Assembly: GCF_001598795.1 (NCBI RefSeq)
Contig: NZ_BCZP01000019.1
Coordinates: forward strand, 1-32,000
Source of the DNA: Delftia acidovorans NBRC 14950
Lineage (GTDB): Bacteria; Pseudomonadota; Gammaproteobacteria; Burkholderiales; Burkholderiaceae_C
DNA: 32,000 bases
Reading direction: 5' to 3'
The translations under genes and the position numbers were made by a program. Positions 1 through 32,000 of the stretch are shown here, piece by piece. The notes beneath the pieces were generated by a model, which saw only the letters and a list, made by a program, of their open reading frames with translations, was not told where the DNA came from and searched no databases. The number at the start of each line of letters is the position of its first letter. Within the stretch, counting starts at the first letter, position 1.

Positions 1-746
1 GTGGCCGCGAGCCGATACCCGGCCTGCTGCTGCAGCGCGCCGTACGGCAACACCGCGCGCATGGACTGCGCCGGCAGGCCGCCGGCCAGGAAATAGGTCT
101 TGTCTGCCATCACGAACACGCCAGCCTCCACGGCCGCGATGCAGGTGATGGGCGCCGGGAAAATCTCGAAGCCCCGCGACTCGTCGCGCAGGCCCGGGGT
201 AAAGGGCTCGCTGTAGATCAGCGCCGAGCCCACGGCCACCAGCAGCCGGCCGCCCTGGTAGGCGACGCTGCTGCCTGCAGGCATGACCGAGAACTGCACG
301 TCGCCCACAACCTGCGGCTGCGCATCGAGCCAGCGCGGGGTCGGGCCGGGCACGGGGTGATACGAGCCGACGCGGATGCCGTCGGTGAAGTACACGGCCT
401 CGTTGACCTCGCAGTACACGACTGGCGTGACCCGGCCGTATCCCGCGGCGACCTGGGTGCGCGCAGCGGCGCCAGCAGCATCCACATCGATCCGGAAGAT
501 GTCGCCGCTGTCGCAGTACAGGCCATACGAGCCATCGAGCGGCGACCAGCCCGAATGGCAGTCCAGGCCCTGCTCCGCCAGCGCATACCCGGCCCGCGTC
601 TTGAGAGAGCCCTGGGCCGTCACATCGACGTTGAGCGCATCACGCAGCAGGTGGCCGGCGCCCTCGGGCAACCCGAGCTTGAAGTCGGGCGCGCGGTTGT
701 CCATTCCGAGGGGGAACGGGCCGATGGGCTTGGGGGTGGATGGCAT
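1..746 (-). CDS. Hypothetical phage structural (virion/tail-region) protein, N-terminal part. The ORF runs off the left edge.
   Basis: It has no stop in the window, so it is not in the supplied track. My translation from ATG 746 reads MPSTPKPIGPFPLGMDNRAPDFKLGLPEGAGHLLRDALNVDVTAQGSLKTRAGYALAEQGLDCHSGWSPLDGSYGLYCDSGDIFRIDVD... Third codon positions are G/C-rich and the frame stays open to position 1. An in-frame TAG lies 42 nt upstream. ORFs 357..890(+), 376..777(+) and 218..586(-) are shadow frames of this gene. Confidence 0.6.
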   Translation of the reverse strand, partial: MPSTPKPIGPFPLGMDNRAPDFKLGLPEGAGHLLRDALNVDVTAQGSLKTRAGYALAEQGLDCHSGWSPLDGSYGLYCDSGDIFRIDVDAAGAAARTQVAAGYGRVTPVVYCEVNEAVYFTDGIRVGSYHPVPGPTPRWLDAQPQVVGDVQFSVMPAGSSVAYQGGRLLVAVGSALIYSEPFTPGLRDESRGFEIFPAPITCIAAVEAGVFVMADKTYFLAGGLPAQSMRAVLPYGALQQQAGYRLAA

Positions 747-776
747 GGCCCGCAGTTTCCCGGGCGTGCATCCATA

Positions 777-796
777 GGTCGAACCCTAGCCGGGGC
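777..796 (-). promoter_or_regulatory. Conserved intergenic motif, copy 1 (minus strand GCCCCGGCTAGGGTTCGACC)
   Basis: The plus-strand AACCCTAG core is at 782..789, exactly 36 nt from the A of ATG 746. Copies 2 and 4 have the same spacing. Confidence 0.55.
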
Positions 797-914
797 ACGC
801 GCTCCGCGAAAGTGTGCGACCAATTACATTTTCATTACTCCAATAGTTAGCAACGTAATAGTTGGCTTAATAAGCAATAGGCTTCCTTGATGAATCCACC
901 ACCCAATAGGGGGA

Positions 915-954
915 TTCTAAAAATGCATGAGCAAAACTATATTAGCATGCATGA
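915..954 (+). promoter_or_regulatory. Candidate sigma70-type promoter for the discoidin gene, bracketed by two ATGCATGA boxes
   Basis: TTCTAA (915..920), a 17-nt spacer, then TATATT (938..943). The direct repeat ATGCATGA occurs at 923..930 and 947..954, and each copy contains the palindrome ATGCAT. GGAGG at 966..970 precedes ATG 982. The -35 match is weak. Confidence 0.3.
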
Positions 955-981
955 CTTCACACACTGGAGGAGTAGTTGCAA

Positions 982-1722
982 ATGAAATATTTCAAGTTGG
1001 CTGCGGTGGCAATTGGTTCGGCGGCTGCACTGATAACGTCGAGCGCTTTTGCTCAGTACACCGGGGTCCTGCTACCCATCCAAATAACCAATGCCTCGGG
1101 CAATTTAGCAGACATGACCAAAGCCGCTGATGGAAATCCAAACACGGCATGGAATTCCGGTGGACCAGCAACTCAATGGATCGATATTGATCTGGGATCA
1201 GATCGAATGTTTTCAACTCTCCGCATGCTACCTTCGCAAAACCCAGCTGGCGGCACTACTCACAAGATTTGGGGGAGAAATGAAGCTGGAGCTTGGTTCA
1301 TCTTTGGTGAAGTTTCGAAGCTTACCCAAGACAACAAATGGATTGAGTTCAACAACATGATAGAGACCCCAGTAAGGTTTATCGTCGTTGAGACGACCAA
1401 CTCTCCATCCTGGGTTGCATGGCGTGAGTTTCAAGTATTCGATGGGGGTGAACTTCGCGAAAGTTGCTTCTCGAACGACTACAACCAAGGTTGGGTTCTC
1501 TACTCAGCATCAGGTCCAAGCGATAGATGCGCGCACACTCAAGGGAAATATCTCTACAAATTCCGCGACGTGAGCCAGCAACGATCTGGCACACGTGTCT
1601 TTGCTTGCTCCACTGCCTACACTTATGGCTGGAGCATAGTTCCAGGCGGAGCCCCAGGCAACTCCAACGGACGCTGCTCCGCATTCCAATCAAATAGACT
1701 TTATGTACTGGAGCGTGATTGA
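982..1722 (+). CDS. Secreted F5/8 type C (discoidin-like, carbohydrate-binding) domain protein with a Cys-containing C-terminal domain. Cargo (moron) gene.
   Basis: ATG 982 follows GGAGG. The signal peptide is MKYFKLAAVAIGSAAALITSSAFA/QY. The discoidin-like pattern reads ...AADGNPNTAWNSGGPATQWIDIDLG...RMLP...IWGRNEAGAWF...VRFIVVETTNSPSWVAWREFQVF. G+C is about 48% on a sampled line. The gene is on the opposite strand to the structural genes. Confidence 0.8.
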   Translation: MKYFKLAAVAIGSAAALITSSAFAQYTGVLLPIQITNASGNLADMTKAADGNPNTAWNSGGPATQWIDIDLGSDRMFSTLRMLPSQNPAGGTTHKIWGRNEAGAWFIFGEVSKLTQDNKWIEFNNMIETPVRFIVVETTNSPSWVAWREFQVFDGGELRESCFSNDYNQGWVLYSASGPSDRCAHTQGKYLYKFRDVSQQRSGTRVFACSTAYTYGWSIVPGGAPGNSNGRCSAFQSNRLYVLERD

Positions 1723-1816
1723 GCATAAAAGTACACAAGCAACAGCGCGCAGGGATTCGCCGTTATAGCTTGGTTAGGACTTGCTGGACTGCTGAGGGCA
1801 TGGCTACCATGCGTCT

Positions 1817-2107
1817 ATGCCCGGCATCATCTTCTGGCTGCTCGTGATCGCAGCCATCCTCTTCTTCAAGCTGACCACGCCCGCCGAGCGCCGCTCGATG
1901 ATCGAGGCCTACTGGCTGATCATCATCGGGCTCGGCGCCGTGGGCTTCATCTGGCAGCTCCGGCGGAAGGTCATCCGTTTCATTACCGTGCCTCTGCAGC
2001 CATCTCCCGCATTTGCTGTCGCAGCGCCTTTGGCGAGTTGTCCGCGATACGGTCGATCCGATCCTTGCCCATCTCGCGCACCTTCTTCCACACGTCGGGC
2101 ATCTTGA
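1817..2107 (+). CDS. Small predicted two-TM membrane protein. Its 3' tail overlaps the end of the giant gene.
   Basis: The sequence MPGIIFWLLVIAAILFFKLTTPAERRSMIEAYWLIIIGLGAVGFIWQLRRKVIRF contains two hydrophobic helices. Third positions are almost all G/C for about 57 codons. Codon bias then collapses where the frame overlaps 1983..2107. Confidence 0.5.
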   Translation: MPGIIFWLLVIAAILFFKLTTPAERRSMIEAYWLIIIGLGAVGFIWQLRRKVIRFITVPLQPSPAFAVAAPLASCPRYGRSDPCPSRAPSSTRRAS

Positions 2108-5100
2108 CGACGATGGGCTGCTCTGGATTGTTCTGGTTCCAATCGGCCAGCCGTGCGCGCACGCGCGCCAGGGCGCCCTCATCCTTGCGGAACAGCGCAT
2201 CCGCCCACTGCGCCTTTATCTCGCTGCTGGTCAGGCTGTAGAAGCTCTTGGAACGCTGCATGAAACTGTTGGCTTCCTGAATCTCAGCCACGCTCTTGGG
2301 CTGAAAGCCGACAGCCTTGGCCACCGCCTCGGCCAGCGTGGTGTCGATCACCTTGTAGCCCTTGGTGTCCTTGTACATGCCGCTGGCGGCCATGTCCGCG
2401 CCCTTGAACGCATTGCGCACCGCCGTGGGAGACACCTCCAGCGCGGCTCGGCCCGCTGCGGACGGATCCAGGTTCATCACGCCACCCACCAACTCGCGCC
2501 CTGCCGCGAAGCCGCGGGACACCAGATCGCCCGCCGGCCCCACCACCTCGAGCAGATCCCGTTCCCGGCTTTGCTTGGTCAGCAGCAGGCCGGTGCCGGG
2601 CAGCAGGTTGCCCATGCCCAGGCGCCCGGAAACATCGATGGGCGCGCCTGGCAGGCCCGAGACACCCTGCTCAAGGAACTCGGTCAGCTCCTTGCCCACG
2701 ATGCTGGCCAGCGCCTCCTTGCGCCACTGCTTGGAACTGAGGTTGTAGCCCATCATCTGGCCCACGCCGTCGATAAGGTCCTCGGCGTCCTCCATGAAGG
2801 GCACGCCGCCGGCGCCGCCCATCAGCAGCAGCATGGCAAGGGCCCAGCCCACCGCGCGCTTGCCCTCCGGGCCGCCCTGCTTCCACATCCGCTGCATCAG
2901 CTCCAGGTAGCTGACGGAATAGGTCTTGAAGACGAACAGCGTGCCGCCCACGGCGCCGCGTGCCCACTGGGGCTTGTTGGCCTTGGAATAGACGAACTGG
3001 GTCTCCAGCACGGCCTTGCGCGCGAAGGCGCCCGGATCATCCATGCCCTGTGCCTTGGCGATGCGGAAGGCCGCGATGAAGGTAGAGCGCCGGTTGAACT
3101 GCTCGGCCAGGGCGAAGGGCTGGCCCCAGGCCACCTTGGCGCGTTCCCAGGCATTGCCGGCCGCCGCGCGCGCATCGCCGGCCCGCGTACCGTCGCCAGA
3201 GCGCAGGCCGCCCGCGCCGCGCGCCTGGGCCATGAGCTGGTGCACTTCCTGCGGCGAGACCACGCCGTCGTCTTCGGCAGTTTGCAGGGCATGGGCCAAG
3301 TCCGTCTCATAGCGGAAGCTCTTGTCCATCCAGGATCGACGCATATCGTTCAGTGCCCGTGTCATTTGGCCGCTGGCCGCGCGCATGCCCCCGAACTGGC
3401 TGAGCCAAGGCAGCGTCACGGCAAAGGGCTGGGTCATGTTGACCACGGCCGAAGCCAGTGAGCCGCCCAGGTACTGCGCGAACAGCATCCCGCGCACGGC
3501 CTGGCCCTCTTCCTGGGGATCGCGGATGTAGCTGCGCAGGCCCATGGCCAGGTCCTTCAGCTCCCCCTGCTCCTTCGGGATGTCGTTGATCGCACGGTCC
3601 ATGGTGCCGGCATTCAGGCCCGCCGCGCCCTGGCGCGCATTGCTGTAGATGAAGTTGGCCACCACGCGGCCCACGTCTTGGCTGTAGCCCTCGATGCCCT
3701 TGCGCTGGATCAGGCGCTTGAGCGCGCTGTGGTTGTTCTTGGTCAGCTTCAGGTATTCATCGAACACCTTGCGCGTGGCCGCGTCGGCTTCCTTGCCCAC
3801 GACCATGTCCTTGAAGATCTCCAGTGTCTCGGGAGTGATGCCCGCGAACAGCTTGAAGGACTGCTGGCTCATGGTGCCCTGCGTGATCACTGCGCCAGGG
3901 AAGGCCTGGGCCATCTGGATCTTGGCCAGGTTGGCGTCCTTCATGGTCTCGTACATGCCGAAGTACTGACGGTTGCCCTCCTGGTCCACCACGTCCAGCG
4001 TGTACCGGCCGAAACGCGACAGCGGCGCATACCCGCCGTCCTGCAGATCCTTGGCCGTGGCCGCCCGGTCCACCACCATGTTGTTCAATTGCAGCAGCCG
4101 TTCGGCCATGTCAGGCTTGGCCTTGGCATCCTCCTGCAGCGTGGTGGTCAGCAACTCCAGGGCATCGGCCAGCTTGGGTGCGTCCAGCACCATGTCACGC
4201 ATCCCGGCGTACTCGTCGCCCAGCGCGCGCATCATGTCCGCGCGGGCCGTCATGTCGATGGAGCGGTCGATGGCCGCGCGGGCTTCGCGGTACAGGGCAA
4301 TCTGATTGGGCGTGGCGCCGAACATCGTCTGCAACTCGGCATCCGTCCAGACCGCTCCGGCCTTGAGCATCTTGCTTTCGAAGCGAGAATTCACCAGCGC
4401 TTCGTACTGGGCCAGCGGCAACCCGCGCCAGTCGCGCAGCATGCGGTCGTCCAGGCGGCCGGCGCGCAGCAGCAGCTGGGCCTTGTCGTCGGCGGGCAGG
4501 TTGCCGTACTTCTTGGCCAGCTCGTCCACCAGCACGGCCTTGCCGTCCACATCCCGGCCCCACAGCAGCGTGCCCTCGAAAAGCGGCTTGGCCACGGCCT
4601 TATTGTCGGCCGCCGAGACAGGGGTCTTGCGATTCTTGCCCACGAGGTCGCTGATGGTGTCCACGCGCGGGAGCAGGCGCGGCGCCCGGTCGGCCGCGTC
4701 GTTTGCCAGCATGGACACGTCATCGATGTTGCGCTGGGCGGTCTCGTAGACCGGCTTGAAGGCTGGCGCCCGCTCAGCCAAGTGGCGCATGGTGCCGACG
4801 GTCTTGTCCCAAACAGAGACCTTGCCTGGGTGGGACATCGTCTTCTGGAGCTGGTCCAGAGCGCTGTCCTTGATCTCGGCCAACCGGGAGCGGCTGAACA
4901 TGAGGTCTTCACCACCATCTCGGCCGGCGGCCTCCCGCGTGTTGATCTGCAGGAGGCCCCGCAGTACACTGGCCACTTCTCCTGAGGTGACCTTGCCGGT
5001 GTGCCCGGATGCCGCGACAGCTGCATCGGTCCCGGAATCCCTGGCCCTCAGGAGATTTTCTTTTGTGATGACGCTATGCAAGTACATGCGCTGCGTCTCC

Positions 5101-8100
5101 GGGTTGCGGTGCACCAGCACTGTCAAGATGTCATCGGCCCCCTTGATACGCACCGGCGCGCTCACAAAGAAGCTGTCCTGGTTGCTCTGCGTGGCCTGCA
5201 TCACGACCACGCCCTTCTCCAATACGTCCTTCACAGCTGCGAAGCCAGCTGCCTTGAACGGATTCATACCGTGCGCCATGCTGTCGCGGACAGCACGCTC
5301 ATCCAGCACCACGGCACCCAGTTCGGGATTCACGGCCTGGCCACCAGCATCGCGGAACATTTTGGCCGCCCAGGCACGCAGCAGCGGATAGCCCTGGGGC
5401 GCCTCATCCCCGCGCAGCACGGCCACGGGCTCGCCCTGCAGCACGCGAGCCTTGTCCACCAACGACATCTCGGCCACGCCACGGCTGAATGACGGTTCGA
5501 TGCGATCGGTCGCGGCGCGCTGCCCGCGCTCCACAAACTCGCGCGCCGGCAGGATGTAGCCCTGGATGATGTCGGCGTCCGAGAGCTTCAGCCCCCTGAA
5601 CCCGGGCACGTTGGCCCGCAGCCAGTTGCGGATGGCGGCCACGGCCCGGCGCACGAAATGCAGCTGCGGCGTCTTCTCGGCCATCTCGGCCAGCACTTCC
5701 TCGGCCGCGTGGCGCCGGCTCAGATCCGTGACGCCGCGCAGCCCATATTCCTTGATCTTGGCCGCCACTTCGGCATGGCGCATGGTGGCCACCTGGTTGA
5801 GGATCTTGTTCAGTTCCGGCCCGAACATGCCGCGCAGGCCGTGGTGGCCCAGCACCTCGTGGTGCAGCACGCGGGCCGCGTCGGTGGGCGTGTTCAGCTT
5901 GCTGGCCAGCAGGTAGGCGCGGCCTTTCCAGTAGAAGCCCTCGGGCGCGCCACTGGCGCCGCCGCTGCGCTGGCGCAAATCCGCGCGCCGCGCTGCCTCG
6001 GGCACGGCCGGGTCGTTCATGTCGAAGGCCACCACGACTTCCGGCCCGTTGCTCCAGCCCTTGCGGATGGCGTCCACCGTCTCACGCACCTGCCCCACGG
6101 CCTGGGCCCGCGCCGCATCCGAAAACGCCGCAGGCTCGGGCCGCATGATGCGCAGCAGGTTGGCCATCTGGTCATCGGTCAGGCCCTGACCATCGGCTTT
6201 GCCGCGCCGGAACGGCAGTTCCTCGGTGCGCTCCGCCGGCCCGGCCTTCAATTCGCGTGCGCTGGGTGGCGTGGCATGGGTGCGCTCGCGCACGCCCGGC
6301 ACATCCTCCCAGCCAGAGCCCTGCTTCTCCACCTGGCGCACCGTCACGCTCCAGACGCCATCGGCGTTGGCCGGCGTGTACGAGACCACGCGGACATGGC
6401 TATCCCCGTAGCCCTTCACGATGTTGCCCGGGGTGAAGTAGTCGGCGCGCGCCGCTTCCTCAGCGGCTGCCTTCTTGGCCAGGACGCCGCGAGGCTTTGG
6501 CTTGGCTGCTGCAGCAGAGGCCGGAGCCGCAGCCTGGACTGCACCCTCGCTGGTCGTGGAGCTGGGGAACTCGCGCGCGGTGCCCAGCAGTTCGCGGATG
6601 GGCGCATCCAGCCGGATCACCTTCACGTCCTCGCCGGCTTCGCGCGCAGCCAGCCACTGGTGGTGGCCGTCGAGCACATGCCCGTCGCGCGAGACCAAGA
6701 TGGACCGATTCCCACCCTCGAAACCTTTGGCCCGTGCCACGCGCTCGCGGCTGAATTCCGCCTGCGTGGGCTTGAGGCTGGAGGCCGGCACACTCTCTTC
6801 CTGGTGCGCAATGCCGCGGGCATTCATGAAGTTGACCATGGCGCCGCGATGCTCGGCCCGGATCTGCGGCATCTCCGCACGCGGCACGCCGATGGAGCCC
6901 GAGTCGCGGGAGAACTTGGCCCAGCCGTCGCCCAGGTCGCGGCCTTCCACGGAACGTACTGGCGCGCGGCCAGCAGGTGCTGCAGGTGCTGCAGCAGCAT
7001 CGGGCATGGCGGCGGCCAGCTTCTCTCGAACCTTGGGCGCCAGGTCAGCCCAGGCGCGCGTGTGCGAGGATGCCCGCGCCAGAGCGTTCAAGCCCTTGGC
7101 AGTCTTCGCCACAGCCTGGCGCTCGGCCGCCGGCATGCTGGTCCAGCGCTCGCTGGCGGCCAGCAGCTGGGCGCGCCGCGCGTCGTTCCCTTCCTTGGCG
7201 ATGGCCACGGCCTGCTGCTGACCCACCGTGGGCGCTGGTGCAGCGGCAGGCGCTACAGCGGCAGCCTGTTCGCTGGCGCCACTTCGGCCAGGTACAGCAG
7301 ATTGCACGCTGGCAGCAGGCTGTCCGGCACTGCCACCTCGCGGCCCAGCAGGCTGTGCATCTGCCGCGCGTCCTGCCGGCTGACCGCCCCCAGCCGCCGC
7401 AGCAGCCGCAGGGCCTGCTGGGCGTTCATCTGCCAGCCGTACTGCAGGTGCGGTTGAATCATCGGTTGCTCCTTGAGGTTGCATGGCGTCAGCAAGACGG
7501 AGCTGCAGCTCCGCATTCAGGTTCTCCCAGCGCGCGCCGTGGAGACTGCCTTTGATGGCAGCATTTACACCGCCCACACGCTTGGCCAGTGCCTTGCGCT
7601 CCGCGGTGGGCATGCTGGCCCAGGCCGCGCGCCCGGCGTCGATGCGCTGGGCAGGGGTTTGGACTGGCGCTTGAGCCTGCGAGCCTGGCGCTGCAGCTGC
7701 TTGCGCGCCATCGTGCTGAGACGAGGTGGTGCCATTGCTCAGCCCCTGCGCAGCTGCAGGACCTGCAACCGGCGCTCCCTGCGCTCCTGCTGCCTGCGAA
7801 GATTCCGCGCGCGGCGGCTGGGCTTGATCGGCTTGTGTGCCATCGATGCTTCCTTGCTTGGGGGTGGTGGATGTGGGCGCAGGCGCGGTGGCACGGGCCT
7901 GCTGCTCGCGCTCAGCGCGGCGCCGCTGCAGCTCGTTGGCCAGCGGCATGCGGACTTCCTTGGCCTGGGCTGAGCGGAAGGCATTCGACAGGTCCTCATC
8001 CGTCCAGGTGGCCAGGGCCCCGCCCTGGATCTCGCCGGTGGCAGGGTCTGCAGTTACCCGGCGCTCGGATGCCTTCTTCTTGGCTGGCGCGCGTGCAGCT

Positions 8101-9647
8101 TCCTCAGTGGCCTGGGCCATGGCACTTGCCTGCTGGGCCTGAGCCGCCGCGCCGGAGTCCACGGCAATGGCAGCAGCCGCGGAAAGGGAGCCGGCCGCAG
8201 GGTCCAGGCCCATGGCCTCGGACGGGCGCAGTTCGCCGATGGCAGCGTCTATGCGAGCGGCATCGAGTTGCGGCGCAGGCGTGATGCCCTGCTCGCGCAG
8301 CCGTGCTTCATCGATCACGGGCTCTTGCTGGGCGCTCAACTGGCGCATGAATTCGTCGCGGACCTTGGCCAAGCCGGCGGGCACTTCGCCATCGGCCTGG
8401 TTCTCGCTGACCTGCTGGAACAGATCCGGACTGAAAGCCTGGTGCAGCGAGTCCGCCGCAGCCTTCCGGTCCTCGGGAGGCAGGCTCTCGTCCTGAGCGC
8501 GCGCCAGCGCATCACGGTATTGCTGCTGGCTCTCGGGCCGGACCATCTGGTCGATGGCCGGGCCGTAGGTTGCAACATCGGGCAGGCCCGCAGGCTCTGC
8601 GCCGGCATCCGGGGGCTGGGCGGCAACATCGCCCGGCTGACCAGCAGGCACCCGTGGCTCGCGCATCGCCCGATACCCCGCCGCGCCGCCGCCCATGGTC
8701 GCGCCCGACAGCGTGCCCAGCACCACAGCCGTGTCCACGTCCTGAGACCAGTCCTTCCCCAGGGCCAGGTTCTGGAAGATCTGCTCTGCCACCGACTGGG
8801 GCAGCTCCTCGAGGAAACCTTCGGAGATGGCGCCTTCGATCACCTGGCGCGGAATGCTCTTGACCGCACGATGCTGCAGCAGTGGATTCGACGCAGCTGT
8901 GGCCGCGTCATCGGCGAACTGCTTGGCGATGCCCTTGTTGCCCTGAGCCAGCATCGTCTCGGCATCACCGATGCCCAGACGCTGCGCAACTCTGCCGCCC
9001 CCAAAACTAATGCCGGCCGTAGCCGCGCCCGTGGCTGCCGCTGCGGCAGCCTGCCCAGGCGAGAGCAGTCCATCGGCCGTCTCCTGGCGAATCTGCTCAG
9101 CAGCCGAGCCCGCGCCCACGACACCCTCTCCCAGTGCTCCCGCTGCTACAGCCCCCTTCAGACCCGCCTGACCCAGCCGAGTGGCAGCAGTAAGCCCACG
9201 CGAAACCACGCCAGCAGCACCCATGGCCGGCAGCGATTCAACGACCGCGCCGACGATGTTGGAAGGGTTTTCTACCGCAGCCTTGAACTTGCCGCCCAGT
9301 CCCTCCGCTTCCTGGAATTTCCGCTGGGCTTCCTTGGTGGCGTCAGAGTGCCATTCGTTGATGGCCTCGCGCGCCTGCTTGGGCCGGAAGCCTACTGCAC
9401 CACCCTCGTTCTCCAGAATCTTGCCCGCCCGCCCGCCGGTGACGATATCAGCCAGGCCGACAGCAGCTTCAGGGACGGCCACAGCGCCCTTGGCAACCCA
9501 GGCCGCCGCGTCGCGTGCGTAGTCGGTGACGCTGCGCCCTGGCGGCTCCTTGCCATAGTCAGGATCCGCGAACGGATTCTTGGTCTGAGGCTTGGCGCTC
9601 GGCGCTTCGGCGCCGTAGTCGGGATCGGTGAACGGATTCTGTGCCAT
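1983..9647 (-). CDS. Giant (2554 aa) polyvalent virion / DNA-ejection-type protein with a ParB-like N-terminal-type domain, an HExxH zincin metallopeptidase, a PLxRFG domain and a C-terminal hydrophobic segment
   Basis: A single uninterrupted ORF. The ParB-like motif ...LKPTQAEF...ILVSRDGHVLDGHHQWLAAREAG lies at nt ~6585..6900. HHEVLGHH is at 5841..5864. PLSRFG is at 4008..4025. The hydrophobic AVGWALAMLLLMGGAGGVPF lies at ~2797..2856. Ala/Gly/Pro/Gln-rich linkers join the modules. The gene lies within the virion-gene block, downstream of the head genes. Confidence 0.9.
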   Translation of the reverse strand: MAQNPFTDPDYGAEAPSAKPQTKNPFADPDYGKEPPGRSVTDYARDAAAWVAKGAVAVPEAAVGLADIVTGGRAGKILENEGGAVGFRPKQAREAINEWHSDATKEAQRKFQEAEGLGGKFKAAVENPSNIVGAVVESLPAMGAAGVVSRGLTAATRLGQAGLKGAVAAGALGEGVVGAGSAAEQIRQETADGLLSPGQAAAAAATGAATAGISFGGGRVAQRLGIGDAETMLAQGNKGIAKQFADDAATAASNPLLQHRAVKSIPRQVIEGAISEGFLEELPQSVAEQIFQNLALGKDWSQDVDTAVVLGTLSGATMGGGAAGYRAMREPRVPAGQPGDVAAQPPDAGAEPAGLPDVATYGPAIDQMVRPESQQQYRDALARAQDESLPPEDRKAAADSLHQAFSPDLFQQVSENQADGEVPAGLAKVRDEFMRQLSAQQEPVIDEARLREQGITPAPQLDAARIDAAIGELRPSEAMGLDPAAGSLSAAAAIAVDSGAAAQAQQASAMAQATEEAARAPAKKKASERRVTADPATGEIQGGALATWTDEDLSNAFRSAQAKEVRMPLANELQRRRAEREQQARATAPAPTSTTPKQGSIDGTQADQAQPPRAESSQAAGAQGAPVAGPAAAQGLSNGTTSSQHDGAQAAAAPGSQAQAPVQTPAQRIDAGRAAWASMPTAERKALAKRVGGVNAAIKGSLHGARWENLNAELQLRLADAMQPQGATDDSTAPAVRLADERPAGPAAAAAAGGGQPAGRAADAQPAGPRGGSAGQPAASVQSAVPGRSGASEQAAAVAPAAAPAPTVGQQQAVAIAKEGNDARRAQLLAASERWTSMPAAERQAVAKTAKGLNALARASSHTRAWADLAPKVREKLAAAMPDAAAAPAAPAGRAPVRSVEGRDLGDGWAKFSRDSGSIGVPRAEMPQIRAEHRGAMVNFMNARGIAHQEESVPASSLKPTQAEFSRERVARAKGFEGGNRSILVSRDGHVLDGHHQWLAAREAGEDVKVIRLDAPIRELLGTAREFPSSTTSEGAVQAAAPASAAAAKPKPRGVLAKKAAAEEAARADYFTPGNIVKGYGDSHVRVVSYTPANADGVWSVTVRQVEKQGSGWEDVPGVRERTHATPPSARELKAGPAERTEELPFRRGKADGQGLTDDQMANLLRIMRPEPAAFSDAARAQAVGQVRETVDAIRKGWSNGPEVVVAFDMNDPAVPEAARRADLRQRSGGASGAPEGFYWKGRAYLLASKLNTPTDAARVLHHEVLGHHGLRGMFGPELNKILNQVATMRHAEVAAKIKEYGLRGVTDLSRRHAAEEVLAEMAEKTPQLHFVRRAVAAIRNWLRANVPGFRGLKLSDADIIQGYILPAREFVERGQRAATDRIEPSFSRGVAEMSLVDKARVLQGEPVAVLRGDEAPQGYPLLRAWAAKMFRDAGGQAVNPELGAVVLDERAVRDSMAHGMNPFKAAGFAAVKDVLEKGVVVMQATQSNQDSFFVSAPVRIKGADDILTVLVHRNPETQRMYLHSVITKENLLRARDSGTDAAVAASGHTGKVTSGEVASVLRGLLQINTREAAGRDGGEDLMFSRSRLAEIKDSALDQLQKTMSHPGKVSVWDKTVGTMRHLAERAPAFKPVYETAQRNIDDVSMLANDAADRAPRLLPRVDTISDLVGKNRKTPVSAADNKAVAKPLFEGTLLWGRDVDGKAVLVDELAKKYGNLPADDKAQLLLRAGRLDDRMLRDWRGLPLAQYEALVNSRFESKMLKAGAVWTDAELQTMFGATPNQIALYREARAAIDRSIDMTARADMMRALGDEYAGMRDMVLDAPKLADALELLTTTLQEDAKAKPDMAERLLQLNNMVVDRAATAKDLQDGGYAPLSRFGRYTLDVVDQEGNRQYFGMYETMKDANLAKIQMAQAFPGAVITQGTMSQQSFKLFAGITPETLEIFKDMVVGKEADAATRKVFDEYLKLTKNNHSALKRLIQRKGIEGYSQDVGRVVANFIYSNARQGAAGLNAGTMDRAINDIPKEQGELKDLAMGLRSYIRDPQEEGQAVRGMLFAQYLGGSLASAVVNMTQPFAVTLPWLSQFGGMRAASGQMTRALNDMRRSWMDKSFRYETDLAHALQTAEDDGVVSPQEVHQLMAQARGAGGLRSGDGTRAGDARAAAGNAWERAKVAWGQPFALAEQFNRRSTFIAAFRIAKAQGMDDPGAFARKAVLETQFVYSKANKPQWARGAVGGTLFVFKTYSVSYLELMQRMWKQGGPEGKRAVGWALAMLLLMGGAGGVPFMEDAEDLIDGVGQMMGYNLSSKQWRKEALASIVGKELTEFLEQGVSGLPGAPIDVSGRLGMGNLLPGTGLLLTKQSRERDLLEVVGPAGDLVSRGFAAGRELVGGVMNLDPSAAGRAALEVSPTAVRNAFKGADMAASGMYKDTKGYKVIDTTLAEAVAKAVGFQPKSVAEIQEANSFMQRSKSFYSLTSSEIKAQWADALFRKDEGALARVRARLADWNQNNPEQPIVVKMPDVWKKVREMGKDRIDRIADNSPKALRQQMREMAAEAR

Positions 9648-9677
9648 CCCCCCACTCTCAAGGAGAGGTGCGGGGGC

Positions 9678-9697
9678 GGTCGAACCCTAGCCGGGGG
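9678..9697 (-). promoter_or_regulatory. Conserved intergenic motif, copy 2 (minus strand CCCCCGGCTAGGGTTCGACC)
   Basis: The AACCCTAG core is at 9683..9690, exactly 36 nt from ATG 9647 of the giant gene. Confidence 0.55.
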
Positions 9698-10118
9698 CGG
9701 ATGCAGAGCAGCCCCTGGGCGGTGGGGCGTATTTTGATCGGGAGGACAGCGGCCCACTCTGGAGATGGGCATTTCCTTCTGCATTTGCCCCCGAAGGTGC
9801 CGCCGCGCGGTCCAGCGAGTCCATTGCGATGTCGATAGCCGCGCGCGCCCTGGAGAAATCGACGGTCCAGCTGGTGTCGGGTGCCAGCGGCAAGTCTGGC
9901 CGGTCGGTGGCCACGCAGCCGCCGTGGAAGTCGAACTCGCGGCGCGCGAGCAGTAGCACGTCGCGCACATAGGCCAGGTCGGCGTCGGCGGGCCGCGCGC
10001 CCGCTTCAGCCCGCCGCGCCGCAGCCCTCGCACGATGCGCCGCGCACAGGGCTACGCAGACCAAGGCAAGCGCCAGGAGCAGCGCACCGGAGAGGATGAG
10101 GATGGGGAGATGTGCCAT
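9687..10118 (-). CDS. Hypothetical single-pass membrane protein (143 aa)
   Basis: The N-terminal helix is MAHLPILILSGALLLALALVCVALCAAH. G/C-rich third positions persist through about the first 110 codons. The 3' end overlaps motif copy 2. A degenerate motif copy lies 34 nt upstream. Confidence 0.55.
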   Translation of the reverse strand: MAHLPILILSGALLLALALVCVALCAAHRARAAARRAEAGARPADADLAYVRDVLLLARREFDFHGGCVATDRPDLPLAPDTSWTVDFSRARAAIDIAMDSLDRAAAPSGANAEGNAHLQSGPLSSRSKYAPPPRGCSASAPG

Positions 10119-10227
10119 GCCCCAGTGTCAGCACCGGGGCGGGATCGCGCGAACCCTGGGCGTGGCTGATGGGTGTGGTACTGGGCGCACTGACGCTGCA
10201 GGTCACGTGGTAGCCCAGAAGCGACGA

Positions 10228-10245
10228 AGCCCGCCGAAGCGGGCT
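10228..10245. terminator. GC-rich hairpin just outside the AT-rich island. Likely terminator for the DUF4411 operon.
   Basis: AGCCCGC-CGAA-GCGGGCT forms a 7-bp stem. On the minus-strand RNA the loop is UUCG. It lies about 55 nt downstream of the stop at 10301. The U-tract is weak on both strands. Confidence 0.45.
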
Positions 10246-10300
10246 CTTTACAACAAAGGGCGTGAAGTCTTTCGAGGGTATCAAACAGCGCGCTACAACG

Positions 10301-10822
10301 TCACGCACCTGCCAATTCTCGATGTAGAAATGTAGACTCGGAGTGTTTCGAAAGCATGTCATAGACATACATCGTTTTCACATTATTTGCCGCCGCTGCG
10401 TCGGGTATTAATATTTTACGCCGTTGCGCAGGGTTGCTTAGCTCCTGTGTCACCACCGTGTAGTTATACGCTTTAGCCACAGCAATTAAGAAAGCATCAG
10501 CCACTTCATTCTTGGCAAATTCTTTTTTTGCGTGCTCTTTAAAGTTACTGGCGTTGGCCCACTGCATTATTGAGCCATACTCCGCCATTACCTTAACATC
10601 AGCCATGTCGTCAATAAAGAACGTGGCAGGCAAAGTTTTGACCCAGGCGCAGCAGTTATCTTCCCGAGCAGTTAGTTCATCTTTAACTTTTTTTATCGAG
10701 TAGACAATGCCGTTGTCGTGCGCCACTTTGAGCCAATCCCAAAATCCACCGCAAAAATCGAAGCGATAGTACATGTTCTTGGCTTGGATGAACACATTGG
10801 CGTCAATAAGATACTTTGCCAA
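10301..10822 (-). CDS. DUF4411-type PIN-like nuclease domain protein (putative toxin/effector)
   Basis: It starts at TTG, preceded by GAGAGGTG. The N-terminus (M)AKYLIDANVFIQAKNMYYRFDFCGGFWDWL matches the DUF4411/PIN-like pattern as I remember it. A later acidic motif reads ADAFLIAVAKA. It begins 2 nt after the upstream stop. The sequence is AT-rich. Confidence 0.8.
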   Translation of the reverse strand: MAKYLIDANVFIQAKNMYYRFDFCGGFWDWLKVAHDNGIVYSIKKVKDELTAREDNCCAWVKTLPATFFIDDMADVKVMAEYGSIMQWANASNFKEHAKKEFAKNEVADAFLIAVAKAYNYTVVTQELSNPAQRRKILIPDAAAANNVKTMYVYDMLSKHSESTFLHRELAGA

Positions 10823-10824
10823 AC

Positions 10825-11961
10825 CTACACCTCTCTTTTCCTGTAAAGCTCGGCCACTGCATTCGAAGAAATATTAAGCAACGCGCCAGCATCCCTAAGC
10901 ATCACACGACCAGCAAAAGCCTCGGAAACTAAGGCATTGGTAAGCTTTTTGCTATTTCTTACAAGAACTGTTTTGTAATAATCGCCACCGCCATCGGCAT
11001 TAGCTTTTGCATCGTTTGCTTTCGTTTGGTGCAGCACACTTAGATACGACTCCTTATCCATAAGATCAAGATCCATCGCCCTCTTCGCAATCACCAACCG
11101 ACTCACCTTGAAATAATTTGGAAGTCTGTACAACGCAAGATCTCCCCAAACGTTCCACTGATCCAAAAATTCATTTTCAGGTGTCAGCACCTCAGCTGCA
11201 ACTTGATTGCACTTCTGCTCTAGTCCATCAAACCTACCAAGTACAGAGACAGACACATCAGATACACCGCTTGCACCAAGCCAAATGTGCGCTATTTCAT
11301 GCAGCAGAGTAAAAATCCACGCTGCCGCACTATCTTTCCCATTAATAAAAACGACTGGTGCGAATTTATCCACCAAAGCAAAGCCGCGAAATTCTTCAAC
11401 ATTAAGTGGCTTATGAGCATTGTTTTGCACAACGCCGTTTTTGAACACCAGTATGCCTGCTGCCTCTACACGTTTAACCAACTCCGCGTAATACTGTTCT
11501 TTAGTATCACATTTAACTCTAAGCGCGACATCGCACCCAAGAGTCGCAGAGATGCTCTCGGCAACAGCTTTTGCAGAAGCGGTTTTTTGGTCAAAGCTTC
11601 CAACAAACGGAAGTTGATCAGCTTCACAATCTTTTAAAAATTCCGAATACCATTCCTGTTTCTTTTTTACATCAGCCAACGTGTCAAAAAAAGCTCGCGA
11701 GAGCCGCTTTGCGCCTGGCACTTGCCGCAGGTCGGGTATTTCTGGATCGGGGATGTTAGGCGGCTCGCGTAAGAAAAGGAAGCCGAAAGGCACCTGCGCA
11801 ATGGAGGCAAATTTTTCTGCCTGCTTCGCGGTGAGCTTGCCATCCATAACTTGCTGAGTCTTCGAGGGACCTGCGACACGGGCAGCAAGTTGCTCGACAG
11901 TGGAACCTATGTTCCCTGCCGCCCACTGGAGGACTTCTGGTGCGAGACTGAGCGTTGCCAT
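10825..11961 (-). CDS. HTH (XRE-like) plus ImmA/IrrE family (COG2856, Peptidase_M78-like) zinc metallopeptidase
   Basis: The HExxH motif is LLHEIAHIWLG, with downstream ...CNQVAAEVLTPENEF typical of ImmA/IrrE. The N-terminal ~70 aa are helix-turn-helix-like. The sequence is AT-rich. It forms an operon with 10301..10822. Confidence 0.8.
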   Translation of the reverse strand: MATLSLAPEVLQWAAGNIGSTVEQLAARVAGPSKTQQVMDGKLTAKQAEKFASIAQVPFGFLFLREPPNIPDPEIPDLRQVPGAKRLSRAFFDTLADVKKKQEWYSEFLKDCEADQLPFVGSFDQKTASAKAVAESISATLGCDVALRVKCDTKEQYYAELVKRVEAAGILVFKNGVVQNNAHKPLNVEEFRGFALVDKFAPVVFINGKDSAAAWIFTLLHEIAHIWLGASGVSDVSVSVLGRFDGLEQKCNQVAAEVLTPENEFLDQWNVWGDLALYRLPNYFKVSRLVIAKRAMDLDLMDKESYLSVLHQTKANDAKANADGGGDYYKTVLVRNSKKLTNALVSEAFAGRVMLRDAGALLNISSNAVAELYRKREV

Positions 11962-12105
11962 TTGGGGCGTATCCTATCAAATGAATGTAACAAGCCGTAG
12001 AACAATGTTTTCGGTTCGTTCACCTATCATTCGTACACAGATGTAGGGACTGGTCCATCTCCGGCGGTGTTGCATGGGACGGGTACAACCCAGAGGGAGC
12101 AACAC

Positions 12106-12771
12106 ATGAGGAAATTCCTCAGATACCAATTCGTTCTGCTGATAGCCACATGGGCAACTTGCAGTGTGGCCGCTGACTACGCCACCTGCCTGCTAGACAA
12201 GCTCCCTGGGGTCAAGAACGCGCCGGCCCACGCTGCCGCGCTGAACCTGTGCGCCCAGCAGCACCCTGACAAGTTCTTCGAGGTGCGCCGCGGCTCAGGG
12301 CGTGGGCTGCTGGGCCCGAAGTCTCCAGAGCAGTGCACACTGGACAAGGCGCGGGACACATCCTGGCAGCCGGCGGCAGGGATGATCATGCGCGCGTGCG
12401 GTTGCCTGTACACGCCGAGCGCTGGACCGACGGACATGTGCGAGCGGTATCCGCTGTCTGCGGAGATTCGCGCGCAGCACCCGCTGGTGAAGACGGATGC
12501 CGAACTGCTGAAGCTGGAGACCCACTACCGGAAGATCTACACAGCGCACCCAGATGCGGATGCGCTGTTCGCGCGCAAGGACTTCTGGGCGTGGGTGACG
12601 CAGGACAAGGGCCGGGAGAACGCGATCACCAAGGGCTCCACCGACACGGTGATACGCACGATGAGCGAATTCAAGGCCAATGACTGGGAGCGCGGGACCA
12701 TGAAGGCCCCGCCCAGCGGAAGCAATCCGTTCGCTGACCCCAACTACGGTAGAGAGCTTCTACAGAAATAG
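12106..12771 (+). CDS. Secreted Cys-rich hypothetical protein (221 aa) ending in NPFADPNYGRELLQK
   Basis: ATG 12106 follows GGGAG. The signal peptide is MRKFLRYQFVLLIATWATCSVAADY. Eight Cys are present. It is on the opposite strand to the flanking virion genes. Track ORF 12067.. begins at an upstream GTG, which I consider less likely. Confidence 0.7.
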   Translation: MRKFLRYQFVLLIATWATCSVAADYATCLLDKLPGVKNAPAHAAALNLCAQQHPDKFFEVRRGSGRGLLGPKSPEQCTLDKARDTSWQPAAGMIMRACGCLYTPSAGPTDMCERYPLSAEIRAQHPLVKTDAELLKLETHYRKIYTAHPDADALFARKDFWAWVTQDKGRENAITKGSTDTVIRTMSEFKANDWERGTMKAPPSGSNPFADPNYGRELLQK

Positions 12772-12775
12772 GCCG

Positions 12776-14449
12776 TCAACGCGGTGCGATGACGCGAGCT
12801 GCCGCGCCCTTCCCATAGATCTCGTCAAACATGGCCGCTTGTCCTGGGTTCGCACGCAATGCGGCGATGTGATTTGCAGAGGGCTGGGCCGTGTTACCCC
12901 CATCCACCCTCTGCACATCCCCCGTGGACTTGTTGTAGCGGATGACACTTCCCTCGGTTGTAGAGCCGTCGGCGTTCTTTGTGGCGGGCGTGACCTGCAG
13001 AGCCCACGGCGACGGATCTGCATCGCCCCGAATCGCGCGCATGGCCTGCTGAGCCTGCTGCTTCTGCTGGGGCGTGGCATTGGGATCAAGGAGCGTATTG
13101 CGCAGCTGCTCTTCCTGGCGCTGGGCCCGGGTCTTGAAGCCGCGCGCTTCTGCCTCTCCCTGCAGGCGCTGCTGCTCAATGCCCACGCGCATGCCCGTGC
13201 GCCCTGTTTCCCCGGCCTGCTGCATGGCCTCGCGCTGAAGTCCGCCGGCTTGCTGCATGTCTTCGCGCATGAGGCCTGCGTTCTGGCGCATGGTCTCGGC
13301 TTCCAGACCTGGCTGCGCCTGGCGCAAAACCGCGTCGGTACCCAGCATGGCGCGGTACCGCTGCATGTCCGGGCTATTTTCAGCCCCACGCCCGCCGAAG
13401 CGCCGCGTGTTGGTGATGGAGCTGGCAGACACCTCGGCATTGCGCAGGTCGTTGCGGGATTGCCAGTCGTTGCCCGAGTGGGCGATGGTGGGCGTGCGAA
13501 AGCCCGGAAAGCCCAGGCGCGGCTGCTCGACCTCGGTGCGCTGGCCGGGGGTGAAGCCGCGGGCTGTCGATTGGTCGGCTAGGTTCTGAGCGGCCAGGTC
13601 GTTTTGCCGAGAGGGCAAGCCGCGCGGCTCGCTGCCCAGGGCCGCGCCCTGTGCGCTGTCGGAGAAGCTGTTGCCCTGGCGGAAGATCCCGGGCTGGACT
13701 TCCTGTGGCGCCGCCGAGCTGGGCGGGCCCATGGTGCTGCCGGCGGATGGCGTGGCCTGCGGCGAGGTGGCCGTGGCTGCTGGAGCTGTGGATGGCGTGG
13801 GATTCACACCTGTTGAGGCTGCAGCGGGTGTCGAAGCCGCGGCACCACCACCAGCGATCCCGGCACCACCGGCAAGCGCGCGCGGGGCATTGAGGCCGGA
13901 GTTGAGCGCGCCGCTGATGGCCCCGCCAGTTCGCGCGATGGCACGGGCGCTACCACCCAGCGCACCAGGCACAGCATTGGCCAGGTTCGACACATTGCGG
14001 CCCAGCTCGGTGTTCATGGGATTGGACTGCGAGCCATCTGGTGTCGGCGCCTTGGGGTAGCCGCCCAAGGGGATCTGGTCCTCTGGCCGGCCACCGTTGG
14101 CGAAGAACACCTTGGGCTTGAAGCCGCGCGGCACGAATGCCTGTTCGGGTGCTGGTGTGTGGGTGGCATCGACGGCGGCCTGCAGCGCGCCCGCGCCGCC
14201 CATGGCGTGCACGGTATCGGGTGGCAGCACGAACTCCCCAGGCTTGAACATGCCGGGGATGGAATCGGGAGCTTGGTTCTGTGCCTGAGCTCTCTGCGCT
14301 TCCAGCACCGATGTGGGGCCGAAGCCCAGGCCAGGCCCTGGCTGGCCCCGCTCCTGCTCGCTGCCGCGCGGCCGGAACCCCAGGCGGGGCTGGTTGGCCA
14401 GCGCTTCAGCCCTGGCCTGCTTCATTTTCTCGGGATCGAATCCTCGCAT
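12776..14449 (-). CDS. Low-complexity Gly/Ala/Gln/Pro-rich phage protein (557 aa), probably virion-associated
   Basis: A strong AGGAGGAG precedes ATG 14449. The ORF is long with G/C-rich third positions. It sits between the head-completion genes and the giant protein. Function is not recognisable. Confidence 0.7.
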   Translation of the reverse strand: MRGFDPEKMKQARAEALANQPRLGFRPRGSEQERGQPGPGLGFGPTSVLEAQRAQAQNQAPDSIPGMFKPGEFVLPPDTVHAMGGAGALQAAVDATHTPAPEQAFVPRGFKPKVFFANGGRPEDQIPLGGYPKAPTPDGSQSNPMNTELGRNVSNLANAVPGALGGSARAIARTGGAISGALNSGLNAPRALAGGAGIAGGGAAASTPAAASTGVNPTPSTAPAATATSPQATPSAGSTMGPPSSAAPQEVQPGIFRQGNSFSDSAQGAALGSEPRGLPSRQNDLAAQNLADQSTARGFTPGQRTEVEQPRLGFPGFRTPTIAHSGNDWQSRNDLRNAEVSASSITNTRRFGGRGAENSPDMQRYRAMLGTDAVLRQAQPGLEAETMRQNAGLMREDMQQAGGLQREAMQQAGETGRTGMRVGIEQQRLQGEAEARGFKTRAQRQEEQLRNTLLDPNATPQQKQQAQQAMRAIRGDADPSPWALQVTPATKNADGSTTEGSVIRYNKSTGDVQRVDGGNTAQPSANHIAALRANPGQAAMFDEIYGKGAAARVIAPR

Positions 14450-14467
14450 GCTCTTCTCCTCCTGCTC

Positions 14468-15139
14468 TCACAGGGTATGGACCACGGTCACCTGGGGCTC
14501 GTCGTGACGGGTCGCACGGCGCAGATCGGCGTCGGGGCGGGCGCCGAAGTAGGCTTCAAACTCACCCAGCGCAGTGCCGGAGCGGGAGGGATCGAAGCCA
14601 TCGGAGTCCGGCAGACCGAAAGCGCGATGCAGCGCCCAGTGCACGAGGTAGGCGTGGTGAGCCTCATGTATCTCGGGTTTTTCGTTGCAGTGGGTCAATT
14701 GCTTGAGCGGTAGCCGATAGGCCTCCAGCCGCAGCGTCCCCGCCTCGCGCGGCGCAGGCACCAGGCGCAGCCGCGTCTCGGTCTGGATGGCGAAGCGAGG
14801 CTCGCCCGGCCCGTGATCGCGCCAGTGCGGATGTTTGGCATCCAGAAATTCGCGCGACACGAGGTCCAGCCCGCACGCGTGCGATGTGGCCGCGCTCACG
14901 AACCGCAGATGCGATATTTCGTAGACCTTTGGATGCAGCTGGTAGCTGACCACCCCGGCCGCGACAGCGATTTCGCACACGGCAGGCGTGGAATCGTCCA
15001 GCAGCAGGCGGCCACGCACTGCGGCTTCGGCCTGTGCCTCATTGAGCCAGGCCAGCACCTCGGGTTCGCCCCAGAGATAGGGTTGCTCCCGGTCAAGGGA
15101 GTCCACCCGGAACTGTTCCACCAGCTGCTGAACGTTCAT
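14468..15139 (-). CDS. Hypothetical head-completion / head-tail adaptor-like protein
   Basis: ATGA overlap with the upstream gene. It lies downstream of the capsid genes. The function is assigned by position only. Confidence 0.65.
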   Translation of the reverse strand: MNVQQLVEQFRVDSLDREQPYLWGEPEVLAWLNEAQAEAAVRGRLLLDDSTPAVCEIAVAAGVVSYQLHPKVYEISHLRFVSAATSHACGLDLVSREFLDAKHPHWRDHGPGEPRFAIQTETRLRLVPAPREAGTLRLEAYRLPLKQLTHCNEKPEIHEAHHAYLVHWALHRAFGLPDSDGFDPSRSGTALGEFEAYFGARPDADLRRATRHDEPQVTVVHTL

Positions 15140-15588
15140 ACCGCGCCGTACTCGTCAATGAAGGCGAACACCTTGGCGCGCATGTTCTCCAGGGTCATGG
15201 TCTTGGGCACCACCTGGTTGTAGGTGTCCTTGGCGAACACCTGCAGCCCTTCCTTGTCCATGTTCGAGACCTGGTCCAGCAGCTCCTGGCGACGCACGTC
15301 CTTGGCGCGCTGCTCATCCTGCAGGCGCTGTGCCTCGGCAAGCTGAGCAGCCGTATCGTCCGGGGGCATGCTGGGGGCCTGCTGACCATCCTGGCCCGCG
15401 CCGGCCTCCTCGACCACCGCTGCGCGCTGGAACAGGTCGCCATGGCGCAGGAAGTTCTTGGCGATGGATGCAGGAAGGCCGCGCACCTGCTCGAATTCGA
15501 ACGAGAGGCCGGTGCCATACAGGCGGTCGATGTACGAGGGGCGGCGCCCGATGTACTGGACCGCGACATTGGTTTCTTGATTCATCAT
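15136..15588 (-). CDS. Hypothetical phage head-module protein (150 aa)
   Basis: Clean ORF in the head module with good codon bias. No recognisable motifs. Confidence 0.65.
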   Translation of the reverse strand: MMNQETNVAVQYIGRRPSYIDRLYGTGLSFEFEQVRGLPASIAKNFLRHGDLFQRAAVVEEAGAGQDGQQAPSMPPDDTAAQLAEAQRLQDEQRAKDVRRQELLDQVSNMDKEGLQVFAKDTYNQVVPKTMTLENMRAKVFAFIDEYGAV

Positions 15589-15653
15589 GAGCCTCTGCGG
15601 TTCATGCCAGCGCGGAAAGAGGCGTCACCGCCCCTTTTGGCCGCGCGGCGGGG

Positions 15654-16133
15654 TCAGTCCGCGCCCAGGCCTTCGCCGTGGACGATGAGATCCAGGTAGC
15701 CTGCCTCGGCCACGGCCGCGCCGGTGATGGTCAGCAGCAGCGTCACGGCGGCGGGGAACTTGGCCAGCTTCTTGGTCAGGTTCAGGCGCAGGTTCGCCAC
15801 GGTTGCCAGGTCGATGCCCGCGCCGAAGTAGTTGGAGGCCTGGGGCAGCTCGGGCCGGTCCACGCCGTCGGTGTATTCAAAGCCCAGCGAGGCCGTGACG
15901 CCCGTGCCGAAGCCGTTGGACACGATCAGCGACACCGCCTCGACCAGGAAGCCCGGCTGCAGCGTGTTGATCTGCACGACATCATTGACGGCCAGCGCCG
16001 CGACGGCGTTGGAACGCACCGGGATGCCCGTGGCGCCCGTTTCCAGCACGCTGCGGATGGTGGTCACATTGCCATAGGGACGGGCGCCGCCGAACTGATT
16101 GCGGTCGGCGCCCAGGATTTTGATCTTTGCCAT
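15654..16133 (-). CDS. Hypothetical structural protein immediately after the major capsid gene (possible decoration/minor capsid protein)
   Basis: AAAGGAG lies 6-7 nt before ATG 16133. The sequence is beta-rich. The call is by position only. Confidence 0.7.
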   Translation of the reverse strand: MAKIKILGADRNQFGGARPYGNVTTIRSVLETGATGIPVRSNAVAALAVNDVVQINTLQPGFLVEAVSLIVSNGFGTGVTASLGFEYTDGVDRPELPQASNYFGAGIDLATVANLRLNLTKKLAKFPAAVTLLLTITGAAVAEAGYLDLIVHGEGLGAD

Positions 16134-16164
16134 GATTGGCTCCTTTGGAAGTTCAGAAGCGAGA

Positions 16165-16183
16165 CAGGGGGCCGCGCCCCCTG
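16165..16183 (-). terminator. Stem-loop directly after the major capsid gene (possible partial terminator or attenuator)
   Basis: Minus-strand CAGGGGGC-GCG-GCCCCCTG followed by TCTCGCTTCTG. It lies between stop 16193 and ATG 16133. Confidence 0.4.
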
Positions 16184-16192
16184 CCCCAGGCC

Positions 16193-17479
16193 TTACAGGC
16201 GGCGGCCGAAGATCGGCACCACGGTGTCGATCACGGTGGCGCCGTGGTCGGTGAACTCGACCCGATCACCCATATCCACGGCGAAGCGGATCTTGGAGGC
16301 GCCCAGAATGCCGCCGATCAGCGATTCGAGCTTGTCCTCGAAGTCGTCGTCCTGCTCCTTCCAGAAGTACGGCAGGCCGTTGTGGCGGCTCTTGGCGTAG
16401 CCCTTGGCCAGGGCCTGGCCGCCCAGCAGAATGGCGCGGTCCACAGCGAAGGTTTCGCCGAAGGACTGGGGCACGATCACGCCGGCCTCGGTCTCGCTGT
16501 CGAACTCGGTGCAGTACTTGATCTGATCACCAGCAAAGAAGCGGATCGGCTTGGGCATCTTCACGATCAGCACGCCGCCCCACAGGGCCACCTCGGGATT
16601 GCGGAACAGCGGGTGGTCCTTGGCATTGCGCGCGCGGGCCAGGGCCTGGGCTTGGTAATTCCGGAAGTTCGGGTCGGTGGAGAACTTCTCGTACTGGGCA
16701 TCCGACACCAGCAGCACCCGGAACGGGCTGTCCTTGGCCATCTCGTCGCCATTGAACTCCACGGGGGGCGGCGGGAGCACCATCTGGCCGATGAAGCTGC
16801 GGATGGCGTCCACGTTGGACATCTTCATGATGTCGGCCGTGGTCAGGTCCACCTCGCCGGCATTCACCTTGAAGCGCTGGACCGAATCCCCGTCCACGAT
16901 GAAATGGCGGTTCTTGGTCGGAGCCTTCACGCGGTTGACCACCACCTTGTTGAAGCGAGGATCCGCCGCGAGGGGGATGCGCCAGGTGATGTTGTCTTCG
17001 AAGCCGCGCGCTCCTGCCATGTGCACCAGCGACAACTGGTCCTCGTAGTTGTCCATGGCGCTTTGCAGCAAAGGCTTGGCCAGGCGGTAGATATCGACGG
17101 GGCTGCGCACCTCGTCCATCACGCCGCCCAGGTCCAGCGGGAAGCGGGCCTGGTTCACGCGCAGACGGTCTTCGGACAGGCTCACGCCCTCGCCGCGACC
17201 GGCAGCGTACTCGCCGCCCATGATGGGGATGCCGCCAACCGGGTTGACGAAGTTGAACTTCAGCTCGTCGCCCTTGCCCTTGCCCAGGTCCATGGTCTGG
17301 ACGATGGGCATGGTATTGCTCGTCTGATTGGCAATCGAGCTGGCGGCAGCATCGATCTTCGGGAACTTGCCCGTAAGACGGTTGATGTTGGAATGGCGCT
17401 TCTGCGTTGCAGTGAAAACGCCCATGGCCTGCTGGACAAGCTTTTGCTTGTCGCTGGCCGACATTGCGGTTTTGGTCAT
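16193..17479 (-). CDS. Major capsid protein (428 aa)
   Basis: GAGGA lies 6 nt before ATG 17479. The size and its position after the scaffold gene fit a capsid gene, and a hairpin follows it. It possibly belongs to the N4-gp56-like capsid family, from memory only. Confidence 0.8.
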   Translation of the reverse strand: MTKTAMSASDKQKLVQQAMGVFTATQKRHSNINRLTGKFPKIDAAASSIANQTSNTMPIVQTMDLGKGKGDELKFNFVNPVGGIPIMGGEYAAGRGEGVSLSEDRLRVNQARFPLDLGGVMDEVRSPVDIYRLAKPLLQSAMDNYEDQLSLVHMAGARGFEDNITWRIPLAADPRFNKVVVNRVKAPTKNRHFIVDGDSVQRFKVNAGEVDLTTADIMKMSNVDAIRSFIGQMVLPPPPVEFNGDEMAKDSPFRVLLVSDAQYEKFSTDPNFRNYQAQALARARNAKDHPLFRNPEVALWGGVLIVKMPKPIRFFAGDQIKYCTEFDSETEAGVIVPQSFGETFAVDRAILLGGQALAKGYAKSRHNGLPYFWKEQDDDFEDKLESLIGGILGASKIRFAVDMGDRVEFTDHGATVIDTVVPIFGRRL

Positions 17480-17496
17480 GTCAGTCCTCGCTCAGT

Positions 17497-18561
17497 TCAG
17501 GTTTTTCGGCTCAGGAACGCTTCGCGCTGTTCTTCCGTGAGGTCGTTCATCGCGTTGAAGAGCTCCACGCCTTGGAGCGAATCCAGCCGTTCGAACAGTG
17601 ACCCGCCACCCGGACGGCCACCCGGGATGTCCGAGAGGCTGTGAGGCACGGGCACTTCGAGGGCCGCCAGCTTTTCCTTGGCAGCGTTGGCCGGGTCGTT
17701 CGGAGGATCCTTTGAAGCGGGCGCGGCGGAAGCGGCAGCTGCGGCCTTGTAGTCCTTGAAGAGCTCGATCACCTGCTCGGTGGTGCCGCCGTCCAGCACG
17801 CCGCGAGCGGCGCTTTGCGCGTAGCTGGGCATGGCCTTGAGCCACGCGTCAAACTCCGCGCTCTGGGCGATGGAATCCACGTCGGGGTGTGCCGTGTAGA
17901 TGGCGTTCGTGTGCACTTCATGGGCCGAGGCATGGCGGTGCTGACGCAGCGGAGCCAGCTCGCGCTCGACTTCTGCCTGCAGTTCCGCCTTCAGCTCTGC
18001 CTTGAGCTGCTCGCGGGTGGCCGCGTGCAGCTTCAGCAGACCGGCGCGAAGCCCTTCTTCCGAGTAGTCGCCGAACAGCTCCGGATCCGCGCCGGCCTCG
18101 ATGGCCGCGCCTGCCTGCGCTGCCAGCTTGTCCGTCTCGGTCGGTGCCTTGCCATCGGCAGCGCGTTGGCCCGCCTGTGCCTGCAGCTCGGCCAGGGCGG
18201 CCTCTGCTGCGGTGGCACGGGCGGTCTCACGCTCGGCCTCAGACTTCCAGCGCTGTTCGCCCTGGCGTGCCTGTTCCAACTTCTCGTAGGGGATGGTGTG
18301 CTTGCCGTCTCGGGCCAGCACCACGGCATTCGCCGGGTCTGGCTCGGCCGGCGCAGCTACGCCCCCTGGCTTCGCTACCGCTTCCACAGCGGGTGCAGCA
18401 GGAGTGTTTGCCGGATCAGTGGCGGTCGCTGGCGCGCCGCCGGGTTCCTCGGACACAGCCGAGGTATCGCCATGCAACCCAGCGTTGAGCATCTGGGTCA
18501 ACTGATCGGCCGACAGTTCGCCGCCCGCGCTATCCAAAGAATCCTGATGTGATGTCGTCAT
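17497..18561 (-). CDS. Scaffolding protein
   Basis: It sits between portal and capsid and is Ala/Glu/Gln-rich with a helical character (...ELQAQAGQRAADGKAPTETDKLAAQAGAAIEAG...). I prefer ATG 18561 over the TTG at 18603 used in the track. Confidence 0.7.
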   Translation of the reverse strand: MTTSHQDSLDSAGGELSADQLTQMLNAGLHGDTSAVSEEPGGAPATATDPANTPAAPAVEAVAKPGGVAAPAEPDPANAVVLARDGKHTIPYEKLEQARQGEQRWKSEAERETARATAAEAALAELQAQAGQRAADGKAPTETDKLAAQAGAAIEAGADPELFGDYSEEGLRAGLLKLHAATREQLKAELKAELQAEVERELAPLRQHRHASAHEVHTNAIYTAHPDVDSIAQSAEFDAWLKAMPSYAQSAARGVLDGGTTEQVIELFKDYKAAAAASAAPASKDPPNDPANAAKEKLAALEVPVPHSLSDIPGGRPGGGSLFERLDSLQGVELFNAMNDLTEEQREAFLSRKT

Positions 18562-18646
18562 GCCTGTCCCGCCACATATCGCCGTGGCCGCATGGGCCAG
18601 CAATCCGGAGCAGCGCCTGGGCGCCGCGCCATCTGCTCTTGAATCC

Positions 18647-18664
18647 GCAGCGCCGAAGCGCCGC
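18647..18664 (-). promoter_or_regulatory. UUCG-loop hairpin in the scaffold leader
   Basis: Minus-strand GCGGCGC-TTCG-GCGCTGC. One position pairs only as G-U on the minus-strand RNA and is an A-C mismatch on the plus strand. This favours a function as minus-strand RNA. Confidence 0.4.
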
Positions 18665-18725
18665 AGTCATCGCCACAGCGACATGCGCCATGGCTTGAAA
18701 GCAGTGTCAAAAAGCGGGGGAGGAA

Positions 18726-18745
18726 AGACCAACCCTAGACGGGGC
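18726..18745 (-). promoter_or_regulatory. Conserved intergenic motif, copy 3 (minus strand GCCCCGTCTAGGGTTGGTCT)
   Basis: The AACCCTAG core is at 18731..18738, just downstream (minus sense) of the post-portal terminator. Its distance to the scaffold ATG is 170 nt, unlike the other copies. Confidence 0.5.
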
Positions 18746-18751
18746 GGGAAT

Positions 18752-18773
18752 GGAAAAGCCGCCCGAAGGCGGC
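18752..18773 (-). terminator. Rho-independent terminator after the portal gene
   Basis: Minus-strand GCCGCC-TTCG-GGCGGC followed by TTTTCC. It starts about 20 nt after the portal stop at 18794. Confidence 0.6.
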
Positions 18774-18793
18774 ATGGGAATGGCGGCAGGGCG

Positions 18794-21139
18794 TTACGCG
18801 CCGGCGGGTAAGTTGTCGGCATCGGAGGGCGTCTCGATGCCCTGCATGCCGCGCGACGGTTCCTGCGGGATGGGTGGGAATGTGGGGCTGGTGTTCTCGT
18901 GCACCTGGCCGATGTCGCCGACCGCGCCCGGCCCGCCCGCCTGCGGCACTGGGCCACCAGGCGCCGCGTCCGGTACCGGAAAGTCAGGATCGTCGCCACC
19001 GGGACTGGGCTTTCGATAGCCGGCGCCCTGCATGATGGCGTCGGCAATGGGCGCGATCAGCGGGTTCGCTGCCACCTGGGCCCCGCCCTGCATCGAACTG
19101 AAGGCCGATTGCACGCCCTTGAGCACGGCTGCCGCGACGGTGTCTTGGATCTGGGCATCGGTAAGCCGCTCCTTGATGTCCAGTTCGCGGGCCTTGAGGT
19201 CGTGGCCGGCTTTGGTCAGGGCCGCCTGCACCTCCTGCTGGATCCGCTGCTCGACCTGCTCCGGGCTCTCCTGGGAGCCGGCCGCGCGCAGGGCCTCGAT
19301 GATCTCGCGCTTGTACGGCGTGTCCATGAGCGCAACCATGTAGGGCATGGCGGCCTGCTGGAACTGTGGCGGCATTGTCTTGATGACCTCCTGCATCGCA
19401 TACAGCTGCTGAGAGCGATAGCCGGGCGTGCTGGGCACGTCCTCGAGCTGGACCTTCAGCAGGGTCCGCTGCACGTCGTTGCTCAGGTAGGTGTAGCCGG
19501 CCGGGTCGGTCTCGATCTTGTTGAGCACCACCGACCGATCCTCGGTGACGGCATCGCCCTCGATGATCACCGTCTTTTCCTTGGCGCCCAGGTCCTGGAC
19601 GATCATGGCCAGCAGCATCTCGCCCATGAGGGTGCGCGCGCGCCGGAAGTTGCCCATGATCTCGCCCAGCGCCTGGTTGGCCTGCTCCAGCTGAGTGCGC
19701 TCCTGCAGGCCGCTGGTCGCATTGCCGCGCTGGCCCGTGAAGGCCGCCGGCGCCGCGGACAGCTGCTCGAAGACCGCGCGGCAGTCGTTCATGAGCTGGT
19801 GCTGCTGATCGGTGAGCTGAACATCCCGCTTCACCTCGAAGCGCGCGCCATCCTTTGCCATGTGCTCCTGGTTCAGCACCACATGGGCGTTGCGGCGGCC
19901 GATGGTGCGGCGCAGGACCGCGTCCGGCATATCCGTCGCGCCCTTGGTGTTCTCGACCCGGTAGGCGGACAGCCCCCAGCGCATGAGCGCCGTGCCACTG
20001 TTCAAGCTGTCTTGCTGGTAGATCAGCCCGCGCACGTAGCCATAGGGCACGCGCGTGGAATCCTCGCGGAAGCCCCAGAAGATCACGTAAGGGAAATGGC
20101 TGTGCGGATATGGCGACGGGCTGTCATGCAGCTTGTGCGGCCCGAGCCAGTAGCTGCGGCGCACCTTGGCCACGATGGCCTTGAAGGCCTTGGTCATGCC
20201 CGTGGCTAGGCCGTAGTTGTGGGCCTGGTTACCCGCGTCGTACTCGACCACGCGGCCATCGGGCGACTCGATCAGAACCACCTCGACCCAACGCCGATAC
20301 CAAAGCTCGGTCAGGCACAACTGCTTGTTGGTGCGGTCGTACCAGCGCGCTTCTTCCACCGTCCAGCCGCGCGCATCCTGGCCCGCATTGGTCAGGCCCG
20401 TAGTGCTGCCGCCCTGGTTGGCCAGCCGTCCCGGGTAGCCCTGCTGCCACCAGGTGGCGCCGTTGCGCCCGCAGGACAGTACCAGTTCGCGCGCCTGCGG
20501 AAATGCGCGCGCGATGCGCTCGGGGTGCAGCCATTTGTCCCGCTTGAAATACCGCGCGTCGCTGAGATCCCACTCCTCGGCAGTCCAGTCCCAGCGCACC
20601 TCGCTGCGGCGCACGACCGCGCATTTGTAGCGGTACTGTGTTGGATCACTCACGCGCTGCACGCCCACGCAGCCAAAGCCCACGGCGGCCTGGGGCCGGA
20701 AGGCATCGCTGCAGGCATTGTCTGCATGGGACTCCCGCTCGGCCTCGTTCAGCTCGACGTTGAGTGCGTCGGCCACATCCTTGCTGCCCGTCTGGCCGTT
20801 GGCCGTGACGCGCCAGTCCGTGCGCGTGGTCTGCTCGTAGCCCGTGAGCGCACGCAGCGTGGGCCCGATGCGGTCTTCAATGGCCGGCGGAATGCCCTGC
20901 TCCTTCATGGCGTTCAGCAGCTCGGTGTCCAGCTGCTTGCCGTCGGCATAGTCCATCTCCTTGTCGGCCGCGATGCGCCATGGCGGCTCCTCGTCCATCT
21001 CGCGCAGCCATTCCGTGTATTCGTGGAGCGACACCTCGCCCTCACCCATGCGCAGATCATCATCCCCGGCGTCGAGAGAACCCTCGGATTCGGGCGAGTC
21101 CACGTCCATCGTGCTGGTGTTGATCAATTGAGCCTCCAA
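18794..21139 (-). CDS. Portal protein (781 aa)
   Basis: It lies immediately downstream of terL and overlaps it. The size and acidic N-terminus fit a portal protein. The start is uncertain: TTG 21139, in-frame TTG 21127 (preceded by GGAGG) or ATG 21109. Confidence 0.75.
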   Translation of the reverse strand: MEAQLINTSTMDVDSPESEGSLDAGDDDLRMGEGEVSLHEYTEWLREMDEEPPWRIAADKEMDYADGKQLDTELLNAMKEQGIPPAIEDRIGPTLRALTGYEQTTRTDWRVTANGQTGSKDVADALNVELNEAERESHADNACSDAFRPQAAVGFGCVGVQRVSDPTQYRYKCAVVRRSEVRWDWTAEEWDLSDARYFKRDKWLHPERIARAFPQARELVLSCGRNGATWWQQGYPGRLANQGGSTTGLTNAGQDARGWTVEEARWYDRTNKQLCLTELWYRRWVEVVLIESPDGRVVEYDAGNQAHNYGLATGMTKAFKAIVAKVRRSYWLGPHKLHDSPSPYPHSHFPYVIFWGFREDSTRVPYGYVRGLIYQQDSLNSGTALMRWGLSAYRVENTKGATDMPDAVLRRTIGRRNAHVVLNQEHMAKDGARFEVKRDVQLTDQQHQLMNDCRAVFEQLSAAPAAFTGQRGNATSGLQERTQLEQANQALGEIMGNFRRARTLMGEMLLAMIVQDLGAKEKTVIIEGDAVTEDRSVVLNKIETDPAGYTYLSNDVQRTLLKVQLEDVPSTPGYRSQQLYAMQEVIKTMPPQFQQAAMPYMVALMDTPYKREIIEALRAAGSQESPEQVEQRIQQEVQAALTKAGHDLKARELDIKERLTDAQIQDTVAAAVLKGVQSAFSSMQGGAQVAANPLIAPIADAIMQGAGYRKPSPGGDDPDFPVPDAAPGGPVPQAGGPGAVGDIGQVHENTSPTFPPIPQEPSRGMQGIETPSDADNLPAGA

Positions 21140-22671
21140 TCGGTCTCTTCGGGTTCTTCGTATTCGTGGCGCTTGCTGCCGGGCTCAGGAATGCCCTGGA
21201 CAAAGGTCATTGCCACCGCGTCGCCCTTGTCAGGGGAGCGGCCAAGCGCCTTGCGGATGTCGTCCTTGGAAAGCATCTGGATCGCCGCGACCCGGCCCAG
21301 GGTCACAACCTTGTAGCGAACGGCTGTCAGGTCGGCCAGCAGCTCGGGGTCCGGCGGCAGCGCAATGGGATTGGGGTTGGTTGGGTCCAGGGCCTCACGC
21401 AGCAGCCAGTACATCTCCGCGCGCCGGTTCCGGAATCGCAGATTGCCAGCCATGGTCATGGCGTTGGACGTTTCCGAGCCGTTGACCGCGAGCACCAGCA
21501 GATTCAGTCCCACGATGAAATCCAGGGCGCTGGAGCCGATGCCGATGCTGTCCACGCAGATGCACGCACCGTCGCGCACTAGGGGCGTGACAAAGCCCGC
21601 AGTGGTCGGGCCGTCCTTGGTGACCGCGCCGGGCACGGTGATCAGTTCATCGAACCAGGCGCCGTGGCGCCGCGCCGCCGAGGTCTTGTCGATGCCGCCG
21701 CGCGCCGGGTCCAGGCCCAGGGCCGTCATGCCACCCTTGGCTTCGCGCGGCTTCCACCGGGCCTGCGCCGCCTTCACCCATTCGGTGGGGATCACCTGCC
21801 AGGCCGGGTCCGCGCTGCCGGCATTGAAGTCGCCATTCAGCATCTTGCTGCGTAGCGGCTCAGGCAAGGACTGCAGCGTGGCCTTGTAGCCCGTGGACAG
21901 CAGGAATAGGTTGTCGTTCACGCTGGAAGGGATGAACGTCCGGCTCTTGGGCGTCATCAGGTCCGGGCCGACCATCACGGGCTCAGGGCCAGGCACCTCC
22001 TGGTCCTCGCCCTTCTCATTGGTCACGAACCAGCGCAGTTCGCCCGGCTTTGCCGGGTTCGGGTGCGAAGGCTCCAGCCACGGCGCCCAGAAGCGCTTGA
22101 CCCACTCGCCTTCGGGCTCGGTGGGCGGATTCCCCGCGCACACCACACGCTGCCGGATGGTCGGGTCATCGGTGCGCAGCCAGCCAATCAGGGACCGGAA
22201 TTGCAGTTCGGTGAAGTGGGTGATCTCATCGAAGCCTTTGAAGTCGTGCGCGCGGCCCTGGTACTTGATCCAGTCGCCCGGCTCCTTCACGCTGCCCAGC
22301 TCCAACACCTTGCCCTGCGGCAGCCGCCAGATCCCGTCCTGGCTGTTGTAGCCATCGCGCGTACCCAGGATCGATGTCATGCGCTCTTCGATGCCGGTGA
22401 GCTGCACGGACTGGCGCCGGAAGATGATGCTGTGCTTTTGCTTGGTCAGCGGCAGGCCGAGCAGCAGATCGGTCTTGCCGCCGCCGGCCGCGCCGCCGTA
22501 GAAGACGATATCGGCGTCGGATTCGAAGGCCACGGTCTGGGGGCCAGGCTGCGGGACCCAGATCGGCGCATCGCCAGACAGCAGCAGGGAGTCCAGCTCC
22601 GCGCGCGTGTCCGCGTCCAGGCCCTTGAGCAGATCCAGGATGTCGGCTGTGGTCAGCGCGGGCGTGGTCAT
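21124..22671 (-). CDS. terL: Terminase large subunit
   Basis: Walker A-like FYGGAAGGGKTDLLLG. ATGA overlap with terS. The size and position fit. Confidence 0.9.
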   Translation of the reverse strand: MTTPALTTADILDLLKGLDADTRAELDSLLLSGDAPIWVPQPGPQTVAFESDADIVFYGGAAGGGKTDLLLGLPLTKQKHSIIFRRQSVQLTGIEERMTSILGTRDGYNSQDGIWRLPQGKVLELGSVKEPGDWIKYQGRAHDFKGFDEITHFTELQFRSLIGWLRTDDPTIRQRVVCAGNPPTEPEGEWVKRFWAPWLEPSHPNPAKPGELRWFVTNEKGEDQEVPGPEPVMVGPDLMTPKSRTFIPSSVNDNLFLLSTGYKATLQSLPEPLRSKMLNGDFNAGSADPAWQVIPTEWVKAAQARWKPREAKGGMTALGLDPARGGIDKTSAARRHGAWFDELITVPGAVTKDGPTTAGFVTPLVRDGACICVDSIGIGSSALDFIVGLNLLVLAVNGSETSNAMTMAGNLRFRNRRAEMYWLLREALDPTNPNPIALPPDPELLADLTAVRYKVVTLGRVAAIQMLSKDDIRKALGRSPDKGDAVAMTFVQGIPEPGSKRHEYEEPEETDWRLN

Positions 22672-23582
22672 TTCTCACCCCGCTTCGCCGCGAGCGTGGC
22701 CAGCAGCATGGCCGCGCCTGGCCCGCCGTTGAGCAGTGCCGCCAGCCGCACAGCCCGCTCTGCATCGGTCATCTGCTTGAGCATGAAGGGATCGCTCTTC
22801 TGCTCGTTGTCCTTCTCGTAGAGGCCGGTGTGCTTGAACAGCTTCTCCAGGATGGCCACCTTGTCATGGAACATGACCTCGATGCCGTACTTGCCTTCCT
22901 TGGCGCCGGCATACAGCGCACGCGCGGGCGTGCTGAGCCTGCGAGTGTCCTTCGTCACCACGCGCGAATGGCCATCGCCACCGCACTGCGGGCAGTCTGG
23001 GCTGGGCTCCAGCAGAGGGTTGAAGCCAATGCCGCCCTGCTCATCGAAGTCTGCCGGCGCATTGCCCTTCACGGCCCAGAGCTCACGGTCAGCATTCATC
23101 TCGCCCACCGTGCGCTGGTAACGGTTGCCCTCGCCAAAGCAGTGGCGGCAGCAGCCGGTCTTGACCTCAACCAGCTCACGGGGATCAGCAACCAGGATGT
23201 TCAGGGCCTCGGTGAGCACGCGGTCAGCACTGACCTGGGTGCGCTCCTGCTGCTGCTTCCGTGCCTCTGCGATTGCCGCCTGCAGGTAAGGTTTTGCTAG
23301 GTTTTCAGTAGCAATCTGTTTGGCCGTGTGAACGCTATAGCCGGCGCGGATGGCGGCCTGGGCACCGTTGAGGTCAACGAGGTACTCCTCCACGAAGCGC
23401 TGCTGCTTCGGAGTCAGAGTCTGGGCATCTGCAGCGTTGGCCTGCAATGCCTTGCGTACAGGCTTCTTGGCCGCTGGACGCTTCGCAGGAACGGCAGAGC
23501 CTGCGGCCTTCTTCACGGCTGCAGGCTTCTTGGGGACTGGTTTCTTTTGAGGCTCGGACTTGCCGGCAGGACGTTGGGCCAT
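22668..23582 (-). CDS. terS: Terminase small subunit (Terminase_2-like core) with a Lys/Pro/Ala-rich N-terminal tail and a Cys4 insert
   Basis: LTPKQQRFVEEYLVDLNGAQAAIRAGYS is the classic small-terminase HTH signature. The N-terminus reads AGKSEPQKKPVPKKPAAVKKAAG... The Cys pairs CCRHC (nt ~23139..23155) and CPQC (22971..22994) are present. Confidence 0.88.
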   Translation of the reverse strand: MAQRPAGKSEPQKKPVPKKPAAVKKAAGSAVPAKRPAAKKPVRKALQANAADAQTLTPKQQRFVEEYLVDLNGAQAAIRAGYSVHTAKQIATENLAKPYLQAAIAEARKQQQERTQVSADRVLTEALNILVADPRELVEVKTGCCRHCFGEGNRYQRTVGEMNADRELWAVKGNAPADFDEQGGIGFNPLLEPSPDCPQCGGDGHSRVVTKDTRRLSTPARALYAGAKEGKYGIEVMFHDKVAILEKLFKHTGLYEKDNEQKSDPFMLKQMTDAERAVRLAALLNGGPGAAMLLATLAAKRGEK

Positions 23583-23612
23583 GACTGGGAGTGTTCCCGC
23601 ACGACCTGAGGA

Positions 23613-23632
23613 CGTCGAACCCTAGACGGGTC
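23613..23632 (-). promoter_or_regulatory. Conserved intergenic motif, copy 4 (minus strand GACCCGTCTAGGGTTCGACG)
   Basis: The AACCCTAG core is at 23618..23625, exactly 36 nt from terS ATG 23582. It lies at the head of the late/structural gene block. Confidence 0.55.
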
Positions 23633-23647
23633 CGGACATCATGTCTG

Positions 23648-24214
23648 CTATAGAAACATGCGTGCCTGAGACTTATCGCTTCTTAGTGAGTCGATTCGGT
23701 CAAGAAGACCAATCTTCTCATCAGCCTTCTTCTTAGCATGATCAGACATGAAGGCAACCAGTTCCTCTAGCTCCTCAACGGTGCCCACCTTGTGGAACGT
23801 TTTAGACTTGTTCACAAACACAACGGATTTCTTGTCACGCAGCAATAATTCAATGACATTGCTAAGAGTCCCGGTGCTCTTCGAGTCCCAGATCATTAGC
23901 CCATAGTCGGCAACTTCAGCCATCCTCAAATCTTTAGCTGTAAAAAATGCACGCGATCCCTCGCTGTGAGGTGTGACAACAGCTTCAACGGGCCAATCTC
24001 CAACATTGTTGCGAGGCACAGGGCCACTGCAAAAAATTGTAGCCCTACATCCTCCGTGATTTAACATATGCCACTGCACAGAGGTGTCCACGCCATCCGC
24101 ATCACCGACCAACACTTCGAAGTCTTGGTCTATGATGTTATCGATTCGCTTCTTAACTTCCGGATCGAGATTTTTGATGTTCATTGAACCGGCGATAAAA
24201 ACTTTGGTACTCAT
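23648..24214 (-). CDS. SLOG / DprA-LOG-like Rossmann-fold protein (188 aa from ATG 24214)
   Basis: KVFIAGS...VLVGDADGVDTSVQ resembles the DprA GxARGID-type loop. LMIWDSKSTGTLSNVIELL resembles the LOG/DprA GGxGTxxE loop. A C-terminal charged helix follows. G+C is about 43% on a sampled line. It starts 5 nt after the PRTase stop. Confidence 0.75.
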   Translation of the reverse strand: MSTKVFIAGSMNIKNLDPEVKKRIDNIIDQDFEVLVGDADGVDTSVQWHMLNHGGCRATIFCSGPVPRNNVGDWPVEAVVTPHSEGSRAFFTAKDLRMAEVADYGLMIWDSKSTGTLSNVIELLLRDKKSVVFVNKSKTFHKVGTVEELEELVAFMSDHAKKKADEKIGLLDRIDSLRSDKSQARMFL

Positions 24215-24219
24215 CGATG

Positions 24220-24798
24220 CTATTTCCAAGTTAGGGCAGCAACGTAGATTTTATTGACTTTTTCATACCCTCGGAGCGCTGCGCATGCTGTCTCCATCGA
24301 AGCACCCGAGTCATACAGATCGTCCACCAGCAGCACGTCCCAACGTCCCTCGTTGGTGATGTGATGCACAACAGAAAGGCGCTGCGTCAGCGCATCAAGC
24401 TTCTCCTGTTTCGTCTGCAAATCCTTCAGTGAAGGTCCTCCAGGCGTCTTCGCAAGTGATTCAAATACAGGTTTTTGAACCAACATGCCCAACGCACGTG
24501 CGACCTCCGTAACAGGTTGGCGATCTCGCACTTTCGACGCAGGCATCGGAACAATGAAGCCAACACTGCTGATTTTCGGAAGAATGTTTACTGCCAGCGC
24601 TTGAGCAAGGACTGGCACCTGAGCCCAGTCCGAACGATATTTCAACTGGAAAGATGCTTCCCCTACTTCGGAGCGTTGGGTATCAAACTGAGGGTGGCCC
24701 CATTCGTTATCTCCAACATACGTACTAGAGAGGACATGCTTATCAAGCGCCCAGCCAGCATCCCAGTCGCCGTGGATTTCTTTCAAGTTCACCTGCAT
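24220..24798 (-). CDS. ComF/type I phosphoribosyltransferase-like protein (192 aa)
   Basis: The PRPP-binding loop is WDVLLVDDLYDSGASMETA. ...FIVPMPAS...RQPV... resembles the ComF core. No N-terminal zinc finger is present. AAGGTGG precedes ATG 24798. The sequence is AT-rich. Confidence 0.8.
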   Translation of the reverse strand: MQVNLKEIHGDWDAGWALDKHVLSSTYVGDNEWGHPQFDTQRSEVGEASFQLKYRSDWAQVPVLAQALAVNILPKISSVGFIVPMPASKVRDRQPVTEVARALGMLVQKPVFESLAKTPGGPSLKDLQTKQEKLDALTQRLSVVHHITNEGRWDVLLVDDLYDSGASMETACAALRGYEKVNKIYVAALTWK

Positions 24799-25047
24799 AG
24801 CACCACCTTTTCCAAAGAGTTAAGCGATTACACATCGTAACACCTTCAGCCAAATACTTCCAAGATGAACTTGAACGAAGATTGGGGAATCAGCTTTAAC
24901 TAAATAGATCACCTCAAAACAAATAAAGGCAGCAGTCAATTCGATAAAACCCTATGCACTAAAATTTGACATCAATCAATGAGATTCTGACCAATTCTCT
25001 GCTGATAGCAACTGGCATCAACAACTCCCGATGATCTACGCCAGGTC

Positions 25048-25596
25048 TCAGGAGCCCATCTCAAGAATGAGGTCTGCTTGTCGACTGTCCGCGCGTCTCA
25101 ACGACTTCAGTGCCTTCACTTCTCGCTCCAACTCCCGCCGCTTCGCTAATTCGTCCAGCAGTTGATCCTGAAGTTCCGTAACGCGCGCGAGAGCCGTATG
25201 CTCCAGAGCTACGCCTGCCAGCCCTTGACCGAGGCGAGCGGCTTCAGGGCGGATTAGATGCAACACATGCTCCCCGATCTCCACCATCGTGCGTCCGTCG
25301 TTGAGGTGCACGATGACCACATCCCGCGCCGGCCCGTGCTGGTGCACCGGGCGATAGCACTGCTTCACTGCCGCAATCATCCCCTCGCCGCGCAATACCT
25401 TGATGCGGTCATCTACTGTGGTGAGATTCAGCCCCGTCATCTTGTGGATGCGGTCGCGCGTGGGCTCTTCGCCAGCGTCATGCAACTGGCGGATCGCCTC
25501 GTAGACCTGCGTCAGCGTGGGCACGGCCTCGACCGCGCCCGTGTCCGGATTGCCGCCGGCTGTCTTGTGGATGGTGCTGGTGGTGGCTTGGTTCAT
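25048..25596 (-). CDS. Hypothetical winged-HTH-like protein with a C-terminal coiled coil. It is the last gene before the late block and a candidate late regulator.
   Basis: ...TLTQVYEAIRQLHDAGEEPTRDRIHKMTGLNLTTVDDRIKVLRGEGMI... followed by ...ELQDQLLDELAKRRELEREVKALK. ATGA overlap with the upstream gene. The function is inferred from position. Confidence 0.65.
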   Translation of the reverse strand: MNQATTSTIHKTAGGNPDTGAVEAVPTLTQVYEAIRQLHDAGEEPTRDRIHKMTGLNLTTVDDRIKVLRGEGMIAAVKQCYRPVHQHGPARDVVIVHLNDGRTMVEIGEHVLHLIRPEAARLGQGLAGVALEHTALARVTELQDQLLDELAKRRELEREVKALKSLRRADSRQADLILEMGS

Positions 25597-26117
25597 GCGT
25601 TTTCACTCCAGAGGGGAAGTCGTGCTGGCCATTGGCCGGATTCGAGAATCGTGTGGCGGGTGATGCGACCCCATTCGAGGCCATAGTCCCGATGGGCTTC
25701 GCGGCCGCCGTCAACAAGGCGGTATTGGTCGTATGCGACGTGGCAACCCTCGATGTCGGGGCGCGTGCAGCAAAGCGGGAATCCTGTGCGGTCATCTGTC
25801 TTGAGCGCGAAGCCCTTGCCGAGGTTCAGGTGCGCGTGCTGGGAGAACCCGCAGATGCCGCACCAGATGCACGGCAGCGCGGCCACGGCGCGGCGGTAGG
25901 CCTCACATTCGAGGATTTCCGTCTTGGGCACGACTAGGCCTGTGCTGGCCGCACCCATCACAACGATGCTTGTGCACGCCATGCCGGCCGTGGCGCGGGC
26001 ACTGTCCATCGCCCGGGCCGCGCGTTGCGCCAAGCGTTCCTCGCGGTCCTGCACAGGCTCGGCGGCTGCGCGGCGGCCGAAGCCGCGACTGGGCCAGGTG
26101 CTCCGGTTCTGGATCAT
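25593..26117 (-). CDS. Cys/His-rich phage protein, possibly a YbcO/NinG-type nuclease
   Basis: ...CEAYRRAVAALPCIWCGICGFSQHAHLNLGKG...PLCCTRPDIEGCHVAYD... ATGA overlaps at both ends. The family assignment is from memory and weak. Confidence 0.6.
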   Translation of the reverse strand: MIQNRSTWPSRGFGRRAAAEPVQDREERLAQRAARAMDSARATAGMACTSIVVMGAASTGLVVPKTEILECEAYRRAVAALPCIWCGICGFSQHAHLNLGKGFALKTDDRTGFPLCCTRPDIEGCHVAYDQYRLVDGGREAHRDYGLEWGRITRHTILESGQWPARLPLWSENA

Positions 26118-26371
26118 CGGATGTCACCCTCCAGCCCCACATCCACCAGGAAGCCGTGGTCGCCCATCACGCACACACGCGTGGGGCCGTACTGCTCCAG
26201 GCGGCAGCAACGGTTTTCCGACCAGACGGAGAAGCGGTAGCGGCCCAGGGCATCGGGGCCGTCGATGCGCTCGCGCATTGCGGCGCCGCGCCACAGGGGC
26301 GGGTGTTGGGGCATGGCGCGCACGGTGCCGCGCTGGCCACGGCGCGGAAGGTCTGGGCGGAAATCAAGCAT
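26114..26371 (-). CDS. Hypothetical protein (85 aa from ATG 26371)
   Basis: MLDFRPDLPRRGQRG... It overlaps the upstream stop by 8 nt. The longer track version (to 26494) lies out of frame over the DUF4406 gene. Confidence 0.5.
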   Translation of the reverse strand: MLDFRPDLPRRGQRGTVRAMPQHPPLWRGAAMRERIDGPDALGRYRFSVWSENRCCRLEQYGPTRVCVMGDHGFLVDVGLEGDIR

Positions 26372-26684
26372 GGGCACCGCCCTCCCCTGCGCTGGCATCG
26401 AAGTCCTGCACCTCCAGGCCCAGCACGCGCGCCACAAAGCTCTCCAACCGGGCACCGCGCGACTGCTTCCAGCCCGGCAGCCGGTGCACGGCATCGCAGG
26501 TGCACAGCTGCGGCAGCGCCAAACGCATGTAGCCGGCCCAGCTGCCGCACGCTGGCGCGGGGTTCTCGGCCGGGTTCTCGACGTGGTGGCCCTGGGCGCG
26601 CAGCGTGGCGGCGGCTCGGTTGAAGGCCGGGTAGTTGAAGTCGGGCAGGCCTGTCATCGGACCGGCGATGTAGATGCGCTTCAT
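26364..26684 (-). CDS. DUF4406 (nucleoside 2-deoxyribosyltransferase-like fold) protein
   Basis: MKRIYIAGPMTGLPDFNYPAFNRAAATLRAQGHHVENPAE... is the characteristic DUF4406 N-terminus. ATGA overlap with the resolvase gene. Confidence 0.75.
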   Translation of the reverse strand: MKRIYIAGPMTGLPDFNYPAFNRAAATLRAQGHHVENPAENPAPACGSWAGYMRLALPQLCTCDAVHRLPGWKQSRGARLESFVARVLGLEVQDFDASAGEGGAHA

Positions 26685-27148
26685 GGCCGGGCCCTCCGAA
26701 AGGACCACGCGATCATTGCGGCGTCACGCTGGTGCTGATTGCTGCGGCCGGCCCAGCCGGTCAGGCGGCTGAAGGTGGCGGCATCGATCTTGGCGCCGTG
26801 GGCACTGCCGGCCTTCGCGCTGGGCGGCATGCCGAAGCAGGCAATGCCGAGGCTGGCGCACAGGGTTTCGATCAGCACGCACCATGCATCGATCTCGCCC
26901 ACATTGCGCGCCATCTTGGCCCGCGCCGCCGCGCTGCCCTGGCCGGTCCAGGTCTTCCGTGCCTTGCGGCTGTCCTCGAAGATCACCAGCGTGGGTGTCC
27001 TGCCCTGCAGCGTCTGCAGGATCTGCGCCGGCGCAATTTCTTCCAGCGCCTGCAGCTGACCATCAACGATCCAGGCCAGGCCGGTGTGCTTGCCCGGGTC
27101 CATGCCCAGCACCGTGATCGGGCCCTGATGCCCAACCGGCACCGTCAC
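26681..27148 (-). CDS. RuvC-like Holliday junction resolvase
   Basis: The acidic catalytic pattern is ITVLGMDPGKHTG, VIFEDSR, NQHQRDAAMIAW. GTG 27148 forms a GTGA overlap with the upstream stop. The longer track ORF (to 27346) is an Arg/Gly-rich out-of-frame extension. Confidence 0.7.
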   Translation of the reverse strand: MTVPVGHQGPITVLGMDPGKHTGLAWIVDGQLQALEEIAPAQILQTLQGRTPTLVIFEDSRKARKTWTGQGSAAARAKMARNVGEIDAWCVLIETLCASLGIACFGMPPSAKAGSAHGAKIDAATFSRLTGWAGRSNQHQRDAAMIAWSFRRARP

Positions 27149-27372
27149 GCGCGGGGCGGCGGGCGCCACGCGAGCGCCTTCAGCTGCTGCACCACCTGCT
27201 GCTCGATGTCCACGAACAGCCGGGACTCGTCCCTGTCCAATTCCCTGGCCCTGGCCTTGACGTACTCCCACCACCCGGGTTGCTGGGCCAGCTTGACGAG
27301 GTGAGCCACGGCTACCCCGCTGAGATTGATTTGGTGTTGCTGCCATTGATGTTCAGACGACGATGAATTCAT
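27145..27372 (-). CDS. Hypothetical small protein (75 aa)
   Basis: ...LVKLAQQPGWWEYVKARARELDRDESRLFVDIEQQVVQQLKA reads as a genuine helical protein. The start is uncertain. Confidence 0.5.
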   Translation of the reverse strand: MNSSSSEHQWQQHQINLSGVAVAHLVKLAQQPGWWEYVKARARELDRDESRLFVDIEQQVVQQLKALAWRPPPRA

Positions 27373-27859
27373 GGGTGTCGCTGCCGTGGCTGTTGACCAG
27401 CAGCTCGCGCAGACGGCGTTCGGTGGCGCGGTGCGCGCGGATGAAGGTGCGGGCCGGGATCACCTCCAGCACCTGGCCGTAGGCCTCGCCGAACTCGACC
27501 AGGTGGCCCAGCTGCACAGCGTTCAGGCGCATCTCCTGGCCATGGCCGTGCTTGCGGCCCAGGTCCACGACAGCCGCCACAGCATCGGCAAACAGGCTCT
27601 GGGCCTCGGGCTCGGTGAAGACGCCCATGCCCAGCAGCGTTTCGGATAGGTTCGCGGCGTCGGCCAGGTCGCGCCAGTGCTGCACCGTCGGAACGGCGTA
27701 GCCCACGGCATGCACAGCGGCCAGGACTGCAGCAGCCATGGGTTCGCGCTTGCGCTGGTGCAGCGGCTGCCGCTCGCTGGCCGACAGCTCCTGTGCGAGC
27801 GTGTAGGCATAGGGCAGCGCCAGGTAGGCGCGGGTAGCGGCCGGATGGATGGCGCTCAT
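27353..27859 (-). CDS. Hypothetical early protein (168 aa from ATG 27859)
   Basis: MSAIHPAATRAYLALPYAYTLAQEL... ATGA overlap with the upstream stop at 27856. The N-terminal part of track ORF 27353..28351 is a shadow frame. Confidence 0.6.
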   Translation of the reverse strand: MSAIHPAATRAYLALPYAYTLAQELSASERQPLHQRKREPMAAAVLAAVHAVGYAVPTVQHWRDLADAANLSETLLGMGVFTEPEAQSLFADAVAAVVDLGRKHGHGQEMRLNAVQLGHLVEFGEAYGQVLEVIPARTFIRAHRATERRLRELLVNSHGSDTHEFIVV

Positions 27860-28638
27860 GGCTGGCTCCCCTGCTGGTGCTGCGCCACGGCGGCAGCAGC
27901 GCGGCGCTTGGCCTGCCCCACGCGCATCCGGTCTGCGCGGGCCTGAACCTGCACGGGCGTGAAGCGCGAGGCCTTGAGCGCAAATGCTTCGCGCAGGGTG
28001 GCCAGCTGGGCCAGCACCTCGCGCTTCGGGCCGGTGGGCACCGAGTCCGGAGCCGGCAGCGCCAGGGCTGCGCGCGGGGCCGGCAGCTGCAGCTGCTCGC
28101 GCAGGTCGTCGGTCAGGCCCTCCAGCCCGCCGGGCAGCCGGCCCGCCGTAATGGCTTCCTGCACGGCGCGCGTGCGGGCTTCGGGGTCGTGCCCCAGGCT
28201 GACCTGGACCACGGGGCGACGGCGCAGCGCGCGGGCCTCGCCAGTGATCCGGCCATAGGCCTCGATGAAGGCCTGCCGTGCGCCGAACTTGTCGCCGGCA
28301 CTGAGCAGCGGCGCGGCCACGGCCCAGGCCTGGGCAATCTCGTCGGTCCACACCACGGTGGCCTGCTGGTCGGCGCTGGTCAGTGCCAGGCCATAGGCCT
28401 CGGCGGGCAGCATGCGGCCCATGGCGTGGTCCACGTACTGCAGCACAGTGCCGGTCAGGATCGGGCCGCGGTGCTCGGCGCGGATGCGGGCCAGGGCCAG
28501 ACGCAGCACCGGTTTCTCGATGTGGGCCAGGTCTTCAGCCAACAGCAGGAGCGCAGCAGGCCGGACCTGCTGGCCGCTCAGCTCCATGGTGGCGCCCAGC
28601 TCCTCGAGCAACCAGTCGGTGTCCAGGTCGTCACGCAT
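27856..28638 (-). CDS. Hypothetical replication-module protein (260 aa). No Walker motif seen.
   Basis: It lies immediately downstream of the initiator with an 8-nt overlap (ATGCGTGA). By position it could be a helicase-loader analogue, but no motif supports this. Confidence 0.6.
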   Translation of the reverse strand: MRDDLDTDWLLEELGATMELSGQQVRPAALLLLAEDLAHIEKPVLRLALARIRAEHRGPILTGTVLQYVDHAMGRMLPAEAYGLALTSADQQATVVWTDEIAQAWAVAAPLLSAGDKFGARQAFIEAYGRITGEARALRRRPVVQVSLGHDPEARTRAVQEAITAGRLPGGLEGLTDDLREQLQLPAPRAALALPAPDSVPTGPKREVLAQLATLREAFALKASRFTPVQVQARADRMRVGQAKRRAAAAVAQHQQGSQP

Positions 28639-29587
28639 TGCCACCCTCCCCGCTTCCCCGGCCGCCACGCTGGCGCAGCAGCCGCTTGGCCTCCTCGATG
28701 GCGTCGAAGTTGGCGCTCGTCTTGTCGGCTGCCTGCGCTGCCGTGCCGGTCACGGCCTGGCCGCGGGCCCATTGGGTGCGGAAGCTCTCGGCCTGGTTCA
28801 CCAGCACGCCGACACCATGGGAGTTCTTCACCACGAAAGCCTCGTTCACGCTGGCCACGTACCAAGCCGCCACCAGCGGTGCCTCCTCGAAGCCCAGGCG
28901 CTTGACCAGCGTCTTCACGTTGGCGTTCACCACCTGGTTGCGCACCGGCTTGACGCCATACCGCTGCTCGTAGGCCAGGCTGTAGGCCGCCCAGGTGAGC
29001 TTGCAGGCTGCCTGCAGGGCTGTCTCGCCGTCGTCTGGATCACCGCCAGCCCCATCGCGGGCCGACGGCGCAGCCGGCGGGAATGATTCGTTGGCGGTTC
29101 CTTTACGGTTCCTATTACGGTTCAATGATGATTTGGGTGCGCCATCTGCACCCCTGGGGTGCGCCATCTGCGGGGGTTGAGGTGCGCCATTTGCACCCCC
29201 TGGTGCGCCATCTGCGGGGAGTGGTGCGCCCTCTGCACCCGGTGCGCCATTTGCGGGGGGTGCGCCATTTGCACCCGGTGCGGCATCTGCACCCGTGCCT
29301 CGCTTACGCTTCGCGGGCGCTGCAGCCGGGTTGAAGTTGGCCGGCGTGATGGTGTAGCTGGTGCTCGAGTTGATGCGGTACTCACGGAACACCACACCCA
29401 CGGTCTGCAGCCATGCGATGGCATCCTGCACAGCGCGCTCGGACAGACAGGTGCGCCGAGCAATGGTCGCCACGCCGGGCCAGCACACGCCGTCATCGTT
29501 GGCCTGGTCGGCCAGGGAAATCAGCACCGCCTTCTGCGCCGGGGACATGGCCAGCGGCCAGCAGGCCGCCATGATCATCGTGCTCAT
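28631..29587 (-). CDS. Replication initiator-like protein: N-terminal wHTH (HTH_36-like), a Gly/Ala/Pro repeat linker and a C-terminal domain
   Basis: MSTMIMAACWPLAMSPAQKAVLISLADQANDDGVCWPGVATIARRTCLSERAVQDAIAWLQTVGVV. ATGA overlap at 29587/29584. An internal DNA repeat array lies within the gene (see 29094..29290). Confidence 0.75.
   Translation of the reverse strand: MSTMIMAACWPLAMSPAQKAVLISLADQANDDGVCWPGVATIARRTCLSERAVQDAIAWLQTVGVVFREYRINSSTSYTITPANFNPAAAPAKRKRGTGADAAPGANGAPPANGAPGAEGAPLPADGAPGGANGAPQPPQMAHPRGADGAPKSSLNRNRNRKGTANESFPPAAPSARDGAGGDPDDGETALQAACKLTWAAYSLAYEQRYGVKPVRNQVVNANVKTLVKRLGFEEAPLVAAWYVASVNEAFVVKNSHGVGVLVNQAESFRTQWARGQAVTGTAAQAADKTSANFDAIEEAKRLLRQRGGRGSGEGGNA
29094..29290. 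repeat. Iteron-like array (probable phage ori) inside the initiator gene
   Basis: Eight copies of GTGCGCCATCTGC (0-1 mismatch each) start at 29137, 29159, 29182, 29203, 29224, 29242, 29260 and 29278, spaced 18-23 bp apart. They are preceded by three (A/G)CGGTTC(C/A) repeats at 29094, 29105 and 29117 and by an AT-rich patch, aatgatgattt (29124..29134). Confidence 0.6.
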
Positions 29588-30303
29588 TGCTGCACGCCCT
29601 CCTGCGCCAGGCGGGCCTGGTGCTGGCCCCACAGGCCGGCAATCCACGTCACGCCCTTGCTCGTGAACTTGGCCTGCGTGTAGGCGTGGTCGCTGTGCTG
29701 GGCATGCCCGGCCTTGACCACGAAGCGGCCGGCGGCCATGTGCGGCGCCGCCGGGGTCAGCCGCCCGCCCAGGTGGTACATGACCTTCTGGTCCAGCAGG
29801 AACTCGCGGAAGCGCTCCTCGTTCGCGCGCAGCAGCTTGCAGACCTGGCGGAAGCCCATTGCCCCGGTCTCGGCAGAAGCGAAGCGGTCCACGAACTCAA
29901 CCTTGGGCGCGGCCAGGGCCAGCGCGGCCTGCTGCTGCTCGATCTGCTCGGCTTGTTCAGCGGCCAGGCGCAGCGCCTGAGACATCGTGCGCGGCACCGC
30001 TGGAGCGGCCTGGGCCTCCAGCTCCTGCCAGCGCTTCACCACCTTCATGCGCGCCACGGCGTCGTAGCCCAGCAGCAGGGTCAGGCAGGTGTCGCGGTCC
30101 AGTTCGTACTGCGGGTAGCGCTGGCCGTTGGCACCCGCGTAAGTCGTTGTTTCGCAAACAGGCTTCAAATCTGAAGCCTGCAGGTCGTCCAGCAACGTGC
30201 GGATGTCGCGCATCACGTTGCCGTGGTCGCGGCCCGTCAGCTCGGCGATTTCGCGGCTGCTCATGGTCAGCACGGCGGCGGAAATTGCAGTGATCGCGTT
30301 CAT
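29584..30303 (-). CDS. Rha-family regulatory protein fused to a KilAC-type antirepressor C-terminal domain
   Basis: LTMSSREIAELTGRDHGNVMRDIRTLL is the Phage_pRha signature. ...ALRLAAEQAEQIEQQ...APKVEFVDRF...FRQVCKLL...FREFL...MY is KilAC-like. Confidence 0.8.
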   Translation of the reverse strand: MNAITAISAAVLTMSSREIAELTGRDHGNVMRDIRTLLDDLQASDLKPVCETTTYAGANGQRYPQYELDRDTCLTLLLGYDAVARMKVVKRWQELEAQAAPAVPRTMSQALRLAAEQAEQIEQQQAALALAAPKVEFVDRFASAETGAMGFRQVCKLLRANEERFREFLLDQKVMYHLGGRLTPAAPHMAAGRFVVKAGHAQHSDHAYTQAKFTSKGVTWIAGLWGQHQARLAQEGVQQ

Positions 30304-30725
30304 CGGGCAGACCCTCCGAATTCGGGGGCCCCAAAGGGTCCTATGAGCGATTGCAGTCGGCTGGCAGACTGCTCCTCATGCATCAACTTCTCAGCCACCA
30401 TCTGCCGATAGCTGCGCTCCCAGGTCATCACGTAGATGGCATCGCGCAGCACCGTGGAGGTGTCCGTTCCCTTCAGCACGCAGTTGCGGCGGAACTGCTC
30501 GGCAGTGGACTCGTCCACCTTGGTCTTGAGCTGGATGTCCAGCTTGCCCAGCGGGCCGGCAACGCCGCGCGCGAACATGGGCGCGCCAGCTTCTTCATCC
30601 AGTTGGTCTTGCACATGAGCCAGCACGCGCTCAACCTGCTCGGCATCAAGCACGGCCAGCGCCGCCTGGATCGCCTTCACGGCAGCCGCTTCAGCCCGGC
30701 TCAGCTTTTCGTGGGTGTCACGCAT
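30300..30725 (-). CDS. Hypothetical early protein (141 aa)
   Basis: AGGAG lies 10 nt before ATG 30725. ATGA overlap with the downstream Rha gene. No family recognised. Confidence 0.65.
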   Translation of the reverse strand: MRDTHEKLSRAEAAAVKAIQAALAVLDAEQVERVLAHVQDQLDEEAGAPMFARGVAGPLGKLDIQLKTKVDESTAEQFRRNCVLKGTDTSTVLRDAIYVMTWERSYRQMVAEKLMHEEQSASRLQSLIGPFGAPEFGGSAR

Positions 30726-30822
30726 GCGGGACTACTCCTGGGGTTGATTCTGGGAAAAGGTGCCCGCCGCCTCCCGGGGCAGAATGGAAGTTCCTACACA
30801 ACCATTCCCAGGAGGGGCGGAC

Positions 30823-31095
30823 ATGAACGAAGAGACATTGCGCAAAGCGCTTGTTGCACTGGAGTGCGATGCGCAGATCACGCGGATCCTTTTGGAGCAA
30901 CTGATCGCGCAAGCACCAGCGCCAGAACTGCTATTGCAGAACTTCCGAGCAGCCATCGAATCGATGACGACCTCGGCGCCTTCGGACATAGATCCGGAGC
31001 AGGTAGTGGAGCTACGGGCTCGCGCGGCGCAGACGGAGCTGCTCGTGCGACAAACGCTGCTTGCCTCCAGCGCAGGGAAGCGAGGGAATCAGTAG
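30823..31095 (+). CDS. Hypothetical small helical protein (90 aa), antisense to the early operon
   Basis: A strong AGGAGG (30810..30815) lies 7 nt before ATG 30823. In the region of overlap the plus frame has about 70% G/C at position 3 and about 50% at position 2. That is the pattern expected for the coding frame. Confidence 0.5.
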   Translation: MNEETLRKALVALECDAQITRILLEQLIAQAPAPELLLQNFRAAIESMTTSAPSDIDPEQVVELRARAAQTELLVRQTLLASSAGKRGNQ

Positions 31096-31276
31096 TCCCT
31101 GGCAGCACGTCATCTGTACGCGCCATGGCTGCCACGGATTGCAGGTGGGCCTTGCGGATGGCGTCCGGCACAGCCTGCTCACGGCCTTCCTGTTCCGCGG
31201 TGCGCCCCTCGACATTGACGCCATCTGCCGTGACGAAGGACTCCCCAGGTCGAAGGGTGATCGCGCGGCTACGCAT
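30878..31276 (-). CDS. Possible cro-coupled early ORF whose distal part looks non-coding (uncertain, possibly a truncated remnant)
   Basis: ATG 31276 overlaps the cro stop (ATGCGTAG). The first ~60 codons have about 75% G/C at position 3. The remaining ~70 codons overlap the plus-strand ORF and have about 50%. Confidence 0.3.
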   Translation of the reverse strand: MRSRAITLRPGESFVTADGVNVEGRTAEQEGREQAVPDAIRKAHLQSVAAMARTDDVLPGTTDSLASLRWRQAAFVARAAPSAPREPVAPLPAPDLCPKAPRSSSIRWLLGSSAIAVLALVLARSVAPKGSA

Positions 31277-31535
31277 GGCCTTGCTCCTGGGCGGCAGGCT
31301 GCGCAAGCTCGGGCCAGATGTCCTGCCAGTCGTTGGGGCGGAGGTCACGGCGGGAGACAGTCCCACTGGACAGCGCTTCGATCCTGGGGCTAAGCGCCTT
31401 CGGAACCGGACGCCGCCTCTTGATCCACTGGTTCACAGTGGGCGGGGATACCTGTAAGGCGCGAGCCAGGGCAGCTTGGCTGCCGACAAGATCGACAACC
31501 GCCTGCACCGCAAGTCCGGGGTGTAAGTACGTCAT
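31269..31535 (-). CDS. cro: Cro/YdaS-like HTH regulator
   Basis: ...GSQAALARALQVSPPTVNQWIKRRRPVP... It is small and divergent from the repressor gene. Confidence 0.8.
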   Translation of the reverse strand: MTYLHPGLAVQAVVDLVGSQAALARALQVSPPTVNQWIKRRRPVPKALSPRIEALSSGTVSRRDLRPNDWQDIWPELAQPAAQEQGHA

Positions 31536-31544
31536 ACCCCATGA

Positions 31545-31618
31545 TAAGGCTCTGCCTAATTTTGATCAATAGGCATTGCCTACGCACACTCACACATGGA
31601 ACATTAGGCAATGCTTAC
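31545..31618. promoter_or_regulatory. Three operator-like 15-bp palindromes in the cI/cro divergent region
   Basis: The sites are TAAGGCTCTGCCTAA (31545..31559), ATAGGCATTGCCTAC (31569..31583) and TTAGGCAATGCTTAC (31604..31618). The half-site consensus is tTAGGCA. Arm matches are 5/7, 6/7 and 5/7. Centres are 24 and 35 bp apart. Confidence 0.55.
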
Positions 31619-32000
31619 TGGTGAAAAATTAGGCCAAGCCATCGCTGAAGCCATCGAACTGAAGGGCGTCTCCAAGAAGGAGGTGGCCGAGCACTTTGAG
31701 GTAAGGCCTCCGTCCATCCAAGACTGGGTGAATCGTGGAACCATCAGCAAGGACAAGCTCCCAAAACTCTGGAGCTACTTCGCAGACGTAGTCCAGCCAG
31801 CGCACTGGGGGCTGCCCGATTACCCGCCAGGGACTACCGCCGAGACATCCAAGCAAGGGGAGAACGTGATCCAGGTCATCGATGACACCCCGCCGCCCGG
31901 CTACGTACGCCTACAGCATCTCTCGGTCCGGCCGTCGATGGGTCCTGGCTCGCACATGGACGAGGCCGTGCAGATCGTCCGGCATCTCGATGTCTTGGAA
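31611..32000 (+). CDS. cI: cI-like repressor (XRE HTH, then the start of a LexA/S24-like C-terminal domain). It runs off the right edge.
   Basis: It is not in the track because the ORF is open-ended. My translation reads MLTGEKLGQAIAEAIELKGVSKKEVAEHFEVRPPSIQDWVNRGTISKDKLPKLWSYFADVV...PPPGYVRLQHLSVRPSMGPGSHMDEAVQIVRHLDVLE. The frame stays open for 130 codons to the window end. Confidence 0.8.
   Translation, partial: MLTGEKLGQAIAEAIELKGVSKKEVAEHFEVRPPSIQDWVNRGTISKDKLPKLWSYFADVVQPAHWGLPDYPPGTTAETSKQGENVIQVIDDTPPPGYVRLQHLSVRPSMGPGSHMDEAVQIVRHLDVLE

Follow-up and report, generated by a model that had tools for sequence, protein, structure and literature searches.

The phage in the window analysed here (the whole 32,000-nt stretch at positions 1 to 32,000 of contig NZ_BCZP01000019.1 of Delftia acidovorans NBRC 14950) is an F116-like temperate podovirus of Delftia/Comamonas, and the 17-base motif that is repeated between its late genes is a genuine element. 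Most likely, this motif makes up the upstream half of a promoter for late phage genes, with transcription starting at or next to the ATG of the downstream gene, within a hairpin.

A repeated motif upstream of late genes

An initial annotation of the window had described a repeated intergenic motif on the minus strand, and this could be confirmed and extended. CCCGKCTAGGGTTSGWC matches exactly upstream of the genes for a head-closure (Hc3-like) protein (778-794) and a giant internal-virion/polyvalent protein (9679-9695), at the head of the scaffold/capsid leader (copy 3, CCCGTCTAGGGTTGGTC, 18727-18743), and upstream of terS (CCCGTCTAGGGTTCGAC, 23614-23630, 37.4 bits). All four copies, as well as a degenerate copy upstream of a gene for a 143-aa protein (CACGCCCAGGGTTCGCG, 10148-10164), lie on the minus strand in gaps between late genes; no match is expected in the window by chance, and none was found in 100 shuffled sequences. 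Furthermore, within the window the 8-mer CTAGGGTT is confined to the four exact sites. A weight-matrix scan of the window for the motif together with the downstream hexamer described below scored the five sites, including the exact copies, at 20.6 to 37.4 bits, compared to 5.9 bits for the next best position, and the early/immunity region was devoid of sites. The degenerate copy, which had been listed before, is real (20.6 bits), and it has orthologous copies in four relatives (L037, L041, L046, and L066).

The fixed distance between motif and start codon that had been reported was reproduced as well: the plus-strand AACCCTAG core lies 36 nt from the ATGs at 746, 9647, and 23582, and, for the degenerate copy, 34 nt from the ATG at 10118. 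It is also true for the window that the TAG of the motif forms an in-frame stop ahead of the downstream ORFs, but this is incidental, since related copies use spacers of 29-32 nt.

Aligning related prophages, as the initial annotation had proposed, revealed that both the motif and its spacing are conserved, namely in approximately 50 related prophage contigs, Acidovorax phage AP1, Pseudomonas phage F116, and P. stutzeri phage 8P. In host chromosomes the motif was not found outside prophages, and this absence, together with its recurrence in related phages, led us to reject a generic host repeat. The genomic setting of the copies is informative, too. Hairpins resembling terminators are found upstream, ending 6-14 nt before the motif, and copy 3 is located directly behind one of them (18758-18773), as noted earlier. 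Upstream genes on the opposite strand are found at the first copy of the window, which follows a low-GC insert bearing a plus-strand gene, as well as in AP1 (core at 32897) and L186. At the terS copy, homology between relatives stops exactly at the 5' edge of the motif. Since the motif follows terminators and opposite-strand inserts, transcription must restart there. Thus, the earlier reading as a regulatory element specific to phages and to their late genes, with a promoter or activator site being the most likely function, gains support from its conservation with spacing and its absence from the host.

A -10-like hexamer and a hairpin over the ATG

The sequence between motif and ATG had been considered not to be conserved, which does not hold: it contains a hexamer of the form nAnAnT and a covarying hairpin. 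The hexamer (AACACT, GAAACT, GAGAGT, or GACACT) follows the motif after 18-19 nt. In the family alignment, positions 19-24 after the motif carry the 2 A residues in 33 and 27 and the T in 33 of 41 sequences, and A20, A22, and T24 are the only conserved positions outside motif positions 1-17, their location being fixed relative to the motif and not to the ATG. The gap between hexamer and ATG measures 7 nt in 20 sequence clusters, 6 nt in 12, 5 nt in 5, and 8 nt in 2. Where a start codon is present 5-8 nt past the hexamer, it is ATG in 39 of 40 family clusters; one related cluster (L028-type) has TTG at the expected position. In copies abutting an ATG, this codon is usually preceded by a pyrimidine.

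In the window, the minus-strand hexamer upstream of terS is AACACT (23590-23595), separated by 18 nt from the preceding motif and by 7 nt from the ATG (23580-23582). It is followed, in reading order of the remaining ATG-proximal copies, by GACACT (10124-10129) for the 143-aa gene (ATG 10116-10118), GAGAGT (9654-9659) for the giant gene (ATG 9645-9647), and GAAACT (754-759) for the head-closure gene (ATG 744-746). Copy 3 has GACACT at the same 18-nt offset (18703-18708, predicted start near 18695-18696), not adjacent to an ATG, an arrangement shared with F116 and 8P. It is followed by a long, highly conserved leader on the minus strand (18562-18702) that reaches up to the scaffold ATG (18559-18561); an alignment with a frame-breaking indel identifies it as non-coding, hairpins are predicted in it, and it matched no Rfam family. 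Altogether, the hexamer is retained without a nearby ATG or hairpin in copy 3 of the window, copies 2 and 3 of F116, L003, L066, and 4 of the 5 copies of 8P, with canonical AAGGAG present in the leaders of L003 and L066.

As a -10 element the hexamer lacks the T at -12, and a sigma70-type -35 element resembling TTGACA 16-18 nt upstream of it was ruled out: TCGACn (at 17 nt) and TTCGAC (at 18 nt) match at no more than 4 of 6 bases, and variant copies deviate even more. This poor match implies dependence on an activator.

In the copies that abut an ATG, the stretch from motif to ATG forms a covarying hairpin that is centred on the hexamer and pairs the ATG. For terS, it spans 23577-23606 on the minus strand, with the ATG paired by the 3' arm (predicted fold of -15.3 kcal/mol); on the same strand, folds are predicted at 10119-10140 for the 143-aa gene, 9645-9678 for the giant gene, and 738-773 for the head-closure gene. 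Across the family, the fold energy is -15.7 kcal/mol compared to -9.8 for shuffles, whereas chance genomic matches to the motif give -9.1 compared to -9.0. The axis of the hairpin coincides with the centre of the hexamer, 68% of its cells are paired (28-43% when partners are slid), and its covariation score of 0.235 (0.056-0.115 when slid) was reached by none of 500 shuffles. Stems and loops vary, the hexamer being the conserved part. The AUG is paired in 34 of 49 predicted folds, and G.U pairs include the U and the G of the AUG. Moreover, the sense strand forms the more stable hairpin in 33 cases compared to 16 for the antisense strand; this RNA-like G.U pairing is equally compatible with a start site upstream of the hairpin. 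The option of translational control raised earlier hence survives in an altered form, as the hairpin pairs the ATG.

No Shine-Dalgarno sequence was found for the motif-driven genes at 746, 10118, and 23582, where pairing energies are -4.3 to -4.7 kcal/mol and misplaced, compared to strong sequences with -8 to -10 kcal/mol in neighbouring genes. These genes accordingly show two sequence features expected of a leaderless start, a missing Shine-Dalgarno sequence and an ATG start codon; in the giant-gene copies a G-rich, Shine-Dalgarno-like run adjoins the ATG. That leaderless starts could occur in this phage is made plausible by the cro-like gene at 31535, whose ATG also directly adjoins a canonical promoter.

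A proposed two-part late promoter and its alternatives

With the hexamer 18-19 nt behind the motif and 5-8 nt ahead of the ATG, the motif falls into the position of a -35 element or activator site and the predicted start at the ATG. Based on this geometry, we consider it somewhat probable that the motif, at about -48 to -32, serves as an activator site, that the hexamer is a weak -10 element, that transcripts are leaderless, and that the AUG is masked by the hairpin only on read-through RNA. Late promoters of F116-like phages would then consist of two parts, each copy of the motif supplying the upstream half, with the core TAGGGTT of the 17-bp motif at -42 to -36. A phage-encoded activator bound to the motif would overlap or replace the -35 element, and host RNA polymerase would initiate, at most copies, at the A of the ATG. 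The fixed distance of 36 nt is proposed to exist because transcription starts there; the 5' UTR of about 30 nt suggested by the initial annotation does not fit the position of the hexamer.

In copies with a predicted leaderless start, the proposed promoter spacer is complementary to the discriminator and first codons, and a longer RNA arriving from upstream, such as from inserted genes expressed by the prophage or from the early operon, would fold into the hairpin that hides the AUG. As the predicted start falls in the 3' arm, a correctly initiated late transcript would lack the 5' arm and be translatable. At the scaffold/capsid genes, and at some sites in relatives, motif and hexamer are instead combined with a normal leader. 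It is also a possibility that the inverted repeat aids the melting of a GC-rich promoter through single-stranded -10 bases.

The activator is likely the 182-aa protein encoded at 25048-25596 on the minus strand, which had been named as a candidate regulator before and proved a good one. It is the only non-structural protein of the window with a homologue in all 6 motif-bearing comparison sequences, and its gene lies directly upstream of the terS motif where no insert intervenes. With 8P, which has one as well, a homologue was detected in every motif-bearing phage examined. The homologue of 8P is partial and not adjacent to terS, and two distant homologues (L187 and L188) have no motif nearby. 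The structure model (pLDDT 90.6) comprises a winged helix-turn-helix together with a small beta domain and a long helix; the winged-helix part alone matches known DNA-binding folds, which is a generic match. In this model the long helix suggests a dimer, with which the asymmetry of the motif is at odds. The family comprises 255 clusters at 50% identity and is labelled "hypothetical" in almost every phage record carrying a member.

A version along the lines of the initial annotation, which appears rather unlikely to us, takes TAGGGT in the motif as the -10 element, with a start just past the motif and a 30-nt 5' UTR whose hairpin with the AUG acts as a translational operator or 5'-end stabiliser, the conserved loop bases being a protein-binding site. 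It agrees with the pattern TANNNT and the RNA-like pairing of the AUG, and no -35 element was found upstream of the motif. However, it leaves unexplained why nAnAnT keeps its offset in copies that lack the hairpin and have a distant ATG; all 5 copies of 8P read TAGGGC, losing the T at -7, and the degenerate copy of the window reads CAGGGT. Furthermore, a hairpin of -15 to -25 kcal/mol over an AUG without Shine-Dalgarno sequence would require an additional unfolding factor.

Quite improbable is an RNA-level element in one long late transcript, comparable to lambda nut boxA/boxB or Mu Com/mom, that would serve antitermination, processing, or translational activation. A conserved linear box is indeed followed by a hairpin a few bases on, and the upstream terminators could be read through by an antiterminated polymerase. 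On the other hand, the hairpins are not conserved apart from the hexamer and are missing in leadered copies, no sense transcript is expected behind opposite-strand inserts, and in the window the motif heads genes five times rather than operons once or twice. A lambda nut-type site was rejected for the variable stems and loops, the location at late gene starts, and the lack of an Rfam match, and the RNA-processing option considered earlier found no specific support. Still less probable is a roadblock for a repressor that silences late genes in the lysogen, similar to the stoperators of mycobacteriophage L5: the site is asymmetric, intergenic, and always in one orientation relative to transcription, but there are only 3-5 sites per genome, all of them heading late genes and each with a -10-like hexamer spaced as in a promoter, and none in the early/immunity region. 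Finally, a recombination sequence for the exchange of accessory-gene cassettes is barely credible, for although homology breaks exactly at the 5' edge of the motif and low-GC inserts lie just upstream, the motif occupies only one cassette boundary, its fixed geometry to hexamer and ATG would be unexplained, and conserved promoters yield such breakpoints as a by-product.

If the two-part promoter is correct, it would provide a late promoter consensus, CCC(G/C)(K)(C/G)TAGGG(T/C)T(S)G(N)C followed after 18-19 nt by RANACT, for the temperate, transducing phages of a widespread group including F116, for which no late regulator or promoter was found in the accessible literature. It would also name a testable activator family and correct start codons, e.g., of terS in F116 and AP1. 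The promoter-embedded hairpin would tie late-protein synthesis to the exact transcription start, suggesting how accessory and defence genes are tolerated directly upstream of packaging and virion genes. More tentatively, part of the late programme in F116-like phages of Pseudomonas, Delftia, Comamonas, and Acidovorax may be a leaderless-mRNA regulon, in which the winged-helix activator positions polymerase at the AUG, the hairpin apex is the -10 element, and late protein arises only from a start at the exact base, with read-through from prophage-expressed defence or accessory genes inserted just upstream remaining translationally silent.

Comparison with known systems

A hairpin promoter for an N4-type virion RNA polymerase, a single-subunit enzyme encoded by the phage that recognises a small DNA hairpin centred near -11, was rejected: a hairpin centred at -10 exists, but the giant protein yielded no RNA polymerase domain, and the only homology that the literature assigns to it is with internal virion protein D (PMC4819975, PMC5217972). 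The arrangement resembles that of the T4 genes e, soc, 49, and I-TevI, where longer transcripts initiated upstream fold a hairpin that occludes the start codon, and a late promoter in the DNA for its 5' strand or loop yields late transcripts that lack the 5' arm and are translated (PMC3014915). An RNA hairpin that pairs the translation start was likewise found here, based on covariation, G.U pairs with the AUG, and fold energies. In contrast to T4, where gp55 uses a TATAAATA promoter, no instance of which is present here, and late transcripts keep a Shine-Dalgarno leader, the promoter proposed here consists of motif and weak -10, has the hexamer at the hairpin apex, is predicted to yield a leaderless transcript, and would serve a small regulon shared within a family of temperate phages.

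The activator-dependent late promoters of phage Mu (C, and Mor) resemble the proposed promoters in their multiplicity and non-consensus -10 and -35 elements, and they have a common activator site overlapping the upstream half of the promoter (PMC4461284), as the motif would be in the window. However, no match to the Mor/C Pfam family was found for the window protein or 65 homologues, and the site lacks dyad symmetry. Mu late mRNAs are not known to be leaderless. The late regulators RinA and Ltr of Gram-positive phages (PMC3152322, PMC3753634) are likewise encoded directly upstream of terS and act on a promoter before it, as proposed here, but they have no sequence relationship to the candidate activator, and those phages use one late operon promoter instead of 3-5 dispersed copies. 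The start-associated sequences (SAS) of Cluster K mycobacteriophages are also asymmetric repeats in one orientation at a fixed short distance before strongly ATG-biased start codons, with a host genome devoid of the motif; unlike the motif described here, they are 13 bp long, contain AGGAG, and lie 3-7 bp from the start codon, among non-structural genes (PMC3203893). Membership was rejected because our motif, located among late genes, lies 30-31 nt from the ATG (29-32 nt across related copies) with a -10-like hexamer in between and has no Shine-Dalgarno core.

With regard to the start itself, lambda cI transcribed from P_RM is leaderless, with a -10 element 6-8 nt before the ATG, no Shine-Dalgarno sequence, and a requirement for ATG, and thus resembles the genes studied here in the spacing, the missing Shine-Dalgarno sequence, and the ATG start. 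The known proteobacterial examples of leaderless mRNAs are single regulatory genes, in comparison to which several virion and packaging genes controlled through one activator motif would be unusual.

Motif copies in the window and their gene setting

The window carries part of an F116-like temperate podovirus, namely its early-right and late region. Here the pattern CCCGKCTAGGGTTSGWC, a 17-base element before late genes, has four exact matches, all on the minus strand (778-794, copy 1; 9679-9695; 18727-18743, copy 3; and 23614-23630). When the window was shuffled 100 times with dinucleotides preserved, no match to CCCGKCTAGGGTTSGWC arose, and the core CTAGGGTT is confined to the four exact sites. 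A weight-matrix scan with the motif and its downstream hexamer returned five sites scoring 20.6-37.4 bits, the next best reaching 5.9 bits, and added a degenerate minus-strand copy at 10148-10164; all five sites lie in intergenic gaps of minus-strand genes. Pattern match, shuffles and weight-matrix scan hence confirmed the four exact copies and one degenerate copy proposed in the initial annotation, and the coordinates likewise bear out its core-to-ATG distances of 36, 36, 36, and 34 nt.

The surrounding minus-strand genes encode a replication O-like protein (28631-29647), a Holliday junction resolvase (26681-27346), an HNH-like protein (25593-26117), a 182-aa candidate activator (25048-25596), terS (22668-23582), terL (21124-22671), the portal (18794-21139), the scaffold (about 17497-18561), the major head protein (16193-17479), a giant 2554-aa internal-virion/polyvalent protein (1983-9647), and a head-closure Hc3-like protein (from 746 leftwards). 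Furthermore, each of three low-GC islands directly precedes a motif copy when read in the sense of late transcription: a DUF4411 gene with an ImmA/IrrE-type, RmrA-like regulator (10301-11961), a PsyrT/ShosT-like phosphoribosyltransferase with a GTPase-like protein (23648-24798), and a plus-strand discoidin-domain gene (976-1722).

Two further observations concern individual late genes. The giant gene is a composite of internal virion protein D-like, LPD3 and DarB-like regions, and its N-terminus is highly variable among relatives, with at least 6 different N-terminal sequences behind one shared promoter. A leader of ~165 nt (18562-18726, minus strand) separates motif copy 3 from the scaffold ATG (18561). 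It hardly varies among phages that share only 50-60% identity in their portal and capsid proteins, and its 3' end is common even to P. stutzeri phage 8P. A frame-breaking indel indicates that this leader is not coding; it contains four predicted hairpins with little covariation and matched no Rfam family.

Distribution among related phages and bacterial genomes

A scan of IMG/VR identified 66 loci with the motif, with 2-3 copies on many contigs. Acidovorax phage AP1 carries three copies, each with its core 43 nt from an in-frame ATG (18338, 32940, and 41633); Pseudomonas phage F116 also carries three, its terS copy reading CCCCTGTAAGGTTCGAC, followed by 31 nt and an ATG at record position 22776; phage 8P has five copies of CCCCTGTAGGGCTGGMC; and a metagenomic relative (L186) has CCCGGCTAGGGTTAGGC, 31 nt, and then ATG. 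The architecture was confirmed as a general one in a phage group whose hosts include both beta- and gamma-proteobacteria. By the same architecture, several deposited or automatically called starts in F116, AP1, and L186 look wrong: the annotated CTG start of F116 terS (record position 22851) would give way to the ATG at 22776 (7581 in our F116 sequence, L185), AP1 terS would start at 18338 in place of 18320, the AP1 gene starting at 41612 would begin at 41633, and L186 terS would shift from 7435 to 7456.

In 185,579 species genomes (596 Gb), for which several hundred chance matches are expected by our estimate at uniform base composition, scattered single matches were found in unrelated high-GC organisms, and clustered matches were limited to phage gene contexts in Delftia and Comamonas. 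Among the scattered matches, we looked for an ATG at fixed distance, the hexamer, and excess folding and found none of them, so that these matches serve as a built-in control. A host repeat element was ruled out, as clusters are confined to prophages of Delftia and Comamonas and the other matches are chance-like singles. Conservation in related phages and absence of host-wide scatter, two of the checks suggested in the initial annotation, were borne out by the IMG/VR and genome scans.

Going upstream, sequence homology among the relatives ends precisely at the 5' edge of the motif. The terS motif alone is preceded by at least 8 different upstream sequences; in several of them, a terminator-like hairpin with a T-run closes the sequence 6-14 nt ahead of the motif. 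In L186, a minus-strand PAAR / DUF4123 / Tox-REase-5 / Imm52 cassette (4434-7017), of the type VI secretion effector kind, separates the winged-helix gene from the terS promoter.

A hexamer and a hairpin between motif and start codon

The initial annotation described the sequence between motif and ATG as not conserved, which did not hold, as the spacer contains both a hexamer and a hairpin. Across 41 non-redundant copies, motif positions 1-17 are rich in information and the spacer carries almost none, apart from positions 20, 22, and 24 after the motif, where it increases again (A in 33/41, A in 27/41, and T in 33/41). The resulting nAnAnT hexamers, including AACACT, GAAACT, GAGAGT, GACACT, AATCAT, CAGCAT, and CAAAGT, are fixed better relative to the motif than to the ATG, which follows after 7 nt in 20 clusters, 6 nt in 12, 5 nt in 5, and 8 nt in 2. 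The base before the ATG is usually a pyrimidine, and 39 of the 40 family clusters with a start codon 5-8 nt past the hexamer use ATG. No Shine-Dalgarno sequence was found at the motif-driven genes; neighboring genes such as those starting at 14449, 16133, 17479, 22671, and 30303 have good ones. The hexamer also keeps its offset where both hairpin and nearby ATG are missing, for example at window copy 3, two F116 copies, four 8P copies, and two further relatives (L003 and L066), the leaders of the latter two containing a canonical AAGGAG.

The motif-to-ATG spacer and the first codons fold into a hairpin with a mean energy of -15.7 kcal/mol compared to -9.8 kcal/mol for shuffles, while the chance genomic matches gave -9.1 versus -9.0 kcal/mol. 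The axis of complementarity falls at the middle of the hexamer, some 10 nt ahead of the ATG. When 29 different 31-nt leaders were aligned without gaps, a single fixed register paired 68% of cells, compared to 28-43% with the partners slid, and the covariation score of 0.235 (versus 0.056-0.115) was reached by 0/500 shuffles. The U and G of the AUG often take part in G.U pairs. Moreover, folding is stronger for the sense than for the antisense strand in 33 of 49 cases, which argues for structure at the RNA level, or at least in the sense strand. The hairpin was found in ATG-abutting copies and is absent from leadered ones, a correlation that would fit masking of the AUG on read-through RNA.

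It should be noted that in the terS copy of phage 8P (L189/L190) and in terS leaders of the L005 type, the motif core is able to pair with the next ~10 nt (TGTAGGGCTG..CAGCCCTGCA and GGCTAGGG..CCCTAGGCC, respectively). As a general feature of the family this pairing was rejected, since it occurs in some copies only.

Proposed late promoter, candidate activator, and known systems

Terminators lie directly upstream of motif copies, opposite-strand genes precede window copy 1, an AP1 copy (core at 32897), and the L186 terS copy, and in L186 a minus-strand cassette separates the early operon from terS. Transcription must therefore restart at the motif sites. On balance, and with moderate confidence, we favor the reading that these are activator-dependent late promoters predicted to initiate at the ATG and lying within a hairpin that masks the AUG. 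A poor -35 (TCGACn or TTCGAC), 17-18 nt, an nAnAnT -10, 5-8 nt, and the ATG would together have the geometry of a host-polymerase promoter, the -10 retaining the two most important bases, A-11 and T-7. The A of the ATG would be the transcription start, giving a leaderless mRNA, and the motif would then occupy about -48 to -32, the place of activator sites overlapping a -35 element.

The initial annotation had, as one of three options, the motif fixing a 5' UTR of ~30 nt, and TAGGGT within it could be taken as a -10. However, retention of the hexamer without hairpin or nearby ATG favors nAnAnT as the -10, and all 5 copies in 8P read TAGGGC, lacking the essential final T of a -10, which favors a start at the ATG. 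The use of ATG in 39 of 40 clusters likewise argues for the leaderless reading, and the ~30-nt UTR was not supported. A precedent in the same phage points the same way: the cro-like gene (31269-31535, minus strand) has a canonical TTGATC-17-TATCAT promoter (31535-31569) that ends 5 nt before the ATG, and no Shine-Dalgarno sequence. This layout, which is the same in its homologues in L042 and L030, suggests a leaderless early transcript.

Under the favored promoter reading, transcripts begun at the ATG would be without the 5' arm of the hairpin, and only longer RNAs initiated upstream would fold it and bury the AUG. Such a gate would block read-through synthesis of terS, the head-closure protein, and the giant injected protein; in relatives, holin and tail-fiber assembly proteins would also be kept off read-through transcripts. 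The read-through RNA could originate in the inserted accessory genes immediately upstream, whose expression is expected in the lysogen.

Nut-like or Com/mom-like RNA sites, stoperator-like roadblocks, and recombination boundaries each fit some features but leave the hexamer at promoter spacing unexplained. The hairpin is centered near -10, resembling N4 virion-polymerase promoters; however, an N4-like promoter read by the giant protein was rejected, as no RNA polymerase domain was found in that protein, which published work ties to internal virion protein D homology only. ECF, sigma-54, and sigma-32 promoter consensus sequences did not fit by inspection, and a tRNA T-arm mimic (GGTTCGA) was discarded, since the flanks form no conserved stem.

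The candidate for the late activator is the 182-aa product of 25048-25596, assigned to PHROG 8117 (function unknown). Alone among the non-structural proteins of the window, it has a homologue in each of the six motif-bearing sequences compared, with identities between 29% and 48% (about 37% for F116p37 of F116, 30% for AP1, 38% for L186, 48% for L015, and 29% for L012 and L051), and in 41 phage records the homologue is almost always annotated as hypothetical. In its confident structure model (pLDDT 90.6), residues 27-83 form a winged helix-turn-helix, accompanied by a beta unit of three strands and a helix of 65 residues. Searches of the PDB and viral predicted structures matched the winged-helix part alone, and only as the generic fold, to DNA-binding folds such as DtxR and GntR. 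Where no insert intervenes, the winged-helix gene is immediately upstream of the terS motif, its stop codon lying two bases from the motif in L051; phage 8P has a partial homologue elsewhere in its genome. No motif was found near the distant homologues in L187 and L188, and coevolution of regulator and site could therefore not be shown. The asymmetry of the motif, which has no dyad symmetry beyond CTAG, is a further caveat on this candidate.

The window matched no Rfam family, and literature searches with the motif string returned unrelated primers only. The nearest published motif at a fixed distance from the ATG is the start-associated sequence of mycobacteriophages, which lies 3-7 bp from the start codon and contains AGGAG (PMC3203893). 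While each ingredient of the proposed mechanism is known singly, the accessible literature, the 2005 F116 genome paper aside, seems not to describe their combination, the motif, or the candidate activator. The position of the motif resembles that of the Mu C activator sites overlapping the -35 element (PMC4461284). In the T4 genes e, soc, 49, and I-TevI, the DNA specifying the 5' strand of an inhibitory structure contains the late promoter, and translation is restricted to late transcripts; the proposed AUG-masking arrangement would be the same (PMC3014915).

Follow-up and report, generated by a model that had tools for sequence, protein, structure and literature searches.

The window, a stretch of 32,000 nucleotides from Delftia acidovorans NBRC 14950, carries a compact two-gene cassette in the middle of a block of virion genes (Table 1). 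The first gene encodes a 378-aa protein of the HTH/M78 (ImmA/IrrE) metallopeptidase type and the second a 173-aa protein of the DUF4411 type, referred to below as the antitoxin and the toxin. The stop codon of the antitoxin gene (TAG, 10827-10825) is followed after 2 nt by the TTG codon (10822) that opens the toxin frame, which reads MAKYLIDANVF...FDFCGGFWDWL and ends at 10301. A Shine-Dalgarno-like GAGG core lies 7 nt 5' of this TTG, within the end of the antitoxin gene. The cassette is the lowest-GC stretch of the window: its genes have 46.5% GC, compared with a window mean of 64.1% (sd 5.7% in windows of equal size), and a GC3 of 0.44-0.51, compared with 0.77-0.88 in the backbone genes. This composition marks the cassette as foreign DNA. 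The AT-rich operon described in the original prediction is thereby confirmed, with both reading frames, the short gap and the TTG start where they had been placed.

Table 1. The cassette, its control and flanking elements and the variable segment that contains it (columns: feature, positions in the window, strand, remarks)
Antitoxin gene (putative sensor), 378 aa	10825..11961	-	HTH/M78 (ImmA/IrrE) metallopeptidase; ORF list and profile matches
Toxin gene, 173 aa, TTG start	10301..10822	-	DUF4411 PIN-like nuclease; ORF list and profile matches
Conserved block of ~80 nt 5' of the antitoxin ATG	11962..12041	-	Presumed promoter, operator and 5'UTR; near-invariant in the window, L001 and L025
UUCG-loop hairpin, GC-rich	10228..10245	-	56 nt past the toxin stop; backbone element, at best a weak terminator
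Left hotspot flank, 234-aa gene, signal peptide, four-cysteine VF_A0006-like	12067..12771	+	NCBIfam VF_A0006_fam, E = 9.8e-9, below cut-off
Right hotspot flank, 143-aa protein, hydrophobic N-terminus	9687..10118	-	ORF list; homologues in most relatives
Variable (cargo) segment of the hotspot, ~2.0 kb	10166..12166	.	blastn against related loci; unshared with most related phages; 47.6% GC

The toxin matches the Pfam family DUF4411 (PF14367) with 146.7 bits against a cut-off of 23.5 (E = 6.4e-43), and its match to PHROG 11126 spans the full 173-aa protein. Its score for the PIN model PF01850 is 15.7 bits, below the cut-off of 23.6. The AF2 model of the toxin (pLDDT 90.3) shows a PIN fold, and all of its 20 best Foldseek matches are to PIN-domain proteins, VapC/FitB among them, with a probability of 1.0. 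Of 132 toxin homologues, 130-132 retain each of four acidic residues (D7, E49, D109 and E127); their presence in a confident PIN-fold model supports the PIN-like nuclease that had been postulated. A profile of the toxin family matches chain D of PDB entry 9VZY (9vzy_D; VapC52, described as 'DUF4411 family protein') with an E value of 7e-15, and D7 aligns with the region of VapC52 that contains the catalytic residue D6.

The antitoxin matches Pfam Peptidase_M78 (E = 1e-12) and, over its full length, PHROG 2439 (8e-47), so that both Pfam families anticipated for the pair (PF06114 and PF14367) were found. It comprises an XRE-like helix-turn-helix (HTH) domain (residues ~1-65), an IrrE/M78 zinc peptidase core and a C-terminal helical domain. 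In the AF2 model (pLDDT 86.5), five helices at the N-terminus precede an alpha/beta peptidase core, and further helices make up the C-terminal part. The motif LLHEIAHIWLG, already noticed in the translation, occupies residues 219-229 and provides most of a zinc site (H221-E222-x-x-H225 plus E248) that is invariant in 115 of 115 partner proteins sharing 31-79% identity. Foldseek related the model to IrrE/PprI with a probability of 1.0 and gave partial N-terminal matches to SinR, C.BclI and C.AhdI. The HTH-like character ascribed to the N-terminus thus stands on these partial XRE matches and on an alignment with the N-terminal domain of VapB52, but not on Pfam, none of whose HTH models matched the 378-aa protein at E<0.1. 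Pfam likewise detected no GAF domain in the antitoxin.

The two genes are obligate partners. A gene of the M78 family lies directly upstream of the toxin gene and on the same strand in all 109 loci with enough upstream DNA, as expected from the conserved neighbourhood suggested in the original prediction. Seven loci seemed to have no such neighbour, but in these the toxin start had been over-extended in the ORF calls and the M78 ORF ends at the true start. The commonest distances between the two genes are -4 (47 loci) and -1 (39 loci), and the more one protein of a locus resembles its counterpart in the window, the more the other tends to do so (identities, Pearson r 0.78, n=112). The toxin family is large, with 6,333 cluster representatives, and most homologues are found on ordinary chromosomal or metagenomic contigs. 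Among GenBank phages, megablast with window positions 9000-15000 gave no match, and a tblastn search with the toxin gave only two phage matches, both to unannotated faecal phage contigs.

On sequence homology of both proteins, the pair is a relative of VapBC52 of Mycobacterium tuberculosis, the structures of which are available as PDB 9VZY and 9VZZ (Singh et al., Nucleic Acids Res 2026 (June), PMC13273310). A phmmer comparison of the antitoxin with VapB52 (9vzy_A) gave an E value of 5e-14 and aligned residues 9-360 with residues 5-370; the residues of the HExxH motif and the downstream Glu fall on H216, H220 and E245 of VapB52. Both systems combine a DUF4411 PIN toxin with a large antitoxin (~380-415 aa) that is encoded directly upstream and in which an HTH-like domain at the N-terminus is followed by an IrrE-type peptidase domain (HExxH+E) and a helical domain at the C-terminus. 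The original prediction knew of no experimental mechanism for DUF4411/M78 pairs, but one has since been published: in VapBC52, ssDNA triggers autocleavage of the antitoxin, which frees a tRNA-cleaving toxin (PMC13273310). The likeness extends to a junction motif with an invariant Arg (FR in VapB52, LR here). In the antitoxin this motif is P76-D77-L78-R79, opposite DFRR in the alignment with VapB52; all 116 partners share R79, and position 78 is occupied by L in 47, F in 44, R in 20 and Y in 4 of them. By analogy with the 'FR' motif proposed for VapB52, the PD(L/F)R junction is a putative autocleavage site.

The two systems also differ in several respects. Their kinship is distant, the sequences studied here being of a proteobacterial type and those of VapBC52 actinobacterial, and the present pair occupies a hotspot among the virion genes of a prophage whereas VapBC52 resides in the chromosome of a pathogen. 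In addition, the zinc-capping cysteine of VapB52 (C229), nine residues after HExxH, is replaced here by Ser234. Among 116 partners this position is S in 100, D in 12 and T in 2 but never Cys, and no Cys occurs anywhere between HExxH and E248 in any of the 116. As the cassette shows, the VapBC52-type module is no mycobacterial oddity but a widespread mobile unit, whose pairing was strict in every locus tested.

The architecture found here is exactly that predicted by Matelska et al. (2017, PMC5499597), who placed DUF4411.1 downstream of a fused HTH-DUF955 (COG2856) gene in a three-component toxin-antitoxin (TA) system; their prediction was purely computational and did not include a phage or hotspot context or a comparison at the level of residues. 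Canonical VapBC systems consist of a PF01850 PIN toxin and a small RHH, AbrB or Phd antitoxin (~8-13 kDa), whereas the toxin described here is sub-threshold for that model and the antitoxin has 378 aa. In RosmerTA (RmrT/RmrA; Millman et al. 2022; Ernits et al. 2023, PMC10440598), too, exchangeable toxins are paired with an ImmA-like Zn-peptidase antitoxin, which in many cases has an HTH at its N-terminus. RosmerTA systems, one of them phage-encoded, have been demonstrated to act against phages, and PIN-like domains are among the recorded partners of the ImmA hub. However, neither the RmrT of Ernits et al. (RmrT-D5 of phage Kita), which depolarises the membrane (PMC10440598), nor that of Millman et al., of unknown function, is a DUF4411 nuclease. 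Of the 17 PADLOC families that matched the antitoxin, 15 were RmrA models, with weak scores (best 3.6e-10, 37.5 bits) that mostly covered the peptidase part only, and the DUF4411 protein matched no PADLOC model at E<0.1, RmrT included. An assignment to RosmerTA was rejected on these grounds, and PADLOC-type tools, which had been recommended for recognising the cassette, would not call it.

The antitoxin also shares the M78/IrrE peptidase fold and zinc site with the proteases of CapP/CapH, IrrE/DdrO and ImmA/ImmR, for two of which, CapP and IrrE, activation by ssDNA is documented. In those systems, a separate HTH repressor is cleaved and transcription is switched on; here HTH and peptidase form one polypeptide, and the proposed output is release of a toxin. 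It is very improbable that the cassette is a switch of this sort, in which the peptidase would cleave a separate repressor, that of the prophage or a regulator of adjacent genes, so as to govern induction or the expression of cargo, the PIN protein having an accessory part. Such a role would account for the M78 family membership, the structural similarity to IrrE and a PADLOC match of the antitoxin to capP (E = 5.6e-8), as well as for the position of the pair in some lambdoid contigs, where it lies between a CI-like repressor and an N-like antiterminator (elsewhere it follows tail genes). Yet those CI-like repressors cleave themselves (S24/UmuD type), and no small HTH repressor ORF that could serve as substrate lies beside the cassette, whose neighbours are, apart from the DUF4411 gene itself, the gene of a secreted four-cysteine protein. 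The fusion of HTH and peptidase is that of the self-cleaving VapB52, and the partner is DUF4411 in 109 of 109 loci. An ImmA-type anti-repressor role was consequently rejected as the main reading. Moreover, most sister phages lack the cassette but have the same backbone, indicating that it is dispensable for their life cycle, which also argues against a regulatory switch.

The phage backbone was delimited by comparison with related phage loci drawn from IMG/VR; a scan of genome contigs with the adaptor protein returned one short MAG contig. The phage has a P22-type portal and an SU10-type adaptor, and one relative (L001) is an integrated prophage in a Delftia acidovorans chromosome. In blastn alignments, backbone homology to most relatives stops at 12167-12169 and resumes at 10157-10166. 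The slot thus defined lies within the morphogenesis block, between the adaptor and 557-aa genes and the gene of a giant polyvalent virion protein (2554 aa, 1983..9647) that contains an LPD3 domain. Contrary to the original prediction, the cassette does not adjoin the 557-aa gene, because the 234-aa gene intervenes on the opposite strand; it is convergent with the 557-aa gene and has homologues at the same place in 20 related loci. At the other end, the 143-aa gene is directly upstream of the 2554-aa gene, and in most relatives its homologues sit downstream of the variable segment.

The same slot contains R-M-like genes, PDC-M02, a Fic protein, other PIN pairs or unknown genes in 14 related phages. 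Its cargoes include a Dcm methylase with a PD-Lambda-5_A-like protein, PDC-M02 A and B, a Dcm methylase with FRG/PDC-S15 and GmrSD_N/NsnA-like proteins, and a SoFic-like Fic protein. Others belong to no known family: a pair of 414 and 509 aa in L028, an NA37-like protein with one of 430 aa in L024, a PIN protein with a ~300-aa partner in L007 and L026, and three small membrane proteins in L021. The position of the cassette is a recombination and cargo hotspot of this phage family and is not, as first thought, an unusual placement inside a structural operon; elsewhere, the pair is found at classic moron sites. Hotspots for defence genes are known from other prophages, for example those of P2 and P4, and lambda carries rexAB next to cI. 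The present slot resembles them in that it is a fixed site between conserved phage genes whose AT-rich cargo, of the defence or moron kind, changes from one relative to the next, and differs in lying within the morphogenesis block. The occurrence of a VapBC52 relative where related phages carry other anti-phage genes indicates that the cassette is real and of a known kind.

The location among late and virion genes, the common orientation with the downstream late genes and the proximity of the giant LPD3 protein gene might also be expected of counter-defence or host-takeover cargo, with a nuclease and a protease that would act for the infecting phage itself, perhaps by breaking down RNAs or defence proteins of the host. 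This is very improbable in view of the moron-like composition and distribution of the cassette, the preponderance of homologues on ordinary chromosomal or metagenomic contigs, and the homology to a chromosomal TA pair; strict antitoxin-toxin coupling, furthermore, argues for self-restraint rather than attack.

Two elements flank the genes of the cassette. The block upstream of the antitoxin gene is near-invariant among the window, L001 and L025, while the adjoining coding DNA is only ~75-77% identical. It carries an AGGA Shine-Dalgarno sequence and two copies of TGATAGG, which form a direct repeat 50 nt apart; the proximal copy overlaps the Shine-Dalgarno sequence, and the repeat is retained as a mere candidate for an operator. 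A sigma-70 scan of positions 11962-12105 gave no match and inspection by eye revealed no convincing -35/-10 pair in that interval, so that a promoter in the block is presumed. The second element is the hairpin downstream of the toxin gene (AGCCCGC-UUCG-GCGGGCU), which occurs once in the window. The predicted hairpin with its UUCG loop is indeed present, but it does not close the unit. The sequence UCGUCGCUUCU follows it directly, without a U-tract; a terminator scan did not call the hairpin, and the predicted folding of the 96-nt tail is no better than that of shuffled sequences. Identical hairpins exist in three relatives (L013, L022 and L002), in one of which (L022) the hairpin trails a different cargo, but none is found in L001 and L025, both of which carry the cassette. 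Its presence after another cargo and its absence from these two carriers show that it belongs to the local phage backbone. The notion that the cassette is insulated by its own terminator was therefore abandoned.

The gene structure, the homologies and folds, the conservation of catalytic and junction residues, the obligate pairing, the foreign composition and the hotspot context together suggest, with a probability of roughly 0.7, that the cassette is a horizontally acquired, prophage-borne type II TA module of the VapBC52 type, residing in the virion-block cargo hotspot of a Delftia/Comamonadaceae-type temperate podovirus. The core of the original prediction, that a sensor protease controls a PIN-like nuclease within a prophage-borne module of the TA or abortive-infection type, is supported by the profile matches, the PIN residues, the pairing and the relationship to VapB52 and VapC52. 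Both proteins would be made from a single transcript, given the 2-nt gap and the GAGG in the end of the first gene. The DUF4411 protein is probably a metal-dependent RNase of the PIN fold and, judging from the tRNA targets of VapBC52, most likely a tRNase. By analogy with the same system, the antitoxin may inhibit the toxin by direct binding, with the HTH-like domain gripping the toxin dimer and the C-terminal helices covering the active site. The central IrrE/M78 zinc peptidase would serve as a built-in sensor, which would cut its own chain at PD(L/F)R, between the N-terminal and middle domains. The trigger, if it resembles that of VapBC52, would most likely be ssDNA arising from infection by another phage or from DNA damage. 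The freed toxin would then cleave RNA and arrest the cell, resulting in abortive infection or superinfection exclusion, an anti-phage role that the genomic context suggests.

The same architecture, and the homology to a bona fide TA pair, would suit a pure addiction module, which by post-segregational killing would only secure the persistence of the prophage, or of the cassette itself in the hotspot, without protecting against other phages. The behaviour of the cassette as a selfish mobile unit in many unrelated contexts is in line with such a function, as is the finding that Mycobacterium smegmatis was protected from phage D29 by over-expression of the VapBC52 toxin only and not by co-expression of toxin and antitoxin (PMC13273310). 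However, sister phages carry R-M-like and other candidate defence genes in the same slot, ImmA-type antitoxin systems such as RosmerTA defend against phage, and the lambdoid copies of the pair are located beside immunity genes. Pure addiction is accordingly considered unlikely, though less so than either of the alternatives discussed above. The slots at which temperate phages carry the VapBC52-type module are those of morons or defence genes, and a Delftia-type lysogen offers a natural setting in which to test defence by the intact system, which the published VapBC52 work did not show. The findings leave current concepts unchanged.

The lack of the latency cysteine of VapB52 and CapP, a feature that this clade shares with IrrE and some CapP homologues, implies that latency and trigger may differ here. 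An ssDNA-triggered toxin carried by a phage could harm the lytic cycle of that phage itself, and the prophage copy would need to avoid firing on its own replication intermediates. Tentatively, the cysteine-less clade may be kept latent or be triggered in a manner unlike VapB52 and CapP, possibly through a leaky activity like that of IrrE, an aspartate-type cap or a response to a phage protein. It is equally tentative, and a separate matter, that the family-less cargoes of the hotspot could be new defence systems. The hotspot provides a practical lead to further defence genes.

The cassette is a foreign, coupled two-gene unit whose partners pair obligatorily and which lies in a hotspot rich in defence genes. 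ORF calling returned the predicted gene positions, including the TTG start of the toxin gene, 2 nt after the antitoxin stop codon (TAG, 10827-10825). The proposed ImmA/IrrE-type peptidase and DUF4411 families were also recovered: in Pfam, the 378-aa antitoxin matches Peptidase_M78 (E 1e-12) and the 173-aa toxin matches DUF4411 (E 6.4e-43), with a sub-threshold PIN signal (PF01850), and both proteins have full-length PHROG matches (2439 for the antitoxin, 11126 for the toxin). A GAGG lies 7 nt 5' of the toxin TTG, within the end of the antitoxin gene, which suggests that translation of the two genes is coupled from this site. The genes are compositionally foreign and as AT-rich as predicted, their 46.5% GC being the lowest in the window (64.1%) and their GC3 0.44-0.51 versus 0.77-0.88 in neighbouring phage genes.

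Features of the cassette, the surrounding phage block and the corresponding slot of related phage loci (L numbers)
Feature	Position	Strand	Remarks
Antitoxin gene, 378 aa	10825..11961	-	ORF call; contains LLHEIAHIWLG
Toxin gene, 173 aa	10301..10822	-	ORF call; TTG start at 10822
UUCG hairpin	10228..10245		
Small terminase gene	22668..23582		
P22-type portal gene	18794..21139		
Phage_capsid_3 capsid gene	16193..17479		
SU10-type adaptor gene	14468..15139		
557-aa protein gene	12776..14449	-	
234-aa protein gene	12067..12771	+	opposite strand to cassette; signal peptide; weak VF_A0006 four-cysteine match
2554-aa polyvalent protein gene	1983..9647		LPD3 domain
Slot cargo, L005			Dcm methylase + PD-Lambda-5_A-like protein
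Slot cargo, L010			PDC-M02 A and B (E 1e-64 and 5e-140)
Slot cargo, L022			Dcm methylase + FRG/PDC-S15 + GmrSD_N/NsnA-like proteins
Slot cargo, L030			SoFic-like Fic protein
Slot cargo, L007	L007:14432-15918		PIN-like protein + unassigned ~300-aa partner
Slot cargo, L026	L026:5968-7382		PIN-like protein + unassigned ~300-aa partner
Slot cargo, L016	L016:12906-15505		split NA37-like protein + 231 aa + 202 aa (weak S_4TM)
Slot cargo, L024	L024:13710-16113		NA37/YejK-like protein + 430 aa
Slot cargo, L021	L021:13190-14496		three small membrane proteins
Slot cargo, L028	L028:6955-9725		414 + 509 aa

The toxin belongs to a large family, with 6,333 representatives (E ≤ 1e-3, library clustered at 50% identity), and the antitoxin has at least 1,984 matches. 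Among 142 loci encoding DUF4411 relatives, retrieved from metagenomes and IMG/VR, an M78-family ORF lies directly upstream on the same strand in all 109 with enough upstream DNA, most often with a gap of -4 nt (47 loci) or -1 nt (39 loci). How closely one partner resembles its window counterpart correlates with how closely the other does (Pearson r 0.78 between identities). Pairing of the M78 antitoxin with the DUF4411 toxin is obligate. Seven loci that at first seemed to lack an upstream M78 gene proved to be ORF-calling artefacts. On unrelated viral contigs the pair occupies classic moron sites: some 18 of 62 loci have it beside a CI-like repressor, 12 of these with a downstream N-like antiterminator, and about five have it 3' of tail genes. 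In a lambdoid group (L127, L133, L146 and ~15 similar IMG/VR loci) it is flanked by a CI-like repressor of the S24/UmuD type on one side and an N-like antiterminator on the other, the place of rexAB in lambda.

The PIN active site and the zinc peptidase are intact. Toxin residues D7, E49, D109 and E127 are kept in 130-132 of 132 homologues, and peptidase residues H221, E222, H225 and E248 in all 115 partners (the M78 antitoxins beside DUF4411 relatives), across sequences down to ~31-33% identity; thus, both proteins are expected from their sequences to be active enzymes. The toxin model (pLDDT 90.3) matches VapC/FitB PIN toxins with probability 1.0, while the antitoxin model (pLDDT 86.5) matches IrrE/PprI across ~190 columns. 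Residues 1 to ~60 of the antitoxin, an HTH-like N-terminal domain, resemble XRE-type HTH domains (SinR, C.BclI, C.AhdI) with lower confidence. Three residues past the zinc-binding E248 (E-x-x-C-N), C251 is kept in 114 of 115 partners and also in VapB52; it is not the cysteine switch position.

The closest characterized system is VapBC52 of M. tuberculosis. The antitoxin matches PDB chain 9vzy_A (E 5e-14, residues 9-360 against 5-370), and the toxin profile matches 9vzy_D and 9vzz_A (E 7e-15), both titled "DUF4411 family protein"; entry 9VZY is the VapBC52 complex and 9VZZ the VapC52 toxin (Singh et al., NAR, June 2026, PMC13273310). In that complex the antitoxin:toxin ratio is 1:2, the HTH-like N-terminal domain of VapB52 is required for toxin binding, and its C-terminal domain blocks the toxin active site. 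The zinc ligands are H216, H220 and E245, with C229 as the cap ("cysteine switch"). Self-cleavage of VapB52 is triggered by ssDNA, depends on HExxH and releases the N-terminal domain; the cut is proposed to fall in an FR motif that is conserved where the two domains join. VapC52 cuts tRNA in anticodon or variable loops, and its over-expression protected M. smegmatis against phage D29, whereas co-expression of toxin and antitoxin did not (PMC13273310).

The window pair shares with VapBC52 both partner families, domain order, gene order and zinc site. PDLR in the window antitoxin aligns with DFRR of VapB52 and is a putative counterpart of the FR junction motif; its Arg (R79) is invariant, and 91 of 116 partners have L or F at position 78. 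Unlike VapB52, the window antitoxin has Ser234 in place of the switch cysteine. This position is Ser, Asp or Thr across the 116 partners, none of which has a Cys between HExxH and E248. Such variation has precedent in the peptidase family: ssDNA stimulates IrrE and some CapP homologues even though they have no switch. Ser234 is therefore taken as a clade difference rather than a new principle, and the trigger in the cysteine-less clade may differ from that of VapB52.

By analogy with VapBC52, the antitoxin would neutralize the toxin through direct binding and, on sensing ssDNA, would cut itself at the domain junction, setting a tRNase free. The genomic context suggests that the cassette may be expressed in the lysogen and exclude superinfecting phages by abortive infection. 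A pure addiction module is less likely, as are an anti-repressor switch of the ImmA kind and a role in phage offence. The core of the original prediction, a TA-type sensor protease controlling a PIN nuclease, is upheld by homology to VapBC52, obligate pairing and intact catalytic residues. The cassette belongs to a kind whose architecture was predicted computationally in 2017 (DUF4411.1/HTH-DUF955, PMC5499597) and characterized in 2026, within the wider ImmA-antitoxin (RosmerTA) neighbourhood, a group with demonstrated anti-phage activity (PMC10440598). The more useful by-products are the cysteine-less sensor variant and a hotspot with several unassigned cargoes.

This hotspot emerged when window proteins were mapped onto 27 related phage loci retrieved with the adaptor protein as query. 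Backbone genes keep one order: adaptor, 557-aa gene, opposite-strand VF_A0006-like gene, variable segment, 143-aa gene and giant protein gene. In most relatives, homology to window DNA breaks at 12167-12169 and restarts at 10157-10166. In the related loci the variable segment spans 1.2-3.8 kb at 42-61% GC (whole loci 59-65%). Only the window, L001 (an integrated prophage of Delftia acidovorans and the closest named relative) and L025 carry the M78-DUF4411 pair there (78-82% aa identity), together with L002 and L003, short contigs almost identical to the window. The position had been considered unusual, but the slot holds varied cargo across related phages; therefore, the location is typical of this phage family. 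None of the cargoes of L028, L024, L016, L007, L026 and L021 matched a PADLOC model, and Pfam gave them little signal if any; they are candidates for undescribed defence or moron systems. There seems to be a second variable slot between the 143-aa and giant protein genes (L001:11600-13800, with an acetyltransferase, an H-NS-like protein and small ORFs; L005:16350-18600, ~2.3 kb). In the window these genes are ~40 nt apart and the slot is empty.

Nor is the UUCG hairpin the cassette's own terminator, as had been proposed: it lacks a U-tract, and the terminator scan made no call on it. It is a backbone element, common to the window, L013 and L022 (where it follows different cargo) and absent from L001 and L025 despite the same cassette. 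An 80-nt block 5' of the antitoxin ATG is almost unchanged among the three cassette phages, whose coding DNA is 75-77% identical; this would fit a promoter/operator, but a sigma-70 scan found no consensus within the block.

The window is a phage morphogenesis block. The cassette lies among virion genes, but not directly beside the 557-aa gene: the 234-aa gene, absent from the original prediction, intervenes. It and the 557-aa gene converge, which places the cassette at a transcription-unit break rather than within a single operon. The two stops are 4 nt apart (12769-12778); late transcription of the 557-aa gene would therefore enter the 234-aa gene antisense. The 2554-aa product, whose sole Pfam match is LPD3 (E 4e-6), shows by eye a ParB/sulfiredoxin-like stretch (DGHHQW) and a metalloprotease-like HEVLGHH motif; it is probably a polyvalent protein that is ejected. 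Of three copies of the peptide motif NPF(A/T)DP(N/D)YG, one is at the C-terminus of the 234-aa protein (12724-12750, +), and the 2554-aa protein has the other two at its N-terminus (9612-9638 and 9552-9578, -). As DNA, they are imperfect inverted repeats (26 nt at 85%, 34 nt at 76%) flanking the 143-aa gene, cassette and 234-aa gene. In L007 and L016, the opposite-strand gene beside the 557-aa homologue also ends in a motif of this kind. The motif may be a binding motif common to these proteins, or a remnant of an inversion or recombination event.

Two further low-GC islands were seen. The first lies shortly upstream of the small terminase gene (23648-24798, 46-52% GC), and its two minus-strand ORFs (193 and 192 aa) overlap. 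The 192-aa product, for which Pfam gave no match, weakly matches the C-terminal region of the PsyrT/ShosT toxin in PADLOC (E 2e-9 and 2e-6); the island may be further TA or defence cargo. The other (976-1722, ~50% GC), just past the end of the giant protein gene, contains a plus-strand 248-aa ORF with an F5/8 type C (galactose-binding-like) domain (E 1e-11).

What the first reader, a model, noticed from the sequence alone, without database searches (positions are those of the whole stretch)
23640..25047. AT-rich two-gene cassette (ComF-like PRTase plus SLOG/DprA-like protein) wedged directly upstream of terS: candidate nucleotide-centred anti-phage or conflict system
What the sequence shows:
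- A ~1.4-kb block has visibly lower G+C (about 43% on a sampled line, against 62-70% in the flanks). It interrupts the junction between the last early gene (25048..25596) and the late block.
- It has a 250-bp AT-rich upstream region of its own and a good RBS (AAGGTGG).
- It holds two genes 5 nt apart.
- Gene 1 (24220..24798) carries a textbook PRPP-binding loop, VLLVDDLYDSGASMETA, and a ComF-like core, but lacks the ComF zinc finger.
- Gene 2 (23648..24214) carries GDADGVD and SKSTGTLSNVIE loops. These resemble the two nucleotide-binding loops of the DprA/LOG (SLOG) Rossmann superfamily.

Established knowledge, from memory:
- SLOG-PRTase gene neighbourhoods were predicted to be nucleotide-based conflict systems (Burroughs et al. 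2015).
- A DprA-like plus PRTase pair was listed among P2/P4 hotspot antiviral systems (Rousset et al. 2022).
- As far as I know the biochemistry is unresolved, including the substrate, product and trigger.

Inference: this is prophage cargo at a classic moron hotspot and protects the lysogen. It could act by cleaving, depleting or modifying nucleotides, or by making a phosphoribosyl-linked signal.
Basis: partly seen in the sequence, partly recalled or inferred. Interest (0 to 1): 0.85.

Follow-up and report, generated by a model that had tools for sequence, protein, structure and literature searches.

The report
Compact ShosTA-like PRTase/DprA-like prophage defence cassette
A Delftia prophage carries, in a slot where its sibling prophages carry known anti-phage systems, a two-gene cassette that is a stripped-down, distant relative of the ShosTA/PsyrTA toxin-antitoxin defence systems: a phosphoribosyltransferase that is probably the toxin, and a DprA-like protein that probably keeps it in check.

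Summary
Two tightly spaced minus-strand genes (24220..24798, 192 aa; 23648..24214, 188 aa) and a 249-bp AT-rich leader form a ~1.4-kb low-G+C block (49% and 40%, against 65% in the rest of the window). It lies between the last early gene and terS of a P22-like Delftia acidovorans prophage.

Gene 1 is a ComF-like PRTase. It matches the PADLOC PsyrT and ShosT toxin models, and its closest folds are H. pylori ComF and ShosT. Gene 2 is a SLOG protein whose closest folds are DprA and ShosA.

- The pair is strictly co-conserved: 80 of 80 loci fetched through gene 1.
- Decay is one-sided. Gene 1 is truncated or missing beside an intact gene 2 in 16 of 67 loci, and never the reverse. This is the pattern expected of a toxin and its antitoxin.
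- In sibling prophages the same slot is empty or holds PD-T4-10, a TIR protein or a Drt1b-like protein. Elsewhere the pair sits beside Kiwa, Lamassu, R-M or SIR2 genes.

It is not a canonical ShosTA or PsyrTA. It lacks ShosT's pyrophosphatase domain, PsyrT's helicase and ShosA's SAM domain, and gene 2 escapes the ShosA model.

Verdict: a new compact variant of a known kind. Function is inferred, not tested.

The parts
24799..25047 (-). AT-rich leader of the cassette (40% G+C). It contains the RBS AAGGTGG at 24803..24809 and a stretch, GTGTTACGATGTGTAAT, shared with the leader of the other pair-bearing sibling prophage.
   Evidence: Sequence and G+C. The leader is partly conserved with L105, which carries a 77-86% identical pair. 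No consensus promoter was found, and no ORF of 50 aa or more lies on the coding strand.
24220..24798 (-). Gene 1: a 192-aa stand-alone ComF-like type I phosphoribosyltransferase, the probable toxin or effector. The PRPP loop VLLVDDLYDSGASMETA is encoded at 24286..24336, with D159 and D160 matching ShosT D331 and D332.
   Evidence: PADLOC PsyrT 2.3e-9 and ShosT 2.1e-6, and 35 of 35 relatives hit both. Pfam Pribosyltran matches only at 0.0022, below its cutoff. AF2 pLDDT is 93.0. Foldseek top hit is H. pylori ComF 7p0h (E 1.2e-5, TMq 0.62), with ShosT 8zvd at TMq 0.57. Decay is one-sided.
23648..24214 (-). Gene 2: a 188-aa SLOG-superfamily protein closest to DprA and ShosA, the probable antitoxin or sensor. 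It has a Rossmann domain (residues ~1-145) and a helical C-terminal extension ending in a conserved hydrophobic tail. The GDADGVD motif is at 24086..24106 and SKSTGTLSNVIE at 23849..23884.
   Evidence: AF2 pLDDT is 93.7. Foldseek hits: HpDprA 4ljl (9e-5), ShosA 8zva (2.8e-4, TMq 0.54), SpDprA, YpsA, LOG and ThsA SLOG. Viral SLOG/YAcAr/DprA-like folds also match. There is no Pfam or PADLOC hit for this protein itself, but 13 of 39 relatives weakly hit Pfam DNA_processg_A and 6 of 39 hit PADLOC ShosA. The C-terminal tripeptide is MFA in 68 of 116 homologues.
23613..23630 (-). Downstream edge of the cargo slot: the conserved backbone motif CCCGTCTAGGGTTCGACG, which precedes terS in all sibling prophages whatever their cargo.
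   Evidence: Alignment of the window with L105 (pair), L127 (empty slot) and L106 (PD-T4-10).
25048..25596 (-). Upstream flank, prophage backbone rather than cargo: the last early gene (182 aa, phrog_8117, weak KfrA_N-like N-terminus). It is conserved at 78-93% in sibling prophages.
22668..23582 (-). Downstream flank, prophage backbone: the small terminase subunit, followed by the large terminase (21124..22671) and the P22-type portal (18794..21139).
   Evidence: Pfam Terminase_2 3e-35, phrog_51, P22_portal.

Best explanation
The block is a horizontally acquired two-gene conflict module carried as cargo in the defence hotspot of a P22-like Delftia prophage. It is a compact, distant relative of the ShosTA and PsyrTA (RqlHI) toxin-antitoxin anti-phage systems.

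- Gene 1 is a stand-alone ComF-like phosphoribosyltransferase and is the toxic effector. By analogy with ShosT, it binds PRPP through its intact DD loop and transfers, or wastes, phosphoribose on a still unknown acceptor. This would disturb nucleotide metabolism and DNA replication and stop growth of the infected cell.
- Gene 2 is translationally coupled to gene 1. It is a single-domain DprA-like SLOG protein that keeps the PRTase harmless in the lysogen and is the infection-sensitive component. It could lose its hold because it is labile (a conserved hydrophobic C-terminal tail), or because phage ssDNA or nucleotides occupy its conserved DprA-type pocket.

Shown here: the folds, the remote homology to the toxin models, strict pairing, one-sided decay of gene 1, the hotspot and the defence-island contexts.

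Inferred: toxicity, neutralisation, the trigger, the chemistry and protection of the lysogen.
For: - Gene 1 homology: it matches PADLOC PsyrT (2.3e-9) and ShosT (2.1e-6), and 35 of 35 relatives match both, with best E-values of 5.7e-13 and 5.7e-11.
- Folds: confident AF2 models match ComF, PurF and ShosT for gene 1 and DprA, ShosA and other SLOG proteins for gene 2.
- Pairing: gene 2 follows gene 1 within 6-21 nt in 79 of 80 genome loci and within 102 nt in the other.
- One-sided decay: among 67 metagenomic loci fetched through an intact gene 2, 16 have gene 1 truncated, frameshifted, internally deleted or absent, in nine distinct kinds of lesion. By contrast, 0 of 80 loci fetched through gene 1 have a damaged gene 2 (Fisher p = 1.2e-6).
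- Hotspot: sibling prophages with 93-95% identical terS hold other cargo in the same slot. These are PD-T4-10 A+B (8e-45, 2e-125), a DUF1883-TIR protein (PDC-S66 3e-68, ThsB-like) and a Drt1b-like protein (2e-27). In L127 the slot is empty.
- Contexts elsewhere: a P4-like island with Kiwa and Lamassu in Bordetella, next to an Mrr nuclease, next to R-M on an E. coli IncFII plasmid, and next to SIR2, HNH and a nucleotidyltransferase on a Sinorhizobium plasmid, where the SLOG protein carries an HTH as many antitoxins do.
- Horizontal transfer: the pair's G+C is below its flanks by more than 5 points in 66 of 97 loci.
- Published biology of the relatives: ShosT toxicity needs the DD of the PRPP loop, ShosA is a DprA-like antitoxin, and the system aborts T7 infection (PMC11961720, PMC12961424). 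A DprA plus PRTase pair protects against T7 and lambda (PMC9122126).
Against: - No phenotype was or could be tested.
- Homology to ShosT and PsyrT is remote: 11-13% identity in the fold alignments, Pfam Pribosyltran below its cutoff, and profile matches to solved PRTases only around the PRPP loop.
- Gene 2 itself hits no ShosA, PsyrA or DprA model.
- The ShosT pyrophosphatase domain, the PsyrT helicase and the ShosA SAM domain are all absent, so the published ShosTA mechanism may not transfer.
- This particular gene 2 product is mildly acidic (pI 5.96), although the family median is 8.9. That does not favour strong ssDNA binding.
- No promoter was detected for expression in the lysogen.
- The decay asymmetry comes from two searches with different sampling (species genomes against metagenomes), and each kept only the best 80 matches.
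Confidence: 0.6

Rival explanations
1. Sensor-effector module rather than toxin-antidote. The SLOG protein would be a ligand sensor for phage ssDNA or a nucleotide-derived molecule. It would bind and switch the PRTase directly, as SLOG domains do in Thoeris ThsA, and the same sensor domain would be reused with other effectors.
For: - Relatives of the gene 2 domain (E about 1e-33 to 1e-69 to the family profile) are fused to Abi_alpha (2e-14), HEPN_AbiU2 (4e-5) and other long C-terminal regions.
- The conserved polar residues lie in the DprA/SLOG ligand-pocket motifs.
- The short intergenic gap fits a stoichiometric complex.
- Rousset et al. proposed that DprA senses phage DNA and activates the PRTase (PMC9122126).
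Against: - If the SLOG protein were only an activator, loss of gene 1 beside a retained gene 2, and never the reverse, would not be expected.
- ShosA neutralises ShosT, and no strong ShosT-ShosA interaction was detected (PMC11961720).
Confidence: 0.17
2. Write-and-erase enzyme pair, in the manner of DarT-DarG. The PRTase would attach ribose-5-phosphate to a base in DNA, RNA or a nucleotide. The SLOG protein would act as a LOG-like phosphoribohydrolase and remove it, until infection tips the balance.
For: - LOG enzymes of the same superfamily hydrolyse exactly the bond that PRTases make (established knowledge), and LOG structures are among the fold hits.
- Relatives of the gene 2 domain are fused to NADAR (1.8e-23) and DUF4326 (5e-5), domains linked to ADP-ribose processing (PMC7824862).
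- The ShosT acceptor substrate is still unknown (PMC11961720).
Against: - The position of the LOG catalytic Glu in PGGxGTxxE (motif recalled from memory) is Asn119 here, nearly invariant in the family.
- The closest folds are the non-enzymatic DNA binders DprA and ShosA, not LOG.
- ShosA acts through ssDNA and RecA binding (PMC12961424).
Confidence: 0.08
3. A plain addiction (stabilisation) module of mobile elements with no role against phages. It would persist because its loss kills the cell.
For: - 101 plasmid records carry a relative of gene 2, 55 of them conjugative.
- It is also found in integrative islands and prophages.
- The decay pattern is TA-like.
Against: - It repeatedly sits beside dedicated defence systems and in a slot that otherwise holds defence systems.
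- Its closest characterised relatives do defend against phages (PMC11961720, PMC9122126).
- The two roles are not mutually exclusive.
Confidence: 0.1
4. A function that benefits the phage. One option is an ssDNA-handling pair analogous to the competence proteins ComFC and DprA, serving recombination or superinfection. The others are nucleotide salvage or a counter-defence sponge.
For: - The best fold match of gene 1 is ComFC and the best match of gene 2 is DprA. Those two proteins work together in natural transformation (established knowledge).
- Many phages encode DprA-like or YAcAr SLOG proteins.
Against: - No match in 50,697 sequenced phage genomes.
- Most occurrences are in bacterial chromosomes and plasmids.
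- Sibling prophages manage without it or carry defence genes in its place.
- The ComF zinc finger and the extra DprA domains are absent, and TIGR00201 scores 17 against a cutoff of 233.
- Gene 1 decays frequently.
Confidence: 0.05

Closest known systems
ShosTA (E. coli APEC O1; the 'DprA + PRTase' system of P2-like phage hotspots)
   Same: - Two adjacent genes: a PRTase with an intact DD PRPP loop and a DprA-like Rossmann protein.
- Gene 1 hits the PADLOC ShosT model, and both folds match the ShosT and ShosA crystal structures.
- Carried in a prophage cargo hotspot next to the packaging region, as ShosTA is next to cos in P2-like phages (PMC9122126).
   Different: - Gene 1 is 192 aa against 424 aa and lacks the N-terminal pyrophosphatase-like domain.
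- Gene 2 is 188 aa against more than 313 aa, lacks the SAM domain and is not recognised by the ShosA model.
- Identity in the fold alignments is only 11-18%.
- PADLOC models would therefore not call this pair as a system. That is inferred from the missing gene 2 hit; the PADLOC system caller was not run.
PsyrTA / RqlHI
   Same: The PADLOC PsyrT model is the best defence-model hit (2.3e-9). It aligns residues 43-189 of gene 1 to the C-terminal PRTase part of the model, positions 538-681 of 689. Its antitoxins are described as DprA homologues (PMC9122126).
   Different: There is no RecQ-like helicase part, which makes up about 540 of the 689 model positions. Gene 2 hits no PsyrA model at E < 1.
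ComFC and DprA of natural transformation
   Same: These are the best structural matches of the two proteins: 7p0h for gene 1, and 4ljl and 3uqz for gene 2. Public annotation also calls gene 1 a 'ComF family protein'.
   Different: - No zinc finger: a single Cys, with none in the N-terminal region.
- TIGR00201 scores 17.3 bits against a cutoff of 233.55.
- No Pfam DprA hit for gene 2 itself, and no SAM or C-terminal DprA domains.
- The pair is mobile, low in G+C and located in defence islands rather than in competence operons.
SLOG sensor domains of conflict systems (Thoeris ThsA; YAcAr/DUF2493; Burroughs et al. 2015 class, cited from memory)
   Same: Same superfamily fold. ThsA SLOG, YpsA, LOG and TRPM SLOG-type domains are among the fold hits. 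Relatives are fused to effector-like domains.
   Different: The sequence motifs are of the DprA type (GxAxG[IV]D, RN, SxGT; DprA consensus recalled from memory). There is no TIR or SIR2 partner here. The ligand is unknown.
PRTase effectors of retrons
   Same: A PRTase used as a probable abortive-infection effector (PMC12961424, PMC9122126).
   Different: No reverse transcriptase or non-coding RNA lies nearby, and gene 1 hit no PADLOC model other than PsyrT, ShosT and DpdF, the last only weakly.

Membership tests
ShosTA | Toxin with a PRTase domain and an intact PRPP-binding DD loop | tested here: met
   VLLVDDLYDSGAS, with D159 invariant and D160 at 90% or more. PADLOC ShosT 2.1e-6, and 35 of 35 relatives hit it. 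Foldseek to 8zvd, 8zvb and 8zvc at E 2.5e-4 to 5.7e-4.
ShosTA | Toxin N-terminal pyrophosphatase-like Rossmann domain (ShosT residues 1-164) | tested here: not met
   Gene 1 is 192 aa. Its model is a small N-terminal three-stranded sheet followed by the PRTase core. The ShosT model match covers only residues 64-189.
ShosTA | Antitoxin with a DprA-like Rossmann domain | tested here: met
   Foldseek to ShosA 8zva at E 2.8e-4 (TMq 0.54), with DprA 4ljl and 3uqz as top hits. At sequence level there are only weak family-level hits: ShosA in 6 of 39 relatives and Pfam DprA in 13 of 39.
ShosTA | Antitoxin recognised by the ShosA sequence model, with an N-terminal SAM domain | tested here: not met
   Gene 2 gives no ShosA hit at E < 1. 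Its Rossmann strand starts at residue 4, leaving no room for a SAM domain.
ShosTA | Toxin is lethal, antitoxin neutralises it, and the system protects against phage by abortive infection | not testable with these tools
   There is only indirect support: one-sided decay of gene 1 and the defence contexts.
ShosTA | Antitoxin instability through its C-terminus, ssDNA binding and RecA binding | tested here: inconclusive
   The last ~8 residues have low confidence (pLDDT 58). The C-terminal tripeptide is conserved, MFA in 68 of 116 homologues. Family median pI is 8.9, but this member is 5.96.
PsyrTA / RqlHI | Toxin = RecQ-like helicase fused to a C-terminal PRTase | tested here: not met
   Only the PRTase part matches: model positions 538-681 of 689, E 2.3e-9. 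Gene 1 has no helicase region.
PsyrTA / RqlHI | Antitoxin recognised by the PsyrA model | tested here: not met
   No PsyrA hit for gene 2 or for any of its 39 diverse relatives at E <= 1.
ComF (ComFC) family | N-terminal four-cysteine zinc finger and a score above the TIGR00201 cutoff | tested here: not met
   One Cys in the protein, and none in the N-terminal 60 residues in 93 of 105 relatives. TIGR00201 scores 17.3 bits against a cutoff of 233.55. The fold is nevertheless closest to ComF 7p0h.
DprA (Pfam DNA_processg_A) | Score above the Pfam gathering threshold; SAM plus Rossmann (plus C-terminal) architecture | tested here: not met
   No Pfam hit for gene 2. Relatives reach 0.0011 at best. 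The protein has a single Rossmann domain plus a helical tail.
SLOG superfamily | Rossmannoid fold shared with LOG, DprA, YpsA, the Moco carrier protein and ThsA SLOG, with glycine-rich and SxGT-type loops | tested here: met
   All of these appear among the Foldseek hits at probability 0.95-1.00. The viral hits are YAcAr and DprA-like SLOG proteins. G37, G41, D43, S113 and G115 are invariant.
Type I phosphoribosyltransferases (Pfam Pribosyltran) | PRPP-binding motif and PRTase core fold | tested here: met
   The motif is present. Fold hits include PurF, OPRT, APRT, HGPRT and PurR. The Pfam score is below its cutoff (17.8 against 26.3 bits), and the profile matches solved PRTases only at the PRPP loop (E 0.026-0.98).

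The most novel reading that the evidence does not exclude
The gene 2 type of DprA-like SLOG domain may be a portable infection sensor or regulator, not a ShosA-style repair factor. It would be shared by several effectors: a separate PRTase here, and fused Abi_alpha, HEPN, NADAR/DUF4326 and HTH modules elsewhere. In this minimal pair it would bind and gate the PRTase directly, or enzymatically reverse a phosphoribosyl mark that the PRTase places on nucleic-acid bases or nucleotides. That would make this a new, DarTG-like 'phosphoribosylation' conflict chemistry. It would also provide the simplest system in which to identify the acceptor substrate that is still missing for ShosT.
Probability: 0.15. 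Interest if true: 0.8.

Novelty: new variant of a known kind. Interest (0 to 1): 0.42.

Why it matters
PRTase plus DprA-like systems (ShosTA, PsyrTA/RqlHI) are validated anti-phage toxin-antitoxin systems, but their chemistry is only half understood. The acceptor of the PRTase is unknown, and it is unclear how a DprA-like protein neutralises it.

This cassette reduces the system to two single-domain proteins of about 190 aa. It is widespread:
- 227 matches among species-representative genomes (GTDB set).
- 365 metagenomic loci.
- 101 plasmid records, including conjugative plasmids of Klebsiella, Enterobacter and E. coli.
- About 1,900 clusters (50% identity) of relatives of the SLOG protein.

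Gene 2 hits no PADLOC ShosA or PsyrA model, so model-based detection probably misses the pair. It is therefore likely to be under-counted in defence censuses, and it is a convenient minimal model for the open biochemical questions.

The analysis also identifies the junction between the last early gene and terS of this Delftia prophage lineage as a defence hotspot with sharply defined edges.

Tried and rejected
- Sequence searches against PDB. Single sequences gave nothing meaningful. Profiles matched solved PRTases only at the PRPP loop for gene 1 and gave nothing for gene 2.
- A conserved third gene. Neighbour clustering across 89 loci found shared neighbours only among syntenic Pseudomonas genomes, so the system has two genes.
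- Promoter and terminator scan of 23400..25300. Nothing turned up in the leader or after gene 2. A weak TTGGAA-N18-TACGAT candidate, read by eye, is below the scan threshold and I do not rely on it.
- Small ORFs in the leader. None is convincing.
- Metagenome scan with the diverse alignment A3. It failed for lack of a conserved stretch, so the partners of the more distant stand-alone SLOG relatives remain unknown.
- Net charge as a proxy for ssDNA binding. Inconclusive.
- Search of sequenced phage genomes for gene 2. No match.
- terS adjacency as a general rule. Rejected: it holds only in this Delftia prophage lineage.
- A LOG-like catalytic Glu. Not present; the position is Asn119.
Full report
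**1. The observation**

The window is part of a P22-like prophage in the Delftia acidovorans chromosome CP066006.1. The locus carries an S24 repressor, Cro, Rha/ANT, terS, terL, a P22-type portal and a capsid gene.

On the minus strand, gene 1 (24220..24798, 192 aa) and gene 2 (23648..24214, 188 aa) are separated by 5 nt. Gene 1 is preceded by AAGGTGG, 4 nt before its ATG.

G+C is 49% over the two genes and 40% over the 249-bp leader (24799..25047). The rest of the window is 65%. No consensus promoter or terminator was found around the cassette, so autonomous expression is not shown.

**2. What the two proteins are**

*Gene 1.*
- Its Pfam Pribosyltran match is below the cutoff, and its match to the comF model is far below the cutoff.
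- It does match the toxin models of two known defence systems in PADLOC: PsyrT (2.3e-9, C-terminal PRTase part of the model) and ShosT (2.1e-6). All 35 aligned relatives do the same.
- A confident AlphaFold model (pLDDT 93.0) is closest to H. pylori ComF (7p0h, TMq 0.62). The PRTase domains of PurF, PurR and OPRT follow, and then ShosT (8zvd, TMq 0.57).
- It has one cysteine and no zinc finger.

*Gene 2.*
- It has no Pfam, NCBIfam or PADLOC family and no sequence match in PDB, even as a profile.
- Its model (pLDDT 93.7) is a SLOG Rossmannoid. The best matches are DprA (4ljl, 3uqz) and ShosA (8zva, rank 3, TMq 0.54). YpsA, the Moco carrier protein, LOG, ThsA SLOG and TRPM SLOG-type domains follow.
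- In the viral structure library, the matches that carry a name are mostly YAcAr/DUF2493 and DprA-like proteins.
- A full-database profile search found about 1,900 cluster representatives. Among 39 diverse relatives (29-54% identity), 13 weakly hit Pfam DprA, 7 hit YAcAr and 6 hit PADLOC ShosA.
- The invariant residues (G37, G41, D43, Q47, R68, W74, D95, W109, S113, G115) include positions in the motifs that correspond to the DprA signature motifs. The DprA consensus is recalled from memory.

**3. Co-conservation and asymmetry**

- In 80 of 80 genome loci fetched through gene 1, gene 2 follows. The gap is 6-21 nt in 79 of them and 102 nt in one. In 8 of 9 viral contigs fetched through gene 2, gene 1 precedes it; the ninth is cut by the contig end.
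- There is no conserved third gene.
- Among metagenomic loci fetched through an intact gene 2, 67 have enough upstream sequence to judge. Of these, 51 have an intact gene 1. The other 16 have remnants of 36-86 aa, frameshifts, an internal deletion or nothing, in nine distinct kinds of lesion.
- The contrast with 0 of 80 in the other direction gives Fisher p = 1.2e-6.
- The component that can be lost while its partner stays, and that is never found alone, behaves like a toxin. This is the strongest new evidence for assigning the roles. Its caveat is that the two samples come from different collections and each keeps only the best 80 matches.

**4. Context**

- Prophages with 93-95% identical terS and 78-93% identical upstream early gene differ only in what lies between those two genes.
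- The edges of this slot are the stop codon of the early gene and the motif CCCGTCTAGGGTTCGACG (window 23613..23630).
- The slot is empty in L127 (125 bp). It holds a 77-86% identical copy of the pair in L105.
- In other siblings it holds different low-G+C cargo:
  - PD-T4-10 A and B (8e-45, 2e-125).
  - A DUF1883-TIR protein (PDC-S66 3e-68, ThsB-like).
  - A Drt1b-like membrane protein (2e-27).
  - A C92 peptidase.
- This terS-adjacent position is peculiar to this prophage lineage. Elsewhere the pair is found in:
  - A P4-like island with Kiwa and Lamassu in Bordetella.
  - A region with zeta-toxin, kinase and integrase genes in Piscinibacter.
  - A position next to an Mrr-type nuclease.
  - A position next to type II R-M genes on an E. 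coli IncFII plasmid.
  - A position next to SIR2, HNH and nucleotidyltransferase genes on a Sinorhizobium plasmid, where the SLOG protein has a C-terminal HTH.
- It is absent from 50,697 sequenced phage genomes and present on 101 plasmids.
- Its G+C is usually below that of its surroundings: median 50% against 59.5%, and lower by more than 5 points in 66 of 97 loci.

**5. Mechanism**

Published work on ShosTA:
- ShosT binds PRPP.
- Its toxicity needs D331 and D332 of the PRPP loop.
- It perturbs purine metabolism and causes filamentation and DNA duplications.
- Its acceptor substrate is unknown.
- ShosA is a dimeric DprA-like ssDNA and RecA binder that neutralises ShosT, and no strong ShosT-ShosA interaction was detected.
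- ShosA is unstable through its C-terminus, so shut-off of host protein synthesis by T7 Gp0.7 releases the toxin (PMC11961720, PMC12961424).

By analogy, I propose that gene 1 is a PRPP-dependent toxic PRTase and gene 2 its neutralising, infection-sensitive partner. Only the anatomy, the homology, the decay asymmetry and the context are shown here. Everything else is inference.

Two features suggest the ShosTA mechanism may not transfer unchanged:
- Both proteins are single-domain. There is no pyrophosphatase domain, no helicase and no SAM domain.
- The gene 2 type of SLOG domain is modular. Relatives are fused to Abi_alpha, HEPN_AbiU2, NADAR, DUF4326 and HTH domains.

This keeps two rivals alive: a direct sensor-effector model and, less likely, a write-and-erase model. 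In the latter, the LOG catalytic Glu position is Asn119 here, which counts against it. A conserved hydrophobic C-terminal tripeptide (MFA in 68 of 116 homologues), lying in a low-confidence tail, is a candidate degron. That is speculation.

**6. Comparison and membership**

It works like ShosTA or PsyrTA, but it is not a member of either as currently defined. The PRTase and DprA-like cores are met. The ShosT N-terminal domain, the PsyrT helicase, the ShosA SAM domain and recognition by the ShosA and PsyrA models were tested and are not met. It is not a ComFC/DprA competence pair either: there is no zinc finger, and both proteins score far below the family cutoffs. I file it as a new compact variant of the PRTase plus DprA-like toxin-antitoxin defence class.

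**7. Verdict**

The statement that the biochemistry is unresolved needs updating.

Interest is moderate. The class is known and a prophage-borne variant is not surprising. However, this form is minimal, widespread (including on conjugative plasmids of Klebsiella, Enterobacter and E. coli) and probably missed by model-based detection. It is a practical system for finding the missing PRTase substrate.

Noticed in passing
window 1983..9647 (-): A 2554-aa ORF with a Pfam LPD3 'large polyvalent protein-associated domain 3' match (4e-6). A giant polyvalent protein in a P22-like prophage could be an injected counter-defence protein.
   Followed up: no
window 26364..26684 (-): A small DUF4406 protein (1.3e-27). 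I recall this family as nucleoside 2-deoxyribosyltransferase-like. It lies in the early region about 1.5 kb from the cassette. It would be a second nucleotide-type Rossmannoid protein in the same prophage, with no known role here.
   Followed up: partly
window 23613..23630 (-), and the matching positions in L105, L106 and L127: The motif CCCGTCTAGGGTTCGACG, directly upstream of terS, is conserved in sibling prophages whatever cargo they carry. It marks the edge of the slot and could be a recombination or regulatory site.
   Followed up: partly
L106:3206-4704, L102:2106-2879, L116:4398-4922, L114:4243-4881: The same slot in sibling prophages carries PD-T4-10 (both genes), a DUF1883-TIR protein (PDC-S66, ThsB-like), a lone Drt1b-like membrane protein with no reverse transcriptase in the slot, and a C92 permuted-papain peptidase.
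   Followed up: yes
proteins P0343, P0384, P0272, P0274, P0351; L261:3998-4837: The gene 2 type of SLOG domain occurs fused to Abi_alpha, HEPN_AbiU2, NADAR, DUF4326 and HI1420/XRE-type HTH domains. Three further long fusions (P0245, P0319, P0353) contain Rx4-6H motifs in their C-terminal regions. These could be HEPN-like, but no model confirms it.
   Followed up: partly
L098:11174-11458 and L099:6039-6323: In Acidobacteria, a dnstrm_HI1420 'addiction module antidote' gene follows the pair by 28 nt, and one relative (P0351) fuses the SLOG domain to that same domain. This may be a three-part or autoregulated variant.
   Followed up: no
window 10825..11961 (-): A 378-aa protein with a Peptidase_M78 (IrrE-like) domain (1e-12) lies inside the structural or late part of the prophage. 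M78 proteins usually pair with repressors, so its position here is unexplained.
   Followed up: no
L222, L223, L230, L252 (about 40-260 nt upstream of the decayed gene 1): Several metagenomic loci with a decayed PRTase gene share an upstream 230-245-aa ORF. By eye its N-terminus looks KfrA_N-like. The window's upstream early gene (25048..25596) also has a weak KfrA_N match (0.0034). No homology between the two was detected by tblastn.
   Followed up: partly
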